Part shown: in pieces, positions 1 through 64,000 of the stretch
Layout: each line of letters begins with the position of its first letter
Position numbering within the stretch: position 1 is the first letter of the stretch
NCBI GenBank assembly: GCA_964489065.1
Contig: CAZAXH010000003.1
Span: forward strand, 63,104-127,103
Direction of reading: 5' to 3'
Length of the DNA stretch: 64,000 nt
Origin: an uncultured Planctomycetales bacterium
GTDB lineage: Bacteria; Omnitrophota; Gorgyraeia; Zapsychrales; JANLHA01
Translations under genes and position numbers: made by a program
Notes under the pieces: model-generated
What the model saw: the letters and a program-made list of their open reading frames with translations, nothing else
The model's database searches: none
Told to the model about the DNA's origin: nothing

Positions 1-3000
1 CTGTTCCGGACAGCTTTTCCTCTACCAGCGTCATAAAACTAACCAAAGCATCCACATCTTCTGCCGATTCCACGTCAGCTTCCATTTCGATAGTAAGCAA
101 GGTACCGTCCGCTTCTATGTCGCCTTTTTCCTTCGCCTCTTCTATTTTGGCAACCAATTCTGTCGCCTCTTTTTCGGGATCAAAATCCTCTCCAATCGTT
201 TTTCTTTTTATTTGGATGTAATTCTTCCCAAGAAAAGACCCATCTCTGGCAATGGGACGGAAGGTAAAACCAAGAAAATCCCGGTAAAATTTTATATATC
301 CAGAATCGTGTGAAATTGCGGACGCTACATATTCAAAACTGCCCTTAAAATTCGTGATTGCCGACATCGCCGCCACTTGGGAAAAATTATCTACCCAGAA
401 ACCGACCCGGTTATCTTCCGCCATAATCAAAAACTGCAACCCCACTTCCTGGGCTATGTCTTCATCTGTTTTCTCTGCATCTTCTTTCAGGTCATCCGGA
501 ATTGCCATACTGTCATCCCAACCCCAAGCATACCACTCCTCCGGAGCATTATATCCACCCATTTGCTCTTTTGCTTCTTCTCTTTTTTCTTCAAGCTCTT
601 CTCTTTTTTCCTGGGCCTTCAACACAGTATCTAAAGTAATGCCACCCATTTTTTGCATGGACTCAACATAGGTGCCAAATGAAGACAAGTTAGCAAACTT
701 TCCGCCAGTGGGGGCTGTTCCAACCCAGTCGCCTACTAAATTAGAAGCAAACTCCTGAAAAGCATTCCCTGTTACATTTAAGAAAATAGATCCTATGTCT
801 ACTTTTTTCGTCCCATCAGTCTTACCACCCGCTTTTTGTTGTTCCTCATAAGCTTTTGTCCCAATGGGTGCCAAATCGGAAGTTTTGAACATCCCGGCTA
901 TCGAGGCGAAAATACCTTCCGTAAGAACAGACCCCAAGAAAATTAAACTACATGTCCAAAATTGCTTGGCCCGCTCGTCCTTGTCACGTGTTTTCCCATC
1001 CGCCCCTTCGGCTTCTGAAAAATCTTCTTTACCAAAAAGAGCAAGGGCCAACAACATAGAAACTAGCGTTTGAACCGCACCCCGCCAAATCGTTCCCAAA
1101 AAAGATCCCTGAACAAACGCTTTTTCAAAAGTCCCATCACCATCATTATCAATCATGGTGACATTATGCGTTCCAGAATAATAATTTGTTACTGTTTGCC
1201 CTTCTTCGGTTGTAGTTGTAGTAGATTTTATATTCTCTTTCGTTCCAACATTTTTATAAGTATATATATCGTTTCCTTCTTCATCTTTTTCTTTCTTAAC
1301 ATCATACGTTGTTCCCCACGTGTCTCCATAAGCAATCACGTTAAACAGCGTCATCCCAATTAAAGACCCAAAATTGCCAAGAATTTGAGACATCATTGAG
1401 CTAGGGTCAAATTTATCCTTAAATATATACCTTAATATATAGCTTCCTAATCCCCCGGCCAACCGCTGCAGAGCCATCATGCCCATGTCTGCCAGGTTTA
1501 GCTTAAAAGAACTATAGCTATTCATTGCGTCTGCTTTAACTTGCGCAATCTGATCACCCGTAAGAGGTCCTTTACCATCAGCTTTTGCCTGAATTTGCGC
1601 TTTTTCAACCTGCTGATTAGCATATTGTTGCTTTGACGCCTCCGAGTCATCTTTCATACCCAGCATTTCACGCCAACCCAAACCTTCACTATCACCGTCA
1701 GCCGCGTCTTTAAACAATGCGTCTGCCGCCGCGTCCAACCCCATAGCAACAACACCCACGGCAATATCCGCAGCCAAAGAAGAAATCAAACCAACTAATA
1801 CTGACTTCAAAATCTCACTATCTATATCCAAATGCTCTTCTAAAAATTCAGCAATTTTAACTTGCACATAAGCTTTGATCATCCCGACTGTAAAGCCTTT
1901 AGCAAAAGCCTTAGCAATATCCCACAACCGCTGAGACACTGTCATGCTCGTTGTGGAAGTAGTACTCGTTGCCGTAGTTGCGGCACCGCCGCCAAACATC
2001 TTATTAAAAAACCCTTTAATCCCATTCCATATATTTTGAAGTTTTGTTATCAAACTTTGCCAAGCGCTTTGAACCCCTTCACCAAACCCACCATACCCGG
2101 CAATTAAACCTCCTGCGGCTCCAATTAAACCGCCAATAAGCGCTGCTTTAGTAGCATCTTTTCCCGTCATCTTCGCAACCGCCCACCCGAGAGCCGCACC
2201 AACAGCCGCACCAACAGCCGCATTTTGTAAAGCTGTGCTGAGAGAATTTGTAGCGGTCGAACTGGCGGTAGATTCTAAGGCGGTTTTACCGCCTCCAGCA
2301 GCAGCCTCTCCCGCGGCGTTTCCTGCCTCCGAGCCGATCCCTGCCATATAATTCAAACCTACGGAAACAGCAATTGTAATAGCTGTGCTTAAAATAAACG
2401 CATTGCTTTCACAATCGTCCCCGCCGTCATTCACACAATTAACATAATACGCTTCCCCTACGGCAGAACCAAAAGTTGAAGAAGCCAAAGAAATAATAAC
2501 TCCCAGAGGGCCACCCATAATATAAGCAATAACAATTTGGACGACCATAGAAATTACAGCCGCAAAAACGTCCGCTCCCGACAACAATCCAGGCAAGTCA
2601 TCTGATCTGTCAACCCATTTATTCCCCCACACAAACGCCTTCATGGCGTCTGATATGGGTTCATATTCCATATTTTCCTGCCGGTCCAAATTAACAGCCA
2701 ACACAAAACCGCTTATCTTTTCTTTAAATTCGTTGCGCGGCATGGATTGTTGTTTGCCTATATCAGAGAAGTAAACATTTTCCGCATCAACAGATGTAAC
2801 GGTAACAAAATGTTCAGAACCAAAATTCGCAATAAAAGGCGTATTTAAATAAAGAATATCTTGGGTGTCAACCTTGACAGCCTGAACATTCAGCCCATAC
2901 CCGCGGGCGACTTCTTCAATTGCAAAAAGTGAAGTCTTTAAAAATTTCTCTCCTGGTTCCACAATATTATTCAATAAATCTACAGAAAGAGTTGCTACCG

Positions 3001-3580
3001 CAACCTCAGCCAAGGAAGATGGAATTTTACTATACTCAAGAACATCTTTTAAAGCATAAACCCCGCAGTTAAACGGATGAATGTTTGGATCGCTCACCCA
3101 CGCCTTAACAGAATGGACATAATCCGGGGTAATTTTTCTTTTTGCGGAAATTAAAACACTATTTTCTTTAGAAACAGGACCCGAATCTCCCGAAGACAAA
3201 CCAAGCTTAATTTGGGCATTTTCTTTATTTTCAATTTGTTCCAAAAGATTAGCAACGCCAGAAGAAATCTGCGTCGCCATAATTTCTTCTTGAGAAATTT
3301 GAGGAGACTGCGAATCCAACGTCATTACTTGAACAGGAGCAGAAGTTGTTCCCCAAAGAACAGCAGGATTATAGTTAAAAGCCCAACTAACCTGCTCCGG
3401 GAGGAAAATTAAAACAACAAGAAGGGCTACCGTACGAATCCAAGACTTGAAACGACTCTTAAAAACTTCTTCTTTATATTCATTTTGGACAATATTTTTA
3501 GATGCAGCGCCTAACCCATTCTCTAATAATGCATTAGAGACAGTTCTGGCACCAAATTTTTTGTCCAATCTAAAATTCAT
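1..3580 (-). CDS. Giant membrane protein, partial (C-terminus lies beyond the window start): N-terminal signal/TM helix, papain-like peptidase C39-like domain, then a long Gly/Ala/Thr-rich polytopic region
   Basis: Minus-strand frame is open from the ATG at 3578-3580 to position 1; the ORF track lists no minus ORF here, consistent with a frame running off the edge. Hand translation: MNFRLDKKFGARTVSNALLENGLGAASKNIVQNEYKEEVFKSRFKSWIRTVALLVVLIFLPEQVSWAFNYNPA; Cys motif HPFNCGVYALKDVLEY; His/Asp motif EHFVTVTSVDAENVYFSDIGKQQSMPRNEFKEKISGFVLAV, matching the C39 CG..L / HFVV..DP pattern. Downstream region is Gly/Ala-rich with many hydrophobic helices (hand translation, unverified in detail). Confidence 0.55.
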   Translation of the reverse strand, partial: MNFRLDKKFGARTVSNALLENGLGAASKNIVQNEYKEEVFKSRFKSWIRTVALLVVLIFLPEQVSWAFNYNPAVLWGTTSAPVQVMTLDSQSPQISQEEIMATQISSGVANLLEQIENKENAQIKLGLSSGDSGPVSKENSVLISAKRKITPDYVHSVKAWVSDPNIHPFNCGVYALKDVLEYSKIPSSLAEVAVATLSVDLLNNIVEPGEKFLKTSLFAIEEVARGYGLNVQAVKVDTQDILYLNTPFIANFGSEHFVTVTSVDAENVYFSDIGKQQSMPRNEFKEKISGFVLAVNLDRQENMEYEPISDAMKAFVWGNKWVDRSDDLPGLLSGADVFAAVISMVVQIVIAYIMGGPLGVIISLASSTFGSAVGEAYYVNCVNDGGDDCESNAFILSTAITIAVSVGLNYMAGIGSEAGNAAGEAAAGGGKTALESTASSTATNSLSTALQNAAVGAAVGAALGWAVAKMTGKDATKAALIGGLIGAAGGLIAGYGGFGEGVQSAWQSLITKLQNIWNGIKGFFNKMFGGGAATTATSTTSTTSMTVSQRLWDIAKAFAKGFTVGMIKAYVQVKIAEFLEEHLDIDSEILKSVLVGLISSLAADIAVGVVAMGLDAAADALFKDAADGDSEGLGWREMLGMKDDSEASKQQYANQQVEKAQIQAKADGKGPLTGDQIAQVKADAMNSYSSFKLNLADMGMMALQRLAGGLGSYILRYIFKDKFDPSSMMSQILGNFGSLIGMTLFNVIAYGDTWGTTYDVKKEKDEEGNDIYTYKNVGTKENIKSTTTTTEEGQTVTNYYSGTHNVTMIDNDGDGTFEKAFVQGSFLGTIWRGAVQTLVSMLLALALFGKEDFSEAEGADGKTRDKDERAKQFWTCSLIFLGSVLTEGIFASIAGMFKTSDLAPIGTKAYEEQQKAGGKTDGTKKVDIGSIFLNVTGNAFQEFASNLVGDWVGTAPTGGKFANLSSFGTYVESMQKMGGITLDTVLKAQEKREELEEKREEAKEQMGGYNAPEEWYAWGWDDSMAIPDDLKEDAEKTDEDIAQEVGLQFLIMAEDNRVGFWVDNFSQVAAMSAITNFKGSFEYVASAISHDSGYIKFYRDFLGFTFRPIARDGSFLGKNYIQIKRKTIGEDFDPEKEATELVAKIEEAKEKGDIEADGTLLTIEMEADVESAEDVDALVSFMTLVEEKLSGT

Positions 3581-3844
3581 ATATTTTTCTAAAAATTAAC
3601 CAGCTTATTAAAGAAACCGTGGGCTAACTGGTGCCCGTGAATGCAAGTGGAAGGAATATTTTGAAGCATACTGAAAGAAAGCAACCAAAAATTATTTATT
3701 TTCTTACTGTGTCCTCCTGTTTTTCTAAAAATTTCTGTCATTTTTCTTTCCCAAAAACAAAAAACTACCAAGTGGTCTCTTGGTAGCCCAATAATTTACT
3801 TGAATGCTCTGAAGAGTTTAAGCAATGAAAATAATAACATTATT

Positions 3845-3930
3845 TTGTTGGCCCTCTTTCAGGAGATTCTTATAAGGCAACCTTTTACCACCTGCCCTAT
3901 AAGTATAGCATTATTATAGAGGGGCAACAA
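3845..3930. repeat. Long imperfect inverted repeat (about 86 nt): outer arms TTGTTGGCCCTCT / AGAGGGGCAACAA, inner arms CTTATAAGG / CCCTATAAG; lies in the 640-bp AT-rich gap between tadC and the giant gene
   Basis: Direct reading: outer arms 13 nt with 1 mismatch, inner arms 9 nt with 1 mismatch; the element sits about 265 nt upstream of the giant-gene start codon. Confidence 0.4.
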
Positions 3931-4224
3931 TGAATATGCAAATTTTTTTTAAAAAAAATGTTGTTTATTTACAACAGGTTACGCGCCAAAAGAAATATTT
4001 TTTAAAATTGTCTTTGAGGATTTTTTGAAAAAACGAGGAAATCGCTTTCTTATTTTTTATAATTTTCACAAAAACTATATTCAGTTCACCTCTTGCACTA
4101 CAGAATGGACAAATGCAGAGTGGACATTTTGTTGTTATTAAAATTTTGGCAAAAAACATGCAATAAGAATATTTTTTGATATTTGATCAAAAATATTCTT
4201 ATTTATAAACCCTGTCTATTGATT

Positions 4225-5112
4225 TTATTTTCCACCCAACTCGGACAACGGATTTTCTTCAATAAACTGAAGAAATATCGGTCCGGCAACAAGAATTCCG
4301 ACAACAGGAAAAATAAAGAACAAAAGCGGCACAAGCAATTTCATAGGAGCCTTCATCGCCATTTGTTCTCCTCTGCGGAACCTGGCAAGACGCATATCTT
4401 CAGACAAAAGATTTAAGGCCTCAGAAACCGAAGTCCCCATTTTGTCTGCCTGAAGAAGCGTTCTAGAGAAAGAAGAAACTTCCGGAAGGTCAAATTTTAC
4501 CGCCAAATCTTTTAAGGCATCCCGGCGGGTCTTTCCAACGTTAATTTCCTGAAGAAGAATATTCAACTCATTAATCATAACTGACGGCGTTGACTTCTCA
4601 ACAACCCATTTCAAAGCCAACATAAAGTCCAAACCGGCATTAACACAAAGCCCCAACAAATCAATAGCGTTCGGCAATTCTTTCACAATAACAGCTTTTA
4701 CTTTTTTAATTTTTCCTTTAAGCCAAAATTCCGGCATCATATAACCAATGGAAAGGCTCATAAAAAGCCAAAAAAGAATCATGTCCGGCTGAATCATTTG
4801 AAAAGTTAATAAAAGCACCAACATGATTCCGACTTCCTTCATTAAAAAAAACTCTTCCGGGGTTATATTCACATGCGCCACAGACAAATCTTTGGAAATT
4901 CTTTTCCGCAGCCCCCCTGAACACAATGGTTTATTAAACATGGCTAAGGCTCGCAATATGGACGTAGCGCTTTTTTTCTTCTTTGCCGGAGCTACTTCAT
5001 ATCCAAAAGCTTTCAATGTCGGCCTACTCTCCATTTCCACAGGAAAAAGCCCAACAACAAAACTAAATCCCGCCAAAAAACACATCGTTAAAATAAATGT
5101 CAGCATAAACAT
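4225..5112 (-). CDS. tadC: Tad pilus assembly inner-membrane protein TadC-like (T2SS F-domain family)
   Basis: 295 aa, polytopic; GspF/TadC-like stretch LGLCVNAGLDFMLALKWVVEKS...LLQADKMGTSVSEALNLLSEDMR; located next to the tadB-like gene. Confidence 0.7.
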   Translation of the reverse strand: MFMLTFILTMCFLAGFSFVVGLFPVEMESRPTLKAFGYEVAPAKKKKSATSILRALAMFNKPLCSGGLRKRISKDLSVAHVNITPEEFFLMKEVGIMLVLLLTFQMIQPDMILFWLFMSLSIGYMMPEFWLKGKIKKVKAVIVKELPNAIDLLGLCVNAGLDFMLALKWVVEKSTPSVMINELNILLQEINVGKTRRDALKDLAVKFDLPEVSSFSRTLLQADKMGTSVSEALNLLSEDMRLARFRRGEQMAMKAPMKLLVPLLFFIFPVVGILVAGPIFLQFIEENPLSELGGK

Positions 5113-5144
5113 AATAGAACCCTCTTCTTTAATTAGTCTTTTTA

Positions 5145-5999
5145 TTAAAAATCTTTAAAACTACTAATCTTCCAAATCATAAAGGCCCCTATAATTTCCG
5201 AAAAAACCGCATAAACAAGCATCCCTCTTCCTATCGTGGATTTAAACATATGATCAAAAAAGGTCGGATTTGTCCCATAAATAATCATAAAAAACATAAC
5301 GGGCAGAGCCGACATAACAACGCCTTGTATCTTCCCCTGAACAGTCAACGTATCTATCTGGGATTTGATTCTTTTTTGTTCACGAATAACATTCACAATA
5401 CGCTGAAAAATGCTGGGCAAGTTTCCTCCTGTTTCCCTGGCCAACAAAATAGCCGTTGTCATCTGCTGGACAGCAGGAGAAGGTTGCCGATTATAAAGGT
5501 GATTCAGGGCTTCGTCCAAAGAAACCCCCATATTATTTTCCCCTAAAACAATCGAAAATTCCTGATTTATAGGATCTGGCATTTCTTCCACAACCGCTTC
5601 CATAGCTTGAACCAAACTCAATCCTCCGCGGAAGGAACTGGACATAATCATAAGGGCATCTATCAACTGGTCATCGAATTTCCTCCTGTTTTGCCCTATA
5701 AGAAGGTTATTATAAACCCCAGGAAAAATTAAACCAAAAACCAAGCCGATTCCTATGCCAAAAAGCCGCAAGTCTTCCGGGAAAAACATATAACAGCCCC
5801 CGCCAAAAACAATAGGAGCGATAACATAAAATCGGGTAATTTTTTCGACTTTGGACCGAGGCAAAACCCTGTCCAACCGGGAAGAAAGCTTGTGCGCCCG
5901 TTTCTGTCCGACCTCCACCGATTTGTTATAAATCAATGGAATAACAAAATAGCCAAACATTGTGGCCGATATAAATATACAAAATAGAGAAACATACAT
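5145..5999 (-). CDS. tadB: Tad pilus assembly inner-membrane protein TadB-like (T2SS F-domain family)
   Basis: 284 aa, TM helices; GspF-like motifs DDQLIDALMIMSSSFRGGLSLVQAMEAV...ARETGGNLPSIFQRI. Confidence 0.7.
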   Translation of the reverse strand: MYVSLFCIFISATMFGYFVIPLIYNKSVEVGQKRAHKLSSRLDRVLPRSKVEKITRFYVIAPIVFGGGCYMFFPEDLRLFGIGIGLVFGLIFPGVYNNLLIGQNRRKFDDQLIDALMIMSSSFRGGLSLVQAMEAVVEEMPDPINQEFSIVLGENNMGVSLDEALNHLYNRQPSPAVQQMTTAILLARETGGNLPSIFQRIVNVIREQKRIKSQIDTLTVQGKIQGVVMSALPVMFFMIIYGTNPTFFDHMFKSTIGRGMLVYAVFSEIIGAFMIWKISSFKDF

Positions 6000-6023
6000 T
6001 ACCGAACCCCCTTCTTATCCCAG

Positions 6024-6464
6024 CTAATAATCAATAAGCTCTCTGCCTACATCCCTACAACGCGCCCCTGCTGCGGTTGATTCACTGCATCCTTCCAAAC
6101 ACTGCAGACACTGCGTGATGTACCCTGTTGTTCCTGGCGGCAGAGTACAGTCGCATGGCGCCGCATCGTAACAATCGCGTGAAATCCACCGGTTAATTAA
6201 CGTACACGGCCGTGTCGGGCCTGTTCCCGAGGTGCAATGCGTGGCATCAAAAAAACACTCTAACGTCCCGCCTCCGTCTCCATAATTCCCAAAAGGCCGG
6301 GGATCATACTGACGTCCCGCGCCAAAAGAATCTCCGGCCTTTTTCCAACTGCCATAATAAGCCCTTAAAATATAACCTTGAAAAACAAATAAGCTAGAAA
6401 GAAGAAAAACAATCAAGGTCATATACTCTAATATAGATTGGGCATGCTTCTTGTGCCGCAACAT
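6024..6464 (-). CDS. Cys-rich Flp/TadE-family prepilin-like protein (146 aa)
   Basis: N-terminus MLRHKKHAQSILEYMTLIVFLLSSLFVF has a class-III (Flp-type) signal, but with Ala rather than Gly before QSILEY; C-terminal part contains 10 Cys. Confidence 0.5.
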   Translation of the reverse strand: MLRHKKHAQSILEYMTLIVFLLSSLFVFQGYILRAYYGSWKKAGDSFGAGRQYDPRPFGNYGDGGGTLECFFDATHCTSGTGPTRPCTLINRWISRDCYDAAPCDCTLPPGTTGYITQCLQCLEGCSESTAAGARCRDVGRELIDY

Positions 6465-6496
6465 GTTTTTCCTTTTAAAACAAACAGTTACAATGC

Positions 6497-9400
6497 TTAG
6501 TTCAGCCCATTAAGAAAATTTTCGTCACACTCCACAAAACGAACCCGAAAGCCTTTATCTCCGCTATAGCCGGAACCGCCTCCCAAAAAATATTGCGCGC
6601 AGGTTGCCGTTGAATATCCGTATCTTAATAAACTTTCATGAATAAAATTCCAGCAATCCAAATACTCCGCCGAACCTCTCGGAGGCGTGGCGCTGGCTGT
6701 GGGTGTTTGGTTAATCATAAACGCATTTCTCCACCCCCATTCCCAGGTTTGGGCCGCGATATTGGGGTCAATCATAATAGCGCAAGTGACCTCCAAATCC
6801 GTCGGGTCCTGATCTGACCCTTCCGGATGATAATATTGCGGTTTCCATAAAAGGGTGCCATCCGGAAAACGTATTTTACTACCAACCGTGTCTTCATCAT
6901 AACGGATCACCCGGGCCTTAACACGGCCTGTCATCTCCTTCAATTCATAACAACGTTTCATCCCCCAACTTTTTGTATAGGTATCAATATACGGCCACCG
7001 ATCTGTTCCACATGCGCTGTTGCACCGCCCGGGAGTTCGCACCTCCACCTTAACAACATGCCAGTCTCCCCGGATTGTATTATAAACATCTTTGGGTTCG
7101 TCCTGCCAAGCATAAATGGCAAAAGACGTGGTGGCCGGAGGATAAATATTCCCCCAAGATTTACAGGCGTCAATAAGACCTTGAGCCGGACCGGAAAGAA
7201 AAGCATCAATATGGCTAAGCCCGTTCCATAATATATTTCTTATCTGAATCGCTTCTTCCTCGCGTCCTGCGAGCATTTCCCAACGCTTTGCCATTTTCAT
7301 TGACTGGTTCGCCGCAGCCAAAACACTCTGGTCTAATAAGTCTTTCCATTCTCCGGGGTCGGTTTCACCGCACGACCCAATGTTAGTATCCAATGCTGTT
7401 TCAATGGCATCAAAGAACGGGGTTGCGCCGACGCCGCAAAGCTGGCCACAGGTCCCCAAAAGATCTGTCGGCAACCCATACCAGGTACAAGAACAATTCA
7501 ATGCGTCGGATAAAACCGTGGGGCTGTCACAATCAATAGTTGTTGCCTGATCCCGGCATTGGTTCGGGAGGTTTAACGTTGGGTTAGCATTGCAAAAAGC
7601 ATACATAGCTCTTAAATTTGTTAACAGAGATGTATCTGGGGCAGGCAAAGTGGCGTTGTCAGATGTGGGAACAAAAGCAGGAATCCCGTACCCGCCAGGC
7701 AACGAAGAACAATCATCATTGCAGGTTGGAATAGACTCTGTACCCAAGCACAAAGTTAACGCGATCAAATCCGCCTCGGGCATAGGAATCGTGAACCGTA
7801 AGGCATCAAACCCAGGGACAAGCGACCTGGGCAATATCGCGCAACTGTGGCCGGAATTCATAGGATCGTTGTCACAATCCCACTTACACGCATCAAATTT
7901 CTCAAAATTTCCCACCGCCTGGGAACCAGTTACAGGATAAATAATCGGATTCCCGGATGCATCCTGCGCCAGATCATGAAGATTCCATTCCAGACAAGCA
8001 ATAACATCCTCTAAGTCGCCCCGGCCATCCCCGCTAACATCAAAAGACGCCTGTTCTTCCTGGCTTACCCCGGGACACTCCAAACCGTTATATCCTGACT
8101 GAAAACCCAGATATGCGGGATCCGCATATTTATTAGCAGCAACCTGCGGGGGCGGAACACACCAAACCGCCGGGTCAACCGCCGCACTATTGATAAAACA
8201 CCCGGAACCAACATAAAGATCCGCGTCGGGAGGATTCAGCCAGGCCCCAATTGGAATATAAAAAGAAGCCAAATCTTCGCGCCAAATATACCAGTATCCG
8301 CCATCCACATCCCCGGTGCAGCTCCCCGGACAATCCGCAGCATTCCCGCTCGGGCACGGCGTTTCAATCCAGGTCGCGGCTTCCTCGTACCACTCATCGA
8401 AATGGGATTCCAGGTAGTCCTTATCTTTATCCATAACTCCCGTCGCCCACTCATAAAATTCCGGCAACCCATAAATAAATTCATCTAATTTATCATCGGG
8501 CCAATTTGTGGACACATATTCAAAATTATTTGCTGCCTGCGTCCTGTCTATGGGCGGCGTCGGCGGTAAGGCCCCGCCTGTCCCGCAATCACAATCAATC
8601 GGCCAGGTTGTCCCTGTTTCTGGGTCCACTTCCACGCAAGGAGGAGATCCTCCGGGAGGGGCGCCGGCTTTTCTGCATTCGGCCATATAAGGCCATTCAT
8701 CCGGCGGATCACAGAATTGATCGCCACCTCTTTTCCAACCGCCTTCATCCTGCGCGCAAACAGCGTCGTCGGCCAAAATAGCATCAATGTTCGGCACCAA
8801 ATCCAGTAGCTGCGGTGGATCTCCGTCCGCCCCGGTGTTTGCGGCATCCACACACCAACCGCCGCTATACAAGGCATTATCTGGCGTCTCAGGAAGCTCA
8901 AGCGCGGTGCCAATCTCCGCCGGATAAGAAGTTATTCCGGCACAAACAGCCGGGACTGTTCCTGCGGCAACACCATCCACATCACATAAATGACACTCCA
9001 AATTGTCCCGGGCCGGGTGAATATCAGGAGGATCAGGAAGCAACGCGCCATAAGTTAACGACTGTAAATCCATGCCCCAATCCGCCAATTTATAAAAAAA
9101 CGGAAAAATACCAGGCTTATCGTCGGCAGAATAATAACCGGTTGCGTCTTCCATATAGAAATCATATTCCAAAGCGCCGGAACGGATCAGCTGAGAGTGG
9201 TCCAGGGTCGCCCCGGTGCCATCAATCAAATAATTCCAATTCGGCCTGGCTGGATTAACTGCATATTGATGATGTTCGTCGTCAAAACCAAACCATTCAC
9301 GAAATGAAATGTTGGCCGGATCCCAAGCGCCGGCATTTTTATTATTCGTGGAATCTTCGTTCATCCCTCTAAAAATATACGGATAAGACAACAAAGCATT

Positions 9401-10546
9401 AGGCGCGGCCGGAGGAAGAGGCGTGTGATATGGGCTTCGTTGATTACAAGTGGCAGGATTCCCTCCGGGAAAGCCCTCCTCCTCCACGCAAGTTCCCGTG
9501 CCACAACAAGCGGGACGAACAGAAGCATCGACACAACAGGGATCACACATAGAAGGAAAACGCATATCCCCGACAGGGTTGGACGGGCAACATGGATGCC
9601 CGGGGTTACGCTGACAATCAATGGGATCAACAAGACCCCAATCATCGGTGTCACACCCCCAATCCGTACAGATATCGGGGTTACCTCCATACAAGAAATC
9701 CGTAAGCGCGGATAAGAATTCGTCAAGGATTGATAAATTTAAATCCGGGATACCCTGAAGCCGACGGGTATAATAATAGGCAAAACGGGAAATATAATCC
9801 GGACCCGAGGCTTTATCATTAGGATCAGCCAAATTGCCAAAGGCGCTGTCGGTATCAAAGTCGAATAAATCCGGTATTTGAGCGGGGTCATTCACGGCCG
9901 TCATCAAAGCACTTTGTACCCCCAACTCCACAGCCATTTCTTTCGGCCCCAGGGAATCTCCCATCATTTTATTCCACATGGACGTTATGCCAGGCTGGGT
10001 TATCGTTACATCAATCACAGCAGCGGCCACGACAAGCACCGCGGCAACAATCGCGGCGGCCAAACCCCAGCCTTCACATTGATATGTCGCCGCACAAATA
10101 ACGACAAGAACCACGACAACAATGGCCGCAATGAGTTTGACCAAAAATCCGGTCCAGGCACAAATCTTCGTTTCTCCATCCAAAGAGGTCATAAACAGCA
10201 TCTGACCATAACTGGCAATAAAAGACGCCATTTTAGAGGCCGCCGTGTTAGCGGCAATGATTGTCAGGGTTTTGCCGTGAGAAATTCTGCCAATATTAAC
10301 CGTGACCGCATATAAAATCAATCCTATCGCCGCGGCTAAAATCAGAATTAAGCCAACCTGTCCGGCAATGTGTCTGGAAGGAATGGTTGGAGTAGTTAAG
10401 GAAGCGCCTTCCTCTTTGGGAGCCAAGAAAAAAGCATTCCATTTTTTCCTTTGCCATTTCCTCGCCTTTCTCACTCCTTTATATAAAAAATGCAACAAGT
10501 TGGCCCCCGGGGTAAAAATGTTAAGATTAAGGCGTTTCCTCTCCAA
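6497..10546 (-). CDS. Giant (1349 aa) Cys/Asp/Pro-rich, probably extracellular protein with N-terminal TM helices; candidate pilus-associated adhesin or tip protein
   Basis: Uninterrupted ORF; hydrophobic N-terminal segments (LILILAAAIGLILYAV, LIAAIVVVVLVVICAATY, AAAIVAAVLVVAAAVI), then Cys-rich stretches (CTDWGCDTDDWGLVDPIDCQRNPGHPCCPSNPVGDMRFPSMCDPCCVDASVRPACCGTGTCVEE) and many DP/DxD motifs; start overlaps the upstream TadE-like gene by about 20 nt (operon-like). Confidence 0.6.
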   Translation of the reverse strand: MERKRLNLNIFTPGANLLHFLYKGVRKARKWQRKKWNAFFLAPKEEGASLTTPTIPSRHIAGQVGLILILAAAIGLILYAVTVNIGRISHGKTLTIIAANTAASKMASFIASYGQMLFMTSLDGETKICAWTGFLVKLIAAIVVVVLVVICAATYQCEGWGLAAAIVAAVLVVAAAVIDVTITQPGITSMWNKMMGDSLGPKEMAVELGVQSALMTAVNDPAQIPDLFDFDTDSAFGNLADPNDKASGPDYISRFAYYYTRRLQGIPDLNLSILDEFLSALTDFLYGGNPDICTDWGCDTDDWGLVDPIDCQRNPGHPCCPSNPVGDMRFPSMCDPCCVDASVRPACCGTGTCVEEEGFPGGNPATCNQRSPYHTPLPPAAPNALLSYPYIFRGMNEDSTNNKNAGAWDPANISFREWFGFDDEHHQYAVNPARPNWNYLIDGTGATLDHSQLIRSGALEYDFYMEDATGYYSADDKPGIFPFFYKLADWGMDLQSLTYGALLPDPPDIHPARDNLECHLCDVDGVAAGTVPAVCAGITSYPAEIGTALELPETPDNALYSGGWCVDAANTGADGDPPQLLDLVPNIDAILADDAVCAQDEGGWKRGGDQFCDPPDEWPYMAECRKAGAPPGGSPPCVEVDPETGTTWPIDCDCGTGGALPPTPPIDRTQAANNFEYVSTNWPDDKLDEFIYGLPEFYEWATGVMDKDKDYLESHFDEWYEEAATWIETPCPSGNAADCPGSCTGDVDGGYWYIWREDLASFYIPIGAWLNPPDADLYVGSGCFINSAAVDPAVWCVPPPQVAANKYADPAYLGFQSGYNGLECPGVSQEEQASFDVSGDGRGDLEDVIACLEWNLHDLAQDASGNPIIYPVTGSQAVGNFEKFDACKWDCDNDPMNSGHSCAILPRSLVPGFDALRFTIPMPEADLIALTLCLGTESIPTCNDDCSSLPGGYGIPAFVPTSDNATLPAPDTSLLTNLRAMYAFCNANPTLNLPNQCRDQATTIDCDSPTVLSDALNCSCTWYGLPTDLLGTCGQLCGVGATPFFDAIETALDTNIGSCGETDPGEWKDLLDQSVLAAANQSMKMAKRWEMLAGREEEAIQIRNILWNGLSHIDAFLSGPAQGLIDACKSWGNIYPPATTSFAIYAWQDEPKDVYNTIRGDWHVVKVEVRTPGRCNSACGTDRWPYIDTYTKSWGMKRCYELKEMTGRVKARVIRYDEDTVGSKIRFPDGTLLWKPQYYHPEGSDQDPTDLEVTCAIMIDPNIAAQTWEWGWRNAFMINQTPTASATPPRGSAEYLDCWNFIHESLLRYGYSTATCAQYFLGGGSGYSGDKGFRVRFVECDENFLNGLN

Positions 10547-10823
10547 AAATATTGCTATTAACTGTCGCGTTTATTTTTGTAATCGAATAAAACATCGGCC
10601 GGACCTGTTCTAACGGACCCGCTGGCTGAGACGTGCTTATAGGAGAAACTAACAAGGCATCGTGAGAATTAAAACGCTTCATCAAATCAGTCCCTGTCCA
10701 GGCAAAGACCTGAATCATGCCAACGACAAGCAAAACAACCCCGATCATCCCGAACATAAATTCTAAAGACACTTGTCCCGGGCGAATATTTTTTTTAAAT
10801 CTAGTCTTTCCGTTTTTTTTCAT
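10527..10823 (-). CDS. tadE: TadE-like pseudopilin (Flp-family N-terminus G/QVSLEF)
   Basis: MKKNGKTRFKKNIRPGQVSLEFMFGMIGVVLLVVGMIQVFAW; start at the second Met (10823) is supported by GAGGGG placed 7 nt upstream; the ORF track start 10838 lacks an RBS. Confidence 0.6.
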   Translation of the reverse strand: MKKNGKTRFKKNIRPGQVSLEFMFGMIGVVLLVVGMIQVFAWTGTDLMKRFNSHDALLVSPISTSQPAGPLEQVRPMFYSITKINATVNSNIFGEETP

Positions 10824-10843
10824 AACGATTCCCCTCATTCTTA

Positions 10844-12559
10844 TTACGGGGCATATCTTCTAATCCAGCGCCTCCCTCTTAGATCGGCAATCCGGCTTCT
10901 CACAAATAACATTAAATTATCCCGGTCAAAACACGTCAATTGTGCGACCCCCGCCATATAACAATTTGTTCCTGTGCTTGGCCGGGTACAAACCTCAACC
11001 GGATTGGGGATTCCGTAAACGCCGTTAGCGCTCGCCCAAGCGGAAGTTCCCCATTCTCGGGGATTCACGTCATCCGCACAAAACCGACCGGTGTCTCTTG
11101 TCAACTGAACTTGTCGCTCAATCACATCTAATTGATCATGCCGTTCCGTGCTTCGGGTATATTGCGACGTATTAGCCGTAAAAATAGGGCCTTCTTCCGT
11201 CCTAAAATAGGTCCCCTGGCCTGTTTCCTGGCCTGGATCAGATTCTGTAAATGTATATACCTGTGCGCCTTCTGAAAAACCAACCGTGCGGGCGAGACAT
11301 TTATAATTTGAACAGACGCCCAAAGTGTTGTTTCCGGTCGTCGTTGATCCAATAACACAATTCCCTGTCGGGGTGGCGCCGCAAGCCCCGCCTATGGTTC
11401 CGGCAAAACGCCATTCCCCTGCCTGGCGGGCATCGGACATAAAAGAGCTGGACATGTCGCCTTCTTCGCTGTCAATTACGTTCACGGTTTGAAGCACTCC
11501 GGACCCCAAGGCTGAATAACTCAGGATGGACTCTTCATAATAATCCCCATCAACATCAACGCTTTCATTCTTCGAGGACTTTTCTCCGCTGGGATCAACA
11601 AAAATTCCCGGCACCCCGCTCCACGGCAAAGTCATCGCTGTTCCATCGACGACTCCGGCTACTAAAAACCACTGCCAAAACTGAATATCCCGGCTCCCGG
11701 CCGGGACATCAGGCACGCCATCAAAATCATAATCAAAGCGGATATCTTGAGGAAGATTGTTACAATTTTTAACACATGTTGTCCCGAAACAGCATGTTTT
11801 ACTTTTGGGATAATTCCCTGAAATGGTAAACAGCAACGTGCAACCTGCGGAGTTCGTTACTAAATCATATTCTCCTGTGCCGGTCCCTCCGGTCGCATAA
11901 ACACATTCCCCCATATAACCTAATTCATAATCTCCGCCATAGCCCACATAAACACAGCTTGAATAACTAACACAACTATTCCACCAACACAGCCCATAAG
12001 GAGGGCTTGCTGGCGGGGCGTTGGAATTAAAATACGCCGGAGCCGAGCCGTTACACGCGGGGATCCAAGATGGCCGGCTTCCGTCAGAATTCGCCAGAGT
12101 AACCGATTTAAAATCCGCGCCCAATAACGGAAAACGTTGCCCATTGATATAAACATCCGAAAGAGGAAGATCCCTTCGATCTCCAAAATCTGTCGGCCGG
12201 AACAAATTTTTTGTCATGGAAGCACTGGCGCTGGCTGTCATAGGGAACCTGTCCCGGGATCCAAATTTTTTACCAGCATCAACATTCAATCTGTCTTCCA
12301 AAATAACAATAGAGGCTACATTCCGGGAATTGGCTCCCTCGTCACCGGCAAAACCAATATATTCACCTTCAGAAGTCCGGTAAGACTCACTCAAAGCAAG
12401 ACGTAAAGCCCGTAATTGCATATTATTAAGCATGCTGGCCTGCATTCCAGATTTAATAATAGAGCCAATGATAAAAATAAGCATGGCCCCAAAAATAGCC
12501 AGTTCCGTTCCTGACTGCCCCAACCGAGAAACTCGAAATGTCCGCGACTCTCGTTTCAT
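10844..12559 (-). CDS. tadG: TadG-like large pseudopilin: TadE-type N-terminus (RLGQSGTELAIFGAMLIFIIGSII) followed by a large Cys/Gly/Thr-rich domain (571 aa)
   Basis: Class-III signal G/QSGTELAI; C-terminal region rich in Cys (CWWNSCVSYSSCVYVGYGG...KTCCFGTTCVKNCNN). Confidence 0.6.
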   Translation of the reverse strand: MKRESRTFRVSRLGQSGTELAIFGAMLIFIIGSIIKSGMQASMLNNMQLRALRLALSESYRTSEGEYIGFAGDEGANSRNVASIVILEDRLNVDAGKKFGSRDRFPMTASASASMTKNLFRPTDFGDRRDLPLSDVYINGQRFPLLGADFKSVTLANSDGSRPSWIPACNGSAPAYFNSNAPPASPPYGLCWWNSCVSYSSCVYVGYGGDYELGYMGECVYATGGTGTGEYDLVTNSAGCTLLFTISGNYPKSKTCCFGTTCVKNCNNLPQDIRFDYDFDGVPDVPAGSRDIQFWQWFLVAGVVDGTAMTLPWSGVPGIFVDPSGEKSSKNESVDVDGDYYEESILSYSALGSGVLQTVNVIDSEEGDMSSSFMSDARQAGEWRFAGTIGGACGATPTGNCVIGSTTTGNNTLGVCSNYKCLARTVGFSEGAQVYTFTESDPGQETGQGTYFRTEEGPIFTANTSQYTRSTERHDQLDVIERQVQLTRDTGRFCADDVNPREWGTSAWASANGVYGIPNPVEVCTRPSTGTNCYMAGVAQLTCFDRDNLMLFVRSRIADLRGRRWIRRYAP

Positions 12560-12579
12560 AGCGTAAAAATTACGGCGTA

Positions 12580-12888
12580 TTAATATGCGGCAACTCTTGA
12601 TGCCCCGTATTTCTCCTCAGTCATATTGGAATCATCATCCCGCATCGTCCACACCCCGGCATTCACCGGAATTGTGGTAATACGTGTAGAAGAAAATCCG
12701 CTGGTTCGTTCGGTAATATCTGTATTGGTCACCCTAGGGTCATATTGGTCTCCCATCCCGTCAACGGATTCCTTCCACCGCCCCTGAACCCCCCGCTTAA
12801 AATATGTGCCCATCCCCAGGAATACTCCCAAAATAATCGTAATCAGCGTCACATATTCCAAGGTGCTTTGTCCGCGTAATAACCTCAT
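12580..12888 (-). CDS. flp: Flp-family prepilin paralog 7 (102 aa, extended C-terminus)
   Basis: MRLLRGQSTLEYVTLITIILGVFLGMG: G/QSTLEY processing motif plus hydrophobic helix. Confidence 0.7.
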   Translation of the reverse strand: MRLLRGQSTLEYVTLITIILGVFLGMGTYFKRGVQGRWKESVDGMGDQYDPRVTNTDITERTSGFSSTRITTIPVNAGVWTMRDDDSNMTEEKYGASRVAAY

Positions 12889-12915
12889 ACTCCCTACCCT
12901 CTTTTTTAAAACTTT

Positions 12916-13254
12916 TTAATTATCTCTATACTGAAACCCCAGATTGGTCGTTGTCGTCGTGACCATTTGCGAATACGAACCATCATAATCAAGCCGCGTT
13001 TCCCCAAAATCTTCCCTTAACCTTTTAACAGAAGCTTGCTCCGTATCAACAATCTGTTCGACCAAATGGCCGTCGAGACCTCCGGGCTGCTCCGCCCCGG
13101 ATTGATTGCCGACCTGATCAGAAACAACCCTGACCATCCCCTGCACCGCTCGTCTCAACATGGGGGTGAGAGAAATCAAGACCGCCACTACGACACTAAC
13201 TAGCATAGCATACTCTAAAAATGTTTGCGCAGAATTTTTATGTTTTCTTCTCAT
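12916..13254 (-). CDS. flp: Flp-family prepilin paralog 6 (112 aa)
   Basis: KNSAQTFLEYAMLVSVVVAVLISL (A/QTFLEY); Thr-rich C-terminus. Confidence 0.65.
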   Translation of the reverse strand: MRRKHKNSAQTFLEYAMLVSVVVAVLISLTPMLRRAVQGMVRVVSDQVGNQSGAEQPGGLDGHLVEQIVDTEQASVKRLREDFGETRLDYDGSYSQMVTTTTTNLGFQYRDN

Positions 13255-13271
13255 TTTTTATTAAAAAAGCC

Positions 13272-13628
13272 TTAATCGGCCAGCGCCGGCGGTAACTGTG
13301 TTTGATTTGTGATTGCACTGATTTGATGTTCGTAAAGCTGTTCGACAATACCTGAGCCTAAAGGAAAAGCCCCTTCTTCTGTCATGGTCGTTGTCGTGTC
13401 CGTGTATCTTGTCGTCATTGAATTGCTATAATACGGCTCATATTGATAGTAAAAAGTTCCCGTATAATCATCCTGTACTGTGCTGGCCATATAATGCAAC
13501 GCATCTCTCGTTCTTCCCTGCAACAAACGTCGGACATAAGTTCCCATGACCGAAATAATTGACACAACCACAAAAAATGTCGTAGCGTATTCAACAAAAG
13601 AGTTTTGACCTTTTTTATTAAGCTTCAT
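13272..13628 (-). CDS. flp: Flp-family prepilin paralog 5 (118 aa)
   Basis: MKLNKKGQNSFVEYATTFFVVVSIISV; C-terminal QYEPYY motif shared with paralog 3. Confidence 0.7.
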   Translation of the reverse strand: MKLNKKGQNSFVEYATTFFVVVSIISVMGTYVRRLLQGRTRDALHYMASTVQDDYTGTFYYQYEPYYSNSMTTRYTDTTTTMTEEGAFPLGSGIVEQLYEHQISAITNQTQLPPALAD

Positions 13629-13750
13629 ATATATTATTTAATGTTCAAACTGATTATAAATAAAGTATGGCTTACCCGAAAGTTGTTTTCCCCCTCAAGT
13701 AAGCCACACTTTATTTAGCTTAAGTCATTCTGGTTATTTAATAAACAAAA

Positions 13751-14071
13751 TTAACCCCAGAACTCCTGTTCAGCATTAATGATAACCTGGTTCTGCAATG
13801 TCTCGGTAACTTCATCCGTATTCAATGTCGTGGTAGAAACACCATAGCCGAATGTTTCAGCCGTGTTACTAACAGTGGTTACAACGCGACGGATGTTCGA
13901 GTTGCCCGGTGAATATTGATCACCGATATCGTCTGTTGCACTCTTTAATCTACCCTGCACACCTCTTTTGATGTAAACTTGGATAGATAAAAGAGCACCG
14001 ATGACGATGATAATCAAGACGGCGTACTCTAAAGTACTTTGCCCTTTTATTTTTCTTAGAAACTTAAACAT
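13751..14071 (-). CDS. flp: Flp-family prepilin paralog 4 (106 aa)
   Basis: KIKGQSTLEYAVLIIIVIGALLSI; GGGAGG RBS immediately upstream of the start. Confidence 0.7.
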   Translation of the reverse strand: MFKFLRKIKGQSTLEYAVLIIIVIGALLSIQVYIKRGVQGRLKSATDDIGDQYSPGNSNIRRVVTTVSNTAETFGYGVSTTTLNTDEVTETLQNQVIINAEQEFWG

Positions 14072-14125
14072 TGAAAATTCCTCCCTATAAAATTCAGATT
14101 TTCGTTACACTAAGTTATCTGGATC

Positions 14126-14500
14126 TTAGATACCATTAATTACACCAAAATTGGTGTCATAGTTTGATCTCTGAAAACCGCCATCAGCACGGGTTCTGTT
14201 GCTGGTGGTATCTAACTGGAACAACCCAGAGGAGTCTGCTCTCATGCCCTGTACTTCTTCTTCCCTGTCATCACGCAGGACATTGTAATCAGATTCCAGA
14301 TAATAAGGTTCATACTGGTTGGTTCTACCCAAGGCGCTTGTGGAATCTGTCAAATAAGCAGAAGCGTCACGAATTCTCGCCTGAATGGTTCGTTGCGCAT
14401 AAGTTTGCATAGCAATGACCGCCGCGACAACAAGGGAAATTAACAGCGCGTATTCGGCTGTTTGCTGTGCTTTTTTATTTTTAATTAACTTTCTAAACAT
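14126..14500 (-). CDS. flp: Flp-family prepilin paralog 3 (124 aa)
   Basis: KNKKAQQTAEYALLISLVVAAVIAM; C-terminal NQYEPYY motif. Confidence 0.65.
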   Translation of the reverse strand: MFRKLIKNKKAQQTAEYALLISLVVAAVIAMQTYAQRTIQARIRDASAYLTDSTSALGRTNQYEPYYLESDYNVLRDDREEEVQGMRADSSGLFQLDTTSNRTRADGGFQRSNYDTNFGVINGI

Positions 14501-14539
14501 TTATGTTTCCTCCATTTACTTTTGTCTCTTGATAATTAA

Positions 14540-14746
14540 TTACGGATTATCATAACGAGATGTTTGTAACCGATTGGCCATATCAAACATGCCATTCGTA
14601 CCCGTACGCAAGGTTGAATTAAACGCTTGGTTAAAAATACCATTAGTCGGGTTTAAGAAAATAATCAGAATGGCAATAACACCTGTCACCAAAATAATAT
14701 ACTCGAGGGTGCTTTGCCCTTTCTTTTTTCTGTTCTTGTATACCAT
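14540..14746 (-). CDS. flp: Flp-family prepilin paralog 2 (68 aa)
   Basis: MVYKNRKKKGQSTLEYIILVTGVIAILIIF; AGGAGG RBS upstream. Confidence 0.75.
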   Translation of the reverse strand: MVYKNRKKKGQSTLEYIILVTGVIAILIIFLNPTNGIFNQAFNSTLRTGTNGMFDMANRLQTSRYDNP

Positions 14747-14811
14747 TAGTAATTCCTCCTATAGTTTGATCCACACCACTCAAAGCTAGGCGGGTTTTCC
14801 CTCCCGCCACT

Positions 14812-14961
14812 TTAATCTTTGAATCCTTCTGAAATCACCTGCTGTGTTGCCTGAATTGATCTAAACACGTAGGTGCTCATGGCAAGCATGGCTGACGCGA
14901 CTAAGGCCACGACGATGGCATATTCTACTATGTTTTGTCCTTTTTCTTGTTTCCATGGATT
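14812..14961 (-). CDS. flp: Flp-family prepilin paralog 1 (about 50 aa; start taken at an internal Met with a strong RBS)
   Basis: MGHNPWKQEKGQNIVEYAIVVALVASAMLAM; GGAGGTGA 8 nt upstream of the ATG at 14961; the longer ORF to 15036 has no RBS. Confidence 0.7.
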   Translation of the reverse strand, partial: NPWKQEKGQNIVEYAIVVALVASAMLAMSTYVFRSIQATQQVISEGFKD

Positions 14962-15167
14962 ATGCCCCATCGCGCCTTCACCTCCGTGCCCACAGATGAT
15001 TCGTACCCAACTCTTGCAACCTAAGAGTGGATTCACTCCGGGCTATATTACCGGATATTTCCGGTATCCTCCAGATTTGGGTCAAAAAACATAACAAAAA
15101 TCTGGAGGATTAAACCCCCGACAAAAGGGGTAAAAAGCTAATTTTAAAATTATGAAAGAGCTAAAAC

Positions 15168-15210
15168 AGAAACGGTTTCTTTATAAACTTAAAGAAACCG
15201 TTTTTAAAAA
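15168..15210 (-). terminator. Perfect 15-bp inverted repeat (GAAACGGTTTCTTTA ... TAAAGAAACCGTTTC) with flanking T/A runs; putative terminator after the 570-aa gene, or an operator upstream of the pilin array
   Basis: Direct reading of the palindrome between the stop of the 570-aa gene and the first flp gene. Confidence 0.35.
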
Positions 15211-15375
15211 AGCGCAGACAACACCTGTCGCTTTTAGATATCTTAAAATAATCTGGAAGAAAACTCTAAAATTTTTTGTCATATTATGACCTATCATTTG
15301 TTTTCCCAGCGATGAATGAAGTATATCATAATATATTACAAAATGTCAAGGATTGAATCTTGGGGCGAAAAGGGA

Positions 15376-17088
15376 TTATTGTCGACGGGAAAAAATTTTC
15401 ATCATCAATTTTTTTCCATGAAAAGTCACGATGTTTCTTTCATTAATTCGCGTCACGGCTGACTTCAGCTCCTCAAAACAGGCATAATCATTACCGGGGA
15501 TGAGCAGAACTTGCATCGCCTCGGGATGAGCCGAAATAGTTCCCGAAAGAGGAAGAATTATGTCCTTCAAATGCACCGGAAGTAGGCTTGTTTTCCCGGA
15601 AGAAAAATAGGTTTGCCAAGCATAATGTGCTAAAAATTCAGAAAAAATTTTTTTAATATTAATATTTCTATTAATATTATATTTATTTCCTTGAAATAGC
15701 AGGAATTGAGAATCTTTGGCCTTGACTTTTCCAACAGAATAATTAAATCCTCGTTGAAAATTAGGCCAACGACGATAGTATGTCTTTATTACATCACTGG
15801 CATGATACAAATTATTCGGAGCATTGGTTAATATGACAGCAAAAGGACTTGCCGTCGGATTTTCTTTTAACGGAAAAACACGTAACCCCAATCTTGGTTG
15901 AAAATCATCATCAAAAGGAAGCGTTGTTAAAGTTTCAAAAAAATACACGCAATCCTCGAAAAACGGATCAACAAATTTTTCTAATTTATTGCTTCGCAAG
16001 GATTTCAGCAAAGGATAAAACTCTGGTTGCCAAGGCCACAAACATGTAATGAAATATCTTTTTTTAGGGGGAATATAATCAAAACAGGCGACTTCATTCC
16101 TTTCTACATCTAACAGAGAAACCTGAATAATTTTTTTCCCTTCCTTATTATCAAAAGCCCCGCATAGATCTAAAAACTGCCGGGCACAATATGCGTGTTG
16201 AGATAAATTTTCTTTGATGTTTAAGATTGGACAAAAACAAAAAACAACAGGTTGGACATTACTGATTATCTCTTCAGAAATTGTTTTGGTACACTGTGTT
16301 ATGGTATTAAAAAATGGCAAATCTGAATCTTTTGTCCAAACTGAACTCATTTCCGCATCTAAAAACAAATTTTCACCATTCTCTAATTTCAACTGAACAA
16401 AAAACACCTGCGTCATGTAATATTGCAAATTTATCATGAACTTCAACACAATTTCTTCCCAATTTTCCATGCTGCTTAATTCTGACAATAATCCTTCTGC
16501 ATTAAAGCCCCTCTTGTCACTTTGAGAAAGGCCTTTTATCCAAAGCCCTTCAGAAATTTCATTTTTTTCAAAAATTTCCATATAAAGCAATTTTTCAACC
16601 AAGCTGTTAATTTGAATGTCTTCTAAAAACGAAAACCTTTCGGAAAAAATCTCTGCCAAAAAAGGTTCCCGGAAAAGCTCCCATTCTGCCGCTTTTATAA
16701 ACATATAACCAACATCTGGAATAACCTGACAATCTTTTTTTGACGTATCAATGTTTGGGAAGGAGGCTTCTTTTTGAATAGCCGTTTTTACTTCCAAAAG
16801 ATCTTTGGGGCATGTTTGCAAAGTTGACTTATTTATTAATGCTTTTCTGGCCCTTTTTCTAGGTGCCAAAGGTTTTTTTTCTAAAGGTGCGTTTAAAGTT
16901 CTTCTTCCTACCGGACTGTTAAGGTTAGCTTCTTTCAAAACAGCGCTAATGGAAGATTTAGATAATTTAATTACAAATTTTTTATAAACCAAATCGGAAA
17001 GCTTTCGGCAGCTTAAGGCCGGACTCGCGGCTTTTTCAGCCACAATAAAATCAATGACCTCTTCTGTAAGTTTATATACGACACCCAT
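15376..17088 (-). CDS. Hypothetical protein (570 aa) with an N-terminal HTH-like region; AT-rich gene interrupting the Tad locus
   Basis: Long ORF; N-terminus LTEEVIDFIVAEKAASPALSCRKLSDLVYKKFVIKLSKSSISAVLKE resembles an HTH; the rest could not be assigned; composition is visibly more AT-rich than neighbouring genes. Confidence 0.5.
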   Translation of the reverse strand: MGVVYKLTEEVIDFIVAEKAASPALSCRKLSDLVYKKFVIKLSKSSISAVLKEANLNSPVGRRTLNAPLEKKPLAPRKRARKALINKSTLQTCPKDLLEVKTAIQKEASFPNIDTSKKDCQVIPDVGYMFIKAAEWELFREPFLAEIFSERFSFLEDIQINSLVEKLLYMEIFEKNEISEGLWIKGLSQSDKRGFNAEGLLSELSSMENWEEIVLKFMINLQYYMTQVFFVQLKLENGENLFLDAEMSSVWTKDSDLPFFNTITQCTKTISEEIISNVQPVVFCFCPILNIKENLSQHAYCARQFLDLCGAFDNKEGKKIIQVSLLDVERNEVACFDYIPPKKRYFITCLWPWQPEFYPLLKSLRSNKLEKFVDPFFEDCVYFFETLTTLPFDDDFQPRLGLRVFPLKENPTASPFAVILTNAPNNLYHASDVIKTYYRRWPNFQRGFNYSVGKVKAKDSQFLLFQGNKYNINRNINIKKIFSEFLAHYAWQTYFSSGKTSLLPVHLKDIILPLSGTISAHPEAMQVLLIPGNDYACFEELKSAVTRINERNIVTFHGKKLMMKIFSRRQ

Positions 17089-17386
17089 AAAAGGAAGAAA
17101 AAAGATTGGACATTAATACAAATAGTATAACATAATCATTAACAAAACAAAGAACTATTGTCCAAAACAAAAAAAATAAATCAGCTGATCGCTAGACAAC
17201 GCATCCGTCTTGGCAAAAGAGAATTTTTACATAATAAAAAATTCAACAAATATTGGTCAAACAGGCAAAACATATATATAATTTATCAGGCTGCCTTTAT
17301 GTCTGGGGGATCAAAAATCAGATAAAAATTAAAAGCCTTCGCTCACACAAGACAAATTAAACCTTAAGTTCACCAGTAAAATTCTT

Positions 17387-17629
17387 ATGATCAAATGTCC
17401 CTACTGTTACGAAATGCTTCCTTCGACAGAAAATCTACGTTGTCCACATTGTTTACAATTTATCATTGATTCGGCAATAACCACAGACTTCCCTAGTCTT
17501 GATAAAAAACACTGTCTTTTTTGTGGGAAAAAAATATTATTGGAAGCTAAAATTTGCCGGCATTGTAAACGCTGGCTTGACGAAATCGAACAGGCCGCCA
17601 GAGATATCGATCCAGAAGACCTGGTTTAA
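17387..17629 (+). CDS. Small zinc-ribbon protein (four CxxC pairs)
   Basis: MIKCPYCYEM...CPHC...CLFCGKK...CRHCKRW; 80 aa. Confidence 0.45.
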   Translation: MIKCPYCYEMLPSTENLRCPHCLQFIIDSAITTDFPSLDKKHCLFCGKKILLEAKICRHCKRWLDEIEQAARDIDPEDLV

Positions 17630-17997
17630 CAGAACTCATTCGGATTTGGCTTTTCCTCCTCCAAGAGAAGGGCGTCTCCTTTTTCTGTTCGAGAAGAATC
17701 AATCACCCCAACGGGTAATTCTATTGCTTTTTTGGCCCGGAAAAAATACGGGCTTATTTGGAAGGGTTTAATATTTCTGACCAATCCTAAAACCTTATTA
17801 TTTTTATTAACAAAAATAACATCTATGGCAAAACGCATAAAAAGCATATGGATTTGCCGGCACTCTGTAATCACCAACCCTTCTTCTGGAGACAGGGATC
17901 CACGGTTAAGAAGGCCAACCAAACGAGATACAACCGTATCGGCTAACTGAGCCCGTTCGGCAATAAGTGTACCTTTTGTTTGATTAGTGATACGCAC
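17626..17997 (-). CDS. DUF192 family protein
   Basis: LIAERAQLADTVVSRLVGLLNRGSLSPEEGLVITECRQIHMLFMRFAIDVIFVNKNNKVLGLVRNIKPF matches the DUF192 pattern (GLm.r...G..l......iHm.fM.f.iDviF.d....v). Confidence 0.6.
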   Translation of the reverse strand: MRITNQTKGTLIAERAQLADTVVSRLVGLLNRGSLSPEEGLVITECRQIHMLFMRFAIDVIFVNKNNKVLGLVRNIKPFQISPYFFRAKKAIELPVGVIDSSRTEKGDALLLEEEKPNPNEFC

Positions 17998-20159
17998 TAG
18001 CTTTTGGAGGGTTTAGAAAACATCTGCTTATCAATAGAAAGCCCCATAGTCACAAAATCCTCAAAACTTTTCGGAATATACCCCGTTGCTTCATGATCAC
18101 CGATAATCGTTCCGTTTTCATCAATGCCTTTCTGATTAAAAATAAAAATATCCCGCAAATCCAAGGCATGGTCACTCGTCAGCCCAACAACTTCTGTTAT
18201 CCCGGTAATTTTCCTGGAGCCATCGGAAAATCTGGCCACGTGAACAATAAGGTCGATGGCCGAAGAGATCATGTCGTTAATGGCCCGCATCGGCAACTCA
18301 ATGCCACTTAGAAGAATCATAGAGCTCATACGAACCAAAACATCCCGGGTAGAATTAGCATGCAACGTGGTCATAGAACCGTCATGCCCCGTATTCATAG
18401 CCTGTAACATGTCCAGGACTTCTGGGCCTCGACATTCCCCAATAAGTATACGATCCGGCCGCATACGTAAAGAATTTATAAAAAGATCCCGAATAGTCAC
18501 GGCGCCCTTGCCTTCAATGTTCGTCGGACGGGACTCCAGCCGTCCCCAATGGCTCTTTTTCAGCCTTAATTCCGCAGCGTCCTCAATCGTAATAATACGT
18601 TCGTTATCCGGAATAAACTGTGAAATAACATTTAATAACGTGGTCTTCCCGGAACCGGTCCCGCCTGAAACAATTATATTTTTTCTCGCAAGAACACACG
18701 CCTGTAAAAATTCTCTCATGATCTTGCTGAAACTGCGATATTTTTGTTCCAGGTCTTCGACATCCAGTCTCTCTGCGCCGAATTTACGAATAGTGATCAT
18801 CGGACCATTTAAAGAAAGCGGAGGAATTATGGCGTTAAAACGGGACCCGTCCGGAAGGCGGGCGTCCACCATGGGGGTTGATTCATCAATGCGGCGCCCC
18901 AAAGGCGCGATAATACGGTCAATGATCGCCCGCATTTGCTGGTCGGAAACAAATTTTCTGTTCGTCAAAATAAGCTTCCCGTGTTTTTCAATATATAACT
19001 CATCTTTATTATTTCCCATAATATCCGAAACATCGGGATCAGCCAAAAACTCTTCTAGCGCCCCTAATCCCAAAGCCTCGTCAACAATTTCTTTTACCAG
19101 CCTCCGGCGTTCTTCGTGAGAAGAAATCATCGCCCCTTTCTCTTCAATAAGTAAATTGCTGACAATTTTCCTGGCGTCATCTTTCAATTCTGCCGCTTTA
19201 GCCGGATCGCTGAGGTTGTCGGGACTTAAATCCTCTATGTTAAGCCGGCTGACCAATTTTTCATGAATCCTTCTCTTTAAAGAAGTAATTTCATCCTCTT
19301 CTTTTGAAAAAACGCCTCCGGGAATATTTTGTGGCGTAATGCCAAATTTTTCCCAAAACTTACCCGGTTTATCTAGCCCTTCGGTGTTTCTTTCTTTTTC
19401 AATTTCAAAAGCCTGAACAAAAAGTTCTTCTTTCTTCAGGTCGTTCACCATCCGGCTAAAGGCTTCGGTGACAGGGCTCTTGGGCGAATCAATAATCACG
19501 GGAACCCCGCGATTTAAGGCCATGCCTACAGCGCGCCCATCCGAAGGAATACGAGAGAAGATTTCGCAGGCCAAAGCCGAACGGACCTCCTGCCAAGCAA
19601 CACCTCCCCGGCTTTCCGCGCGGTTTAAAATCAACTTAACCATTTTTAACGGAAAATGCAGACTCTGCAACATCTCTAAACACCACTTCACCTGATATAC
19701 GGCCAAAACATCGGGGGTTGCGACAAGAAAAATAACGTTACAGTGATCGAGCACCGTTAACATCGTTTCGCTGAACAATTTTCCAACATCAACAATGATA
19801 AAGTCGTAAACCTGCCCCACCTTTCTGAAAAAAGGTTTAATGTTTTCAGACGAGATATGTCCGGCTTGTTTGGCATGTAAAACGCCCGGAAGGAAATCCA
19901 GCCCGCTGGAATGAGAGCTGACGTATTTTTTGATAACTTCCGCATCTTCGCTTTTTTCTATTTCAGCCAATAAATTAACCAAGCTGTTTCGTGGCGCCAA
20001 ATTTAACATACGCGCCATGTCATGCGTAGCCTGAAAATCCATATCAAGCAACAAAACCCTCTTCCCCGACAAAGCTAACGCCGTTGCCATATTAACGCTG
20101 ACAAATGTTTTCCCAACACCGCCTTTATTGCTAAAAACACTGATTATTTTTGAACTCAT
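17997..20159 (-). CDS. tadZA: Fused Tad pilus ATPases: N-terminal TadZ/CpaE-like ParA/MinD-family domain plus C-terminal TadA/CpaF secretion ATPase
   Basis: N-terminus VFSNKGGVGKTFVSVNMATALALSGKRVLLLDMD (deviant Walker A); C-terminal half NIIVSGGTGSGKTTLLNVI, ITIEDAAELRL, TGHDGSMTTLHANS (CpaF/VirB11-type Walker A, Asp box, His box); 720 aa in a single ORF. Confidence 0.8.
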   Translation of the reverse strand: MSSKIISVFSNKGGVGKTFVSVNMATALALSGKRVLLLDMDFQATHDMARMLNLAPRNSLVNLLAEIEKSEDAEVIKKYVSSHSSGLDFLPGVLHAKQAGHISSENIKPFFRKVGQVYDFIIVDVGKLFSETMLTVLDHCNVIFLVATPDVLAVYQVKWCLEMLQSLHFPLKMVKLILNRAESRGGVAWQEVRSALACEIFSRIPSDGRAVGMALNRGVPVIIDSPKSPVTEAFSRMVNDLKKEELFVQAFEIEKERNTEGLDKPGKFWEKFGITPQNIPGGVFSKEEDEITSLKRRIHEKLVSRLNIEDLSPDNLSDPAKAAELKDDARKIVSNLLIEEKGAMISSHEERRRLVKEIVDEALGLGALEEFLADPDVSDIMGNNKDELYIEKHGKLILTNRKFVSDQQMRAIIDRIIAPLGRRIDESTPMVDARLPDGSRFNAIIPPLSLNGPMITIRKFGAERLDVEDLEQKYRSFSKIMREFLQACVLARKNIIVSGGTGSGKTTLLNVISQFIPDNERIITIEDAAELRLKKSHWGRLESRPTNIEGKGAVTIRDLFINSLRMRPDRILIGECRGPEVLDMLQAMNTGHDGSMTTLHANSTRDVLVRMSSMILLSGIELPMRAINDMISSAIDLIVHVARFSDGSRKITGITEVVGLTSDHALDLRDIFIFNQKGIDENGTIIGDHEATGYIPKSFEDFVTMGLSIDKQMFSKPSKS

Positions 20160-20356
20160 AGTCTTGTAAAATATAATTATGCTGTCGATTTTTAAAAATG
20201 TACTTTTAACTAATAGTTTTTAGTATACAAACGAAACATGCTTTTGGCAAGAATTCTTTGGAAGGAAATCAACACATCCCCCGCTGAAGAATGGCAAAAA
20301 AAGAATGCGGGTTTCTTCAACGGGGGATGTGTATTTTGTTTACAAAAACTACAAAT

Positions 20357-22363
20357 TTATTCCGATCCCGTCCCCTCTAAAACAGCTTCCTGGCTGTAAA
20401 CAATAGGGATGGTTACAACCAATTCTTCTAATTTCAGCGCTTCAGGGAAAGAAGAAAATGGGGCTAAAATACGCGCCGTATTAATTGCGTCTTTATCAAA
20501 AGCCTCGTGCCCGGAAGACGTCTGAACACGCGCATCATTAAGTGTCCCATCACTTAAAATAACCAACGAAAGAACCACCGTGCCTTCCCAACCTTGCTCT
20601 TTAGCTTCCATGGGGAACGAAATCGCCCGGGAAATTTTCTTTTGAATAGCTTGCACATATTCTGTAATCGCCTGGGACGTCGCATCGTCAATGCTTGCCC
20701 CTCCTTCAGGAGAAGTAGGCTCGGGCGAGGGTTCCTGTGGTTCCTGTTCCGCATCTGATTCGGGAACCTCCTCTGCCGGAAGATCGACCACCGATTCTTC
20801 CTCAAATCCAGCCGCCAGCTGGGACATATCGGCTTCTTCTGTTTCCATCGGTTCTGTTTTTTCCGCCATGGATTCTTCTCCGAAGGGCGACTCTTCCATT
20901 TCCTGCTCCGACAACTCTTCTGCCGGAACGTCCGCTTCCTCTGTTTCTTCTAAATCTTCAGCAAGGATGGCATCGATTTCATCTGATATAGAATCCAATT
21001 TTTCCAGAGAAGCGTCTTCCTCTTCGTCGGCCGCAATCTTGTCTTCAGGAACCACCGGCTGTGCCTGGGCTTCTTCTTGATATAAATCTTCCGCTATTGA
21101 ATATTTTTTACGAACTTCCTGGTTCTCAAGATTCATGTTTTTCTGCGTAACAATACGAGGCGTCAAAGAAATAACCACTTCCTGTTCCGTGTCCGTCGGC
21201 CAATTTTTGTTGCGGAACAAAAAGCCAATAATCGGGATCCTTCTCAGGAAAGGAACCCCGGTAACTGTTTCGGCTTTATTGTGCTTAATAAGCCCTGCCA
21301 GAACGATGGTCTGCCCATCATCCAAAAAAAGGATAGTGTCGGCGGTCCTGCTCGTAAAGGCCACGTTCTCCCCTACCGCGTTAGAGGCATCGATGTCTCT
21401 AATCCCGACATTTAACTTAACTTCTATCTTCTCCCCAACAATCTTTGGCGTAACCTTAACATCGATCCCATAAGAAGTATACTCAACATTCTCCTGGACG
21501 CTGGCGCCGCCGGTAGATGTTGTCGTGCTTCTTACCGGGATTTCCCCTCCGACCAGGAAAGATGCCGGCTCGTCGTTCTTAACCACGATGCTGGGTTTCG
21601 ATAAAACCCTGGCCTCTCCTTCCGCAATCAGCGCCGTCACAATGGCCTGAATAGCGGAAGTCCTTTGAAAATCTCCAATCTTAAACAAATCCTTAACGCT
21701 GCCGTCAAAAGTGGGCATTGTTTCTTCATAGGCAAAAATCATCCCGTCGCCGCCCGTGTTCCAGTCTATCCCCAAGGCCTTTTGTAAAGTCGTGTTCAGT
21801 TCAGAAATTTGCACATCAATCTGAATAAGGTCGCTGTATTCCTCAACGTAATTAAGCACATAATTTGAAAACGGGCCCAATATTTCTTCATAGGCTGCTT
21901 TTTTTTGATTAAGCACTGTCCCGGTTAAAATAATCTTTTGTTCAAAAATGTTTTTTTCCATTTTAACCGTCGACACGCCTATCGCGTCAAACAGCCTTTG
22001 CAGACGCGCCATAAGCGAATCCAGGTCCTCAGCTAAAACCCGAACAAAAACCTGCCGTTTTCCATATTCATCCCAGATAAACAGCTGTGTTTCCCCAACC
22101 GCTTGCCCCACGATCAGCAGCTCATCAATATCCGCATTCGCAATCTCAATAACCCCTGGTTTACTGATGGCGATCCTGGTCAGCTGATACACCTTTAACG
22201 AAATCAGATCCCCTTTATACAAATAGACATCCTGTGTCTCGGCAGAATCAAAAACATCCTGAACCTGAGCCAAGGCCGGATTTACGGAAAACTGAGATAA
22301 AATAAAACAAACAGCGAAAACACCCCTAACGATTAATTGTTTAGTACTAGTTATTTTGTGCAT
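20357..22363 (-). CDS. cpaC: Tad secretin (CpaC/RcpA family) with a C-terminal acidic low-complexity linker and a TonB C-terminal-like domain
   Basis: Secretin core ARVLSKPSIVVKNDEPASFLVGGEIPV...VISLTPRIV; acidic stretch EDLEETEEADVPAEELSEQEMEE...; C-terminal ISFPMEAKEQGWEGTVVLSLVILSDGTLNDARVQTSSGHEAFDKDAINTARILAPFSSFPE matches the TonB_C pattern (YP..A...g.eG.V.l.f.I..dG.v....v..SSG...lD.aAl.av...p.p). Confidence 0.8.
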   Translation of the reverse strand: MHKITSTKQLIVRGVFAVCFILSQFSVNPALAQVQDVFDSAETQDVYLYKGDLISLKVYQLTRIAISKPGVIEIANADIDELLIVGQAVGETQLFIWDEYGKRQVFVRVLAEDLDSLMARLQRLFDAIGVSTVKMEKNIFEQKIILTGTVLNQKKAAYEEILGPFSNYVLNYVEEYSDLIQIDVQISELNTTLQKALGIDWNTGGDGMIFAYEETMPTFDGSVKDLFKIGDFQRTSAIQAIVTALIAEGEARVLSKPSIVVKNDEPASFLVGGEIPVRSTTTSTGGASVQENVEYTSYGIDVKVTPKIVGEKIEVKLNVGIRDIDASNAVGENVAFTSRTADTILFLDDGQTIVLAGLIKHNKAETVTGVPFLRRIPIIGFLFRNKNWPTDTEQEVVISLTPRIVTQKNMNLENQEVRKKYSIAEDLYQEEAQAQPVVPEDKIAADEEEDASLEKLDSISDEIDAILAEDLEETEEADVPAEELSEQEMEESPFGEESMAEKTEPMETEEADMSQLAAGFEEESVVDLPAEEVPESDAEQEPQEPSPEPTSPEGGASIDDATSQAITEYVQAIQKKISRAISFPMEAKEQGWEGTVVLSLVILSDGTLNDARVQTSSGHEAFDKDAINTARILAPFSSFPEALKLEELVVTIPIVYSQEAVLEGTGSE

Positions 22364-22448
22364 ACAATCACTCCCTTGCCATCAGAATAATTTATCCGAA
22401 AAACCCCTCTAAGCTCAAATCATCGGGATGCTCTAAAATACCGACGTT

Positions 22449-23252
22449 TTAGAGGCTTCTGCCTCCCTGAAAGATTTGAATAAACGGCTTTACTTCATCA
22501 ACTCGACCGGTAGAAACAGGCTGTATAACCGCTCTTTCTTTAGGAATAATTAACTCCGTTCCTTGTTTTTCAAACACATAATCGGCTAATGCGCTCCAGG
22601 AAGCTGCCTGAATAATTTCGGTTTCCGTTTCAGCCGGAGCGCGGAGAATCAACTGCATTCTGCCGTGTTTTTCAATAAAAGACATTAAGCTGGCTTCTTC
22701 CGGAGTCAGCGCAAACGTAATATTAAGCGACCGTGCGGTCTGCTGTTGTTCATACCCGCCCGGCGCCTGGAGATTCGTTCCCACCGCCAATATCTGTATA
22801 TTCTGAAAAACCATCGACGACACGTTTTGTTCGCTGTTGGACACCGGATCAGGGATATCCATATGCGCAATTACGTCGATATAATCTCCGGGGTTGACCA
22901 ACCCGCCAACCGCAGACAAAGAATCAATCCGGACCGTATAAGCTCTTTTCCCTGCCGGGGTACGCAACGCCAAAGAGGATTTCGGCACCGCGGGCAACTC
23001 TGCCGGCTTTTGTTCCTGAACCTTGGTCGCCGTAGCCGCCTGCATGCTGGCCAGCTTCTGCATTTCCTTGCGCAAAGAATCAATCTCCCGCATCATAGGC
23101 TTGACTTTTTTATTTTCAAACTCCTCCGATATTTTGGCTGTTTCCTGGTCAACCCGGGTTTGAATATAGTGGCCAGTTCCAACAGAAGCCACAAGCCCGA
23201 GCCCGACAGCCAAAATAATAATGGCTATTTGTTTTTTGTTTTCTAAATTCAT
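22449..23252 (-). CDS. cpaB: Flp pilus assembly protein CpaB/RcpC
   Basis: N-terminal TM helix; SAF/CpaB-like region VRIDSLSAVGGLVNPGDYIDVIAHMD...ILAVGTNLQAP. Confidence 0.75.
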   Translation of the reverse strand: MNLENKKQIAIIILAVGLGLVASVGTGHYIQTRVDQETAKISEEFENKKVKPMMREIDSLRKEMQKLASMQAATATKVQEQKPAELPAVPKSSLALRTPAGKRAYTVRIDSLSAVGGLVNPGDYIDVIAHMDIPDPVSNSEQNVSSMVFQNIQILAVGTNLQAPGGYEQQQTARSLNITFALTPEEASLMSFIEKHGRMQLILRAPAETETEIIQAASWSALADYVFEKQGTELIIPKERAVIQPVSTGRVDEVKPFIQIFQGGRSL

Positions 23253-23256
23253 TTGC

Positions 23257-24264
23257 CTACTCCTCTAATAATTTTAAGTTAACTTGTATATCCGTCTGCT
23301 GTCTTATCTTTTCTAAATGCTCTAAAATAGCCTGTTGTTGTTTTAATAAAGTCAACCCTGTAATTATATCTTCCTTAATATCCTCGAGCTTCTGGGGCTC
23401 TCCGCCTTGTTTTTCTTCTAGTTTAACAATATAGTAGCCATTCGGCCCCTGGAAAACCCCACTCACATCGCCCACTTCCAACGCTTCTACAACCTTTTGC
23501 ATTTTTGGAAAGTCAAATTCTGATTTCAAGCCCAAATCCCCTTTTTGCCAGGCGGAGTTGCTTTTTGATTTCTCTTTCACCTTTTCAACAAAATCGGCCC
23601 CCTGATATAGCTCCACTAAAATCTGCTTCGCTTCCTCTTCTGTTTCTACAACAAGTTCTCGGATTCTCCACTGAGCTTGCTCAGTAAACTCTTCTTTATT
23701 CGCCTCATAGTATTCTTGGGCTTCCTCTTCTGTAACGGCAATCTCTTTTGTGAGTCGGCTGGCAACCTCCCTAACCAACAGTGTCCGACGAAATTCTTCA
23801 ACCGCCTCTGATATGTCTTTATCTTTAGCGATTCCTGAATTCTCGGCGTCCTGCACCAAAAGTTGTTGACGAATAAGTTCTTCCAATATCATTTTGTTCT
23901 GCTCCACATCAGCAGGATCATAATCCGGCACAACTTCTTTCAGGGCCGCCAGTCTTTCCTTAAATTCCTCTATAGTTAAAACCCAATTCCCCACCTTGGC
24001 TAAAACATTGCCAGAAACAGCAACTGAACCTGCAGTTTCCTGAGGATCGGGAGAAACAGGTTTTTTTTCTTCTGTTTGAGCAGGAGGGGCAACCGGCTGC
24101 TTAACCGGCGCGGTATTTTGTGCTAGCTGAACGACAGGCGTTGGTTTCGTTTTTACGCCCTGCGAATTATTGGTTTGTGATGACGATGTTTTTTCACACC
24201 CAAAAGCAAACACAAATAAAAAAAAGCCCACAACAACAGTTAATTTTTGTTTATTGAACGACAT
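23257..24264 (-). CDS. Lipoprotein peptidyl-prolyl cis-trans isomerase (SurA/PrsA-like, parvulin type)
   Basis: Lipobox FAFGC; SurA-N-like helical region, then rotamase-like KGDLGLKSEFDFPKMQKVVEALEVGDVSGVFQGPNGYYIVKLEE. Confidence 0.65.
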   Translation of the reverse strand: MSFNKQKLTVVVGFFLFVFAFGCEKTSSSQTNNSQGVKTKPTPVVQLAQNTAPVKQPVAPPAQTEEKKPVSPDPQETAGSVAVSGNVLAKVGNWVLTIEEFKERLAALKEVVPDYDPADVEQNKMILEELIRQQLLVQDAENSGIAKDKDISEAVEEFRRTLLVREVASRLTKEIAVTEEEAQEYYEANKEEFTEQAQWRIRELVVETEEEAKQILVELYQGADFVEKVKEKSKSNSAWQKGDLGLKSEFDFPKMQKVVEALEVGDVSGVFQGPNGYYIVKLEEKQGGEPQKLEDIKEDIITGLTLLKQQQAILEHLEKIRQQTDIQVNLKLLEE

Positions 24265-24388
24265 ATCTCCTCCTTAAGTTACTATGTTACAAATGTAAGT
24301 ATACCCTTTGAAATATCAAAAAACAAGCGCAAAGCCAATTTTTTTATTAATTAATTTTATTTATTTAATATTTATATTAATATTAATT

Positions 24389-25381
24389 TTATGTAAAATT
24401 AAATAATAATTTTTTAACAAACTTTTTTTCTTGCAACAATTCCTGTCGTGTATTTTCTATTTTTTCTTGCGCAAATGAACCATGCTCTATTCCTTGGACA
24501 ATGCTCCAATGAAGGCCGTCGGAACGAACCGGAAAGCCAAACACCAACTCTTTGTCAATGCCATAACTGCCGTCTGAAACGACAGCAACGGAAAAAAAGG
24601 CTCCTTCTTCCGTCGGATAAATTAAATTTTTTATTGTTTCCACAATGGCATTGGCGGCCGAGGCAGCAGAGGATAGGCCGCGAAACTTAAGAATTTCTGC
24701 CCCTCTTTTCTGAATTATATCAATAAAATCATTTTCTAGCCATTTAATATCAGAGATTACTGTACATAACGGTTTCTCTTGAATGACTCCATGATAAAAA
24801 TCCGGAAACTGTGTGGCAGAATGATTTCCCCAAACTGCAATATTTTTAATAAAAATGCTATCTGTATTGGCCTTAATAGCTAGCTGGGCTTCGGCTCTCT
24901 TTTGATCAAGCATCATAAGCGCAAAAAAATTTTTTTCCGAAATCCGCCTAGAAACGGATTTTGTAATGTAACAGTTTGTGTTGCAAGGATTTGCAACGAC
25001 CAAAATCTGGCAAGTTTTTTTTGCGTGCTGGTCAATGGCTTTCCCTTGCTCCAAAAAAATTTTTCCATTCCTTGTTAATAAATCGCTTCGCTCCATGCCG
25101 ATTTTCCTCGGCTCGCCCCCGAGGAGCACGGCCCAATCGGCATCACAAAAAGCATCTTGGACAGAATCTGTCATGGTTATAGATTTTAATCGCGGGAAAG
25201 CACAGTCCTGCAATTCCATAACCGTTCCTTTTAAAGCTTGCAAGGCGGATTCGACTTCTAATAAAGAAAGGTAAATATCGGTGTCTTGACCAAAGACGCC
25301 TCCCGAAGCAACCCTGAAAAGAAAAGCATACCCAATTTGTCCAGCCGCTCCAGTTATTGTTATTTTTACATTTTTTTGCAT
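24389..25381 (-). CDS. mdh: Malate dehydrogenase (NAD-dependent)
   Basis: ITGAAGQIGYAFLFRVASG, VVANPCNTNCYI, GNHSATQFPDF; 330 aa. Confidence 0.85.
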   Translation of the reverse strand: MQKNVKITITGAAGQIGYAFLFRVASGGVFGQDTDIYLSLLEVESALQALKGTVMELQDCAFPRLKSITMTDSVQDAFCDADWAVLLGGEPRKIGMERSDLLTRNGKIFLEQGKAIDQHAKKTCQILVVANPCNTNCYITKSVSRRISEKNFFALMMLDQKRAEAQLAIKANTDSIFIKNIAVWGNHSATQFPDFYHGVIQEKPLCTVISDIKWLENDFIDIIQKRGAEILKFRGLSSAASAANAIVETIKNLIYPTEEGAFFSVAVVSDGSYGIDKELVFGFPVRSDGLHWSIVQGIEHGSFAQEKIENTRQELLQEKKFVKKLLFNFT

Positions 25382-25407
25382 TTGTTTTTATAAAACAACA
25401 TAAACTA

Positions 25408-26229
25408 CTAAGTTTTTTTATTAATAAAACTTTTCCTTAATACTCCCGGCAATTTCGTCCTTGTCTTAAGGATGGTGCTCAAACCCAGCTCCGCATAAAT
25501 AATTTCTTCCTTGTAGGCTGAGGCCGCTGACAGAATTTCGCCCCAAGGAGAAAGAATCATGCTGTGCCCAAAACAAGTGGTCCCACATTCGTCTTTTCCC
25601 ACCTGGTTCGGGGCCACAACATACGTTAAATTCTCAATAGCCCGCGCTTTCAACAGCGGTTCCCAGTGGTGCTGTCCCGTCGTGTAAGTGAACGCTGACG
25701 GGATAAAAAAAGCATGACAGCCGGTTTGCGCATACTTGCGGTAATGCTCAGGAAAACGCAAATCAAAACAAATGCTCATACCGAAACACAGCTGGTCTAT
25801 TTTAAAGCTTCTTCTTTGGGTTCCCGGGAGAAACGTTTGGGTCTCATTGATTGTTTGGGCCCCAAGATTGGCCTCAAAAAGATGCCTTTTCCTATACTTG
25901 GCAATAATTTCTCCTCGGTGATCTATCGCTATTGATGTATTATACGCCTTGTCCAAGATACCAGAACGTTCATAGACCGATCCCGCCAAAATGGAAACCC
26001 GGTGCGTTTTTGCAAAATCTAATAAAGGCAAGGTAGAAGGGCCCGGGATGGTTTCAAAAACATGCTCTCGAATATCCCGAGTGTTCAAGAATCCCCGATA
26101 ATTAAAAATTTCCGGTAAAGCAATCAGCTTTACTTTTTTGCCAACGGCTTGTTTCAAGAAATCAAAGAGCTTGTTAAAATTCTTTTCCTTATGAGCCTGT
26201 GCACTGATTTGAATAACAGCAACTCGCAT
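25408..26229 (-). CDS. Carbon-nitrogen hydrolase (nitrilase superfamily)
   Basis: MRVAVIQISA...KLIALPEIFN...ICFDLRFPE (Glu-Lys-Cys triad context); 273 aa. Confidence 0.75.
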   Translation of the reverse strand: MRVAVIQISAQAHKEKNFNKLFDFLKQAVGKKVKLIALPEIFNYRGFLNTRDIREHVFETIPGPSTLPLLDFAKTHRVSILAGSVYERSGILDKAYNTSIAIDHRGEIIAKYRKRHLFEANLGAQTINETQTFLPGTQRRSFKIDQLCFGMSICFDLRFPEHYRKYAQTGCHAFFIPSAFTYTTGQHHWEPLLKARAIENLTYVVAPNQVGKDECGTTCFGHSMILSPWGEILSAASAYKEEIIYAELGLSTILKTRTKLPGVLRKSFINKKT

Positions 26230-26585
26230 TCCCCCGCGCTTTCTAATAGCATTTTTTGTTGATAAAAAACCCTATCTCCCGACGAGTTTAGGACGCATAA
26301 ACACAAGACGGCTCGTCCTTAAAGGCCGGTTTTTTTTCAAAGAAATAAACTGGATATTCCAGACAGCCTTGCTTAAATTCACCGGGAAAAAATATTCATC
26401 GATTCGGCGCAGCTTTAAGGGCTTTCCCATAGCATAAATATATAAGATGTTTAATTGCTTGAACATCTTTTTTTAGATTTTCTAACCGACCACGTTTGTA
26501 AGAAAGAATAGGCGGGAGACAACAATCAACAAAAAGTTCTGCAAGGCAGCTAATTTTGTAAAAAATGGAAGGTGCGGCCCCGAAG

Positions 26586-26612
26586 ATTAAAACGGGGCCT
26601 TCTCGGCCCCAT
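26586..26612 (-). terminator. Rho-independent terminator downstream of tRNA-Glu
   Basis: Minus-strand reading GGGGCCGAGAAGGCCCC followed by GTTTTAATCTT. Confidence 0.45.
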
Positions 26613-26620
26613 TTATTTAG

Positions 26621-26694
26621 CGACCCCAGCGGGATTTGAACCCGCGCTGCAAGCTTGAAAAGCTTGTGTCCTAACCAGGCTAGACGATGGGGTC
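26621..26694 (-). tRNA. tRNA-Glu (anticodon UUC)
   Basis: Minus-strand GACCCCATCGTCTAGCCTGGTTAGGACACAAGCTTTTCAAGCTTGCAGCGCGGGTTCAAATCCCGCTGGGGTCG; cloverleaf with anticodon loop TTTTCAA; closely resembles E. coli tRNA-Glu; CCA not encoded. Confidence 0.85.
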
Positions 26695-26806
26695 GACAGA
26701 TAAAAAGTCAAAATGTAATTTTACTATTATATTCTAGATTTCATCATGGTCAAGAAAAAAGACAGGCGGGGAAACGATCGCTAAGATTCGGAACTCGGCC
26801 AGCCCG

Positions 26807-29257
26807 CTACTCATCCTTAGCAACGACATTCGCAACTGACATAACAACATCCCCTTGCTGCAAAGAAATCAGCTTAACTCCTTGCGTGCTGCGCGAAGAT
26901 TCGCGGATATCGACAATCGGACAGCGGACCATCATTCCAGCTTTAGTAACCGCCATAACCTCGTCCTCAGGCATAACCCCCAAAACACTTACAACCGTGC
27001 CGTTTTTCGGAGTCGCTTTTATATTAATGATTCCTTTGCCTCCTCGGGACTGTATGCGGTATTCCCCAAAAGAAGACCGTTTGGCAAAACCGAGCGACGT
27101 AACGGTTAACAAAGTGCTTTCGGTCCGGTCAATCTCGGAAGGAAAGACCTGCATAGAAACAACAATATCGCCTTTCGATAAATTGATGCCCCTCACCCCC
27201 CTCGCCGCTCGCCCCATGTCCCGTATTTGCTTTTCCGAAAAACGAAGGGCTTTCCCTTGTTTCGTCGCCAGCAAAATCTCATGTTTCCCTCCGCTAATGG
27301 CAGTTCCTATCAGATAATCATCCTTATCAAGATTGATTCCGACAATGCCCCCTTTGCGCGGGTTCCCGAAAGCCGATAACGTTGTTTTCTTAACATTCCC
27401 CTGGGCCGTTCCCATCACAACATAACGATCCTCCGGAAAATCTTTGACGGCGACAATAGAGCTTATATACTCCTCCTTATCAAAAGAAAGGAGATTAACA
27501 ATCGCTTTCCCTTTGGCCCCGCGGGAAGCAATCGGGATTTCATAAACTTTCAGCCAGCGGACGATGCCCTTGTTGGAAAATATCAATAAATAATCTTTAG
27601 AGGAGGCGACAAAAATCTGCTTCACAAAATCTTCTTCTTTGGTCGCCATGGCGCTGATGCCTTTGCCCCCCCTCCTCTGCTTTCGATAAGCGCCCACCCC
27701 CAAACGCTTAATGTATCCTGTATTGCTAATCGTGATCGCCATGTCTTCTTCCGCAATCAAGTCTTCCAATTCGATTTCTTCGGCTTTAGCCGCAATCTCT
27801 GTTCTTCGCTCGTCCCCATACTTCTCTTTTATTTGGAGCAGTTCCTCTTTAATAATCCCATCAATCTTTTTCTCTGACGCCAGAATGGCGCGATACCGTT
27901 CAATGTCTTTTAACAACGCATTATATTCTTCTTCTATTTTGTTTCGCTCCAGCGCCGTCAATCGCTGCAGTTGCATTTCCAATATGGCTTGAGCCTGAAT
28001 CTCGGAAAGGCTAAACTTCTTCATGAGCTTAACCTTGGCCTCCGGGGTGCTCTTAGACGAACGGATAAGCTGGATTATTTCATCTATAAATTTAACCGCG
28101 ATCCGCAACCCTTCTAAAATATGCGCCCGCTTCAAAGCCCGATCTAAATCAAACTGCGTTCGTCTCCTGATGACAAGCCGGCGGTGATTAATATAATGAC
28201 TCAAAATCTGCCGCAAAGTCAAAACCCTCGGGCTGTTATTCACCAGGGCCAAATTAATAACCCCGAACGTCGTCTCCATCTGTGTGTGCTTATATAAATA
28301 ATTCAATATCAATTGCGGCTGCACATCCCGCCGCAACTCTATCACAACCCGTATACCTTCTTTGTCGGACTCGTCCCTGATATCAACTATCCCATCAACG
28401 CTTTTGTTCGAAACATGGTCCGCGATCACTTTAACAAGATTGGCTTTATTGACCTGATACGGCAACTCCGTAATAATAATGGTGTCTTTGCTTCCTTTTT
28501 GCCGTTCAATCGCCGCTTTCGCCCGAACAAGAAGCTTCCCTCTTCCCGTTTCATACGCCTCCCGAATGCCTTCCTTTCCGCAAATAATGCCTCCGGTGGG
28601 AAAATCCGGGCCCTTAATATATTTCATAATCTCTTTTATTTGGGCGTCCGGATTATCAATAAAAAATATCAATCCGTCAATGACTTCTCCTAAATTATGG
28701 GGGGCCATGTTTGTCGCCATCCCAACGGCGATCCCGCTGGAGCCGTTAACCAGCAAATTGGGAATCCCGGAAGGAAGGACTTCCGGCTCTTTCGTGCTCC
28801 CGTCGAAATTCGGTGAAAAATCTACCGTATTTTTGTCGATGTCTTTCAGCATCTCTTCTGATATGGCGGCCAAGCGCGCCTCCGTATAACGATAAGCCGC
28901 CGCGCTATCTCCGTCAATGGAGCCATAGTTTCCCTGCCCGGTTATCAACGGATAACGGAGAGAAAAATCCTGCACCATCCGAACCATCGTTTCATAAACC
29001 GCGACGTCCCCGTGAGGATGATATTTTCCCAACACTTCCCCAACAATGGTTGCGCTCTTTCTAAAAGGCTTGCCGGAATCAAGGCCCAAGCTTTTCATGG
29101 CATAAAGAATCCGCCGGTGTACAGGTTTAAGGCCGTCTCGAACATCCGGCAAAGCTCTCCCCACAATGACGCTCATGGAATAAGAAAGATAAGAGCTTTT
29201 CATCTCTTCTTCTATATAAACAGGAATGATTTTTTCTTTTATCGGCGCACTGTCCAT
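26807..29257 (-). CDS. gyrA: DNA gyrase subunit A
   Basis: 816 aa; GyrA N-terminal motifs ([29 protein letters not shown], active-site [10 protein letters not shown]); C-terminal beta-pinwheel repeats. Confidence 0.95.
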
Positions 29258-29323
29258 CTATATAAACACCTTTCTTTTGATCTCTCTTACGTCGATGCGC
29301 AGTCTCTCGCGGCAAGACGTTAT

Positions 29324-32067
<2,744 letters not shown>

Positions 32068-32079
32068 GCCGCTCGTTTT

Positions 32080-33168
32080 TTATATGCGCATAGGCAACGC
32101 CAAATATAAATATTTTTCCATTCGAATCACGGCGGCTTTATCCGGCCCCAACAATTCTAAATCAATAGTTTCACTATTAATATTTTTTAAAACATCAATA
32201 AAAAACTGTGGGTTAAAACCAACGACCATTTCTTTTCCGCTATACTGAATAAGAACTTCTTCTCTGGATTCTCCAACATCCGGAGTAATTTTAGAAACGA
32301 CGATTTTATCAAAAAAAACTTCAAGTTTTATTGCCTGAAAATCCGGAGTAGAAAGCAAATTGGCCCGACGGATAGCACTTAAAAATTGTTGAGTATGTAT
32401 TTTTATTTTTGTGGTAATGGGGCTAGGAATAACCTGATGATAATTAGGAAAATCCCCTTCGATAATACGGGTCGCAATCAAAACCCCTTCTATATCAAAC
32501 AAGACCTGATTGTTTCCCACAACAAACGATACCTGCCCTTCTTCATGTAAATTACGGAATATTTCTTGTATTGCCTTTATCGGAATAATAACGGAAATCT
32601 CTTTTTTGGTTGGCGTTAAAATATTATCTTCGGCCTTTGCTAGCCTTTTGCCATCAGTAGCTACCATCTTGATACGACTATCACTTATCTCCATTAAAAT
32701 GCCGTTTAAAATATATCTTGTTTCTTCATGAGAAACCGCAAACGAAGTTAACCGAATCATATCCTTTAAGACAGTCTGCTCTATTTTAATAACCTCTTTG
32801 TCTTTAAATTCTGGAAATTTAGGAAACTCTTCCTTGGGTAATCCGAGCAGTTTAAATCGGCATTTTTCACCATCGATATCAACCTGATTATTTTTTTTCA
32901 CATGAATAGAAATATCCCCAGACGGCAATTCTTTGATTATATCGCTAAATCTTTTTGCGGGAATCGTTATTGCGCCTTCTTCAACAATATCCACAGGAAT
33001 CCCACATGATATTCCAATATCTAAATCTGTTGTATTTACTTTTAAATCTTTTCCTTTAGTTTCTAATAATATATTAGATAAAATAGGGAGCGTGGCTTTG
33101 GAAGAAACGATATTTTGTACAATTTGAATACTTTCTAATAATTTTTCTTTACTAACTTTAATTTTCAT
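32080..33168 (-). CDS. dnaN: DNA polymerase III beta subunit (sliding clamp)
   Basis: 362 aa, three-domain clamp-like sequence; lies directly downstream of dnaA. Confidence 0.9.
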   Translation of the reverse strand: MKIKVSKEKLLESIQIVQNIVSSKATLPILSNILLETKGKDLKVNTTDLDIGISCGIPVDIVEEGAITIPAKRFSDIIKELPSGDISIHVKKNNQVDIDGEKCRFKLLGLPKEEFPKFPEFKDKEVIKIEQTVLKDMIRLTSFAVSHEETRYILNGILMEISDSRIKMVATDGKRLAKAEDNILTPTKKEISVIIPIKAIQEIFRNLHEEGQVSFVVGNNQVLFDIEGVLIATRIIEGDFPNYHQVIPSPITTKIKIHTQQFLSAIRRANLLSTPDFQAIKLEVFFDKIVVSKITPDVGESREEVLIQYSGKEMVVGFNPQFFIDVLKNINSETIDLELLGPDKAAVIRMEKYLYLALPMRI

Positions 33169-33327
33169 AGTTTTCCACTTTCTTTCCTACTAATTCAATT
33201 AATTATTTATAATAAACCGTAGTAATAATAGTAGAGATTGTGTAAAAATTTAATAAACTTAAAACACATTGAAATAAAACAGGTTATATCTTTTTTTTCT
33301 GTTAAAAAGCCGTGTGTTTTTTAAGAA

Positions 33328-34668
33328 TTATTGTTTTAATGTTGTCAGTAATTTTTCAACTTCATGTTTTAACTGCGGATCTTCTTTCAACCCCTCTTCT
33401 ATTTTTCTTAACGAGTGTAAAACCGTGGTGTGGTCTTTCCCGCCAAAAGAATTACCAATTTCCGGAAGAGAAAGACTGGTTAAACGCCTGGATAAATACA
33501 TGGCGACTTGTCTCGGTTTTAAAATGTTTTGAGTCCTTTTTTTTGCTTTCAAATCAGCACAGGTGATATTAAAAAATTCGGCAACGGTTTTTTGAATCAT
33601 TTCGATACTAATAATTTTTACTGTTTCTTTAACCATGTCTCTCAGGACTACTTTGGTTATCTCCAGCGTAATAGGATGTTCCTCTAATAAAGAATAAGCC
33701 AATACTCGGATTAAGGCCCCCTCCAGTTCTCGAATATTGGTTTTAATTTGTTCAGCAATAAAAGTAATAACTTCATCTGGCACGGCGACCGGTTCTTTTT
33801 CGACTTTTTTTCTTAATATTGCAACCCTTGTTTCAAAATCCGGGGGCTGTATATCGGTAATTAATCCCCAGGCAAAGCGGGAGCTTAAGCGTTCTTCTAA
33901 ATTAGATATTTCTTTCGGAGGACGGTCGGACGAGATGATAATTTGTTTATGATTATTATGAAGGGTGTTGAAGGTATGAAAGAATTCTTCTTGGGTTGAT
34001 TCTTTTCCGGCCAAAAAATGAATATCATCAATGAGCAAAACATCGATATGGCGGTATTTTTTTCTGAAATTAGACGTGGATCGGTGTCGGATAGCGTCGA
34101 TTAATTCATTGGTGAATCGTTCCGAAGAAATATAACAACAGGTACTGTTCGGGTAATTTTTCTGAATTTGATGCGTAATGGCCTGCATGAGGTGGGTTTT
34201 TCCCAGCCCGACATGTCCATAGATAAATAAAGGATTATATGCTTTGGCAGGAGATTCGGCGACCGCCATGCAAGCCGAATATGCAAACCTATTAGAAGGC
34301 CCTACGACAAAATTATCAAAAGAAAACCTGGGATTTAGATGAATCGGCGCCGGGTCTTCTTTTTTAGGTAACAGGATTTCTTTGTTGACTATTGGCGGTA
34401 TTTCGGTTTTGTTTGGAGTCAGCAAAGGATTTACCGCGACCTCGTAATGAACGGGATGGGGTATATGTAAACTAATATAATGTTGTATGACGGGAAGATA
34501 ATGTTCAATAAACCAGTTTTGGAAAAACTCATCCGGTGTATGAATAATCAGTTTTTCTGAATCAGGGGATTGTATTTGAATAGAAGAAAACCATGTATCA
34601 TAAGTCGTGGTCCCTAATTGTTCACGAAGCTGGGGCTGTATTTTTTCCCACAGGAGCAGTAGGTTCAT
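33328..34668 (-). CDS. dnaA: Chromosomal replication initiator protein DnaA
   Basis: Walker A GHVGLGKTHLMQA, LLIDDIHFLAGKESTQEEFFHTFN, C-terminal DNA-binding KKRTQNILKPRQVAMYLSRRLTSLSLPEIG..GGKDHTTVLHS. Confidence 0.95.
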   Translation of the reverse strand: MNLLLLWEKIQPQLREQLGTTTYDTWFSSIQIQSPDSEKLIIHTPDEFFQNWFIEHYLPVIQHYISLHIPHPVHYEVAVNPLLTPNKTEIPPIVNKEILLPKKEDPAPIHLNPRFSFDNFVVGPSNRFAYSACMAVAESPAKAYNPLFIYGHVGLGKTHLMQAITHQIQKNYPNSTCCYISSERFTNELIDAIRHRSTSNFRKKYRHIDVLLIDDIHFLAGKESTQEEFFHTFNTLHNNHKQIIISSDRPPKEISNLEERLSSRFAWGLITDIQPPDFETRVAILRKKVEKEPVAVPDEVITFIAEQIKTNIRELEGALIRVLAYSLLEEHPITLEITKVVLRDMVKETVKIISIEMIQKTVAEFFNITCADLKAKKRTQNILKPRQVAMYLSRRLTSLSLPEIGNSFGGKDHTTVLHSLRKIEEGLKEDPQLKHEVEKLLTTLKQ

Positions 34669-35110
34669 GGTCGATAAGGAATCATTTATTAAAGTTGTGA
34701 AAAAATTTTTTATTCACAAGTCGAGTTTTCTTAACTATTTTGAAATAATTAAGTTAAGGGATAGAAAAACAATTAACAGGTTTTCCACAGCTGTGGATTT
34801 TTATAAATCAGCCCCTTGAATTATGAATGAAGAAAATTTTGAACCTATTTGGATTTGAGTTTTCGAACAATATGCAAAACAGAGTTTATATATTATAGCA
34901 AACAAAAATGTGAATGCAACGTTTAATTCAGCAGAAGGTGCTTCCAGGAAAAAAAGTTACGACTTTTTTAAAATCGATTTGTAATTATATTATTTTCTCC
35001 TCGACGAATTAAAGAAAATTTTTATAACACCGTTAAAATATTGCTTTTTTATTCTAATTTAAAATGAAAAAACTTGACTAAGCTTAACCCTATGTTATAA
35101 TTGTCCAATT
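34669..35110. promoter_or_regulatory. Putative oriC/dnaA control region with DnaA-box-like sequences
   Basis: AT-rich intergenic region between divergent dnaA and rpmH; TTATTCACA at 34720-34728 (1 mismatch to TTATCCACA); palindromic pair TTTTCCACAG/CTGTGGATTT at 34781-34800. Confidence 0.45.
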
Positions 35111-35248
35111 ATGAAAAAAGGACTCACAACCCCTACAATATTAAAAGGAAAAAGAACGCACGGCTTTAGAAAAAGGATGTCAACTGCTGACGGTCAAGAT
35201 GTTCTTCGTCGACGTCGCGCAAAAGGCAGAATTCGTCTCTCCAAGTAA
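35111..35248 (+). CDS. rpmH: 50S ribosomal protein L34
   Basis: Hand translation [45 protein letters not shown] (45 aa); below the ORF-track size cutoff. Confidence 0.85.
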
Positions 35249-35270
35249 CTTTTCGGTAGGGCACTTTCTA

Positions 35271-35480
35271 ATGATTAGATTGTTATCGATATTGATAAAA
35301 TCTTATCAAAAGGTAAGCCGTATTTTTTTTCCCAGTACTTGCCGCTATTATCCTTCGTGTTCATATTATGCCCTTGAAGCTATTCATCGTTACGGAATTT
35401 TTCGAGGAATACCTATGGCTTTATGGCGTATAGTACGTTGCAATCCTTTTTCTAAGGGCGGCTACGACCCTGTAAGGTAA
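35271..35480 (+). CDS. yidD: Membrane protein insertion efficiency factor YidD
   Basis: MIRLLSILIKSYQKVSRIFFPSTCRYYPSCSYYALEAIHRYGIFRGIPMALWRIVRCNPFSKGGYDPV (conserved CR.YPSCS.Y and RC.PF..GGYDP); the ORF-track start 35199 overlaps rpmH in another frame, so the internal Met is preferred. Confidence 0.8.
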   Translation: MIRLLSILIKSYQKVSRIFFPSTCRYYPSCSYYALEAIHRYGIFRGIPMALWRIVRCNPFSKGGYDPVR

Positions 35481-35485
35481 TTTTT

Positions 35486-37030
35486 ATGGAAAAAAGGTTA
35501 TTACTCGCAATAAGTTTATCTTTTTTTGTGTTGTTTTTTTGGAATCTCACGCATCCTCCCACCCGCACTTTAAACGCGGTGCGGCCGAGTTTTTTAGAAC
35601 CAGACAACAATTTAACGGAGTCCGCCTCTTTATTGTCCGAGCTGGTCGTTTCTCCTGATATAAATCAACAAGAACAGCTTACGACATTAAGTAACAGTAA
35701 ATTGACGGTGACTTTTTCTACTTTGGGCGGCAGCATTAAACGAATCGTTATGAATGAATATGATGTTTCTTTGCCATTAACTCATTTTAATCAGATGGAA
35801 GATCAGAACAATTTAAATTATCGTATTATAGAAAAAAACGATTCTTTTATTAAATATTCCGCGAATTTTGAGGGAAATCAAATTATAAAACAATATTCAT
35901 TGCTTCCTAATGAATATATAATAAAAATTAATATTAATACTAATCTTAATAGATTTTCTAAAATTAAAGGCTTTAGATTGGACGTTTCCAGTTTGGACAA
36001 AAATACGCGTCAAGCACACGATAAATCATTATTAGAATATTCAATCGCAACAACCCAAAAAGTGATTCGGAAAGCTAACGCATATAAGTTGTCTAATAAA
36101 GATATATTAAATAGTAAAGAATCAGTATCTTGGTTAGGGTTTCGGGATCGCTATTTTTGTGCTATATATAAACCTCTATTTAAAAATCAAGGATATAATA
36201 CAAAATTTAATAACGATAAATTAGATTTTATAATTGAAGCCGACAATAATGTTGGTAATAATTTAGGTGCTGTTTTGTTTTTTGGCCCGCAAGATCTAAG
36301 CCTTTTAGCTTCTTATCCTTATGAATTTGATGGAATTATGAGATTTTCAAATTTTGGAATTTTAAATAGTATCTCTAAAATAGTATATAATTTTTTACAT
36401 TTTATTTATAAAATAATACCCATCTGGGGAGTTTGTATTATTTTAACTGCAATTCTTGTTTATTTTATTATGTATCCTTTGTCTATTAATGGTATGAAAT
36501 CTATGAAGAAAATTCAATCTTTGCAACCAGAAATCACAAAAATAAGGGAGCAACATAAAAACAATCCTCAAAAACTCCAAAAAGAAACTATGGAATTATA
36601 TAAAAGACACCAAGTTAATCCTTTTGGTGGATGCTTGCCATTATTGTTACAAATGCCATTTTTTATTGGAGTTTATCAGGTTTTATGGCGATCGGTTGCT
36701 TTTAAGAACGCTAAATTCCTTTGGATAAAAGATTTATCTCAGCCTGACCATCTTTTTGCTTTCCCTACATCTTTGCCTTTTGTAGGGGAGTATTTTAATC
36801 TTCTGCCGATCTTAATGATTATTATAATGGTTATCCAACAAAAATTTTCTGCTAAAAATATGGTAATTACGGATCCCGCCCAAGAATCTAGTCAAAAAAT
36901 TATGATGTTTTTCTTTCCTCTGATGATAGGCTTCGTATTTTATAATATTGCCAGTGGATTAGCATTGTATTTTACAACATTTTATTTGCTCTCCAGCTTT
37001 ACTCAATGGAAAATATCAAAAATTACCTGA
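35486..37030 (+). CDS. yidC: Membrane protein insertase YidC
   Basis: 514 aa; conserved YidC/Oxa1 core ELYKRHQVNPFGGCLPLLLQMPFFIGVYQVL. Confidence 0.9.
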   Translation: MEKRLLLAISLSFFVLFFWNLTHPPTRTLNAVRPSFLEPDNNLTESASLLSELVVSPDINQQEQLTTLSNSKLTVTFSTLGGSIKRIVMNEYDVSLPLTHFNQMEDQNNLNYRIIEKNDSFIKYSANFEGNQIIKQYSLLPNEYIIKININTNLNRFSKIKGFRLDVSSLDKNTRQAHDKSLLEYSIATTQKVIRKANAYKLSNKDILNSKESVSWLGFRDRYFCAIYKPLFKNQGYNTKFNNDKLDFIIEADNNVGNNLGAVLFFGPQDLSLLASYPYEFDGIMRFSNFGILNSISKIVYNFLHFIYKIIPIWGVCIILTAILVYFIMYPLSINGMKSMKKIQSLQPEITKIREQHKNNPQKLQKETMELYKRHQVNPFGGCLPLLLQMPFFIGVYQVLWRSVAFKNAKFLWIKDLSQPDHLFAFPTSLPFVGEYFNLLPILMIIIMVIQQKFSAKNMVITDPAQESSQKIMMFFFPLMIGFVFYNIASGLALYFTTFYLLSSFTQWKISKIT

Positions 37031-37033
37031 AAC

Positions 37034-37219
37034 ATGAATAATTTTTCTAAAAGCATAGAGGTTGAAGGAGCCACGGTAGAAGACGCCATAAAAAAGGCTT
37101 TAGAAATCTTAAACGTAGGGCGAGAAGATATTGTTGTAAAAATTGTCTGCGAAGAACAAAAAGGGTTGTTTGGTATGGAAGGTGCTAAGCCAGCCAAAAT
37201 AAAAGTTTCTTTAAAATAA
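37034..37219 (+). CDS. Small Jag_N-like protein (N-terminal domain of KhpB/Jag only)
   Basis: 61 aa, IEVEGATVEDAIKKALEILNVGREDIVVKIVCEEQKGLFG; position after yidC is typical for jag, but the KH/R3H domains are absent. Confidence 0.45.
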   Translation: MNNFSKSIEVEGATVEDAIKKALEILNVGREDIVVKIVCEEQKGLFGMEGAKPAKIKVSLK

Positions 37220-37266
37220 GAGATATTTATTTTGATTTTTCACGTGAAAACAATAAGAATAAAAGC

Positions 37267-38325
37267 ATGGTCAAAATAATTGCTGTTTGTAATCAAAAAG
37301 GCGGAACAGGAAAAACAACGACAAGCGTTAATCTTGCGTATGTGTTGGCTTCTTATGGAATTAAAGTCTTATTAGTTGATATGGATCCCCAAGGAAATTC
37401 AACGAGCGGGGTGGGGGTTAATAAAATTTCTTTACAAAATACGGTATATGAAGTTTTGTTGGGCAAGGCAAATGCGGATCAATCTATAGTTAAAAATGTT
37501 TTTCCAAATTTAGATTTAATGCCCTGTAATATTAACCTTACTGGGGCCGAAATTGAATTGGTAGGAATTTTGTCAAGAGAAACGCGGTTAAGAAAAGCTT
37601 TAGATAAAATAAAAAATGAATATGAGTATATTTTTATAGATTCTCCGCCATCCTTGGGATTGTTAACGCTTAATGCTTTGGTTGCCTGTAATTCTGTTTT
37701 GATCCCCATTCAGTGTGAATTTTATGCCTTAGAAGGGGTGTCTCAATTATTAAATACAATTAATTTAATTCGAGACAATCTGAATCCGGCGCTAGAAATA
37801 GAAGGGGTTGTTTTAACTATGGCAGACTTTCGAACAAATTTAACTCACGAAGTGATAGAAGAAATTAATGGGTATTTTTCTAATAAGGTTTATTCTTCAA
37901 TTATTCCTAGAAATGTTAAGTTAAGCGAAGCCCCAAGCTTCGGAAAACCTATTATGTTATATGATCCTAATTGTCTAGGCTCGGAAAAATATAAAGAATT
38001 ATCTATAGAATTAATTGGTTCAGAAAAATATGCAGAGCTAGTCGGCGAGGAAGCTCCTAAAAAAATGCAAATTAATAATCAGAAAATAACGGCAACAGAG
38101 GGTGAGGCTGAAAATAAAGCCGACGTGATTCCGGACAAAAAAATATCTAATGTTAATGAAAATAATTTTAGTGCTGCGAGAGCATTAGATGCCTGGCCGA
38201 CAGTTAACGAAGTAGACAGAAATACATCCGAAGCACAAATAGAATTGAACGAAGAATGGCTTTGGATGACAGAGGAGCCGAATGTTAAGCGGAGAGAAAA
38301 AAAACAGCTTAATGATTTTGAATAA
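37267..38325 (+). CDS. parA: Chromosome partitioning ATPase ParA/Soj with about 100-aa C-terminal extension
   Basis: KIIAVCNQKGGTGKTTTSVNLAYVLA (deviant Walker A); 352 aa versus a typical length near 250. Confidence 0.85.
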   Translation: MVKIIAVCNQKGGTGKTTTSVNLAYVLASYGIKVLLVDMDPQGNSTSGVGVNKISLQNTVYEVLLGKANADQSIVKNVFPNLDLMPCNINLTGAEIELVGILSRETRLRKALDKIKNEYEYIFIDSPPSLGLLTLNALVACNSVLIPIQCEFYALEGVSQLLNTINLIRDNLNPALEIEGVVLTMADFRTNLTHEVIEEINGYFSNKVYSSIIPRNVKLSEAPSFGKPIMLYDPNCLGSEKYKELSIELIGSEKYAELVGEEAPKKMQINNQKITATEGEAENKADVIPDKKISNVNENNFSAARALDAWPTVNEVDRNTSEAQIELNEEWLWMTEEPNVKRREKKQLNDFE

Positions 38326-38352
38326 AAAATGAAATTCCCAGGAGTTTTGATT

Positions 38353-39222
38353 ATGGAAAAAAGAGTGTTGGGGAAGGGGCTGTCGGCGTTAATTCCTGAA
38401 AAAATATCTTCTACAAAAGAAGGTGGTCACCAAGAGGAAGTCGCTTTTTTAAATATAGATATTATAAAAGATAATAGTCAACAGCCACGAAAAAATTATG
38501 ATGTAAAAACAATGGAAGAACTAAAAGCCTCTATAAAAGAAAAAGGATTGTTGCAACCATTGTTGGTAAGAAAAGTTGATGCGGGATATGAGGTCATAGC
38601 TGGGGAGAGGCGTTTGCGGGCGGCACGTGCTTTGAATATGAAGGAAGTTCCCGTGGTTGTGAAAAACGTTAGCAACGAAGAAGCGCTTGTTTTGGCGCTT
38701 ATTGAAAATATCCAAAGAGAAGAATTGAATGCCATAGAGGAAGGCCTTGCATATAAAAGATTGCTAGAGGATTATCATTTAACATATGAGCAGGTAGCAC
38801 AATCTGTTGGAAAAGATATTTCTACGGTTAGCAATATGGTTCGTTTATTAAAGCTTCCCAAAGGGATTCAGGATAAGGTTGTTTCTGGAGAAATAAGCAT
38901 GGGACACGCAAGAGCGCTTGTTGGGGTTGAGGATGCCCAGTTACAGAATAATTTGTTTCAAATTGTTTTAAATAAAAAAATTTCTGTTCGCGAGCTTGAA
39001 AATTTAATTAGAACGGCGCCCGTTCTTAAGGCTAAGAAAAAAAACGAACAAAAAGATCATGAAATTGTTTATTTAGAAGAAGAATTACAAAAGTTGTTGG
39101 GAACCAAGGTGAAAATTCAAGCACGCAAAAAACAAGGAAAATTAATTATTGAATATTATTCTGTTGATGACTTGGACCGAATTTTAAAAATATTTAGGAA
39201 AAACGCCACTTTTTGTGTGTAA
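38353..39222 (+). CDS. parB: Chromosome partitioning protein ParB/Spo0J
   Basis: MEKRVLGKGLSALIP..., GERRLRAARALNMKEVPVVV (ParB box), HTH; start moved to the internal Met just after the parA stop. Confidence 0.85.
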   Translation: MEKRVLGKGLSALIPEKISSTKEGGHQEEVAFLNIDIIKDNSQQPRKNYDVKTMEELKASIKEKGLLQPLLVRKVDAGYEVIAGERRLRAARALNMKEVPVVVKNVSNEEALVLALIENIQREELNAIEEGLAYKRLLEDYHLTYEQVAQSVGKDISTVSNMVRLLKLPKGIQDKVVSGEISMGHARALVGVEDAQLQNNLFQIVLNKKISVRELENLIRTAPVLKAKKKNEQKDHEIVYLEEELQKLLGTKVKIQARKKQGKLIIEYYSVDDLDRILKIFRKNATFCV

Positions 39223-39332
39223 CGCGCTGAGAACAAACAAGTTGTGTTTGTGAGAAGCGATCCCACAGCGCTACTTCAAAATAGGTTTTTTATAAAAAAT
39301 TTTTGTTAGATTAGATAAGAAATGAGGAAACA

Positions 39333-40157
39333 ATGATTGCAGGAATGACAGGTTATGGACACGTACATTTTTCTTTTGGACAAATGAAGGGGTTTATTGA
39401 AATAAAAAGTCAAAACCATCGTTATTTGGATTTTGTTTGTTATCTGCCCGTTGGCTTTGGAATTTTGGAAAACAAAATAAAAAACATTGTCCAAAAAGAA
39501 ATTTCTCGGGGGCGAGTAACGGTTTCTTTGAAAATTACAGAAAAAACTTCCCAGAATGTCCAATTTAACAAATATATTATTGCGGAATATTTAAAAGAAG
39601 CGAAAAAGCTGCAAAAAGAGTTCAGTTTGGACAATTCTTTAAGCATTGCTAATCTTGTTTCTCTTCCAGGGGTTGTGGAAACAAAGGACGCAGAATTAGA
39701 TGTAGAGAAATTTTGGACAGCCAGCCTTGGTGCGTCTTTTCAAAAGGTCATGAAAAGTTTAATGACTATGCGTAAGAGCGAGGGGAAAAGCCTGGAAAAA
39801 GACATTGCGTATGTTTTAAAGAGAATGGGTGTTCAGGTTAATAATATCGAATCCCGTACAAAAACTATTCTGCGTGAAAATAAAAAGGTTCTTAGTCCAG
39901 AAGAGTTTACGTCTTTTCAAAAGGGATGTGAAATTAATGAAGAAATTACTCGTTTAAAACATTATGTGGAAGAATATAAGTTGTTGTTAAAAGCTGCTGT
40001 CCCTGTCGGGAAAAAAATGGATTTTATTGCTCAAGAAATGCAGCGGGAAACGAACACAATAGGATCAAAACTGCAGGACCAAATTGTTTCCAATTCTGTT
40101 ATTGCTTTAAAAAGCAAAATAGAAAGACTGCGGGAGCAGGCACAAAATATAGAATAA
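39333..40157 (+). CDS. yicC: YicC-family protein (stress-induced endoribonuclease YicC-like)
   Basis: MTGYGHVHFSFGQMKGFIEIKSQNHRYLD; the yicC-gmk-rpoZ order is conserved. Confidence 0.75.
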   Translation: MIAGMTGYGHVHFSFGQMKGFIEIKSQNHRYLDFVCYLPVGFGILENKIKNIVQKEISRGRVTVSLKITEKTSQNVQFNKYIIAEYLKEAKKLQKEFSLDNSLSIANLVSLPGVVETKDAELDVEKFWTASLGASFQKVMKSLMTMRKSEGKSLEKDIAYVLKRMGVQVNNIESRTKTILRENKKVLSPEEFTSFQKGCEINEEITRLKHYVEEYKLLLKAAVPVGKKMDFIAQEMQRETNTIGSKLQDQIVSNSVIALKSKIERLREQAQNIE

Positions 40158-40166
40158 GCGATCAGC

Positions 40167-40745
40167 ATGAAACCAGGAACACTTTTTATCCTCTCTGGCC
40201 CTTCGGGGTCTGGCAAAACCACCCTTTCGAAAAAATTATTGGAGAACCCGGAACTAAAAGGCACGTTGGTAAAATCCGTTTCTGCAACAACCCGGAAACC
40301 TCGTCCCGGAGAACGACATGGGCAGGATTATTTTTTTATCAGCGAAAAAATGTTTCGTTATAAAATACGGGCCGGACATTTTTTAGAATGGGAAAAAGTT
40401 TTTCAGGCATATTACGGTACGCCTAGGAATAACGTCCTTTTAAATCTCCGTCAAGGACGGTCTGTGATTTTATGTATTGATGTCAAGGGGGCCAAAACGG
40501 TTGCTCGCAAGTTTCCTCAGGCGTGTCGGATTTTTATTCAACCGCCATCGATGGTGGTTTTAAAAGAGAGATTAGAATCCAGACAAAGCGAATCGTCCAG
40601 GGAAAGGAATTTGCGATTAAAGGAGGCACGGCGGGAAATGAAAGAAGCCTGTTCGTTTGATCATGTTATTATTAATGATAAGCTCCCCGACGCATACCGG
40701 TTTTTAGCAGAATTTTTTCACTGTAAGATTTATGCTAAACCCTGA
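40167..40745 (+). CDS. gmk: Guanylate kinase
   Basis: LFILSGPSGSGKTTL P-loop, 192 aa. Confidence 0.9.
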   Translation: MKPGTLFILSGPSGSGKTTLSKKLLENPELKGTLVKSVSATTRKPRPGERHGQDYFFISEKMFRYKIRAGHFLEWEKVFQAYYGTPRNNVLLNLRQGRSVILCIDVKGAKTVARKFPQACRIFIQPPSMVVLKERLESRQSESSRERNLRLKEARREMKEACSFDHVIINDKLPDAYRFLAEFFHCKIYAKP

Positions 40746-40944
40746 GCTGGTCTGTTCTGGGGAGCCCTGGGCTGGAAAGGTGGGAGTTAATTCGGGTGAA
40801 TTTGTGAAGATTGTGGAATAAAGATTCATTTTGACAATGGCTCAGGAATGTGATATAAGTATCATTTCGTCTGTTTCTCAATAAGATTATAGAATTGAAT
40901 AACTTAGCAGAATAAAAAGCGAGGACGCAAGGGAGGTTTTAAAG

Positions 40945-41205
40945 ATGGGATATCCGCCGTTGGAAGATTTGTTGCCTAAAACAGACCACAGTATTTATAA
41001 ATTAGTCCGTATGGCATCTACGAGAGCTATCGAACTGGCAGACGGGAAGCCCCGTTTGATTGAAACACCGTCTTTGATGAAAACAACAACGATCGCGTTG
41101 GAAGAAATCCAGAATGCCAAAGTTGTTTTGAAGGATGTTGCTGACCGGTTTTTGCCCGACCAGGCGTCTGAGAAAAAGCCCGGCGAGCTATCGGCAGAGG
41201 CCTGA
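40945..41205 (+). CDS. rpoZ: DNA-directed RNA polymerase subunit omega
   Basis: SIYKLVRMASTRAIELADG, 86 aa. Confidence 0.8.
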   Translation: MGYPPLEDLLPKTDHSIYKLVRMASTRAIELADGKPRLIETPSLMKTTTIALEEIQNAKVVLKDVADRFLPDQASEKKPGELSAEA

Positions 41206-41210
41206 TTTTT

Positions 41211-41762
41211 ATGGCAAAAAAGCGAGCAGGTGGTCATATTGTTTTGGGTGTGACGGGAAGCATTGCGGCTTACAAGGCGGGTGACATTGTCCGTCGATTG
41301 CAGGATGTCGGCCATACAGTTTCTGTTGTTATGACGAAAGAGGCAGAGTCTTTTATTGCTCCTTTAACATTAGAAACGCTTTCGGGGAACAAGGTGGCGA
41401 GGGATATGTTTAAAGGCGTGGCGGATTGGCGGTCGGATCACATTCACCTGGCGGAACAAGCCGATTTGTTGTTGATCGCCCCGGCTACGGCGCATATTTT
41501 GGCTAAATTAGCCAATGGTTTGGCGGATGATTTAATTTGTTCTACAGCCTTGGCTTCTTTGGCCCCCAAGCTGATCGCTCCTGCGATGAATAGTAATATG
41601 TATGTGCATCCGATTACCCAGGCTAATATTAAACGATTGAAAGAGATCGGGTATCGTTTTATAGATTCTATTGAAGGTCGAATGGCCTGCGGAACAACGG
41701 GGCCTGGTCATCTGGCGGATGTTATGACCATTGTGGAAGCCGTTAACGCTATTTTGAAATGA
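41211..41762 (+). CDS. coaC: Phosphopantothenoylcysteine decarboxylase (flavoprotein, CoaC half only)
   Basis: HIVLGVTGSIAAYKAGDIVRRL...LLIAPATAHILAKLANGLADD; 183 aa, no CoaB domain. Confidence 0.8.
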   Translation: MAKKRAGGHIVLGVTGSIAAYKAGDIVRRLQDVGHTVSVVMTKEAESFIAPLTLETLSGNKVARDMFKGVADWRSDHIHLAEQADLLLIAPATAHILAKLANGLADDLICSTALASLAPKLIAPAMNSNMYVHPITQANIKRLKEIGYRFIDSIEGRMACGTTGPGHLADVMTIVEAVNAILK

Positions 41763-41768
41763 TTTGTG

Positions 41769-41842
41769 GCGTGGTAGCCAAGTGGTAAGGCAGTGGTCTG
41801 CAAAACCATTATTCACCGGTTCGAGTCCGGTCCACGCCTCCA
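41769..41842 (+). tRNA. tRNA-Cys (anticodon GCA)
   Basis: GGCGTGGTAGCCAAGTGGTAAGGCAGTGGTCTGCAAAACCATTATTCACCGGTTCGAGTCCGGTCCACGCCTCCA; anticodon loop CTGCAAA; CCA encoded. Confidence 0.85.
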
Positions 41843-41912
41843 ATTCGTTGGAAGCCGGATTTCGAAGCTGTTTTGCCAACGGATGTCAAGAGTGGCGTCC
41901 TTTCGATATCTT

Positions 41913-41995
41913 GGGCAAGTGGTGGAATGGCATACACGCAGGACTTAAAATCCTGTGACCGCAAGGTCGTGTGGGTTCGACTCCCACCTTGCCCA
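41913..41995 (+). tRNA. tRNA-Leu (anticodon UAA), type II with long variable arm
   Basis: GGGCAAGTGGTGGAATGGCATACACGCAGGACTTAAAATCCTGTGACCGCAAGGTCGTGTGGGTTCGACTCCCACCTTGCCCA; anticodon loop CTTAAAA. Confidence 0.85.
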
Positions 41996-42052
41996 TGTAT
42001 AGGAAGAACATCTGGAAGGCATAAAGATAAACAAGCGGGATGAAAGTTTTTT

Positions 42053-42129
42053 GGGCGGTTAGCTCAGTTGGTTAGAGTGTCACGTTGACATCGTGAAGGT
42101 CACAAGTTCGAGTCTTGTACCGCCCACCA
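42053..42129 (+). tRNA. tRNA-Val (anticodon GAC)
   Basis: GGGCGGTTAGCTCAGTTGGTTAGAGTGTCACGTTGACATCGTGAAGGTCACAAGTTCGAGTCTTGTACCGCCCACCA; anticodon loop TTGACAT; CCA encoded. Confidence 0.85.
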
Positions 42130-42143
42130 ATATTTTTAATTAT

Positions 42144-43874
42144 ATGAACAGAAAATTAATCATAGAAGAATTACGGCATACGTGTTCGCATGTCTTAGCC
42201 CAAGCGGTTAAGGAGCTTTGGCCGGATGTTAAGCTCGCTATTGGGCCGGCGATTGAAAACGGATTTTATTACGATTTTGATAAAAAAGAACCGTTCTTAA
42301 ATGAAGACTTGGAAAAAATTGAACAACGCATGCAATCTATTATTGATGAAAATGTGCCGTTGCGGCAAATTTTTTTGCCACGAAACGAGGCCATAGCGCT
42401 GTTTAAAGAGAAGAAGGAAGATTATAAATTGGAGTTGATCGAGAACCTGCCCGACGACAATATTTCTATTTATAAAACCGGAGAAAAATTTTTAGACCTT
42501 TGCAAGGGGCCGCATGCGGACAGCACCGGGCAAATTAAAGCGTTTAAATTGTTGTCTTTGGCCGGGGCTTACTGGCACGGCGATGAAAATAACGCGATGT
42601 TGCAGAGAATTTACGGGACATGTTTTGAAAGCCGGGAAGAATTGACACAGTATCTGCAGAATCTGGAAGAAACCCAAAAGAGGGATCATCGCAAATTAGG
42701 CACCCAACTGGATTTGTTTAACATTTATCATGAATCTGCCGGGGCGGGTTTGGTTTTTTATCATCCGATGGGAGCCATGTTGCGCAAGAACATTGAGGAT
42801 TATGTTCGCGCGCAACATATGAAGAGGGGGTATGACTTTGTCATGACCCCGAATATTTTAAAGGGCAAGCTTTGGGAAATGAGCGGCCATGCGGGCTATT
42901 ATCGGGAAAACATGTATTATTTTTCGGTGGATCAGGAAGAATACGCAGTTAAACCGATGAATTGTCCGGGGCACATGTTGATTTATAAATCCAAGACGCG
43001 TTCGTACCGGGATTTGCCGATTCGATTTTTTGAGCTGGGAACTGTTTATCGTCAGGAAAAAGCCGGGGTTCTTCACGGGCTTTTGCGGGTCAGAGGTTTT
43101 ACCCAGGATGACGCGCACATTTTTTGCCGTCAGGATCAATTGCAGACCGAGGTCATGGGCGTGATTGATTTTGTTTTTTCAACGATGAAAGATTTTGGTT
43201 TTACGGAATACGAAGTGGGCCTGAGCACCAGGCCGGAGAAATTTATCGGAACGGTAGAAAATTGGGATTGCGCCACGGAGGCCCTGCGGAAATCTTTGGA
43301 AGACAAAAATGTACCGTTTCATATTAATGAAGGGGATGGGGCGTTTTACGGTCCGAAAATTGATATTGAATTAAAAGATGCCTTGGGCCGGTCTTGGCAA
43401 TGCGCAACCATTCAGTGTGATTTCGCTCTTCCAGAGCGGTTTGATTTGTCCTATGTGAACGAACAAGGGGAAAACCAACGCCCGATCATGATTCATCGGG
43501 CCATTTTGGGGAGCGTGGAACGTTTTATAGGAACCCTGATAGAGCATTATGGAGGAGCCTTTCCTCTTTGGCTGGCCCCTGTTCAGGCGATGGTTATTCC
43601 GATAAAAGACAGCCATCAACCCCGTGCCGAGAAGGTAAAAGAGAATTTGCAAGGGAAAGGGCTACGCGTTATAATTGACGCAAGAAACGAGAGCTTGAAT
43701 AAGCGGATCCGGGAGGGAACCATGCAGAAAATTCCGTATCTTCTTATTGTGGGAGACCGGGAAGCATCTTCGGATCAGGTGTCTGTCCGTAAACGCTCCG
43801 CAGGAGACTTGGGCAGCAAAAGTTTAGATGATCTTTATTCCCAGATGCAGAGGGAGATTGATTTAAAAGAATAA
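42144..43874 (+). CDS. thrS: Threonyl-tRNA synthetase lacking the N-terminal TGS domain
   Basis: Starts MNRKLIIEELRHTCSHVLAQAVKELWP (the N2/editing-domain His-Cys motif appears right at the N-terminus); class II core and anticodon-binding domain present; the ORF-track start 42093 lies inside tRNA-Val, so the internal Met is preferred. Confidence 0.9.
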   Translation: MNRKLIIEELRHTCSHVLAQAVKELWPDVKLAIGPAIENGFYYDFDKKEPFLNEDLEKIEQRMQSIIDENVPLRQIFLPRNEAIALFKEKKEDYKLELIENLPDDNISIYKTGEKFLDLCKGPHADSTGQIKAFKLLSLAGAYWHGDENNAMLQRIYGTCFESREELTQYLQNLEETQKRDHRKLGTQLDLFNIYHESAGAGLVFYHPMGAMLRKNIEDYVRAQHMKRGYDFVMTPNILKGKLWEMSGHAGYYRENMYYFSVDQEEYAVKPMNCPGHMLIYKSKTRSYRDLPIRFFELGTVYRQEKAGVLHGLLRVRGFTQDDAHIFCRQDQLQTEVMGVIDFVFSTMKDFGFTEYEVGLSTRPEKFIGTVENWDCATEALRKSLEDKNVPFHINEGDGAFYGPKIDIELKDALGRSWQCATIQCDFALPERFDLSYVNEQGENQRPIMIHRAILGSVERFIGTLIEHYGGAFPLWLAPVQAMVIPIKDSHQPRAEKVKENLQGKGLRVIIDARNESLNKRIREGTMQKIPYLLIVGDREASSDQVSVRKRSAGDLGSKSLDDLYSQMQREIDLKE

Positions 43875-43901
43875 AAATTATTGATAAAAAGAAGTTAGGA
43901 G

Positions 43902-44429
43902 GTGATCTTTATTCAAAAAAATATCCGTATTAATGAGCGTATTAGGGCCCCGGAAGTCAGAGTGATCGGCCCGAATTCAGAGCAACTAGGGGTTGTTGTT
44001 ATTAAACGTGCCCTTGAGTTGGCGGAAGCTAATGAGCTAGATCTTGTTGAAGTGGCTCCAACGGCGAAGCCGCCGGTCTGCCGGATCATGGATTTTAGCA
44101 AGTATAAATATGATCAGGAAAAGAAAGAGCGGCGTGTTAAAAAGAATCAAAAAATCACGCATCTTAAACAGATTCGGGTTAAACCTCATATCGATGAAGG
44201 GGATTATCAGATAAAGCTGAAGCAGGTAAAGAGTTTTTTAGAAAAAAAAGACAAAGTAAAGGTGAATCTTATGTTCCGGGGTCGGGAGCTTGCTTTTAAA
44301 GACCAGGCCCGGCAAATTCTGGAACGGTTTATCGCAGATACCGCTGAGCATGGTCTGCCCGAGAAGTCTCCTATTATGGAAGGTCGGATTATGTCGGTTG
44401 TTTTTTCTCCAAAGTCAGACAAGAAATAA
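43902..44429 (+). CDS. infC: Translation initiation factor IF-3
   Basis: INERIRAPEVRVIGPNSEQLGVV...; 175 aa; thrS-infC-rpmI-rplT order. Confidence 0.85.
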   Translation: MIFIQKNIRINERIRAPEVRVIGPNSEQLGVVVIKRALELAEANELDLVEVAPTAKPPVCRIMDFSKYKYDQEKKERRVKKNQKITHLKQIRVKPHIDEGDYQIKLKQVKSFLEKKDKVKVNLMFRGRELAFKDQARQILERFIADTAEHGLPEKSPIMEGRIMSVVFSPKSDKK

Positions 44430-44555
44430 GCCTTTATCCGGAAATAAGGCGTCTTGTATGGCGGAGAGGATGTTTGACATTTGCGAAAGAAGAAAGTTAA
44501 GCAAGAGGCGGGGACGACCCGGCTCTTAGAGGTGAGGGTGAGGAGGAATAAAAGA

Positions 44556-44753
44556 ATGCCAAAACTGAAGACAAACAGATCGGCCGCCAAAAGGTTTAAA
44601 ATAACTAAAAGCGGAAAGGTTAAGAAAGTGGCTGCCGGAAGAAAGCATATTCTTGGCAAAAAGACGCGGAAGAGAAAGAGAGCGTTGAGGAAAAGCGGGT
44701 ATCTATCTGCTGCGAACGAGAAGAAGATAAGGAGGTTGTTGCCTTATGGTTAG
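44556..44753 (+). CDS. rpmI: 50S ribosomal protein L35
   Basis: MPKLKTNRSAAKRFKITKSGKVKKVAAGRKHILGKK; start taken at the internal Met of ORF 44481..44753. Confidence 0.85.
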   Translation: MPKLKTNRSAAKRFKITKSGKVKKVAAGRKHILGKKTRKRKRALRKSGYLSAANEKKIRRLLPYG

Positions 44754-45114
44754 AGTGCGAACGGCTGTTCCGTCGAGAAAAAGAAAGAAAAGAGTCCTCA
44801 AGGCGGCGAAGGGGCAATTTGGCCATCGGAGTAAACATTTTTCACAGGCGAAAAGGTCTATTATCAAAGGTATGGCGTATTCATACCGCGACCATAAAGT
44901 GAAAAAACGGGAATTTAGAGGATTGTGGATCGTCCGTATTAATGCGGCCTGTCAGGAAAATGGCATAACGTATAGCCGTTTTATAAACGGGTTGAGCGTT
45001 GCCCACGTGGATATTAACCGGAAAATCCTGGCGGATTTAGCGGTTACTTCTCCGGAGGCTTTTAAGGAACTGGTGTCTGTCGCCCAGAAGGCGGTGGAGA
45101 ATAAAGCCGGATAA
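44746..45114 (+). CDS. rplT: 50S ribosomal protein L20
   Basis: MVRVRTAVPSRKRKKRVLKAAKGQFGHRSKHF... Confidence 0.9.
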   Translation: MVRVRTAVPSRKRKKRVLKAAKGQFGHRSKHFSQAKRSIIKGMAYSYRDHKVKKREFRGLWIVRINAACQENGITYSRFINGLSVAHVDINRKILADLAVTSPEAFKELVSVAQKAVENKAG

Positions 45115-45192
45115 CAACAAAATGGTTGTCTTGTGGGGGATGGACGTAACACGATTTTTTGGTTATGTTGGACCGACAGACATGATTTTGAT

Positions 45193-45226
45193 CAGGGCCC
45201 TAAAATATAGGGCCCTGTCTTTTTTG
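45193..45226 (+). terminator. Rho-independent terminator after rplT
   Basis: Perfect 10-bp stem CAGGGCCCTA / TAGGGCCCTG, loop AAATA, followed by TCTTTTTT. Confidence 0.65.
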
Positions 45227-45891
45227 GGGCAGGTGAGCGTTCTCGTTACGCGTTAGCCGTCATAACGCAGGAAGCTCGAAGAATTAAAATTGTTATCGTT
45301 GGGGCAGGCGAAAATGGCTCCTGCTAGACCAGGTTCCCTGATCGAGCAGAATGAAGTCACGGTTAGGAAGGTTCAGAAAAAATGGATATTAAAATCGCGA
45401 CCGGAAGCGAATCTGACTCAGATATCCTTAAACAGGTGTGGATGGAGGGCGCAGGTTGAGTTGTGGCGGTTACAACGTCTGACGAGATTAATTTTAGATG
45501 TGTTTCCGGGGGAAGGACTCGTCTTCGTGGCCCTAATGATTCGAAAATCTAAAAAAGCGATGATTTACGGCGCGTCTGATATCGGACTGCGTATCGCCCG
45601 ATGGATCGTAAACCTGTTTTGCCATCGGTAACCACAGGGGTTTTGGTTTATCCTTTTCTTTATATTTTTTGTTTGTTCCTGGGGGCTGATTTTGACAAGA
45701 GTAAATCCTTGTGTTTTTGTCACGGCGCTTTCCGCTTGTGTGGCGAGCTTTATTCCATTTTGATTTTTTGTTTCTTGCGGCGCGGAGAACATAAGGGGTT
45801 GTCTATCGCAACATTGTCCCAGGAAAGAGCTTTTCGGGGGGAAGAAAAGGTGGTATAATGGGCCGATATTTTTTGTTAAGGAATTAAAAAG

Positions 45892-46923
45892 ATGTGGAAT
45901 TTTGACGACATTCAACTTAAGGCCCTACAAGAGATCGACGCTTGTAAGGATCTGGATTCCGTGGAAGCCTTGAGGGTCCGGTATTTGGGCCGTAAAGGTT
46001 TGTTGCAAGAAATTTTTGCCAGTCTTGCACAGGCGACTGCGGAAGAAAAACCGTTGATCGGCAAAGGCGCCAATCAACTCCGCGCCAGATTGACGGAAGC
46101 GCTTGAGGCTACCAAAAAGCGCCTTGTGGCCAAGGTCCGTTACGCTACGCAAAGCATAGATGTTTCCCTCCCGGGAGTAGCGTCGGCGTTGGGGCACAAA
46201 CATGTCTTGACGCAGATCATCGACGAGATTTGTCAAATTTTTGTCGGATTGGGCTTTGTTGTTCAGGAGGGGCCGGAAACGGAAACGGAATTTCATAATT
46301 TTTCCGCCCTGAATATCCCGGTTGACCATCCCTCGCGAGACGCCTTTGACACTTTTTATCTGGAATCGAAAGACCCTCAGAATCCGGAGCGCCATTTGCT
46401 GTTGCGCTCTCATACGTCTCCCGGACAGATTTGTATTATGGAGAAATACGCGCCTCCTTTGGCGGTTGTGATCCCGGGGAAAGTGTACCGGCCGGACGCG
46501 GTTGATGCCAGCCACTCTTTCATGTTTCATCAGATAGAAGGTCTTTTGGTAGACGAGCACGTGAGGTTTTCCGACCTGAAAGGGCTTTTAACGGTTTTTT
46601 GCAAGCGGTTTTTCGGCGAAGAAATCATCATGCGTTTTCGTCCGCATTTTTTTCCTTTTACAGAACCGTCCGCCGAAGTGGACATCTCCTGTTATATCTG
46701 TAAAGGAAAAGGTTGTTCGGTTTGTGGGCGTAAAGGCTGGCTGGAAATTTTAGGTTGCGGGATGGTGAATCCCAAGGTGTTCTCGGCTGTCAATTATCCC
46801 AAAGGAAAATATACCGGGTTGGCTTTTGGTCTTGGGGTCGAACGGATGGCGATGTTGAAGTATGGGATTCATGACATCCGCATCTTTTTTGAGAACGACA
46901 AGCGTTTTTTAAATCAGTTTTAA
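45892..46923 (+). CDS. pheS: Phenylalanyl-tRNA synthetase alpha subunit
   Basis: Class II motifs (FHQIEGL, GLAFGLGVERMAML); 343 aa; extended -10 TGGTATAAT at about 45851. Confidence 0.9.
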   Translation: MWNFDDIQLKALQEIDACKDLDSVEALRVRYLGRKGLLQEIFASLAQATAEEKPLIGKGANQLRARLTEALEATKKRLVAKVRYATQSIDVSLPGVASALGHKHVLTQIIDEICQIFVGLGFVVQEGPETETEFHNFSALNIPVDHPSRDAFDTFYLESKDPQNPERHLLLRSHTSPGQICIMEKYAPPLAVVIPGKVYRPDAVDASHSFMFHQIEGLLVDEHVRFSDLKGLLTVFCKRFFGEEIIMRFRPHFFPFTEPSAEVDISCYICKGKGCSVCGRKGWLEILGCGMVNPKVFSAVNYPKGKYTGLAFGLGVERMAMLKYGIHDIRIFFENDKRFLNQF

Positions 46924-46938
46924 AGAGAAATTATTGCT

Positions 46939-48969
46939 ATGAAGATCAGCATGAAATGGCTTAAAGATTATGTCTCGTTTCAGCTTCCGCCTGAAAAGCT
47001 GGCGCACAAATTGACGATGGCCGGCTTGGAGGTAGAAAAAATTGAGAACGCCGGAGAAGATGTTGTTTTAGAGATGGAGATCACTCCCAACCGCCCGGAC
47101 TGTCTGAATTTCCAGGGGATTGCCCGGGAGCTGTCGGCGGTTTTAGATAAACCCTTAAAGCTCCCGAAAACGAAAAAAATAATTTATCCCAACACAAAAT
47201 GTGACATTGAAATCGTTGACCCCAAAGACTGCTGTCGTTATGTCGGAACGGTCATTGAGCCTGTTGAGGTAAAAGCCTCTTCGACCTGGATAGGGAGCCG
47301 CTTGTCGGCTTTGGGCGGACGACTTATTAATAATGTTGTGGATATTACTAATTTTTGCCTGTTGGAAACCGGGCAGCCGTTGCATGCGTTTGATTATGAT
47401 AAACTGATCGGGGGAAAGATTGTTGTCCGCAGGGCGAACCCGGGAGAAACTATCGTAACCCTGGATGGCGTGGAGCGCACCCTGGATCCGTCCGTTTTGG
47501 TGATCGCGGATGCTCAGCGGCCGGTCGCGATCGCCGGGATTATGGGGGGGCAGGCTACGGAGGTGACCGCCCAGACCCGGAGGATTTTTTTGGAGAGCGC
47601 CTGTTTTGATCCCGTTTTAATCCGGAAGGCGTCGCGGCTGTTGGGACTCAAGAGCGATTCATCGTATCGTTTTGAACGGGGGGTGGATTTTTCTGCCGTT
47701 GAAGCCGGGGCAGCCAGGGCCGTTTCTCTGATTTTGACAGAGGCCGGAGGGCAGATTGTGGCCCGCAGGGATGTTAATCTGGCGCGAGGGCGGGGGCAGA
47801 GGAAAAGCGTTATTGTTAAATTGGCGGACATCTATGCGCTATTAGGAGCAGAATTATCTGTGGCGAAATGCCGCACGATTTTAAAAAAGTTGGGCTTCCA
47901 GGTTTCTGCCGATAGCCCAGGGAACCTTAAGGTCGTTGCCCCCAGTTCGCGGTCGGATATTAAAGACCAGGTAGACGTGATTGAAGAGATCGCACGGATT
48001 GTGGGATATGATAATTTGCCGTTGACCCTTCCCTTGGTTCGGGCCCAAAACGTGCCGCCCCAGCCGGAATATTCTTTTGCGAACAAGCTGAGGGATATTT
48101 TTGTCGGTCAGGGATACAGCGAAACGATTTCCTATTCTTTGCTCAATCAGTCCTCTTTGGAAAAAAGCCGGCTTTCCCACTTTTCGGTTGTCCGGGTGAA
48201 AAATCCTTTGTCGCTGGATCAGGAGATGATGCGGCCCTCGATGTTTCCGAGTTTATTAGGGATTATCAGGAGCAATATTCACCGCGGGCAGAAGGACAAT
48301 AAAATTTTTGAGATCGGAAAAGTTTATTTAGGACAGACCGAACGTAAGATTTTAGCCGTTATGGCCAGCGGAGACGTGGACAGGGACTGGCGGAACGCGA
48401 AACCTCGAGCCGGGGATTTTTATGATCTTAAAGGGGCGATAGATCAAATGATCGCGCGCTTGGGCCTGCCGGAGGCTGTTTATGAAGCCTGCGAAGATAC
48501 TCTTTTTAAACAAGGAACGGGCGCTGGTATTCGGGCCGGACAGACCGCGCTGGGTTGTATTGGAGAAGTGGACGGTTCTTTGTTGCAGGAATGGGATATA
48601 AAATACCGGACGGTTTTTTATGCGCAATGTGATTTTGAGGCCTTGTATAACTTGGCGGATAGGAAAGTAGCTTTTAAAAAGTTTTCTGACTTCCCGCCCG
48701 TGACGCGGGACATTAGCCTGGCCGTGAAAGAGTCGGTTTCTTTTCAGGAAGTAAAAGACGTGATTTTAAAACAGGGCGGCGATCTTTTGGAAGATGTTTC
48801 TTTTTTGGAAGAATACCGGGGAGAAAAAATTCCGCTAGGGCATAAAGGCTTTATTTTTTCGCTTGTCTACAGGTCTTTTTTAAAAACCCTAACCGAAGAC
48901 GATATTTCCCGCGTTCACGGGGATATTGCGCAGGCGTTAAGTGACCAATTAGGTGTTGTCTTGCGTTAA
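46939..48969 (+). CDS. pheT: Phenylalanyl-tRNA synthetase beta subunit (short form, about 676 aa, no EMAP/tRNA-binding insert)
   Basis: B1/B5/B3-4 and class II-like domains by motif; directly follows pheS. Confidence 0.9.
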   Translation: MKISMKWLKDYVSFQLPPEKLAHKLTMAGLEVEKIENAGEDVVLEMEITPNRPDCLNFQGIARELSAVLDKPLKLPKTKKIIYPNTKCDIEIVDPKDCCRYVGTVIEPVEVKASSTWIGSRLSALGGRLINNVVDITNFCLLETGQPLHAFDYDKLIGGKIVVRRANPGETIVTLDGVERTLDPSVLVIADAQRPVAIAGIMGGQATEVTAQTRRIFLESACFDPVLIRKASRLLGLKSDSSYRFERGVDFSAVEAGAARAVSLILTEAGGQIVARRDVNLARGRGQRKSVIVKLADIYALLGAELSVAKCRTILKKLGFQVSADSPGNLKVVAPSSRSDIKDQVDVIEEIARIVGYDNLPLTLPLVRAQNVPPQPEYSFANKLRDIFVGQGYSETISYSLLNQSSLEKSRLSHFSVVRVKNPLSLDQEMMRPSMFPSLLGIIRSNIHRGQKDNKIFEIGKVYLGQTERKILAVMASGDVDRDWRNAKPRAGDFYDLKGAIDQMIARLGLPEAVYEACEDTLFKQGTGAGIRAGQTALGCIGEVDGSLLQEWDIKYRTVFYAQCDFEALYNLADRKVAFKKFSDFPPVTRDISLAVKESVSFQEVKDVILKQGGDLLEDVSFLEEYRGEKIPLGHKGFIFSLVYRSFLKTLTEDDISRVHGDIAQALSDQLGVVLR

Positions 48970-48991
48970 TAGCCCTCTTTTTAGCTTTTGT

Positions 48992-49019
48992 TTTACAAGC
49001 ATTTGAATGATGGTATAAT
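48992..49019 (+). promoter_or_regulatory. Sigma-70-like promoter (TTTACA, 16-nt spacer, extended -10 TGGTATAAT)
   Basis: Direct reading: tttaca agcatttgaatgatgg tataat, with TG at -15/-14. Confidence 0.4.
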
Positions 49020-49025
49020 AAACCT

Positions 49026-49180
49026 TGCCCTGCTGTGTACGTTAGCGGCTCTATAAATTGAACCAACACATTTAGGACGGGACGCTAATCTTCCGAGGAA
49101 CCTTTGGGTTTCTTGGAGAGGTTCCCACTTAGGGAATGGGTTCACCGTTTCTAAAGCCCGACGGCATGGTGGGGTTTTTT
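49026..49180 (+). ncRNA. Candidate small RNA or structured 5' leader of rarA (promoter to T-run)
   Basis: About 150-nt transcript predicted from the promoter above; internal hairpin GGAACCTTTGGGTTTCTTGGAGAGGTTCC; ends GGTGGGGTTTTTT just before the rarA start; no match to SRP, tmRNA or RNase P signatures I could see. Confidence 0.25.
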
Positions 49181-49202
49181 ATTGAAGCGAACATGTTTTG
49201 TT

Positions 49203-50558
49203 ATGCGAGAAAATGTCCCGAACGAAAATAATGGCGATCTTTTTGTTGAGTCTCCGAAACAAACCCCGCAGCCATCCGCACCCTTAAGTTTCCGGATGCG
49301 GCCATCCCGGCTAGATGACATCGTGGGGCAGAAACATATTCTCGGTCCGGGGAAATTGTTGACCCGGGTTATAGAAGCCGACCGGTTAAGCTCCCTGATC
49401 CTTTACGGCCCTCCTGGCGTAGGAAAGACGACCTTGGCCGTCTGCATCAGCCATACCACCGAATGCCCGTTTGTGCGGATTAATGCCGTGACGTCCAATG
49501 TTGAAGAAATGAGGAGAATTCTGTCTGCCGGACAGCACCGCTGGCACAGTAGCGGAAGAAAGACGATTTTGTTTATTGATGAAATCCACCGGTTTAATAA
49601 AAGCCAGCAGGAAGTTCTTTTGCCGGATTTGGAAGAAGGGAGCGTGGTGTTAATAGGGGCCACGGTGTTTAATCCGTATTTTTCTCTGGTTGGGCCGTTG
49701 ATTTCGCGATCGCTGGTTTTTGAGCTTAAAGCCTTGAGCGAGCAGGAAATAGCCGTCATTTTAAAACGGGCGTTAGCGGACAAAGAAAAAGGCTTGGGGC
49801 GGCTGGGCGTAAATGCGGACGAAGAGACGCTGATGTTTTTAGCGAAAATGAGTGATGGGGATGCTCGCAAAGCGCTTAATGCGTTAGAAATCGGGGTGTT
49901 AACGACTCCCCCGGATAATACAGGGGGGGTGTTTTTTTCCGGGGATATCGCCCGTGAATCTATCCAGAAAAAAATCGTGTATGACCGCAACGGGGATGAC
50001 CATTATGATACCGCGTCTGCGTTTATCAAATCCATGCGGGGGTCGGATCCGGATGCAACTTTATACTGGCTGGCGAAAATGATTTTTGCCGGAGAAGATC
50101 CCCGGTTTATTTCCCGGAGAATTTGTATTTGTGCGGCGGAGGATGTGGGGAACGCAGACCCGCATGCGCTTATAGTGGCTAATGCAGCCATGCAGGTTTC
50201 CGAATTTATCGGCATGCCGGAAGCCAGGATTCCCTTGGCGCAAGCCGCAGTCTATGTTGCCTGCGCCCCGAAATCCAACGCCAGTTATATGGGGCTGGAG
50301 AACGCTTTAAACGATATAAAAACCAATAAGACGCAAGAGGTTCCGTCTCACCTGCGGGACGCTTCTTATCCTGGGGCCAAAAAATTAGGCCGGGGGGATG
50401 GCTATCAATATGCCCATGATTATCAGAATCATTATGTGGACCAGGACTATGTTTATTTCAAGAAACAGTATTATTTTCCTACAGAACTGGGCGTTGAGAA
50501 GAAAATTAAGGACTGGCTTGTACGCTTGCAAAAAATGAAAGAAGACGGAAAAAATTAA
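49203..50558 (+). CDS. rarA: Replication-associated recombination protein A (RarA/MgsA AAA+ ATPase)
   Basis: LILYGPPGVGKTTLA Walker A, ILFIDEIHRFNKSQQ; start taken at the first ATG (MRENVPN...); the ORF track begins at an upstream TTG. Confidence 0.85.
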   Translation: MRENVPNENNGDLFVESPKQTPQPSAPLSFRMRPSRLDDIVGQKHILGPGKLLTRVIEADRLSSLILYGPPGVGKTTLAVCISHTTECPFVRINAVTSNVEEMRRILSAGQHRWHSSGRKTILFIDEIHRFNKSQQEVLLPDLEEGSVVLIGATVFNPYFSLVGPLISRSLVFELKALSEQEIAVILKRALADKEKGLGRLGVNADEETLMFLAKMSDGDARKALNALEIGVLTTPPDNTGGVFFSGDIARESIQKKIVYDRNGDDHYDTASAFIKSMRGSDPDATLYWLAKMIFAGEDPRFISRRICICAAEDVGNADPHALIVANAAMQVSEFIGMPEARIPLAQAAVYVACAPKSNASYMGLENALNDIKTNKTQEVPSHLRDASYPGAKKLGRGDGYQYAHDYQNHYVDQDYVYFKKQYYFPTELGVEKKIKDWLVRLQKMKEDGKN

Positions 50559-50736
50559 TATGTTATTTTGCGGTTCAAGGGCTTTTTTCGGGAGAAAAGG
50601 ATTAATGTTATTTTGGCTTGCCTGAGAAAAATTAAAGTTGTATATTTAAGTAAAAAGTGATACCATGGAAAGTCTATAATAAAAGATGCGTATGTGTGTG
50701 TAAGAGAAGAAATTAGGAAAATAAACAATTTGCTAT

Positions 50737-51309
50737 GTGGGTGTTGTTAAGGTGATTGAACGTTTAAAAGAGGAGATTCGGAAGCAGGTTTTGAACGATT
50801 TAAGAACCCAAAAGGAGGAAGAAAGGCTTAGAAAAAGCTTGGTGATTCAGGAGAAGCTCTTTGCTCTTCCTGAATTCTTAAATTCTAAGACAATGCTTTT
50901 TTATGCATCCTTTGATGGAGAAGTGGAAACTTTCGACATGCTGAAGCAGGCAAAAAAAATTGGAAAGACAATAGCGTTGCCGTATATTTTTAAAAAAACA
51001 AAGCGGTTCGTTCCGGTGTTGGTTAAAAATTTGGAAACACTGGAACCGGGCCCTTACGGTATTAAACAGCCTTCTTATGCCCCGGAGTCATGTGTGGCCC
51101 TAGAGGCCATTGATCTCTGCGTGGTTCCCGGAGTAGCCTTTGATCGTGCCCGGCACCGTTTGGGCCGGGGTGCCGGTTATTATGACCGGTTTTTATCGAC
51201 CTTGTGTCCGCGAACGCATACGATAGGTCTTGCTTTTCAATTTCAAGTCTTTGACTGTCTGCCTCATCAAGATCATGATGTTTCTGTCTCCCATCTTATT
51301 TGCGATTGA
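50737..51309 (+). CDS. 5-formyltetrahydrofolate cyclo-ligase
   Basis: LPYIFKKTKRFVPV..., GIKQPSYAPESC, LCVVPGVAFDRARHRLGRGAGYYDRFL; 190 aa. Confidence 0.75.
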   Translation: MGVVKVIERLKEEIRKQVLNDLRTQKEEERLRKSLVIQEKLFALPEFLNSKTMLFYASFDGEVETFDMLKQAKKIGKTIALPYIFKKTKRFVPVLVKNLETLEPGPYGIKQPSYAPESCVALEAIDLCVVPGVAFDRARHRLGRGAGYYDRFLSTLCPRTHTIGLAFQFQVFDCLPHQDHDVSVSHLICD

Positions 51310-51392
51310 ATCCAAGCTGTGCCGAATAATCCCAGTATCTAATTAGCGAGACAAGAGGGTTTTCTTGTCTCTGGAATAGAAGGAGATGCGCT

Positions 51393-52964
51393 ATGGTTGA
51401 CAGTGTTACAATGCAGAGCCTAGTTTTATCCACGCTTTTTCTGGTCGGGTTGGCTATCGGTTACTTGTTGAGGGCGTTTTTTGCCAGCAAAACATTGAAA
51501 CAAGCGGAACAACGAGCGAAAGATTTGACTGTTTTCGCCGAGCGGGAGGCAGAAAGCCGGAAAAAAGAAGCGGAACTTGCGGTCAAGGATTTGATGTTAA
51601 AGTTAAGGCAGGATTTTGAGAAGGAAACCAAGGAAAGGCGGGAGGAAATTTCCGCGGCAGAAAAACGGATTTTGCAGAAAGAGGAAAATTTAGATAAACG
51701 GGTCGACCTTTTGGAAAAGAAGGAAAAAGACATTAATAACCGCGTGACAGCGTTAAGGCAAGAAGAGGACGCCATAAAAAATAAAAAAGAGGAATTAACA
51801 AAACTTATTGAAGAAGAGAAAAAGCGGTTGCAGGAGATTTCTTCTTTAACCGAAGATGACGCGAAACAAATATTGTTAAGCCGGCTTGACGAAGAATTGG
51901 TGCAGGAAAAAGCCATCCGGATCCGTAGGTCTGAAGAAGAGGTGAAAAGCACCTGCGAGAAAACGGCCCGGCAGATCATAGGCACCGCTATTCAGCGGTG
52001 CGCTTCGGATCACACCGCGGAAACGACGATCAGTGTGGTCGCTTTGCCCAGTGATGAAATGAAGGGCCGTATTATAGGCCGGGAAGGCCGCAATATCCGG
52101 ACGTTAGAAATGGCGACAGGCGTGGATATTATTATTGACGATACGCCGGAGGCGGTTACCATTTCCGGTTTCGATATGGTGCGGCGGGAAATTGCCCGTA
52201 TCGCATTGGAAAAATTGATCGCGGACGGCCGTATTCACCCCGGACGCATTGAGGAAGTTGTGGAAAAAGCGAAGAAAGAAATAGAAGAACATATTAAGGA
52301 AGAAGGGGATAAGGCTGCTTTTGATTTGGGAATTCATGAAATGCATCCCGAGTTGCTTAAGCTCGTGGGGCGCTTGAAATACCGGACCAGCTTTGGCCAA
52401 AACGCCCTTGTGCATACCAAGGAGGTTGCCCGGTTAATGGGGTTGATGGCGTCACAGTTGAATATAGATGTTAAGATTGCCGTGCGGGTAGGCCTTTTGC
52501 ATGATATCGGGAAAGTCGTTTCCCAGGAAGTGGAAGAAGGGACGCATGCGACCGTGGGCGCAAATTTGGCCAGAAAATACGGGGAAAACGAAATCATTGT
52601 TAACGCCATCGCCTCCCACCATGATGAAGTCGAATGCGAGAGCCTTTATGGCGTTCTTTTATGCGCGGCGGACGCCATCAGCGCGGCCCGTCCCGGAGCC
52701 AGGGCCGAAACCCTGGAAACTTACGTTAAACGGCTGGAAAGCCTGGAAAAGATTGCGAATATATTTAAAGGCGTTGATAAAGCATACGCCTTGCAAGCTG
52801 GAAGGGAAATCCGTATTATGGTCAGCCCGGAGAAGATCAATGATGATGAGGCGATCGTCTTGGCCCGGGATATCCGGAAACGCATTGAGCAGGAGCTGGA
52901 GTATCCTGGGCAAATTAAAGTGATTGTTGTCCGGGAAACCCGTGCGGTCGAATACGCCAAATAA
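51393..52964 (+). CDS. rny: Ribonuclease Y
   Basis: N-terminal TM helix, coiled coil, KH ([13 protein letters not shown]), HD domain (LLHDIGK); 523 aa. Confidence 0.85.
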
Positions 52965-53162
52965 GACGAAAACATGTGCGGCCGTTTTGGAATCCCTGCC
53001 TTCGCGGAAGACCACGGCCTGCCCGTGGATGAAGGCGAGCGGTTAATAAGGGTTACCGCTTCGGGGAGGTATGTTGAGAAGTCGTATTATCCAGCGAAGC
53101 GTTTTGTTAATAGAGGGCCTGCCCGAGGTCGCGGGGCTTCATTATAACAGGACAGAATCTGT

Positions 53163-53957
53163 GTGGAGAATATGAAGATTTTATGCGTAGGTGATGTTGT
53201 TGGGAAGGCTGGCCGAACCCTTCTGCACGAACTTCTTCCTAAATTGAAAGAGGAGTTTGCTCTCGATTTGGTGGTTGTAAACGCGGAAAACGCGGCGGGA
53301 GGGTCGGGGTTGACGCCTAAAATTGCGTCCCAGTTGTTTTCTTACGGCTGTGACGTGCTGACACTGGGTGATCATGTCTGGGACAGAGTTGAGCTCACGG
53401 AAACACTGCAGGAAAACCCCAGGATTCTTCGCCCGGCCAATCTTCCGGAAGGAGTGCCGGGGAAGGGGTGGTGTGTCGTTGAAACGGCCTCTGGCGAGAA
53501 AGCGGCCATAATAAATCTTTTAGGCCGGGTGTTTATGCGTTATAATGTGGACTGCCCGTTTCGTGCTTTTGAATATTTGTGGTCCATGATCCAGGAGCAA
53601 ACGCCGGTCGTGATCGTTGATTTTCATGCGGAAGCGACGAGCGAGAAAGTTGCTTTTGGAAAATTTTCAGCAGGGAAGGCTTCTTTGGTTTTCGGCACGC
53701 ACACGCATATCCAAACGGCCGATGACACCATTCTTCCTCCAGGCACGGCGTATATTACGGATTTGGGCATGACGGGTCCGTATGATTCGGTCATTGGGCA
53801 GGACACGCAGAAAATTATCCGCAGGTTTTTAACCGGAATGCCGGAACGATTTGAAGTCGCCCAAGGAGACCCGTGGTTGTCCGGGGCCTTGGTTGAAATA
53901 GACGCTAAAAGCGGAAAAGCCATTTATCTGACACGTTTACAAAGGAGCCTTCCATGA
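53163..53957 (+). CDS. ymdB: YmdB-type metallophosphoesterase (2',3'-cyclic-nucleotide 2'-phosphodiesterase family)
   Basis: MKILCVGDVVGKAGRTLL...LVVVNAENAAGGSGLTPK...LTLGDHVWD; rny-ymdB pairing is conserved; the start may instead be the ATG at 53172. Confidence 0.8.
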   Translation: MENMKILCVGDVVGKAGRTLLHELLPKLKEEFALDLVVVNAENAAGGSGLTPKIASQLFSYGCDVLTLGDHVWDRVELTETLQENPRILRPANLPEGVPGKGWCVVETASGEKAAIINLLGRVFMRYNVDCPFRAFEYLWSMIQEQTPVVIVDFHAEATSEKVAFGKFSAGKASLVFGTHTHIQTADDTILPPGTAYITDLGMTGPYDSVIGQDTQKIIRRFLTGMPERFEVAQGDPWLSGALVEIDAKSGKAIYLTRLQRSLP

Positions 53958-54334
53958 GCGCTTGGGATGGAATTAATCGGCGAAAATTCCCCCGGGTTAT
54001 GTATCCTTGCTTGGTGACGATTCGTCACGATAAGGGGGAAAAGGAAGTCTTTTTGACGCATACGGAAAATATCGGGATCGGGGGAATTTGTGTTATTTTG
54101 AAAAATAATATCAAAATGTTTGCTCCGGTTGAGGTTGAGCTGGATATGCTGGATTTGAACGAGCATATTGTCTGCAAAGGGCGGGTTGTTTGGGCGGTTC
54201 GGAGGAAAGATTTCGAGCAGGAGAAACCGTCTTTTTATGATATCGGTATTGAGTTTGTTGATTTGCCGCCGGAACAGTATGAACGCATAAACGCTATTGT
54301 TAAAAGACTGGTCGCGCGGAAGATGACCGTATAG
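53954..54334 (+). CDS. PilZ-domain protein (putative c-di-GMP receptor)
   Basis: RRKFPRV (RxxxR) and TENIGIGGICV (D/NxSxGG) motifs; 126 aa. Confidence 0.7.
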   Translation: MSAWDGINRRKFPRVMYPCLVTIRHDKGEKEVFLTHTENIGIGGICVILKNNIKMFAPVEVELDMLDLNEHIVCKGRVVWAVRRKDFEQEKPSFYDIGIEFVDLPPEQYERINAIVKRLVARKMTV

Positions 54335-54475
54335 AGCGGGGCTTCATATTTTTTCCCCTAGCAGGAGAAAAAATGTCCGCTTTCGCGTGTAGGTTGAGAA
54401 GGCGGATATTTCCACGAAGTGAATTGTTAACCGAGACCACGCCCGCGGGCGTGGTGTTCTATTGAGGAATATATT

Positions 54476-55753
54476 ATGGTGAAAGTCCGGTTTGCTCCCA
54501 GCCCAACGGGATACCTTCATATTGGAGGAGCCCGCACAGCGCTTTTTAATTGGCTTTATGCTAAAGCCCAGGGCGGCATTTTTGTCCTGCGCATAGAAGA
54601 CACCGACCAGGAAAGATCGCGGGATATTTATTTGGAAGAAATTCTTCAAAGCATGACCTGGCTGGGGCTAGCGTGGGATGAATTGTATAAGCAGTCTGAC
54701 CGGTTTGATCTTTATCGGGAACAGGCCCGGAAGCTTGTGCAGGAAGGCAAGGCCTATGAAGAAGGCCCGGCGGTTATTTTAACCATGCCGCAACAGGAAA
54801 TTAAGTTGTTTGACCTGATCCGGGGGGAGATCGTGTTTGATTCCTCGCTTTTGAAAGACGAAGTCCTGCTTAAATCCGACGGGTCTCCGACATATAGTTT
54901 CGCCTGCGTCGTGGACGATGCCCTGATGGGCATTACGCATGTTATCCGGGGGGATGACCATATTTCCAACACCCCCAAACAGTTGGTTATGTATCAGGCC
55001 CTGGGATTGAAGCCGCCCAAGTTCGCGCATTTACCGCTGATTATGGGGGAGGATGGCGGGCGGCTGTCCAAACGGACAGGGGCGGTTGCGGTCACGGATT
55101 ATAAGCGTCAGGGTTTCTTGCCCGAAGCTTTGGTAAATTATTTATTGTTGCTAGGCTGGTCGCCGGGGAATAATCAGGAAAAAATTTCTCTTGATGCGGC
55201 GGTGAAAAAATTTTCCATAAAACAGGTTCAGAAATCTCCGGCGGTGTTTTCTTTGGAGAAACTGACGTGGCTTAATTCTCAATATATTAAGCAGTCTGAT
55301 CCGGCGAAAATCGCGGAGCTGCTGGTCCCTTTTCTTCAGGAGAAGGGTTATTTAGCTGAGAAATATGATAGGAAAAAACTGGAAACTAGTGTAAAATTAT
55401 ATCAAAGCCGCATGCCGACCTTGTGTGATTTTTTGGACCGGGCGGATTTTTTATTTAAAGACCATGTGGTCTTTGAAGAAGGGGCGCTCTGCTGCCTTAA
55501 GGAGAGTGGACAGGACAGCCATTTGGTCGTTTTAGCGAAGAGGCTGTCAGGGGTTCCCGACTTTACAGAGGACGCCGTGGAGCGCGCTTTTCGCGACGTG
55601 GTCGCGGAACTGGGCGTCTCTGCCGGCGACCTTGTTCATCCGGTGCGGATTCTGCTTACGGGGAAAACGGTCGGGCCCGGCCTTTTTGAAACAATGGCCC
55701 TGATCGGCAAAGAAAAGACCGTGCAGCGGTTAAGTCAAAAGGTATCTGTTTAA
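54476..55753 (+). CDS. gltX: Glutamyl-tRNA synthetase (short, 425 aa)
   Basis: HIGGARTALFNWLYAK (HIGH), RLSKRTG (KMSKS). Confidence 0.9.
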   Translation: MVKVRFAPSPTGYLHIGGARTALFNWLYAKAQGGIFVLRIEDTDQERSRDIYLEEILQSMTWLGLAWDELYKQSDRFDLYREQARKLVQEGKAYEEGPAVILTMPQQEIKLFDLIRGEIVFDSSLLKDEVLLKSDGSPTYSFACVVDDALMGITHVIRGDDHISNTPKQLVMYQALGLKPPKFAHLPLIMGEDGGRLSKRTGAVAVTDYKRQGFLPEALVNYLLLLGWSPGNNQEKISLDAAVKKFSIKQVQKSPAVFSLEKLTWLNSQYIKQSDPAKIAELLVPFLQEKGYLAEKYDRKKLETSVKLYQSRMPTLCDFLDRADFLFKDHVVFEEGALCCLKESGQDSHLVVLAKRLSGVPDFTEDAVERAFRDVVAELGVSAGDLVHPVRILLTGKTVGPGLFETMALIGKEKTVQRLSQKVSV

Positions 55754-55765
55754 AAAGAGGTGATT

Positions 55766-55900
55766 ATGGTTAAGAAAGCGTTTGTCTTTTTCCTTTTTTT
55801 AGCCTGTATAGGCGTAGTGGTGAGTGGTTGCCAGACAGCGAGCGATTCGGTCAACAAGACGGACAAATGGATGGACGAAGAGCTTCATAAGCATATGTAA
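55766..55900 (+). CDS. Small lipoprotein (44 aa)
   Basis: Hand translation MVKKAFVFFLFLACIGVVVSGCQTASDSVNKTDKWMDEELHKHM; AAGAGG RBS 7 nt upstream; lipobox VSGC; below the ORF-track cutoff. Confidence 0.4.
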   Translation: MVKKAFVFFLFLACIGVVVSGCQTASDSVNKTDKWMDEELHKHM

Positions 55901-55926
55901 AGAGTTTTCTGGAAAACGCCCTTAAT

Positions 55927-55998
55927 ATTGTAGTTTTGCCCTGTGGTGTAATTGGTAACACACTTGACTCTGGATCAAGCATTTCTGGTTCGAGTCCA
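55927..55998 (+). tRNA. tRNA-Gln (anticodon CUG)
   Basis: TGCCCTGTGGTGTAATTGGTAACACACTTGACTCTGGATCAAGCATTTCTGGTTCGAGTCCAGACGGGGCAG; anticodon loop CTCTGGA; CCA not encoded. Confidence 0.8.
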
Positions 55999-56049
55999 GA
56001 CGGGGCAGTTTTAAAAAACTCAACGAAACATTGTTGAGTAAAACAGAAA

Positions 56050-56080
56050 CCCTGATCGGCTTTGCCGATCAGGGTTTTAT
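56050..56080 (+). terminator. Rho-independent terminator after tRNA-Gln
   Basis: Perfect 11-bp stem CCCTGATCGGC / GCCGATCAGGG, loop TTT, followed by TTTTATT. Confidence 0.65.
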
Positions 56081-56285
56081 TACTATGAACACGTCTTGAG
56101 CAGGAAACTTTAAAAATTTTTATAATACGCCGTGGGGGCCGCTTTGATGTTTTTAGCCTCCGAGGAAAGATAAATACGCATGGGCCGTCCTCTAACCAAG
56201 GCGTTGTTCCCGTGTTCGGCTCCTTGACAGAATATTTATAGTATGCTATAAGTTTAGTGAAATCTATAAATTTGTAGGAGGCCCC

Positions 56286-56948
56286 ATGGAAACGAAAGAA
56301 TATTCCCTGCGCGAGAGGAAACATGCCCAAACAAAGATCGCATTAATGAACGCCTTTATTAAGCGTTTGGAGCGAACCAGATTTGAGGAGATATCCATCC
56401 GGGAGATATGCAAGATCGTTGAGGTTTCGGAAGGGACTTTTTTTAATTATTTTTCGGCGAAAATAGATATTATCCACTATTATTCCTCTCTTGTTTTCTT
56501 GAAGGTTTTTTGGAACGCCCAGAAGGAAATTCCCCCAGGAAAACACCTTGCTTTCATTGAATCCATTTTTAAAAATATGGCGGTAGAAATTAGTAATGGC
56601 AACGTTATATACCAAATGCTTTCTATTATGATTATGCAAAAAGAAAAGCCAAGAGCGGCTGTTGTTTCTGATATTGAAAAACAATTCCTTTTTCCAGATT
56701 GTCCCGGTATAGAAAATGTTCCTATAAAATTTATCGATGATATTTTAGCGGATTGTTTAAACGTGGCTTATAAAAACGGCGAGCTTCCTAGGACAACTAA
56801 AATTGATGATGTGCAGGTCTCTTTGATGACAATACTCGGGGGTACGGTGCTGGCCACACGGTTTACGAACACGAAAGATCAAACCTACCACCTCATGCGG
56901 CAATTAAGGCTTCTGTGGAAAGGGATTGGGGTCAAGGTGCGGAGGTGA
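56286..56948 (+). CDS. TetR-family transcriptional regulator
   Basis: N-terminal HTH FEEISIREICKIVEVSEGTFFNYF; 220 aa; upstream of the efflux operon. Confidence 0.8.
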   Translation: METKEYSLRERKHAQTKIALMNAFIKRLERTRFEEISIREICKIVEVSEGTFFNYFSAKIDIIHYYSSLVFLKVFWNAQKEIPPGKHLAFIESIFKNMAVEISNGNVIYQMLSIMIMQKEKPRAAVVSDIEKQFLFPDCPGIENVPIKFIDDILADCLNVAYKNGELPRTTKIDDVQVSLMTILGGTVLATRFTNTKDQTYHLMRQLRLLWKGIGVKVRR

Positions 56949-56953
56949 AAAAA

Positions 56954-58297
56954 ATGAAAAGGCAAACGAGTGTCATCCTGAATTTTGGCATGGGAGTGTT
57001 GCTTTCCTTTAATAATATAGCCTTTGCGGGCGATTTTTCAGCAGAAACTAGCCTACAAATAGATCTTGAGGAAACCATCCAACGGGCTTTAGATAGTAGC
57101 GAGGAATTGAAAATACAAAATTGGGCGGTTGATAAAAAACAGGGCGATTACAAAAAAGAACGGTCCGGAATGTTGCCTCATGTCAGCGCCCAGTCGACAT
57201 GGACCCGAAATATGTCTTATCCCGAATCGGCGGCAAGCGAAATTGCGGATTATCAGCTCGACCGGGGAATCAATGCTTCACAAGTTGTTTGGGCGTTTGG
57301 TAAGGTTATGTTTGCGGTTGAAGCCGCACAAAAGGCGGTTGAGGCCAGTCGATTGCAGCGGGAGGCGAGCCGACAAGAAATAATTTATACCGCGAAATTG
57401 AGTTATTACACGGCTTTGCTGGCCAAGAATACGTTAGCTATCACCGAAAAGTCATATGCTAACGTTTTGGAAAACAAGAATTTGTTGGCGCAGCGCTCCT
57501 ACGGAGGGCGGAGCTCCACCTATGAAATCATTCGGATGAACGCGGATGTGGCGGCCCGGGTGCCGACCGTTAACGAATCCCGCACACGTTATTATGCGGC
57601 TTTGGAAACTTTAAAAAAAACAATCAACGTTCAGGGCTGCGAGATTTTTCTGGAAGGGAACTTTCAAGAAAATTACGACGAGTATTCCTATGATGCGTTG
57701 GTTTCTGAAATGTTTGAACGGGAACCGTATTTAAAGAGCCTCGAGATGGCCGTTGAATCCGCAGACGCCGACGTCATGAGCCGAAGAGCCGCTTTTTTGC
57801 CTTCCGTGTCGGTTTTCGGTGCTTGGAGTCAAAAGGGGGCCTCCCAGGAGAGGTCTTTCCCTGATCAGGCTGACATGGGCGATTATCTTTGGGCTGGGGT
57901 TAAACTCGATATTCCGATCTGGGAGGGGGGAGCGAACGAAGCGAAGCTTATTCAGTCTCAGGCGGACAGAGAGACGGCGGTTTTGAGAAAAAAACAGGCG
58001 AGGAGAAATTACATGCTTGAACTTAGGAAGGCCTTTTTGGAATATGAGCAATATAAGGACAATCTTGCGGCTAATATGGAAGCGGTTGATCTGGCGCAGG
58101 AGTTGTTTCAACAGGCGCAGGAGTTGTTTTCTTCCGGACAGGTAACCCTGACGGACCTGAATGATGCCGAGCTTCTTTTGACCAATCAGAGGTTAAATAA
58201 AGAGATGACGCTTTATAATATCAATATGACTTTAGCTAAGGTTGAGAAATTAGTTGCCGGAGGAAACGAGGGAAGTTTGGGTGATGAAAAATTTTAG
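56954..58297 (+). CDS. Outer membrane efflux protein (TolC-like OMF)
   Basis: Signal peptide MKRQTSVILNFGMGVLLSFNNIAFA; two OEP-like repeats with coiled-coil character; about 447 aa. Confidence 0.7.
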   Translation: MKRQTSVILNFGMGVLLSFNNIAFAGDFSAETSLQIDLEETIQRALDSSEELKIQNWAVDKKQGDYKKERSGMLPHVSAQSTWTRNMSYPESAASEIADYQLDRGINASQVVWAFGKVMFAVEAAQKAVEASRLQREASRQEIIYTAKLSYYTALLAKNTLAITEKSYANVLENKNLLAQRSYGGRSSTYEIIRMNADVAARVPTVNESRTRYYAALETLKKTINVQGCEIFLEGNFQENYDEYSYDALVSEMFEREPYLKSLEMAVESADADVMSRRAAFLPSVSVFGAWSQKGASQERSFPDQADMGDYLWAGVKLDIPIWEGGANEAKLIQSQADRETAVLRKKQARRNYMLELRKAFLEYEQYKDNLAANMEAVDLAQELFQQAQELFSSGQVTLTDLNDAELLLTNQRLNKEMTLYNINMTLAKVEKLVAGGNEGSLGDEKF

Positions 58298-58949
58298 ACG
58301 AAGGACGCTTTATTGCGGAATAGTTATCGTTTTCTGTGCTTCTGTTGCGGCAAGAATTCAGGAAGTCAACGCGTATCGCGCGAAAGCCATCGTCAGCTTT
58401 TACGAGGAATGGCGGCAACACGGAAAGCCGGTTGAGGTGCGGGTGATTGAGGCAAGGGATATTCCCGTGCGTGTTCAGTTTACGGTCAGGGTCGTTAACG
58501 GCGATGTGGCCCAGGGGTTTGTCACTGGAGATGTCAAGGATGTGCTTCGGGAAGGTTGGGAGATATATGATTCGGCCGACAGCACTTCTGCCTTTGCCCG
58601 ATTGAAAAGCGTGTCGAATGAGCTTGATATTAAGACCGGGATGTTCCCGGTCTTAATCGTGTTGGACACACCCAGAAACGACGGAGAGTTTCTGGTCGTT
58701 TTCGCCCATATTGAAACACTGTACAGCGCCTTGGCGGTTCCCAACGAGGTCCTCGATATTTCCGGAGGCGAATATTTTCTTTGGAAGGCCGAGAAAGGCG
58801 TTGCCAAAAAATGCAAGGTTACACTGGGGTCGCGCAACGGCTACGGGTCGGTGATTAGCAAGGGAGCACGAGCCGGGGATACGGTCATCTTCACCGGACA
58901 AAGCGGGCTTAAGGAAGAGGACAAGTTATGGTCTGTCAACGCCCTATAG
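58284..58949 (+). CDS. Short periplasmic adaptor (membrane fusion protein-like, about 220 aa)
   Basis: N-terminal anchor MKNFRRRTLYCGIVIVFCASVAA; beta-barrel/MP-like C-terminal region; lies between the OMF and RND genes; lacks the usual long hairpin region. Confidence 0.6.
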   Translation: MKNFRRRTLYCGIVIVFCASVAARIQEVNAYRAKAIVSFYEEWRQHGKPVEVRVIEARDIPVRVQFTVRVVNGDVAQGFVTGDVKDVLREGWEIYDSADSTSAFARLKSVSNELDIKTGMFPVLIVLDTPRNDGEFLVVFAHIETLYSALAVPNEVLDISGGEYFLWKAEKGVAKKCKVTLGSRNGYGSVISKGARAGDTVIFTGQSGLKEEDKLWSVNAL

Positions 58950-58971
58950 TTGATATAAAGGAAAAGACGCG

Positions 58972-61900
58972 ATGATAGAATTTTTCGTAAAACACCGAGT
59001 TACCACCGTCATGTTTGTTTTAGTATTTGTGGTGCTGGGGGTGTTCAGCTATTCTAATTTGATGATCGAAAAGACCCCGAAGATAGATTTTCCGATTGTC
59101 ACGGTCTCGATAACTTATCCCGGCGCCACGCCGCTGGAAGTGGAGACGCTGGTGGTCAAGAAGGTCGAGGACGCCATTTCCGAGGTTTCCGAGATCAAGA
59201 AGATCAAAAGCCAGTCTTATGACAGTTTCGGCTATGTTTTTGTGGAGTTCCTGCTTTCCGCAGATGTGAATATCAAGTCGATCGAAGTTAAAGATAAGGT
59301 GGAGGCTATTCTTAACGACCTCCCTGACGCCGTAGAGAAACCGGTCGTGGAAAAATATGATCCTCTGATTGAGCCCGTGTTGGACATGGTCCTGACCAGC
59401 GACCGTGGCGACCTGCGGGAAGTTTATGAATACGCCGACAAGACCCTCAAAACCCAGTTTTCTTCTATCCGGGGAGTGGCCAAGGTGGATGTGTATGGAG
59501 GGAAGAAACGACAAATCAATGTCCGGCTTGATCCTATGTTGATGAAGCAGCATTATATCAGCATCCATGAGGTGATTGCTGCCCTTGTGGCCAGGAACAA
59601 GAACGTGCCCGCTGGGGATATTGAAAAGGGGTTTGATGCGCTCAGTGTGCGTTTTACAGGGGAATTCCAGAGCGTGGAGGAAATTGCCGAGACCCGACTG
59701 GTCTCCACGGACGGAGGGGAATTTCGTTTGAAGGATATTGCCGTTGTTGAAGACAGCCACAAGAGAATTTCCACGATCGCTAGGTATAACGGAAAAGAAG
59801 TAGTAGGCCTTTCGGTCAACAAATCTTCCGACGGAAACGCGGTGTTTATTTCTCATCAAATGAAACGCAGGATGGAAGATTTCCGCAAGGGCCTTCCGCA
59901 GGGCATGCATCTGGATATTGCTACGGACACCACGACCTTTATCGTTAATGAAACCGGGGATACGGAAGGGAATATTGTTATAGGTATTGTTTTGACCGTG
60001 GCGCTTTTGTTGCTGTTTTTGGGCCGGTGGGACATGTCGTTCATATCTGCGATCATTATCCCGACGTCCATCCTCTCCACGTTGTTCCCGGTCTGGGCCT
60101 CCGGCTTTTCGATCAACATGATGACCCTGCTGGCCATTGCCACCGTGCTGGGGACATTGATTTCCAATGCTTTGGTCATTCTGGAAAACGTGATGGTTCA
60201 TCTTGACCGCCACGATGACCCCGAACGGGCAGCCATAGAAGGGACCAAAGAGGTTCTTGTCCCGATCATCGCAGCGACCGGAACCAACCTGGTTGTTTTT
60301 ATGCCTATTGCCATGATGGGAGGGATGGTGGGGCTGATGATGAGGTCTTTCGGGCTTACGGTGGTCTACGCCACCTGTTTCTCTTTGCTGGCGTCCTTTT
60401 CTTTGACCCCTATGTTATGTGCGGCCATGCTTAAGCCCAAGAAGCACGAGACGATGCCCAGGGCTAAATGGATGCAGGTGGTCTTCTCCAAGGGCGAACA
60501 AGTTCTGCATATTCTTGACAAAGCCCTGAATTGGCTTAAAACACAATATCGGCATATTTTTGAGCTGATGTTCCATTTCCGGAAGTCCACCATTATTTTG
60601 TGCGGACTGTCCCTCGTGGGGGTGTTTATGCTGGTGCCTTTTGTGGAGAACGATTTTGCTCCTAAGTCGGACGAGGACAAGGTGGTTATTAGTTTTTCTT
60701 TACCTCAGGGGTCCACCATTGAACGCACCGAACAAGTCGTCAAGCAGATCGAATCGTTCCTGGAGACCATTCCGGAGAAGCGGGCTTATTTGTCTCATAT
60801 CGGGGAGAACGGCGTGGAAAATGCGAAGATTACCCTTGATTTGATTCCTTCGGGTCAGCGTAAGCGTTCCGATCTGGATATAATCTCTGTGCTTATCCCG
60901 TTTCTTTCTCGAATTCCGGACGTGGAAGCTGTTTGTATGCGTCAGGGGATGAGCTCGATGACTGACGGAGACGTGGCGATTGATCTTTACGGAACGGATT
61001 ACGCTGTCATGGCTGATCTGGCCCAACAGATGAAAGAGATCATGTATAAGACGGGAAATTTTCAGAGCATCATTTTGTCTTATAAAGCGCCCCAAAAGGA
61101 GATGAGATTGGTCCCCGACGAAGAGAAACTCAACGAATTTGGGCTTAAGGCGGCCAGCGTTGGCGCACTGATGCGGTATTCCATTTACGGCGATGATTCT
61201 AACGTGTATAAAGAAAAGGGAGAGGAATATAAGGTCAACGTGGAGGTGGATGATCGTTATGTCCGGAACTTTGATGACATCAAAGGGATATCTATCCTTT
61301 CCCGCCAAGGACTGATCCCGATCAATGAGTTGGGGGAAGTTAAAATTGATAAGGCCGTTCCCACGATTTGGCGCAGAGACCGTAATCGCATTATTCGGCT
61401 TGATGGATATTTGGGGAAAAGCTCGCTGGGCGTTGTCAGCCGGGATTTGGACAAGAAATTCCGTTCGCTTCGTTTTCCCCCCGGGTATAGCTATAAATAT
61501 TCGGGGTATTCGGAACACATGGAAGAGTCGAATATCGAATTAGGCAAGGCGTTCCTGTTGGCGCTTATTCTCACCTTTATGCTGCTGTGCGCGATCATGA
61601 ATTCCTTGATCGCTTATCCCTTGACGGTCATGACGACAGTGCTTATGTCTTTTGTCGGAATGATTTTAGGGTTGTTTTTTTTGAATCAGAGTATTAATAT
61701 TGCTTCGATGATGGGGATGGTTATGCTTGTGGGCATGGTGGTGAATAACGCGATTTTGCTTTTGGATCAAACACTGGTCAAAATGAAAGAAGGCCTGCCT
61801 GTTCAAGATGCTTTGTGGGAGGGGGCCTCGGATAAATTCCGGGCGATCATCATGACATCTCTGTCCATTATACTGGGTGTCCTGCCGCAATTATGGAGTT

Positions 61901-62034
61901 TGAGCAGAATCAAACAGGCCATGGGTGCGGTCATGATCGGGGGGATGCTGGCTTCGATAGTTTTTACGTTTGTCCTCGTCCCTGTGGTTTTCTGGTATTT
62001 GGATCGATTCGAAAAAATGTTTTCGAGGCCATAG
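58972..62034 (+). CDS. RND-family efflux transporter permease (AcrB/CzcA family)
   Basis: 1020 aa; 12-TM RND architecture with two large periplasmic loops by hydropathy pattern. Confidence 0.9.
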   Translation: MIEFFVKHRVTTVMFVLVFVVLGVFSYSNLMIEKTPKIDFPIVTVSITYPGATPLEVETLVVKKVEDAISEVSEIKKIKSQSYDSFGYVFVEFLLSADVNIKSIEVKDKVEAILNDLPDAVEKPVVEKYDPLIEPVLDMVLTSDRGDLREVYEYADKTLKTQFSSIRGVAKVDVYGGKKRQINVRLDPMLMKQHYISIHEVIAALVARNKNVPAGDIEKGFDALSVRFTGEFQSVEEIAETRLVSTDGGEFRLKDIAVVEDSHKRISTIARYNGKEVVGLSVNKSSDGNAVFISHQMKRRMEDFRKGLPQGMHLDIATDTTTFIVNETGDTEGNIVIGIVLTVALLLLFLGRWDMSFISAIIIPTSILSTLFPVWASGFSINMMTLLAIATVLGTLISNALVILENVMVHLDRHDDPERAAIEGTKEVLVPIIAATGTNLVVFMPIAMMGGMVGLMMRSFGLTVVYATCFSLLASFSLTPMLCAAMLKPKKHETMPRAKWMQVVFSKGEQVLHILDKALNWLKTQYRHIFELMFHFRKSTIILCGLSLVGVFMLVPFVENDFAPKSDEDKVVISFSLPQGSTIERTEQVVKQIESFLETIPEKRAYLSHIGENGVENAKITLDLIPSGQRKRSDLDIISVLIPFLSRIPDVEAVCMRQGMSSMTDGDVAIDLYGTDYAVMADLAQQMKEIMYKTGNFQSIILSYKAPQKEMRLVPDEEKLNEFGLKAASVGALMRYSIYGDDSNVYKEKGEEYKVNVEVDDRYVRNFDDIKGISILSRQGLIPINELGEVKIDKAVPTIWRRDRNRIIRLDGYLGKSSLGVVSRDLDKKFRSLRFPPGYSYKYSGYSEHMEESNIELGKAFLLALILTFMLLCAIMNSLIAYPLTVMTTVLMSFVGMILGLFFLNQSINIASMMGMVMLVGMVVNNAILLLDQTLVKMKEGLPVQDALWEGASDKFRAIIMTSLSIILGVLPQLWSLSRIKQAMGAVMIGGMLASIVFTFVLVPVVFWYLDRFEKMFSRP

Positions 62035-62217
62035 AAGCACAAAATTTTTTGAATGGTTTGTGCGGCGGTTCGATCTTTGAAGGAGGCGGCGTCAGGGGTG
62101 TGGATTTATTGATCGTGTTGACAAAAGGGATGTTTTTGATTTAGGATTTAAAAGATGTTTGGTCAGAAAAAGTTGGCAGAAAGGCCCTTCGGGCCGCAAT
62201 GAACACAGGAATTTTCT

Positions 62218-63510
62218 ATGAAAAACATTTCCATTTTGAACCTCGGAGAAAGGGCCTTTGATTCGCCGCTTTGTCTCAATCACGTGAAAGGCGATGTTTT
62301 GCCGAATTTTATAAATGACGGCGCGAGGGTTTTCAACCGGATTGAATCCGGGGAGGGGTGTTCGGATGAAGAGATGGCCTTTGAAAAGGCGGGTCCGAGA
62401 GATAAAATATTTTTTAATCCGGCGGTGATCCGCGCGGCCATTGTGACCTGCGGCGGACTCTGCCCGGGGCTGAATAACGTAATCCGTTCCCTGGTGTTGG
62501 AACTTTATTATAATTATGGCGTGCGGGACATCTGCGGGATTCCTTACGGTTATCAGGGGATGGGAGAGAATCCGTTGAAACCCATGATGGCGCTTGCGCC
62601 GCAAAAGGTCGATGAAATTAACCGTCAGGGGGGCTCCATCTTGGGATGTTCCCGGGGCACCCCGTCTGTAGAACGAATCGCGGATTTCTTGGTAACACAG
62701 AAAATTGATGTTTTATTTACCGTTGGAGGCGACGGGACCCAGCGGGGCGCGTTGGAGATTTCCCGGGAGGTGCGACGCAGAGGATTGCCGATCGCCATTG
62801 TCGGCGTTCCCAAGACGATTGATAACGACATCAGCTATGTCGATCGGACGTTCGGCGTAGCCACGGCCATTGAGCGGGCGACGGATGTTCTCGAAGCAGC
62901 GCATGCGGAGGCGAGGAGTTATCCGAATGGTATCGCCCTGGTCAAACTGATGGGCCGGGGCTCCGGCTTTGTTGCTGTCGGGGCCACTTTGGCCAGCCAA
63001 CAGGTTAATTTTGTTCTTATCCCGGAATCGTCCTTTAAGCTTAACGGAAAATCAGGGTTTCTTGTCGCCCTGAAGGAACGCGTATTGCGGAGGCACCATG
63101 CTCTTGTTGTGGTGGCCGAGGGGGCCGGGCAGGATCTTTTGCGCGGAACCCGGGAACGGGATGCGTCAGGCAATGTGCTTCTTGGGGATGTAGGGTTGTT
63201 TTTAAAAGAGAACATAGCGGCTTATTTTTCTCAAGAAAACGTGCCGGTTTATTTAAAGTATATCGATCCCAGCTATTACATTCGCAGCGTGCCAGCCAAC
63301 ACAGAAGACAGCATGCTTTGTGATCTGTATGCGAGGCATGCTGTGCATGCGGCCATGTCGGGACGGACAGAAATGATCGTTAGCCTGAGGCGGCAGTTTA
63401 TCCATGTCCCGATGGATATGGCGACATCTGCGCGTCAGAGGATCTCTTTGGACAGCGATATGTGGCGCAGCGTGTTGTCCTCCACCGGGCAACCGGCTTT
63501 ATTTGGCTGA
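62218..63510 (+). CDS. pfk: 6-phosphofructokinase (long form, possibly PPi-dependent)
   Basis: GGLCPGLNNVIRSLV, TVGGDGTQRGA, GVPKTIDNDI, MGRGSGFVA; 430 aa. Confidence 0.85.
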   Translation: MKNISILNLGERAFDSPLCLNHVKGDVLPNFINDGARVFNRIESGEGCSDEEMAFEKAGPRDKIFFNPAVIRAAIVTCGGLCPGLNNVIRSLVLELYYNYGVRDICGIPYGYQGMGENPLKPMMALAPQKVDEINRQGGSILGCSRGTPSVERIADFLVTQKIDVLFTVGGDGTQRGALEISREVRRRGLPIAIVGVPKTIDNDISYVDRTFGVATAIERATDVLEAAHAEARSYPNGIALVKLMGRGSGFVAVGATLASQQVNFVLIPESSFKLNGKSGFLVALKERVLRRHHALVVVAEGAGQDLLRGTRERDASGNVLLGDVGLFLKENIAAYFSQENVPVYLKYIDPSYYIRSVPANTEDSMLCDLYARHAVHAAMSGRTEMIVSLRRQFIHVPMDMATSARQRISLDSDMWRSVLSSTGQPALFG

Positions 63511-63659
63511 TTCCTCAAAAACGAAACAAGACAGTGATGACCGGACAACCTCCGATCCGTTTTAATGACAACGTCAAGCATTCTCGCGTAATTTGATAAG
63601 ATCAGCCGGCGGTATTTCCCGATGGGGGAGCCCCGGGCAGAGGAAAAGGCCGAGGTGTT

Positions 63660-64000
63660 ATGAAAAAAATTTTCCATAAGGGCAATTCTCGTCCTTCCTC
63701 CATTTGGAGGATAGAGGATCGAGCGGCCATTAGGATTATTCGCCTTCAAGGGCCGACGGATATGGAAACAGTGGCCGAGCTTGAAAGCTTCTGGAAAAAG
63801 ATGGAAGGCCAGAAGAATTTTCGGCATAAAGATATATTGCTTGATTTCGAGAAGGTCACTCACACCGACTCGGCGACCGTGGCGGCTTTAATCAATGCGA
63901 CCGCTATTCTTAAAAAAGAACACCATAAGCTGGGGATGATTAACCTCGGAGAAAAGCTGCGCAGTTTGTTTGAAATTTTTCAGGTTAATAATCTTGTTTA
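63660..64000 (+). CDS. STAS-domain protein (anti-sigma-factor antagonist-like), 3' end beyond the window
   Basis: Hand translation from ATG 63660: MKKIFHKGNSRPSSIWRIEDRAAIRIIRLQGPTDMETVAELESFWKKM...ILLDFEKVTHTDSATVAALINATAILKK (SpoIIAA-like pattern). Confidence 0.55.
   Translation, partial: MKKIFHKGNSRPSSIWRIEDRAAIRIIRLQGPTDMETVAELESFWKKMEGQKNFRHKDILLDFEKVTHTDSATVAALINATAILKKEHHKLGMINLGEKLRSLFEIFQVNNLV

Follow-up and report, generated by a model that had tools for sequence, protein, structure and literature searches.

Does a pilus-like gene block that leads into a giant gene with a C39-like peptidase domain represent a new kind of system, and what might it do for the cell? The block lies on the minus strand of the window, the 64-kb stretch of DNA analysed here, and is this genome's copy of a Tad (type IVc filament) cassette specific to Omnitrophota; the giant gene, whose product is a membrane-anchored surface protein, follows directly downstream. 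The cassette is real and already reported; it is another instance, with nothing essential different, and not a new kind of system. The best explanation of the whole, which we consider probable, is an Omnitrophota Tad cassette with its peptidase elsewhere, forming a contact pilus beside the giant. Its likely function is that of a host- or prey-contact pilus served by a peptidase encoded elsewhere.

A preliminary description had placed the locus at 1-22363. Every gene it listed is present and the block itself stands, but that end cuts off cpaB; the conserved block extends from the PPIase (up to 24264) down to the giant ORF, which runs off base 1. The minus-strand genes in transcription order, with one gene on the opposite strand, are:

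23257-24264, minus: SurA-like PPIase (Rotamase_2, Pfam) with a signal or lipoprotein-like N-terminus; first cassette gene
22449-23252, minus: CpaB/RcpC (PF16976, E = 8e-23; TIGR03177, 86 bits, cutoff 71)
20357-22363, minus: RcpA/CpaC-type secretin with C-terminal TonB_C, one ORF with an acidic linker of ~160 aa
17997-20159, minus: TadZ-like ParA/MinD domain plus TadA/CpaF-type ATPase (T2SSE), 720 aa (Pfam, NCBIfam)
17626-17997, minus: DUF192 protein, 123 aa (PF02643, E = 5e-16); its start overlaps the ATPase stop
17387-17629, plus: double-zinc-ribbon protein, 80 aa, homologous to a gene of locus L003 with faint DZR matches
15376-17088, minus: cytoplasmic HTH protein, 570 aa, most conserved in its N-terminal 63 aa
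12580-14970, minus: seven small class III-signal pilin genes, P1 to P7, assigned by N-terminal motifs
14812-14970, minus: P1
14540-14746, minus: P2
14126-14500, minus: P3
13751-14071, minus: P4
13272-13628, minus: P5
12916-13254, minus: P6
12580-12888, minus: P7
10844-12559, minus: 571-aa prepilin-like protein, LG↓QSGTEL (arrow, predicted cut), 18 Cys
10527-10838, minus: 103-aa prepilin-like protein, PG↓QVSLEF, in the position of a TadE/F-type pseudopilin
6497-10546, minus: Cys-rich membrane protein, 1349 aa (1333 aa if the start is ATG 10498)
6024-6464, minus: 146-aa prepilin-like protein, HA↓QSILEY, with a Cys-rich C-terminal part (10 Cys)
5145-5999, minus: TadB-like platform protein, 284 aa, one T2SSF domain (PF00482, E = 1e-17)
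4225-5112, minus: TadC-like platform protein, 295 aa, one T2SSF domain (PF00482, E = 5e-14)
1-3580, minus: 5' part of the giant gene, 1193 codons, open from ATG 3580 to base 1 and running off the window
2690-3088, minus: C39-like cysteine peptidase domain, giant aa ~165-297 (PF03412, E = 4.6e-10)

Pfam and NCBIfam searches identify CpaB, the secretin, the TadA-type ATPase, TadB and TadC as core Tad components, which bears out the earlier assignment to the Tad/Flp type. The ATPase scores best against the NCBIfam TadA family (312 bits, compared with 43-53 bits for GspE and 39 bits for PilB), and the secretin ORF matches Pfam Secretin (2e-41), T2SS-T3SS_pil_N (9e-8) and TonB_C (1.5e-14). No T2SS-specific family (GspC, GspL or GspM) was detected in Pfam/NCBIfam scans of the locus genes. 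Judged by these matches, the machine is Tad rather than T2SS or T4aP, as indicated by the ATPase score, the single-T2SSF platform proteins, the CpaB equivalog and the pil_N secretin. By homology it comprises an inner-membrane platform, a TadA-type ATPase with a TadZ-like localisation domain, a CpaB ring, an RcpA-type secretin and Flp-like prepilins.

The canonical Tad systems of Aggregatibacter (tad), Caulobacter (cpa) and Pseudomonas (flp-rcp) share the TadA-type ATPase, single-T2SSF TadB and TadC, CpaB/RcpC, an RcpA-type secretin with pil_N, a Flp-sized major pilin with G↓xxxxEY and TadE/F-like pseudopilins. The departures from textbook Tad noted at the outset are genuine and specific to the lineage. 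TadZ is fused to TadA (the ParA/MinD-like and ATPase domains form a single ORF in 27 loci), the secretin bears TonB_C (in all loci covering its 3' end), TadV is absent from the locus and no TadD pilotin was recognised. Ten pilin-like genes, with Gln invariant at +1, stand against about three in canonical systems, and the locus adds Cys-rich pseudopilin-like proteins of 571 and 1349 aa and linkage to a C39 giant gene. The DUF192 gene is found in all loci covering its position.

The seven flp paralogs first described are seven small ORFs, each with the class III signal [G/A]↓Q-x3-4-E-Y; a [G/A]↓Q…E signal is common to all ten pilin-like proteins (these seven and the 571-, 103- and 146-aa proteins). 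P1 starts at ATG 14970 (52 aa), not GTG 15036, and reaches 25.6 bits against Pfam Flp_Fap, under the family cutoff. P2, at 31 bits (cutoff 23.7), is the one cassette pilin that passes the gathering score of Class_IIIsignal (PF04021). One-to-one orthologues of the seven occur in the same order in most of 15 loci examined. Archaeal EppA-dependent (Epd) pilins have a similar N-terminus, Q-x-S/T-x-E-x-x-x-L with Gln at +1, but the cassette is bacterial, from a double-membrane system that includes a secretin and CpaB, and no EppA gene was seen.

Enlarged pilins had also been proposed, and numerous small pilins are indeed accompanied by large Cys-rich pilin-like proteins. The 1349-aa protein has 54 Cys, the 571-aa protein 18 and the 146-aa protein 10, while the seven small pilins have almost none. 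In the 571-aa protein Q15 and E19 are nearly invariant among 15 homologues and the cysteines are conserved; its poor AF2 model (pLDDT 59.7) has an N-terminal helix (aa 8-63) followed by beta-strands, and a fold search with it gave no match. The 146-aa protein cross-matches two small pilins (phmmer). The earlier names tadG-like and tadE-like were based on N-terminal motifs only and find no HMM support. The giant Cys-rich protein proposed to be pilus-associated is confirmed in the locus as the 1349-aa ORF, which begins with three TM segments and carries a G↓Q motif that lacks Glu+5; 34 of its 54 Cys are conserved in at least 80% of 17 homologues. It has no Pfam or NCBIfam match. Its AF2 model is likewise poor (pLDDT 58.8), and a Foldseek search of the PDB with it yielded nothing at E <= 0.001 (best 0.31), leaving a large extracytoplasmic part with no recognisable fold. 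The three TM segments argue against its incorporation into the fibre. From N-terminal motifs and position only, we infer that the large proteins may act as tip or adhesin proteins.

Comparative synteny places the same gene order in about 40 loci, 38 of them from GTDB species representatives, and this rigid order persists down to 26-30% identity of the 1349-aa protein. The named relatives of the cassette are all labelled Omnitrophota, a mostly small-celled, host-associated lineage, in keeping with the small-celled bacterium first envisaged. In 30 loci TadC is succeeded by a giant ORF that shares the N-terminal module of the one here; locus L045 has sufficient downstream DNA yet no such ORF. In this genome dnaA lies 9 kb from the cassette, which is thus near the origin region.

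The suggestion that the system was undescribed does not hold. Passages of West-Roberts et al. 2023 (10.1101/2023.11.21.568195) report a conserved locus upstream of Omnitrophota giant genes with gspD, gspE, gspF, rcpC, a Rotamase_2 PPIase as a conserved member and class III signal-peptide genes, and note C39 domains near the N-termini of the giants. In passages of Seymour et al. 2023 (PMC10066038) the locus is named a Tad complex; V. archaeovorus expresses it in co-culture, and attached cells show a ~3-fold enrichment of giant-protein peptides. A known instance is V. archaeovorus LiM (CP019384.1, 12382-29832). As far as the passages of both papers go, the loci agree in the PPIase, rcpC, gspD-type secretin, gspE-type ATPase, two gspF genes, many class III-signal genes, a position directly upstream of a giant gene with N-terminal C39, and proximity to the origin region. 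[quoted passage not shown] The retrieved passages of the two 2023 papers mention neither the TadZ::TadA and secretin-TonB_C fusions nor the prepilin-type signals of the large Cys-rich proteins. Also not found in them are the seven small pilins as a fixed orthologous set, the genes for the HTH and zinc-ribbon proteins, the RNA leaders and, as a point, the lack of A24 in the cassette.

The 570-aa HTH protein is probably a regulator. Of 19 members of its family, 17 match HTH_32 and nine HTH_Tnp_Tc3_2, all weakly, and the ORF itself matches no Pfam/NCBIfam family above threshold. It has 26 homologues, the named ones labelled Omnitrophota, and its gene occupies the same position in all loci covering it. 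The zinc-ribbon gene, absent from the earlier gene list, has the same position and opposite strand in 12 other loci. The noncoding features are:

15320-15349, minus: near-consensus promoter, TTGACA-N18-TATACT, just after the HTH-gene stop codon
14965-15065, minus: structured RNA leader directly upstream of P1
3581-4224, minus: conserved spacer and leader before the giant gene
4176-4190, minus: palindrome in this spacer
4101-4127, minus: direct repeat TTGTCCAYTCTG, two copies
3942-3913, minus: promoter-like site
3912-3754, minus: conserved transcript of ~160 nt, ending in a terminator-like hairpin (3789-3762)
within the same spacer, minus: additional conserved leader of ~170 nt

The promoter region at 15320-15349 is conserved among the window, L002 and L009, and two terminator-like hairpins (15231-15163) follow it. 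The pilin-1 leader consists of a P0 hairpin, AAUAKA, P1/P2 stems and AUCAUCUG, which is conserved and able to base-pair with the start codon or SD. Its covariance model (R1) has one match per locus in 26 loci, always upstream of pilin 1. Paired cells amount to 86.5%, compared with 78.2% after shuffling (0/500), and covariation to 0.34, compared with 0.21; compensatory changes occur in 10 of 14 pairs, and z = -2.66. Neither this leader nor the giant-gene spacer and leader has an Rfam match. The pilin-1 leader, which on its predicted pairing could sequester the start codon of the first pilin, and the terminator-bearing leader before the giant gene are both possible regulatory RNAs.

The giant of more than 1190 aa first described is substantially longer: on Logan contig L001, identical to the window over 15,112 nt, the product has at least 10,568 aa, and the gene call ends at the contig end. 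A search with its N-terminal 330 aa matched 375 cluster representatives of the giant-protein family, in nearly every case at the N-terminus; the C39 domain belongs to this family's conserved N-terminal module. Among 150 relatives, the Cys172 position (NCG) holds C in 141, the His257 position (EHFV) H in 137 and the Asp273 position D or E in 127; comparison with C39 domains of solved structure gives weak matches (E = 0.04-0.17). Flanked by TM1 (aa 50-68) and TM2 (aa 329-347) and preceded by a basic N-terminus, the domain is predicted from hydropathy and the positive-inside rule to be periplasmic. The C39 domains of ABC transporters (PCAT, ComA; PDB 6mpz) likewise match Pfam C39 with Cys and His conserved, but they are cytoplasmic, whereas this one has no ABC transporter fusion and is the N-terminal module of a protein of >10,000 aa.

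A24 peptidases remove class III prepilin leaders at the cytoplasmic face. As first stated, no such enzyme (TadV) is encoded in the window: Pfam scans of the called genes, a phmmer search with E. coli GspO against all ORFs of at least 40 aa, and a search for a spare polytopic ORF or GxGDxK motif were all blank, and none of the ~40 related loci has a prepilin peptidase. This absence, the conserved Cys/His pair and the adjoining giant gene might suggest, as proposed earlier, that the C39-like domain replaces the A24 enzyme and matures the pilins. We regard this as highly improbable, because the domain is predicted to be periplasmic, on the wrong side for leader removal. C39 enzymes recognise Gly-Gly-type motifs and cleave behind them, but the pilins have [KR][GA]↓Q sites. 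Some Omnitrophota genomes encode PilD (K02654), and at least one of them also has a CpaF homologue; prepilin peptidases are promiscuous enzymes, and a Tad-like system may be served by PilD (PMC8460266).

The contact-pilus reading must also be weighed against an exporter, as West-Roberts et al. 2023 (10.1101/2023.11.21.568195) interpret the locus in the passages cited, calling it a T2SS-like secretion system. A short pseudopilus of many minor pilins would then act as a piston, with no long adhesive pilus, and push extracellular parts of the giant, or fragments that C39 has released, through the secretin. The ten pilin-like proteins, fixed in their orthology, do resemble a major and several minor pseudopilins, giant-gene synteny is strict, and the giant's protease is predicted to be periplasmic. 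We nevertheless consider an exporter unlikely: ATPase, platform, CpaB and secretin are all of Tad and not Gsp type, Pfam/NCBIfam scans of the locus genes showed no GspC, L or M, P1 has the size of a typical Flp fibre subunit, and the many TM segments of the giant indicate that it is membrane-inserted and not secreted whole. It is rather improbable that the pilus functions in DNA uptake, twitching or surface colonisation independently of the giant, with adjacency reflecting only shared regulation or history. Tad pili have such roles in other bacteria, a promoter-like site and a leader of its own precede the giant gene, and opposite-strand genes interrupt the spacer in some loci; but even with these insertions adjacency is kept across ~30 loci in which the 1349-aa protein is 26-36% identical, which argues for selection on the linkage. 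From synteny and published proteomics on a different species, we infer that pilus and giant may be functionally linked.

In the contact-pilus explanation, a PilD- or TadV-type peptidase encoded elsewhere in the genome would cut all ten prepilin-like proteins after [G/A], leaving Gln+1. The fibre would be built from P1, the shortest pilin (41 aa mature), while the six other small pilins and the Cys-rich, disulfide-bonded 571-, 103- and 146-aa proteins would prime or cap it and act as adhesins. The 1349-aa protein would remain in the inner membrane as a TadG-like assembly factor, and TonB_C may tether the secretin channel to the wall or an outer-membrane partner. The periplasmic C39 would process the giant itself or a partner, not pilins. 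The pilin-1 leader may gate expression by start-codon or SD sequestration, the terminator-bearing leader may gate that of the giant gene, and the conserved HTH protein may contribute to expression control.

The predation-associated Kil system of Myxococcus (PMC8460266) and Tad system of Bdellovibrio are also Tad-derived. They have additional genes whose function is unknown, ATPases with altered N-termini, unusual secretins and several pilins, and are proposed to act in prey contact. The Kil ATPase has an FHA domain where that of the cassette has a ParA-like domain; Kil includes a peptidase gene (KilA), its cognate peptidase being dispensable, and has no adjoining giant gene, and its accessory genes are unrelated to those of the cassette. 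The present copy adds to the Omnitrophota cassette detail on unnamed parts and two possible regulatory RNAs, and its pilus would bring the cell to host or prey, where the co-located giant would act.

The cassette lies in a single minus-strand block, which the ORF listing and translation place between about 24.3 kb and base 1. Gene identities were assigned by Pfam and NCBIfam searches and are given below in transcription order.

Genes of the cassette, in window positions
23257-24264, minus: SurA-like PPIase (Rotamase_2)
22449-23252, minus: CpaB/RcpC (TIGR03177, 86 bits, cutoff 71)
20357-22363, minus: RcpA-type secretin (Secretin and T2SS-T3SS_pil_N, an acidic linker of ~160 aa, then TonB_C)
17997-20159, minus: 720-aa ATPase (ParA/MinD-like domain at aa 3-256 with KGGVGKT, then T2SSE ATPase)
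17626-17997, minus: DUF192 protein (PF02643)
17387-17629, plus: 80-aa double-zinc-ribbon protein with four CxxC pairs, between the DUF192 and HTH genes
15376-17088, minus: 570-aa HTH protein, no family above threshold
12580-14970, minus: seven small pilin ORFs with class III signals
10844-12559, minus: 571-aa ORF, prepilin-like N-terminus
10527-10838, minus: 103-aa ORF, prepilin-like N-terminus
6497-10546, minus: 1349-aa ORF, Cys-rich, three TM segments
6024-6464, minus: 146-aa ORF, prepilin-like N-terminus, Cys-rich
5145-5999, minus: TadB, 284 aa, one PF00482 (T2SSF) domain
4225-5112, minus: TadC, 295 aa, one PF00482 (T2SSF) domain
1-3580, minus: 5' part of the giant ORF with Peptidase_C39; the frame starts at ATG 3580 and is still open at the edge of the window

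The ORF, Pfam and NCBIfam results agree with the gene list of the preliminary description, subject to five corrections. The end given for the block, 22363, shuts out cpaB and the PPIase, which are both part of it, and the list overlooked the plus-strand zinc-ribbon gene. This gene converges on DUF192 and diverges from the 570-aa gene, a position and orientation kept in 12 other loci. The names 'tadG-like' and 'tadE-like' have no HMM support, as no locus protein matches TadE or TadG in Pfam or NCBIfam.

The description of the machine as a Tad system was right. The 720-aa ATPase matches T2SSE (E = 1.6e-59, Pfam), and its top NCBIfam family is TadA at 312 bits, under that family's 373-bit cutoff, compared with 43-53 bits for GspE and 39 bits for PilB. 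Its ParA/AAA_31/CbiA domain supplies a TadZ/CpaE component fused to TadA. A type II secretion system has a two-domain GspF, whereas here the platform is split into TadB and TadC with one T2SSF domain each, and the ATPase is TadA-like. A CpaB/RcpC protein and an RcpA/CpaC secretin are present, and a Flp-type pilin and TadE/F pseudopilins are recognised by motif, with weak HMM support. GspC, GspL, GspM, a GspE-type ATPase, a two-domain GspF and GspD N0-N3 domains were absent from the Pfam and NCBIfam scans of the locus genes. By predicted protein content, these comparisons show a machine of the Tad type and not of the Gsp type.

All seven small ORFs encode a basic leader ending in Gly or Ala. 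After it come Gln, then Glu at position +5 (in one ORF at +6) and a hydrophobic helix, and the Q-x-S/T-x-E-x3-L pattern of the pilins is that of Pfam Class_IIIsignal. Pilin 2 alone scores above the cutoff for this family, and pilin 1 matches Flp_Fap at 25.6 bits, below the 32.2-bit cutoff. The same signal is found on the 571-, 103- and 146-aa proteins, giving ten proteins with [GA]/Q-x3-4-E-[YFL], where the slash marks the end of the leader. The 1349-aa protein has G/Q and a hydrophobic helix without Glu at +5, and has TM segments at aa 134-152 and 162-180 as well. In most of 15 loci examined, including some whose 1349-aa protein is only 27-36% identical, each small pilin has a recognisable orthologue and their order is kept; the seven are therefore old, specialised paralogues and not recent duplicates. 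Pilin 1, for example, is marked by G/QNxIEYA…AMSTYVF and has a mature length of 41 aa, pilin 3 is marked by KNKKA/QQTAEYALLISLVVA…MQTYAQ and pilin 4 by KG/QSTLEYAVLIIIVIGALLSIQVYIK. An upstream GTG was rejected as the start of pilin 1 because a frame-breaking indel between close relatives marks that part as non-coding, and the start was placed at ATG 14970.

Cysteines are almost missing from the small pilins and number 54, 18 and 10 in the 1349-, 571- and 146-aa proteins, respectively. Of these 54 cysteines, 34 are kept in at least 80% of the members of the 1349-aa family. The pattern in the large proteins fits disulphide-bonded extracytoplasmic domains. Searches of 5.8 billion clusters returned 17 relatives of the 1349-aa protein, 15 of the 571-aa protein and 26 of the 570-aa protein, and all named relatives of the three families are labelled Omnitrophota or Omnitrophica. 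No credible domain was found in the 1349- and 571-aa families when all members were scanned with Pfam and NCBIfam. The structure prediction suggested in the preliminary description gave models of both proteins, using each protein's own small alignment in AlphaFold2, but these were poor (pLDDT 58.8 for aa 190-1349 of the 1349-aa protein, 59.7 for the 571-aa protein), and Foldseek matched neither to a PDB fold at E <= 0.001 (best 0.31 and 0.79). Their sole usable feature, at this low pLDDT, is a long N-terminal helix (aa 8-63) followed by beta-strands in the 571-aa model, which looks pilin-like.

The 570-aa protein has no TM segment and is most conserved in its N-terminal 63 residues, where most members of the family show weak HTH_32 and HTH_Tnp_Tc3_2 matches. 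The family profile had zero matches among PDB sequences. The most economical reading of these sequence features is that the protein would be a DNA-binding regulator. It also has a C-terminal Y-x2-R-W-P-N-x4-F-x3-K stretch that presumably resembles YREK, the motif of IS4-type transposases, with another residue in place of Glu, and the protein may be a domesticated transposase. A dead IS4-type transposase, a reading based on the Y-x2-R-W-P-N part, was considered and is not claimed.

Conservation was surveyed in contigs encoding homologues of the 1349-aa protein and in GTDB species representatives scanned with the family alignment, together with a local phmmer survey. The species representatives yielded 38 loci, all from Omnitrophota or from TPA MAGs mislabelled as Planctomycetales, and the named relatives of the cassette proteins are each labelled Omnitrophota or TPA MAG. 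The synteny comparison proposed earlier found the same order in about 40 loci, and gene order was identical in all loci surveyed: secretin with TonB_C, TadZ::TadA, DUF192, HTH, small pilins, 571-like, 103-like, 1349-like, 146-like, TadB, TadC and a giant with the same N-terminal module. The single-ORF TadZ::TadA fusion occurs in 27 loci, the secretin-TonB_C fusion in all loci that reach the 3' end of the secretin gene, and the giant follows TadC in 30 loci. One related contig (L045) has sufficient downstream DNA and no such ORF within 7 kb past TadC (downstream of 15740), and two others carry short ORFs of the giant module while the contig continues (L010:8070-9797, 576 aa; L029:8923-12015, 1031 aa). 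These could be assembly breaks, pseudogenes or real losses.

The giant is far larger than the earlier figure of more than 1190 aa suggests, at least 10,568 aa as called on a Logan contig that is identical to the window over 15,112 nt and itself ends within the ORF. Giants from five loci have called lengths from >10,000 to 76,285 aa and one common N-terminal module, consisting of a basic stretch, a TM helix (aa ~50-68), WAFNYNP..LWG, a C39-like domain, FVWGxKW and more TM segments. The C39 match (PF03412, E = 4.6e-10) covers aa 216-297 and profile positions 45-129, and the domain contains NCG (Cys172), EHFV (His257) and D273, including the catalytic Cys and His of the papain-like peptidase family C39. 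When aa 1-330 were searched with HMMER against the full set of 1.84 billion representatives, 375 proteins matched at E <= 1e-3 and 69 of these at E <= 1e-30, almost always at their own N-terminus. As Cys172 is kept in 141 and His257 in 137 of the best 150 of these relatives, the protease is probably active. A phmmer comparison of the C39 region with PDB returned mainly designed armadillo repeats; no single stretch was significant and the matches were set aside as spurious, repeat-summed scores.

The preliminary description placed this C39 domain where a prepilin peptidase might be expected, which is unlikely. The domain follows an N-in signal-anchor and precedes TM2, and should therefore face the periplasm, whereas the C39 domain of ABC exporters is cytoplasmic, N-terminal and cleaves double-glycine leaders. 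The pilin sites are unlike Gly-Gly, and no ABC transporter domain was found in the first 3118 aa of the giant. The absence of a prepilin peptidase of family A24 from the 64 kb was borne out. Pfam found no A24 domain in any called gene of the window, and thus no dedicated TadV/CpaA-type enzyme in the locus, phmmer with E. coli GspO had no match among window ORFs of at least 40 aa, and the window has no unexplained polytopic ORF or GxGDxK motif. The ~40 related loci likewise contain no A24 homologue. Promiscuity is common to prepilin peptidases, and in Myxococcus the Kil system is reported to tolerate loss of its own peptidase (PMC8460266). Some Omnitrophota genomes encode PilD, at least one of them together with a CpaF homologue (Seymour et al. 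2023, PMC10066038, supplement).

Two non-coding stretches of the cassette contain candidate regulatory RNA. Just after the stop of the HTH gene there is a near-consensus promoter, and the TadC-giant spacer (3581-4224, minus) is more conserved in nucleotide sequence among four relatives than expected for spacer DNA.

Sequence elements of the two stretches
15349-15320, minus: promoter TTGACA-N18-TATACT
4176-4190, minus: palindrome TTGATCAAATATCAA, giant spacer
4101-4127, minus: tandem 12-mer TTGTCCAYTCTG, giant spacer
3942-3913, minus: promoter-like site, giant spacer
3754-3912, minus: ~160-nt transcript ending in a terminator-like hairpin (3789-3762), giant spacer

The pilin-1 leader (14965-15065, minus, ~100 nt) has a P0 hairpin and AAUAKA, then hairpin P2 within an outer stem P1, and a conserved AUCAUCUG. 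This last sequence is complementary to GAUGA in the start-codon region and, when single sequences are folded, to the SD as well. With a covariance model made from 14 sequences, 26 loci give a single match each at E <= 0.05, always directly upstream of pilin 1 (for example L002:5418-5502 and L036:5747-5831 in related contigs); 12 of these loci are not in the seed. In the alignment fitted to the model, 86.5% of cells are paired, compared with 78.2% in shuffled alignments (0/500 reach the observed value) and 39-55% in slid controls, the covariation score is 0.34 against 0.21 shuffled (0/500) and <=0.12 slid, and compensatory changes occur in 10 of the 14 pairs. From a plain MAFFT alignment RNAalifold recovered the anti-start helix only; P1 and P2 needed the covariance-model alignment. 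The leader is a candidate for a new cis-regulatory RNA. Between it and the promoter, two terminator-like hairpins with T runs lie ~90-160 nt after the promoter, and this region (15163-15349, minus) could give a short transcript or serve in attenuation.

In the giant spacer a further conserved leader lies between the ~160-nt transcript and the ATG of the giant. A covariance model of the giant-gene leader finds one related locus clearly (L013) and three more weakly, all upstream of their giants; as only close relatives are found convincingly, no phylum-wide conservation is claimed. The spacer may act as an attenuator or a riboswitch-like leader, or give an sRNA. Rfam 15 had no match within the locus at gathering thresholds, and the two intergenic regions at E <= 1 gave chance-level matches only (E >= 0.12, far below gathering scores), so that a c-di-GMP or other known riboswitch in these regions was rejected. 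Elsewhere, in the housekeeping part of the window, Rfam identifies a 6S RNA (49024-49179, plus, 55 bits).

Our most likely model is that the pilus would be built mainly of pilin 1, with the other pilin-like proteins priming or capping it and supplying Cys-rich adhesive surfaces, while the three-TM 1349-aa protein would remain in the membrane as a TadG-like factor and the prepilins would be cleaved by a peptidase encoded elsewhere. The connection of such a pilus with the giant is suggested by synteny and by published proteomics of another species. The main alternative, that the cassette is a secretion or pseudopilus system for the giant or its fragments, draws on the same adjacency of giant and TadC and has to be set against the Tad-type ATPase and platform; we consider it improbable, though worth keeping in mind. 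Much more doubtful is a joint reading in which the clade would have no A24 peptidase at all and a protease of another kind would process the ten Gln+1 prepilin-like proteins, while the pilus and the C39-anchored giant would form one prey-contact organelle. Expression would be turned on by two new RNA leaders that respond to a ligand or signal; the one before the major pilin would mask its start codon, and the one before the giant gene would bear a terminator. We regard the joint reading as very improbable.

The other 40 kb of the window are the chromosomal origin region, with a GC-skew minimum near 33 kb, dnaA, dnaN, dciA, gyrB and gyrA on the minus strand, yidD, yidC, parA and parB on the plus strand, and housekeeping genes. 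dnaA lies ~9 kb from the cassette (origin region, 26000-40000). In V. archaeovorus the published Tad locus occupies 12-30 kb of the chromosome, and the near-origin position may be conserved. A stand-alone PilZ-domain gene (53954-54334, plus) is found in the housekeeping part, away from the cassette; PilZ genes downstream of giant genes occur in the literature.

The system had been thought undescribed, which was wrong. West-Roberts et al. 2023 (10.1101/2023.11.21.568195) report a locus of Omnitrophota, directly upstream of a giant ORF, with gspD, gspE, two gspF-like genes, rcpC, a PPIase of the Rotamase_2 type and numerous genes with class III signals, and giants with C39 domains near the N-terminus; all components of that cassette are present here, with the order kept, directly upstream of the giant ORF. 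Seymour et al. 2023 (PMC10066038) describe the V. archaeovorus locus as a complete Tad complex expressed in co-culture, and giant ORFs in most Velamenicoccia. A 2026 preprint reports a 24-member giant-protein cluster with PF03412, and 13 of 14 giants there are flanked by genes for secretion or pili. In view of these reports the window is a further instance of a system already described. The passages retrieved by term from the three papers mention neither of the two fusions, nor that the large Cys-rich proteins are prepilin-like, that the Gln+1 pilin set is fixed, that HTH and zinc-ribbon genes are present and that a peptidase gene is consistently lacking, nor the RNA leaders.

Omnitrophota are widespread, mostly ultra-small and uncultured, and are thought to be predators or parasites; the cassette and the adjacent giant gene are the main genomic candidates for their host attachment and attack. 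Interest lies mainly in the peptidase question, in how the conserved Cys-rich proteins fold and in the two candidate RNA leaders. The identities of the pilin-like ORFs, the fixed ancient pilin set, the conserved fusions and the lack of an own peptidase give narrower targets for proteomics and cryo-ET. The RNA leaders are testable candidates for new cis-regulatory RNA classes and, if they do regulate, would offer a means of learning when a cell embarks on expressing a gene of >30 kb and its pilus.

What the first reader, a model, noticed from the sequence alone, without database searches (positions are those of the whole stretch)
1..3580. Giant ORF running off the window start: secreted C39-like cysteine peptidase domain fused to a huge Gly/Ala-rich membrane protein, immediately downstream of tadC
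Hand translation shows a signal/TM helix followed by a papain-like C39 signature (CGVYAL ... HFVTVTSVDAENVYFSDIG). The frame then stays open for more than 3.5 kb to the window edge, with a glycine-zipper-like hydrophobic composition. C39 domains are normally cytoplasmic parts of bacteriocin ABC exporters. Here the domain follows a signal peptide and sits in a pilus locus that lacks a prepilin peptidase, so its role is open (processing of pilus or adhesin components, or a peptidoglycan-related function). It may be one of the giant genes typical of some uncultivated nanobacteria.
Basis: partly seen in the sequence, partly recalled or inferred. Interest (0 to 1): 0.7.

Follow-up and report, generated by a model that had tools for sequence, protein, structure and literature searches.

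The report
C39 protease head of giant gene
This is the start of one of the giant genes of the uncultivated phylum Omnitrophota: a membrane-anchored C39-type cysteine protease domain followed by a long membrane protein, next to a Tad pilus gene cluster, an arrangement already described in preprints.

Summary
On the minus strand an ORF starts at ATG 3580 and runs without a stop to window base 2 (1193 codons). It encodes a signal-anchor helix (aa 46-66) and a C39 peptidase domain. The Pfam hit scores 39.9 bits against a cutoff of 22. The AlphaFold model matches LahT150, PCAT1 and ComA. Cys172, His257 and Asp273 are conserved in 83/83, 83/83 and 82/83 relatives.

The module heads ORFs in 87 Omnitrophota species genomes. 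Where at least 9 kb of downstream sequence is held, 40 of 42 ORFs are still open (more than 3,650 aa). Database members reach 7,858 aa and are still marked partial. The closest orthologue (L003) is colinear with the window ORF over aa 1-1113 and continues to at least 3,679 aa. tadC and tadB lie directly upstream in 53 of 57 loci.

West-Roberts et al. 2023 (bioRxiv) already describe N-terminal C39 domains near signal peptides on Omnitrophota giant proteins, preceded by this conserved secretion or pilus locus. This is therefore a new member of a known kind.

The most likely role is a built-in, outward-facing processing protease for the giant protein or for co-exported partners. This is inferred, not shown. 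The pilin-peptidase idea is unlikely: the pilin leaders lack Gly-Gly, and the domain is predicted to sit on the wrong side of the membrane.

The parts
2..3580 (-). First 1193 codons of a giant ORF. The start is ATG 3580 and the C-terminus lies beyond the window edge.
   Evidence: One search shows no in-frame stop. One search shows 59.5% identity and colinearity over aa 1-1113 with the L003 ORF, which stays open for at least 3679 aa. In one search, 40 of 42 related ORFs are still open after more than 3650 aa.
3383..3445 (-). Signal-anchor (TM1) helix, aa 46-66, within the conserved motif S-R-F-x-x-W-x-R ... F-x-P-x-Q-x-S-W-A-F-x-Y-N-P.
   Evidence: One search gives the hydropathy peak, with 5 K/R before the helix and 0 after it. 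One search gives motif conservation of 80-83 of 83. Across relatives, K+R averages 2.34 before the helix and 1.00 after it.
2693..3160 (-). C39 (double-glycine type) cysteine peptidase domain, aa ~141-296. The catalytic residues are Cys172 (3065-3067), His257 (2810-2812) and Asp273 (2762-2764).
   Evidence: Pfam 39.9 bits; family profile against PDB hits LahT150 (6mpz) at E=5e-5 and PCAT1. AlphaFold pLDDT of 85-95 in the core, with the Cys at the N-terminus of a helix. Foldseek match to 6mpz at E=3.8e-7, target-normalised TM-score 0.71. C 83/83, H 83/83, D 82/83, and His-to-Asp spacing of 16.
2588..2635 (-). Conserved post-domain motif F-V-W-G-x-K-W-x-D-x-S-x-x-L-P-G (aa 316-331), just before the next membrane segment.
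   Evidence: W318 in 82/83, G319 in 83/83, W322 in 78/83.
2345..2578 (-). Hydrophobic hairpin (aa ~335-376), a loop with a conserved Cys pair (C382 and C390 in the window), and a further hydrophobic segment (aa 394-412).
   Evidence: One search gives the hydropathy. One search gives the Cys columns, conserved in 71/83 and 64/83 relatives.
2090..2227 (-). Gly/Ala-rich glycine-zipper-like segment (aa 452-497).
   Evidence: Gly-zipper_YMGG at E=0.005, below threshold; 47% G+A in aa 401-500; the same weak hit in L003.
2..2089 (-). Poorly conserved remainder (aa 498-1193). Soluble stretches alternate with hydrophobic segments at about aa 594-612, 733-751, 831-849 and 877-895. No family hits.
   Evidence: In one search, aa 1016-1113 match the N-terminus of the separate 1943-aa gene that follows the C39 gene in L001.
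3581..4224 (-). AT-rich spacer between tadC and the giant ORF. It holds a promoter-like site (3942-3913), a hairpin plus T-run (3789-3762), and a 50-aa upstream ORF ending 8 nt before the giant ORF's ATG.
   Evidence: The spacer is conserved only in the closest relative, L003. It has no Rfam match.
4225..5999 (-). The tadC-like (4225-5112) and tadB-like (5145-5999) platform genes directly upstream.
   Evidence: T2SSF hits at E=5e-14 and 1e-17; homologues lie directly upstream of the C39 head in 53 of 57 related loci.
6024..24264 (-). The rest of the Tad-like locus:
- pseudopilin-like proteins of 146, 1349, 103 and 571 aa;
- seven Flp/class III pilin genes (12580-15036);
- a 570-aa protein of unknown function;
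- DUF192;
- a TadZ-TadA fusion;
- a secretin with a TonB_C domain;
- RcpC/CpaB;
- a Rotamase_2 PPIase.
   Evidence: This matches the conserved locus upstream of giant genes described in West-Roberts 2023.

Best explanation
The region is the 5' end of an Omnitrophota giant gene of the class called Archaeovorins in West-Roberts et al. 2023.

The product starts with a short, variable cytoplasmic tail and a conserved signal-anchor helix. A catalytically competent C39 (double-glycine type) cysteine peptidase domain follows, predicted to face the periplasm. After it come a conserved FVWGxKW...LPG motif, a membrane hairpin with a Cys-pair loop, and a glycine-zipper segment. The rest is thousands of poorly conserved residues with further membrane segments.

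The gene sits directly downstream of a Tad-type (type IVc) pilus or secretion locus. It is transcribed away from the nearby replication origin.

The most likely mechanism, which is inferred, is this. As the giant polypeptide is threaded into and across the inner membrane, the head protease acts on the outer face of that membrane. It cuts the giant protein itself, or co-exported partner proteins of the predation or adhesion apparatus, into mature pieces. In PCAT exporters the C39 domain trims cargo during export. Here the domain has no ABC transporter and is on the opposite side of the membrane.

Shown here: the ORF, the domain, the fold, the invariant triad, the giant length in orthologues, and the conserved neighbourhood. 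Inferred: the topology, the protease activity and the substrate.
For: - ORF and start codon.
- C39 identity: Pfam 39.9 bits against a cutoff of 22. The family profile hits LahT150 (6mpz) at E=5e-5 and PCAT1. The AlphaFold model (pLDDT 85-95 in the core) matches 6mpz, PCAT1, ComA and the HlyB CLD over the whole domain, with target-normalised TM-score (TMt) about 0.7.
- Active enzyme: Cys172 83/83, His257 83/83, Asp273 82/83. The flanking Asn171 and Glu256 are invariant. His-to-Asp spacing is 16. The Cys sits at a helix N-terminus.
- Giant gene: the module heads ORFs in 87 species genomes. 40 of 42 are still open after at least 3,000 aa. L003 is colinear with the window ORF to aa 1113 and open to at least 3,679 aa. 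Library members reach 5,000-7,858 aa and NCBI still marks them 'partial'.
- Outward orientation: K/R are enriched before TM1. The ectodomain has only one Cys on average. A conserved Cys pair lies in a loop of the same parity. Preprints report predicted signal peptides.
- Linkage to the giant gene rather than strictly to Tad: 53/57 loci have tadBC upstream. L029 and L054 have C39-headed giants behind unrelated clusters.
- Literature: the same architecture, the same locus and an autoprocessing proposal appear in West-Roberts 2023. A 24-protein PF03412 architecture cluster among Omnitrophota long proteins is reported.
Against: - No substrate or cleavage site was identified. A candidate double-Gly site about 200 aa after the domain (FGG, aa 529-531) is not conserved: 28 of 68 relatives have anything similar, and L003 has none.
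- The canonical oxyanion-hole Gln six residues before the Cys is not conserved. The Pfam model aligns only the His/Asp half in the window protein.
- Topology rests on hydropathy and the positive-inside rule only. No dedicated predictor was available.
- The window ORF is seen for only 1193 aa. A few relatives have stops at 527-2256 aa.
- The key literature consists of preprints, with no biochemical data.
Confidence: 0.55

Rival explanations
1. The C39 head is the missing leader peptidase of the Tad system. On this view it removes the short leaders of the Flp pilins and pseudopilins encoded upstream, replacing the A24 aspartyl peptidase TadV/CpaA.
For: - No A24 peptidase is found anywhere in the 64-kb window (Pfam; GxGD motif scan).
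- None is found within 10 kb of the C39 head in 82 related loci.
- The C39 head follows tadBC in 53/57 loci.
- KO K02278 (cpaA/tadV) is absent from the stored part of the KO tables in Seymour 2023.
Against: - All nine leaders end in x-G/A followed by Q-x-x-x-E-[Y/L/F] (Flp G/XXXXEY, class III type; Pfam Class_IIIsignal hit). None has the Gly-Gly that C39 enzymes need.
- By established knowledge of type IV pilins, class III leaders are cut at the cytoplasmic face, whereas the domain is predicted to face outward.
- C39-headed giants occur without Tad genes (L029, L054).
- PilD (K02654) is listed for at least two Omnitrophota genomes, so an A24 enzyme may be encoded elsewhere in the genome.
Confidence: 0.07
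2. The domain is a non-proteolytic docking or tethering module, like the C39-like domain (CLD) of HlyB. It would hold the unfolded giant chain, or anchor it to the TadB/TadC platform, during export.
For: - HlyB CLD structures (3zua, 7sgr) are among the structural matches.
- The anchor-helix and post-domain motifs are conserved more strongly than a plain signal peptide would need, which suggests protein-protein contacts.
- The oxyanion Gln is not conserved.
Against: By established knowledge of HlyB, CLDs have lost the catalytic Cys. Here Cys, His and Asp are conserved in 83/83, 83/83 and 82/83 sequences that share only 36-75% identity. That pattern argues for retained catalysis.
Confidence: 0.1
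3. The domain is an effector protease aimed at the prey or host envelope, for example at Gly-containing cross-bridges or surface proteins. It would form part of the cell-wall-degrading arsenal proposed for these giant proteins.
For: - Giant Omnitrophota proteins are proposed to degrade prey surface polymers, and they increase on attachment to prey.
- The domain is predicted to be extracytoplasmic.
- A papain-like toxin (9l5u) is among the structural matches.
Against: - The domain lies about 75 residues from the inner-membrane anchor at the very N-terminus. It is followed by more membrane segments, so it is tethered at the predator's own inner membrane.
- The closest sequence and structure relatives are leader-peptide peptidases, not wall hydrolases.
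Confidence: 0.12
4. The window gene is a stand-alone membrane C39 protein of about 1,000-1,300 aa, separate from a following giant gene, rather than the head of one giant ORF.
For: Relatives with stops exist: 968 aa (L001), 1258 aa (L002), 1000 aa (L042), 745 aa (L067), and 566 and 527 aa (L005, L070). The window shows only 1193 aa.
Against: - The closest orthologue, L003, is colinear to aa 1113 and stays open to at least 3,679 aa.
- Window aa 1016-1113 match the N-terminus of the gene that follows the 968-aa protein in L001. The window ORF has therefore already read through that junction.
- 40 of 42 relatives are open beyond 3,000 aa.
- In L001 the C39 gene is followed by a run of large ORFs (1943, 738 and 2265+ aa). 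That pattern looks like one gene broken by frameshifts, which is inference.
Confidence: 0.08

Closest known systems
Omnitrophota giant proteins ('Archaeovorins'; West-Roberts et al. 2023, bioRxiv 10.1101/2023.11.21.568195; prototype is the 39,678-aa protein of Velamenicoccus archaeovorus LiM)
   Same: - An N-terminal C39 domain next to a predicted signal peptide, in an otherwise domain-poor N-terminal region.
- Many membrane segments.
- An upstream conserved locus with secretin, T2SSE, T2SSF, RcpC, a Rotamase_2 PPIase and class III signal peptide genes (searches compared).
- Restricted to the phylum Omnitrophota.
   Different: Only the first 1193 aa are in the window. The length criterion and the downstream glycosyl-transferase, hydrolase and SecA-like domains therefore cannot be checked. 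The window protein is at most 75% identical in the head module to any sequence found.
C39 peptidase domains of peptidase-containing ABC transporters (LahT150 6mpz, PCAT1 4ry2, ComA 3k8u)
   Same: The same fold over the whole domain (target-normalised TM-score about 0.7). The Cys/His/Asp triad is present with the same His-to-Asp spacing. The Pfam PF03412 hit is above threshold.
   Different: - No ABC transporter membrane or ATPase domains.
- The domain follows a signal-anchor helix and is predicted to be periplasmic, not cytoplasmic.
- The oxyanion Gln is not conserved.
- About 20% sequence identity.
- No Gly-Gly leader substrate was identified.
C39-like domain (CLD) of HlyB-type type I secretion ABC transporters (3zua, 7sgr)
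   Same: The fold match, and an association with export of a very large, unfolded substrate.
   Different: CLDs lack the catalytic Cys and do not cleave. Here the triad is invariant. There is no ABC transporter.
Tad/Flp (type IVc) pilus systems (neighbouring locus only)
   Same: A TadZ-TadA ATPase, TadB and TadC, RcpC/CpaB, a CpaC-type secretin, and Flp pilins with G/XXXXEY leaders.
   Different: - No TadV/CpaA peptidase in the locus or the window.
- Very large Cys-rich pseudopilin-like proteins of 1349 and 571 aa.
- The secretin is fused to a TonB_C domain.
- A giant gene is appended downstream.

Membership tests
Peptidase C39 (Pfam PF03412; double-glycine leader peptidase domain) | Profile HMM match above the curated threshold | tested here: met
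   39.9 bits against a cutoff of 22, E=4.6e-10, aa 216-297. In relative L012 the match covers profile positions 13-128.
Peptidase C39 (Pfam PF03412; double-glycine leader peptidase domain) | Papain-like fold superposable on solved C39 domains | tested here: met
   The AlphaFold model (core pLDDT 85-95) matches 6mpz at E=3.8e-7 with TMt 0.71. It also matches PCAT1, ComA and HlyB CLD.
Peptidase C39 (Pfam PF03412; double-glycine leader peptidase domain) | Catalytic Cys, His and Asp present and conserved | tested here: met
   C172 83/83, H257 83/83, D273 82/83. His-to-Asp spacing is 16. The Cys lies at a helix N-terminus.
Peptidase C39 (Pfam PF03412; double-glycine leader peptidase domain) | Oxyanion-hole Gln about 6 residues before the Cys | tested here: not met
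   Position -6 is variable (N/D/S/E/K). The conserved neighbours are N at -1 (83/83) and H/N at -4. Another residue may substitute.
Peptidase C39 (Pfam PF03412; double-glycine leader peptidase domain) | Cleavage after a Gly-Gly (or Gly-Ala/Ser) leader motif | not testable with these tools
   No conserved double-Gly site was found after the domain. The pilin leaders lack GG.
Peptidase-containing ABC transporter (PCAT) | C39 domain fused to ABC membrane and ATPase domains, on the cytoplasmic side | tested here: not met
   No ABC_membrane or ABC_tran hit in the window ORF or in 3.7-kaa relatives. The NCBIfam PCAT models score 16-24 bits against cutoffs of 500-853. The domain is preceded by a signal-anchor helix.
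Omnitrophota giant protein (Archaeovorin class, West-Roberts 2023) | ORF of at least ~7,000 aa (20 kb) | tested here: inconclusive
   The window shows 1193 aa and is still open. The orthologue L003 is at least 3,679 aa and still open. Family members reach 7,858 aa and are marked partial.
Omnitrophota giant protein (Archaeovorin class, West-Roberts 2023) | N-terminal C39 domain next to a signal peptide, in an otherwise domain-poor N-terminal region | tested here: met
   compared with the description read.
Omnitrophota giant protein (Archaeovorin class, West-Roberts 2023) | Preceded by the conserved secretion or pilus locus (gspD/E/F-like genes, rcpC, Rotamase_2 PPIase, class III signal peptide genes) | tested here: met
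   for the window. for 53/57 related loci. The description was read.
Omnitrophota giant protein (Archaeovorin class, West-Roberts 2023) | Downstream glycosyl-transferase, hydrolase, methyltransferase and SecA-DEAD domains, with pilZ genes after the gene | not testable with these tools
   These parts lie beyond window base 1. The first ~3,700 aa of L003 and L012 carry only the C39 domain.
Tad/Flp pilus locus (neighbourhood) | TadA ATPase, TadB/TadC, RcpC/CpaB, secretin and Flp pilins with G/XXXXEY | tested here: met
Tad/Flp pilus locus (neighbourhood) | Dedicated A24 prepilin peptidase (TadV/CpaA) in the locus | tested here: not met
   No Peptidase_A24 hit among the window's proteins. No hydrophobic ORF with a GxGD motif in the window or in 82 loci. 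The rest of the genome could not be examined.

The most novel reading that the evidence does not exclude
The C39 head may be the functional link between the Tad-like machine and the giant protein. It would be an extracytoplasmic double-glycine-type protease that has left its ABC transporter. It would mature components of a Tad-dependent export or display pathway for a protein thousands of residues long (at least 3,679 aa in the closest orthologue). Those components could be the giant protein itself or the unusually large pseudopilins. That would make this a previously unrecognised secretion route. In its extreme form, the domain would also substitute for the absent TadV peptidase.
Probability: 0.1. 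Interest if true: 0.7.

Novelty: new member of a known kind. Interest (0 to 1): 0.35.

Why it matters
Giant genes of Omnitrophota are among the longest known in any organism. They are thought to build the attachment and predation apparatus of ultra-small bacteria, but how such proteins are exported and matured is unknown.

The head module examined here is the one strongly conserved part. It comprises an anchor helix, an invariant C39 triad and a post-domain motif, and its position behind the Tad locus is also conserved. It is therefore the most tractable entry point for experiments on processing and export.

For this window the value is mainly correct annotation. The ORF is the start of such a gene. 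It is not a new kind of pilus peptidase.

Tried and rejected
1. Conserved double-glycine cleavage site. The FGG at aa 529-531, followed by a Thr/Ser/Ala linker, looked like a leader-type site and recurs in P0001, P0013 and P0014. Only 28 of 68 relatives have any similar motif, and the closest relative has none. Dropped.
2. A small Gly-Gly-containing substrate peptide encoded upstream. A 50-aa upstream ORF ends 8 nt before the giant ORF's ATG and has GG at residues 9-10. It is shared with L003, but no equivalent exists in 60 other loci. It is treated as lineage-specific or chance.
3. A riboswitch or known RNA in the 644-bp spacer. No Rfam match with E below 0.1. The promoter-like and hairpin elements are conserved only with L003.
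4. The 146-aa ORF (6024-6464) as a small TadV. It is another Flp-like pseudopilin (HAQSILEY leader, Cys-rich tail).
5. Search for an A24 peptidase near the locus. None in the window or within 10 kb in 82 loci. The supplement of Seymour 2023 lists PilD (K02654) for at least two Omnitrophota genomes.
6. The first full-length homologue search was swamped by low-complexity words and gave only 20 hits. Repeating it with the head-module alignment, and then running the exhaustive profile search, gave 190 clusters at E<=1e-30.
7. The AFDB fold library was unavailable.
8. The PDB sequence search with the whole ORF found nothing meaningful.
9. NCBIfam has no specific model for this protein.

Full report
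**Observation.** Translating the minus strand from 4300 downward shows a single frame that is open from 3595 to the window edge. ATG 3580 is the first Met, giving 1193 codons. The other two frames are closed. The closest relative found later (L003) has the same ATG and the same MNFRL N-terminus, so the start is well placed. The ORF listing does not show this ORF only because it runs off the window.

**The domain.**
- Pfam Peptidase_C39 (PF03412) matches aa 216-297 at 39.9 bits against a gathering score of 22. In the window protein only the His/Asp half aligns.
- I built an alignment of the head module from 17 homologues (A1). Its profile hits the double-glycine protease LahT150 (6mpz, E=5e-5) and PCAT1, with the HF(V) His and the Asp 16 residues later aligned.
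- An AlphaFold model from A1 has pLDDT 85-95 across the domain, and the conserved Cys lies at the N-terminus of a helix.
- Foldseek against the PDB returns LahT150, PCAT1, the HlyB C39-like domain and ComA over the full ~140-residue domain, with target-normalised TM-score about 0.7.
- Across 83 sequences (the window plus 82 loci), Cys172 and His257 are invariant and Asp273 is present in 82. Asn171 and Glu256 are invariant too.
- The Gln that forms the oxyanion hole in ComA-type enzymes (position -6) is not conserved.

I conclude that this is a genuine and most probably active C39-type peptidase with a somewhat divergent Cys-side half.

**Anatomy and topology.**
- A hydrophobic helix (aa 46-66) precedes the domain. 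It has five K/R in the 15 residues before it and none after. Across relatives the means are 2.34 and 1.00.
- The helix sits within a strongly conserved motif, SRFxxWxR...FxPxQxSWAFxYNP, conserved in 80-83 of 83 sequences. That is more than a plain signal peptide would need.
- After the domain comes a conserved FVWGxKWxDxSxxLPG motif. Then follow a hydrophobic hairpin, a loop with a conserved Cys pair, another hydrophobic segment and a Gly/Ala-rich glycine-zipper-like stretch (aa 401-500, 47% G+A). Hydrophobic segments then alternate with soluble stretches.
- The simplest parse puts the C39 domain and the Cys-pair loop outside the cytoplasm. This is a prediction, not a demonstration.
- The protein as a whole is only mildly Gly/Ala-enriched, so the label 'huge Gly/Ala-rich membrane protein' is overstated.

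**What the ORF belongs to.**
- Homologues are confined to Omnitrophota metagenome-assembled genomes (MAGs), apart from a few bins labelled otherwise.
- A scan of one genome per species found the head module in 87 genomes.
- In the 42 loci that hold at least 9 kb after the start, 40 ORFs are still open at the end of the fetched DNA, that is more than 3,650 aa.
- L003 comes from a 3.36-Mb chromosome record. It is 75% identical in the head and 59.5% identical and colinear over aa 1-1113, and it stays open to at least 3,679 aa.
- The exhaustive profile search finds 190 clusters at E<=1e-30. Many are 4,000-7,800 aa long with the module at the N-terminus. NCBI names them 'cysteine peptidase family C39 domain-containing protein, partial', even on an 872-kb contig.
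- Beyond the head, conservation decays quickly. No Pfam domain appears in the first ~3,700 aa of L003 or L012.
- A few relatives have earlier stops (527-2256 aa). In L001 the 968-aa C39 gene is followed, with a 4-bp overlap, by genes of 1943, 738 and 2265+ aa. Window aa 1016-1113 match the start of that 1943-aa gene. The window ORF has therefore already read through the junction that is split in L001.

**Neighbourhood.** Upstream on the same strand lies a complete Tad-type locus:
- TadC and TadB;
- pseudopilin-like proteins of 146, 1349, 103 and 571 aa;
- seven Flp/class III pilins;
- a 570-aa protein of unknown function;
- DUF192;
- a TadZ-TadA fusion;
- a secretin with a TonB_C tail;
- RcpC/CpaB;
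- a Rotamase_2 PPIase.

Homologues of tadC and tadB lie directly upstream of the C39 head in 53 of 57 loci with enough flank. Two of the four exceptions were looked at. One has a glycosyltransferase cluster. The other has a different type IV filament cluster. A 644-bp AT-rich spacer separates tadC from the ORF. It holds a promoter-like site and a hairpin plus T-run, conserved only with L003. The window also holds the replication origin region, with dnaA, dnaN, gyrB and gyrA on one side and yidC, parA and parB on the other. GC skew changes sign at about 32-36 kb. The locus and the giant gene are therefore close to oriC and are transcribed away from it.

**Comparison with what is known.**
- West-Roberts et al. 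[quoted passage not shown] They suggest these may cleave the giant protein or other substrates.
- The same paper reports that the giants are preceded by a conserved locus of more than 10 subunits, with gspD/E/F-like genes, rcpC, a Rotamase_2 PPIase and class III signal peptide genes. The window matches this gene for gene.
- A 2026 preprint lists a 24-protein PF03412 architecture cluster among Omnitrophota long proteins and finds pilus or secretion genes flanking 13 of 14 giants.
- Seymour et al. 2023 identify the locus type as Tad.

The finding is therefore a new member of a described class.

**Mechanism.** The invariant triad argues for catalysis. That counts against a HlyB-type non-catalytic tether. 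The predicted outward orientation, the tether to the producer's own inner membrane and the kinship with leader peptidases make a maturation role most plausible: cutting the giant chain or co-exported partners at the outer face of the membrane. I could not identify a substrate. The one candidate double-Gly site is not conserved, and a small upstream ORF containing GG is confined to two genomes.

Three points count against it:
- The pilin leaders are ordinary Flp/class III leaders without Gly-Gly.
- Such leaders are removed on the cytoplasmic face.
- PilD is recorded for at least two Omnitrophota genomes.

A peptidoglycan role has no support from the fold matches.

**Verdict.** The ORF is the head of an Omnitrophota giant gene with an active-looking, probably periplasmic C39 protease, in the already described position behind the Tad-like locus. 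Interest is moderate to low for novelty. The head module is, however, a good experimental handle on how giant proteins are matured.

Noticed in passing
window 26807-39222: This is the chromosomal replication origin region. dnaA, dnaN, gyrB and gyrA are on the minus strand, and yidC, parA and parB are on the plus strand. GC skew changes sign at about 32-36 kb. The Tad locus and the giant gene lie 10-35 kb to one side and are transcribed away from the origin.
   Followed up: partly
window 20357-22363 (-): The Tad secretin (Secretin plus T2SS-T3SS_pil_N domains) carries a C-terminal TonB_C domain after an acidic linker. This is an unusual fusion.
   Followed up: no
window 6497-10546 (-): A 1349-aa Cys-rich protein with an N-terminal hydrophobic segment has no Pfam or NCBIfam hit. 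A homologue sits upstream of tadB in nearly every related locus. Its neighbours of 571, 146 and 103 aa have Flp-like leaders, so these look like very large pseudopilins.
   Followed up: partly
window 3581-4224 (-): The spacer before the giant ORF holds a promoter-like site (3942-3913), a hairpin plus T-run (3789-3762), and a 50-aa upstream ORF (about 3591-3743) that ends 8 nt before the giant ORF's ATG. It is conserved with L003 only and has no Rfam match. It could be a leader or attenuator, or a small RNA.
   Followed up: partly
window 15376-17088 (-): A 570-aa ORF with no family hit in Pfam or NCBIfam sits inside the Tad locus, between the pilin genes and DUF192/tadZA.
   Followed up: no
window 17997-20159 (-): A TadZ-like ParA/MinD ATPase domain is fused to the TadA (T2SSE) secretion ATPase in one 720-aa protein.
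   Followed up: no
proteins P0072, P0084, P0089, P0108: Some Omnitrophota long proteins carry three or four internal copies of this C39 module far from the N-terminus (for example residues 1644-1797 of P0072). The module is therefore not only a head domain.
   Followed up: no
L029 1-9800; L054 1-9700: Two C39-headed giant ORFs are not preceded by tadBC. One follows a glycosyltransferase/DegT/WbqC cluster. The other follows a PilC-like T2SSF gene, a TraU homologue and a pilin with a phage tail-collar domain.
   Followed up: partly
L001 10001-22907: In this 348-kb contig the C39 gene (968 aa) is followed by ORFs of 1943, 738 and 2265+ aa, and the first junction overlaps by 4 bp. This may be one giant gene broken by frameshifts, or a genuinely split version.
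   Followed up: partly

Follow-up and report, generated by a model that had tools for sequence, protein, structure and literature searches.

Here, we describe four consecutive genes, D, C, B, and A, in a 64,000-nucleotide stretch of DNA (the window) from an uncultured member of the Omnitrophota and suggest that they probably encode the minor-pilin tip or initiation module of a Tad-type (type IVc) filament machine specific to the Omnitrophota. Our best reading is that the four proteins represent the TadE/TadF/TadG (KilL/M/N, CpaJ/K/L) tip-initiation complex in a divergent and very large form. A preliminary description of this DNA had proposed disulfide-stabilized, extracytoplasmic minor pilin or tip proteins, and this is the best-supported interpretation because of (i) their prepilin motifs; (ii) their topology of a leader followed by a helix; (iii) their even and conserved Cys residues; and (iv) their faster divergence compared with the core machinery. 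The constant placement of the four genes, which in ~38 species lie between the pilin genes and tadB/tadC, is also consistent with this interpretation, as is the match to published TadE/F/G-type tip complexes, which are likewise predicted to be disulfide-rich (PMC12075869; bioRxiv 10.1101/2025.02.12.637803).

The TadA ATPase, the TadB/TadC platform, the secretin, and RcpC all have Pfam matches and are encoded on one strand between 4225 and 23252 (Table 1), with TadB and TadC matching PF00482 (T2SSF) at E=1e-17 and 5e-14, respectively. D, C, B, and A lie between seven Flp-like pilin genes and this platform pair. The 52-aa Flp protein matches PF04964 (Flp_Fap) at E=4e-6 with 26.9 bits, which is under the cutoff of 32.2. 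Each of the mid-size Flp-like paralogs has an ortholog in most related loci, and they share the segment FQxYIxRGxxGRWKxxGD..GRxYDP with A, which is named merely "hypothetical protein" in public records. The ~40 ORFs scanned in the window gave no match to Peptidase_A24 (TadV/CpaA-type prepilin peptidase), the gene for which may be located elsewhere in the genome. The gene order Flp (6 to 10 genes), D, C, B, A, TadB, TadC is kept in ~38 Omnitrophota species, with the gene for B between those for C and A in every locus. Median identity is 39-44% for the module and 60-71% for the core machinery; thus, the module diverges faster.

Table 1. Genes of the Tad locus in the window, in the order of transcription (slash in motifs, presumed cleavage position)
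Gene or product	Position	Strand	Features and basis
PPIase (Rotamase_2)	23257-24264	-	Upstream core of Tad locus; Pfam
RcpC/CpaB	22449-23252	-	Upstream core of Tad locus; Pfam
Secretin with C-terminal TonB_C domain	20357-22363	-	Upstream core; Pfam
TadZ-TadA fusion ATPase	17997-20159	-	Upstream core; Pfam
Short Flp pilin, 52 aa	14812-14970	-	KG/QNIVEY; candidate major pilin
Short Flp pilin, 68 aa	14540-14746	-	KG/QSTLEY; candidate major pilin
Five mid-size Flp-like pilin paralogs, 102-124 aa	14126-14500, 13751-14071, 13272-13628, 12916-13254, 12580-12888	-	G/QSTLEY-type motifs; 0 Cys
D, extended minor pilin-like protein, 571 aa	10844-12559	-	Leader, G/QSGTE-L, long N-terminal helix, beta-rich Cys-containing domain
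C, short TadE-like minor pilin, 98 aa	10527-10823	-	G/QVSLE-F; ORF, SD motif, alignment of 37 orthologs
B, large minor-pilin-like protein, 1333 aa	6497-10498	-	Basic leader, G/QVGLIL, alpha1-like helix, second hydrophobic block, ectodomain
A, Flp-derived minor pilin, 146 aa	6024-6464	-	A/QSILE-Y, ~8-Cys C-terminal knot; ORF, alignment of 38 orthologs
TadB platform protein	5145-5999	-	Directly downstream of A; PF00482 T2SSF
TadC platform protein	4225-5112	-	PF00482 T2SSF
Giant gene, 5' end	1-3580	-	Downstream of TadC, continues past window edge; TM segment and Peptidase_C39

The four ORFs have the strand and coordinates given in the preliminary description. They are intact rather than frameshifted or pseudogenes: full-length homologs exist (15 in the databases for D, and 17 database proteins with 95-99% coverage for B), and the order is kept in 38 genome loci. 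The overlaps formerly read as tight are start-dependent, the 20-nt overlap arising only if B begins at TTG 10546 (1349 aa). Public gene callers start B at TTG 10498 (1333 aa) and C at ATG 10823 (98 aa), which is preceded by the Shine-Dalgarno (SD) motif GAGGGG, rather than at the alternative ATG 10838 (103 aa). With these starts, neighboring genes are 20, 28, 32, and 24 nt apart, with a purine-rich SD-like motif at each junction; as short gaps rather than overlaps, these junctions do not support the suggested co-translation.

We scored the N-termini for a short basic leader, Gly/Ala at −1, Glu at +5 (G/XXXXE[YF]), and a hydrophobic helix of ~20 residues. This Flp/TadE-type prepilin feature, which the preliminary description had recognized, is present in D (LG/QSGTEL), C (PG/QVSLEF), and A (HA/QSILEY), and it is conserved, with [GA]-Q-x3-E found in 34/35, 35/35, and 23/24 orthologs, respectively; in C, 27 of the 35 orthologs also have Phe+6. 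Among the Flp-like ORFs of related loci, short and mid-size pooled, 177/207 have Glu+5 and 170/207 have Tyr+6. For B, only N-terminal TM helices had been described. Three hydrophobic segments are indeed present near its N-terminus; however, B is more than a TM-anchored protein, because it has a basic leader, N-terminal hydrophobic helix, and G/Q like the pilins, with Gly at −1 in 35 of 36 orthologs and Gly-Gln almost invariant. B does not have the complete prepilin feature: position +5 is Ile/Val in 34 of the 36 orthologs and Glu in none, and +6 is Leu, Ile, or Met. In lacking Glu at +5, B resembles GspK and Caulobacter CpaL, both of which are thought to be first, tip-most subunits. With Gly at −1, Ile/Val at +5, and its gene placed between those for C and A, B fits the criterion for TadG/CpaL/KilN-type large minor pilins that we took from the literature (bioRxiv 10.1101/2025.02.12.637803).

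Sequence and profile comparisons linked none of the four proteins significantly to TadE, TadF, TadG/Tad (PF13400), Flp, or another family, and Pfam, NCBIfam, and PDB sequence searches gave no significant match. A, B, and D have no match to PF04964 Flp_Fap, PF07811 TadE, PF16964 TadF, or PF04021 Class_IIIsignal, while C has a sub-threshold match to Class_IIIsignal (E=0.05; 14 bits versus a cutoff of 23.7). B matches neither PF13400 (Tad/TadG N-terminal region) nor a vWA/MIDAS domain such as that at the C-terminus of CpaL; an HMM of its N-terminal region found no match in two proteobacterial tad loci, and profile comparison found no relation between B and D. AlphaFold models are mediocre (pLDDT ~62), with the D model showing an N-terminal helix of 50 residues and then a beta-rich domain. 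Fold searches returned helix matches and no known fold; thus, the adhesin, lectin, or cadherin-like folds considered earlier were detected neither by sequence nor by fold search. Like the sugar-binding proteins of the archaeal "bindosome," the Cys-rich proteins could be surface-displayed effectors or binding proteins whose class III signal serves only for anchoring in the membrane or for export and which have no structural role in a filament; we regard this as highly improbable. Their large non-pilin ectodomains after a class III-type signal and the weak Class_IIIsignal matches are consistent with this idea, as are the carbohydrate uptake genes reported near giant genes (bioRxiv 10.1101/2023.11.21.568195). 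However, we detected no binding-protein or enzyme domain in A-D, the short C has essentially no ectodomain for display, and a constant set of four genes, one of whose products lacks Glu+5, better matches initiation complexes.

D, B, and A are enriched in Cys residues, which are conserved and mostly even in number, whereas the shaft pilins have none and the cytoplasmic proteins few. A has 10 Cys (6.8%), B has 54 (4.0%), and D has 18 (3.2%), compared with 0.1-1.0% in TadB, TadC, TadZ-TadA, the secretin, GyrA, and GyrB. The earlier statement that all four proteins are very Cys-rich therefore applies to these three but not to C, which has no Cys in the window and 0-2 in most of 36 orthologs (a few have 3-9). 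In B, 31 of the 54 Cys are kept in at least 80% of 37 species; D has four invariant Cys, and A has seven to eight conserved Cys. Even Cys counts were found in 28/37 B, 29/36 D, and 33/38 A orthologs. The Dx[DN]x[DN]G calcium-loop-like motif is present in 34/40 B and 19/36 D orthologs, whereas A, C, and the core proteins of the cytoplasm or membrane lack it. In the window, D contains DYDFDG at residue 276 and an acidic loop (VDVDGDYYEE), whereas DFDTDS in B falls short of the strict motif. Calcium binding, as raised in the preliminary description, may thus apply to B and D on the basis of these short motifs.

Altogether, these data suggest a model for the tip module. Based on the topology predicted from sequence, A-D would be inserted in the inner membrane via the basic leader and hydrophobic N-terminal helix, with the remainder outside the cytoplasm, and a prepilin peptidase, not found among the window ORFs scanned, would cleave after the conserved Gly/Ala and before Gln+1. 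The N-terminal helices of C, D, and B may bundle on the TadB/TadC platform and prime Flp pilin polymerization, with C as the short, TadE/KilM/CpaJ-like counterpart, D as the extended, TadF/KilL/CpaK-like counterpart, and B as the TadG/KilN/CpaL-like counterpart. Because B lacks Glu+5 and Tyr+6, which later subunits use to dock on the preceding one, it would be the first, tip-most subunit. The distal end of the fiber would consist of the ectodomain of B and the globular parts of D and A; in all three, these domains are probably stapled by disulfides and may also bind calcium. Between tip and shaft, A and the five mid-size Flp-like paralogs may function as adapters or as pilins of low abundance. 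Several observations argue against this model. No significant family link connects A-D to known proteins, and a pilin fold is not established by models with a pLDDT of ~62; no prepilin peptidase gene was found among the window ORFs scanned; and the ectodomain of B, at ~125 kDa, would have to cross the secretin.

B itself raises a further objection. Its second hydrophobic block comprises ~55 residues, is conserved in 31/34 orthologs, and looks like a transmembrane hairpin, with a length that would accommodate two helices joined by a Pro/Gly turn; no hydrophobic segment follows beyond residue ~190 in the remaining ~1,150 residues. Such a block would hinder extraction into a fiber and fits a membrane-resident protein better. 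Moreover, the ectodomain (~1,160 aa, rich in Cys, Asp, Pro, and Gly) is fairly evenly conserved across the phylum and not hypervariable, which differs from the picture of an adaptable tip. Together with the missing Glu+5, these features would suit an inner-membrane protein with three passes that acts as a periplasmic scaffold or anchor, e.g., as a link from the platform either to RcpC and the secretin or to the giant protein, leaving C, D, and A as the only minor pilins. We consider this quite unlikely: a prepilin-like basic leader and a near-invariant Gly-Gln at the presumed cleavage position of the neighboring proteins are needless for a plain anchor, and the gene is placed among those for minor pilins. 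Also, the lack of Glu+5 is a known signature of tip-most subunits, and TadG was reported from fiber preparations (bioRxiv 10.1101/2025.02.12.637803).

The preliminary description did not include the main context of the module, i.e., an Omnitrophota locus adjoining a giant gene that is already described at the locus level. In the preprint by West-Roberts et al. 2023, that locus has gspD/E/F-like genes, rcpC, a Rotamase_2 PPIase, and many small class III signal genes, followed by a giant gene with a C39 domain at its N-terminus; it is termed "type II secretion system-like," with a proposed role in secretion (bioRxiv 10.1101/2023.11.21.568195). Given the shared core genes, small class III signal genes, and C39 giant gene, this is the same locus as in the window, and the D-C-B-A module, with its prepilin motifs, its conserved Cys residues, and a B protein lacking Glu+5, goes beyond that description as far as its text was accessible. 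Our literature search found no paper joining Omnitrophota with minor pilin, pseudopilin, TadE, or TadG. In the window, the giant-gene frame has 1,198 open codons up to the edge and matches PF03412 (Peptidase_C39) at E=4.6e-10. Homologous giant-gene N-termini (E from 1e-80 to 0) follow TadC in 22 of the 25 related loci with at least 2.8 kb of sequence, and in two loci the called products have 13,548 and 76,285 aa.

In type II secretion (GspH-I-J-K) and type IVa systems (FimU-PilVWX-PilY1-PilE), four or more minor (pseudo)pilins prime assembly, and GspK, the largest tip subunit of the former, lacks Glu5. D-C-B-A could correspondingly form a short, periplasmic, type II secretion-like pseudopilus capped by a GspK-like B. 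This pseudopilus would use the secretin to push out or present a substrate, most obviously the giant protein or fragments released by its C39 domain. The four pilin-like proteins with a Glu-less largest member, the giant gene with its conserved N-terminal region directly after TadC, and the secretion role proposed by West-Roberts et al. point in this direction. We nevertheless consider it unlikely, because the machinery is of the Tad type (a TadZ-TadA fusion, two TadB/C-type platforms, RcpC, and short Flp pilins), with no GspC/L/M detected, and seven Flp-like pilin genes suggest a real fiber. The resemblance to GspH/I/J/K is confined to having four members, the largest of which lacks Glu+5: the prepilin motif is of the Flp/class III-like type (Q+1...E+5-Y/F+6) rather than the GspG-K type, and no pseudopilin family was matched. 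PilY1, which exceeds 1,000 aa, is encoded among type IVa minor pilin genes, and binds calcium, invites comparison with B; it is not a pilin, has a beta-propeller, and carries an ordinary signal peptide. We rejected B as a PilY1/PilC tip adhesin because B has a pilin-like leader, no Pfam match, and no detectable propeller. Finally, Omnitrophota giant proteins carry many TM segments, making them unlikely to be folded substrates secreted by a piston (bioRxiv 10.1101/2023.11.21.568195).

For the minor-pilin tip module, the closest known system is the Kil machinery of the predator Myxococcus xanthus, in which the TadE/F/G homologs KilL/M/N form heterotrimeric, disulfide-rich tips with the large KilN/TadG as the backbone, small Flp adapter pilins (KilK/KilO) join the tip to the shaft, and predation depends on these tips (Herrou et al. 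2025, PMC12075869). Both systems have short, extended, and large minor pilins clustered with a Tad-type machine, a prepilin leader and hydrophobic N-terminal helix in each member, many predicted disulfides, and extra small Flp-like pilins. In Caulobacter crescentus and A. actinomycetemcomitans, a large minor-pilin-like protein (CpaL, TadG) is likewise encoded with two small pseudopilins (CpaJ/CpaK, TadE/TadF). CpaL lacks the docking residue, like GspK, and is modeled as the first subunit with CpaJ/K (bioRxiv 10.1101/2025.02.12.637803), in line with the position suggested here for B. Contrary to the preliminary description, a very large protein among pseudopilins is not unusual as such, given TadG/CpaL/KilN and PilY1; rather, what sets B apart is how large and Cys-rich it is, the presence of a second hydrophobic block, and the absence of a recognizable domain. 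CpaL has ~626 aa and a vWA/MIDAS domain, whereas B is twice as long and Cys-rich, has the extra hairpin-like block, and gave neither a Pfam vWA match nor a fold match. The Omnitrophota module also differs from Kil in lacking detectable sequence or profile similarity to the TadE/F/G families, in the dimensions of B (1,110-1,600 aa and 32-64 Cys among orthologs, plus the second block), in the presence of A as a fourth pilin with a Cys knot alongside five conserved mid-size Flp paralogs, in having one conserved module per locus examined instead of several interchangeable tips, with a B ectodomain that is not hypervariable, and in its coupling to a giant gene.

Omnitrophota Tad loci have been linked to predation or parasitism (PMC10066038). 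The lineage has a reportedly predatory or parasitic lifestyle, and a gene for a giant surface protein is a constant neighbor of the module. We suggest that the fiber most likely contacts host or prey cells or acts together with the giant protein.

Here, we analyzed four unannotated genes, D, C, B, and A, which lie in this order in one long, co-oriented Tad-type locus on the minus strand of the window and are all named hypothetical in public records. Based on motifs, synteny, and Cys conservation, we consider it probable that these genes form a real, conserved, and phylum-specific variant of the Tad minor-pilin tip module within an otherwise known locus. The features of the locus are listed in the table.

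Gene layout of the Tad-type locus, in window coordinates
Feature	Position	Strand	Size	Remark
PPIase	23257-24264	-
RcpC/CpaB	22449-23252	-
Secretin with C-terminal TonB_C domain	20357-22363	-
TadZ-TadA fusion ATPase	17997-20159	-	720 aa
DUF192-like (PRK03760-like)	17626-17997	-		directly 3' of tadA
Protein without assigned function	15376-17088	-	570 aa
Short Flp pilin	14812-14970	-	52 aa
Short Flp pilin	14540-14746	-	68 aa
Mid-size Flp-like pilins (five)	14126-14500 down to 12580-12888	-	102-124 aa
D	10844-12559	-	571 aa
C	10527-10823	-	98 aa
B	6497-10498 or 6497-10546	-	1333 or 1349 aa
A	6024-6464	-	146 aa
TadB	5145-5999	-
TadC	4225-5112	-
Giant gene, 5' end	1-3580	-	~1,200 open codons	start near 3580; runs past the left edge

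Several features of the upstream half of the locus deserve mention in their own right. The TadZ part (ParA/MinD-like AAA_31) and the TadA part (T2SSE) are joined in one protein, and both this fusion and the position of the DUF192 gene 3' of tadA are kept in nearly all related loci that reach far enough upstream. The RcpA/CpaC-type secretin carries a TonB_C domain (PF03544, E=1.5e-14), a fusion that is unusual for a secretin. The 570-aa protein, whose gene separates the DUF192 gene from the first pilin gene, lacks TM segments, resembles HTH_32 only weakly at its N-terminus (E=0.019), and is encoded by the fastest-evolving gene of the locus (median identity 29%); its conserved position in 27 of 38 non-duplicate related loci rules out that this open reading frame is an insertion element. 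Of the sigma-70-like matches in the region, the best (TTGACA-18-TATACT, extended -10 TG, 11/12; within 15104-15349) lies shortly before the first pilin gene; two terminator-like hairpins come after it (15203-15170 and 15119-15104), and this arrangement may be a regulated 5' leader. A further terminator-like hairpin (3789-3762) lies between TadC and the giant gene.

To define the distribution of the module, one genome per species was scanned, which gave 38 loci, and an ORF-by-ORF comparison took in 40 related loci. In the latter, the order is fixed: TadZ-TadA, DUF192, the ~570-aa protein, one or two short and five or six mid-size Flp-like genes (none encoding Cys), D, C, B, A, TadB, and TadC. 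Named homologues bear the label Candidatus Omnitrophota or Omnitrophica. Fifteen MAG contigs with the locus (L007, L009-L012, L018-L020, L022, L026, L029, L030, L038, L040, and L041 among the compared loci) are titled uncultured Planctomycetales or Planctomycetia bacterium; their identity to the window equals that of Omnitrophota-labelled MAGs (for example, TadZ-TadA, 76% in L011 and L012 versus 77% in L028), and these titles are probably wrong. B was found in at least 38 species, and 651 representatives at 50% identity match the D profile, 328 of them at E<=1e-30. Median identity to the window is 71% for TadZ-TadA, 68% for TadC, 60% for TadB, and 59-63% for two Flp paralogues, compared with 40% for D, 41% for C, 39% for B, and 44% for A; this faster divergence is as expected of exposed parts. 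Conservation along B is fairly even, with peaks at the pilin-like N-terminus and residues 1050-1250, poor conservation at residues 950-1050, and several insertion hot spots. Full-length D orthologues have 398-709 aa and 6-30 Cys; the most variable part of the module is D residues ~160-270, where the clade of the window has a Cys-rich insertion (CWWNSC...CCFGTTCVKNC) that is shorter or missing in distant orthologues.

The preliminary description held that the four genes overlap tightly and encode Cys-rich, pseudopilin-like or giant extracellular proteins. The open reading frames are genuine: B has 17 database homologues, most of which span 95-99% of its length, and D has 15, and such conserved full-length homologues rule out pseudogenes or frameshifts for D, C, B, and A. 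The overlaps hang on the choice of start codons; with the publicly called starts (C, ATG at 10823; B, TTG at 10498), the junctions become gaps of 20, 28, 32, and 24 nt, and a purine-rich SD-like motif is found at each. A (10 Cys, 6.8%), B (54, 4.0%), and D (18, 3.2%) are enriched in Cys compared with 0.1-1.0% in six other window proteins, but C is not, with no Cys in the window and 0-2 in most orthologues. In B, 31 of the 54 Cys are retained in at least 80% of 37 species despite an overall identity of only ~39%; four Cys are invariant in D, and seven or eight are conserved in A. Cys counts are even in most orthologues (B, 28/37; D, 29/36; A, 33/38). The Cys enrichment of D, B, and A is no compositional accident, and it is consistent with disulfides in the extracellular parts. 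Intracellular metallothionein-like proteins are ruled out by the topology (a basic leader and an N-terminal hydrophobic helix) together with the locus context. Short acidic loops matching Dx[DN]x[DN]G were found in 34/40 orthologues of B and 19/36 of D; the core proteins have none. D also has an invariant D-x-D-x-D...E block, and at the level of motifs, this suggests that B and D may bind calcium.

All pilin-like proteins of the locus begin with a basic leader, Gly/Ala, Gln, and a hydrophobic stretch, and are predicted to be cleaved as prepilins before this Gln (+1). Gln+1 is found in all seven Flp-like pilins of the window (QSTLEY-type); Gln at this position is a feature of archaeal class III signals more than of proteobacterial Flp. 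Glu+5 is present in 177 of 207 Flp-like sequences (Tyr+6 in 170), 23/24 A (+6 mostly Tyr, 16/24), 35/35 C (Phe+6 in 27), and 34/35 D (Leu+6 in 32). In B, Glu+5 never occurs; this residue is Ile or Val in 34/36 orthologues and is followed by Leu, Ile, or Met, while Gly-Gln is retained in 35/36. The putative mature N-terminus of B consists of a ~25-residue hydrophobic helix and a ~40-residue amphipathic stretch. Next comes a second, ~55-residue hydrophobic block, rich in Pro/Gly at its centre and kept in 31/34 orthologues; the 1,000+ residues beyond it have no further hydrophobic segment. This block could be a membrane hairpin holding B in the inner membrane as a scaffold or anchor, an alternative that we regard as unlikely. 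The segment FQxYIxRGxxGRWKxxGD..GRxYDP is common to A and the mid-size Flp paralogues; A is therefore an Flp derivative to which a Cys knot has been added. The seven Flp-like genes (12580-14970) lie in a row and lack Cys codons; for every mid-size paralogue, most species have a separate orthologue (at ~60% identity for two of the paralogues), and these pilins seem to be a stable set of different proteins, not the products of recent duplication.

Searches of Pfam and NCBIfam with A-D, 17 B-family and 16 D-family members, and N-terminal fragments (E<=10) returned nothing significant; the only near-match in the locus is that of the 52-aa short Flp to Flp_Fap (E=4e-6, under the curated cutoff). 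Alignment profiles of B and D gave only noise against all PDB sequences (E>=0.18), a second database search with the B alignment added no proteins to the first 17, and when the B and D profiles were compared with hhalign, the alignment was confined to the G/A-Q motif (probability 0.3%). An HMM of the B N-terminal region matched no ORF of two proteobacterial plasmid tad loci, and no statistical homology of A-D to TadE/F/G was found. No prepilin peptidase gene was detected among the window ORFs scanned. AlphaFold2, using alignments of 16-17 sequences, predicted a helix (residues 11-63) followed by a beta-rich domain for D (pLDDT 62.5); for B residues 189-1349 (pLDDT 62.1), the model is best in the C-terminal third. 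With predicted models of such middling confidence, a pilin fold for A-D is not established.

The anatomy of the module matches that of recently described Tad pilus tip-initiation complexes. For the TadE/F/G homologues of Myxococcus, namely the short KilM, the extended KilL, and the large KilN, models show a spearhead with many disulfides that rests on a bundle of N-terminal helices; small Flp pilins serve as adapters, and contact-dependent killing requires these tips (PMC12075869). In Caulobacter, the large CpaL, which like GspK lacks the residue docking onto the preceding subunit, is modelled as the first subunit atop CpaJ/K, and TadG has been detected in fibre preparations (bioRxiv 10.1101/2025.02.12.637803). 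By analogy, C would be a short and D an extended minor pilin, B the large Glu-less first subunit, and A and the mid-size Flps the adapters, with the N-terminal helices bundling at the base. Topology-related sequence features, conserved motifs, synteny, and conserved Cys are observed directly; cleavage, helix bundling, the tip location, disulfides, calcium binding, and any part in contact with prey are predicted. This assignment draws on motifs and synteny, and its present value is that of a well-defined hypothesis. What is unusual about the module is the size (1,100-1,600 aa) and Cys content of B, its second hydrophobic block, the lack of a recognisable domain, and the strict linkage to giant genes.

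The giant gene encodes a TM segment and a Peptidase_C39 domain. A homologue of its N-terminus follows TadC in 22 of the 25 loci with at least 2.8 kb beyond TadC (E 1e-80 to 0); these homologues run past the fetched DNA, and the called giant products in two loci have 13,548 and 76,285 residues. While giant proteins are poorly conserved overall according to the literature, ~700 N-terminal residues are conserved and travel together with the D-C-B-A module and the Tad core. The locus as a whole is already published: upstream of Omnitrophota giant genes, West-Roberts et al. 2023 (bioRxiv 10.1101/2023.11.21.568195) reported a secretion system with >10 subunits, including gspD/E/F-like genes, rcpC, a Rotamase_2 PPIase, and many small genes with class III signals, and termed it "type II secretion-like". 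This term and the invariable coupling to the giant gene would fit a pseudopilus or secretion role for the module; however, the machinery is Tad-type and the giant proteins bear many TM segments, making such a role doubtful. A bolder version of the tip model is that D-C-B-A builds a disulfide-stapled "harpoon" of >200 kDa on the tip of a Tad-type fibre, and that this harpoon is mechanistically coupled to the giant protein. The hairpin of B would lie within the fibre core while the fibre is assembled and enter the target-cell membrane upon contact, and the tip could, for example, bring the giant protein to the prey surface by docking or guiding it. We consider this scenario a long shot; if true, ultra-small predatory or parasitic bacteria would have a new class of device for attack on contact, made up of domains without a known fold.

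The genes dnaA (33328-34668), dnaN, gyrB, and gyrA (minus strand) and yidC, parA, and parB (plus strand) lie within 24389-39222, and the cumulative GC skew has its minimum, together with an AT-rich zone, near 34 kb; therefore, the Tad and giant-gene locus is within ~10 kb of the replication origin. The coordinates of the Velamenicoccus Tad locus (12382-29832; Seymour et al. 2023, PMC10066038) suggest the same placement. The same authors discussed Tad for Omnitrophota predation, and in a 2026 preprint, 13 of 14 giants are flanked by pilus or secretion genes. Our literature search found no work joining Omnitroph* with minor pilin, pseudopilin, TadE, or TadG.

Bacteria of the Omnitrophota are widespread and uncultured, most of them ultra-small, and are thought to be predators or parasites; the chief genomic hints at their mode of attack on hosts come from this Tad-like locus and the giant genes beside it. 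Our analysis proposes a concrete role, a tip-initiation complex with a Glu-less first subunit, for four of the largest hypothetical genes of this locus, and delineates two uncharacterised families of considerable size (D, at least 328 clusters at 50% identity; B, at least 38 species). It also gives specific targets for multimer modelling, metaproteomics of Velamenicoccus enrichments, and cryo-ET. Altogether, the proposed role would extend to a distant phylum the notion, raised recently, that predators have customised Tad tips.
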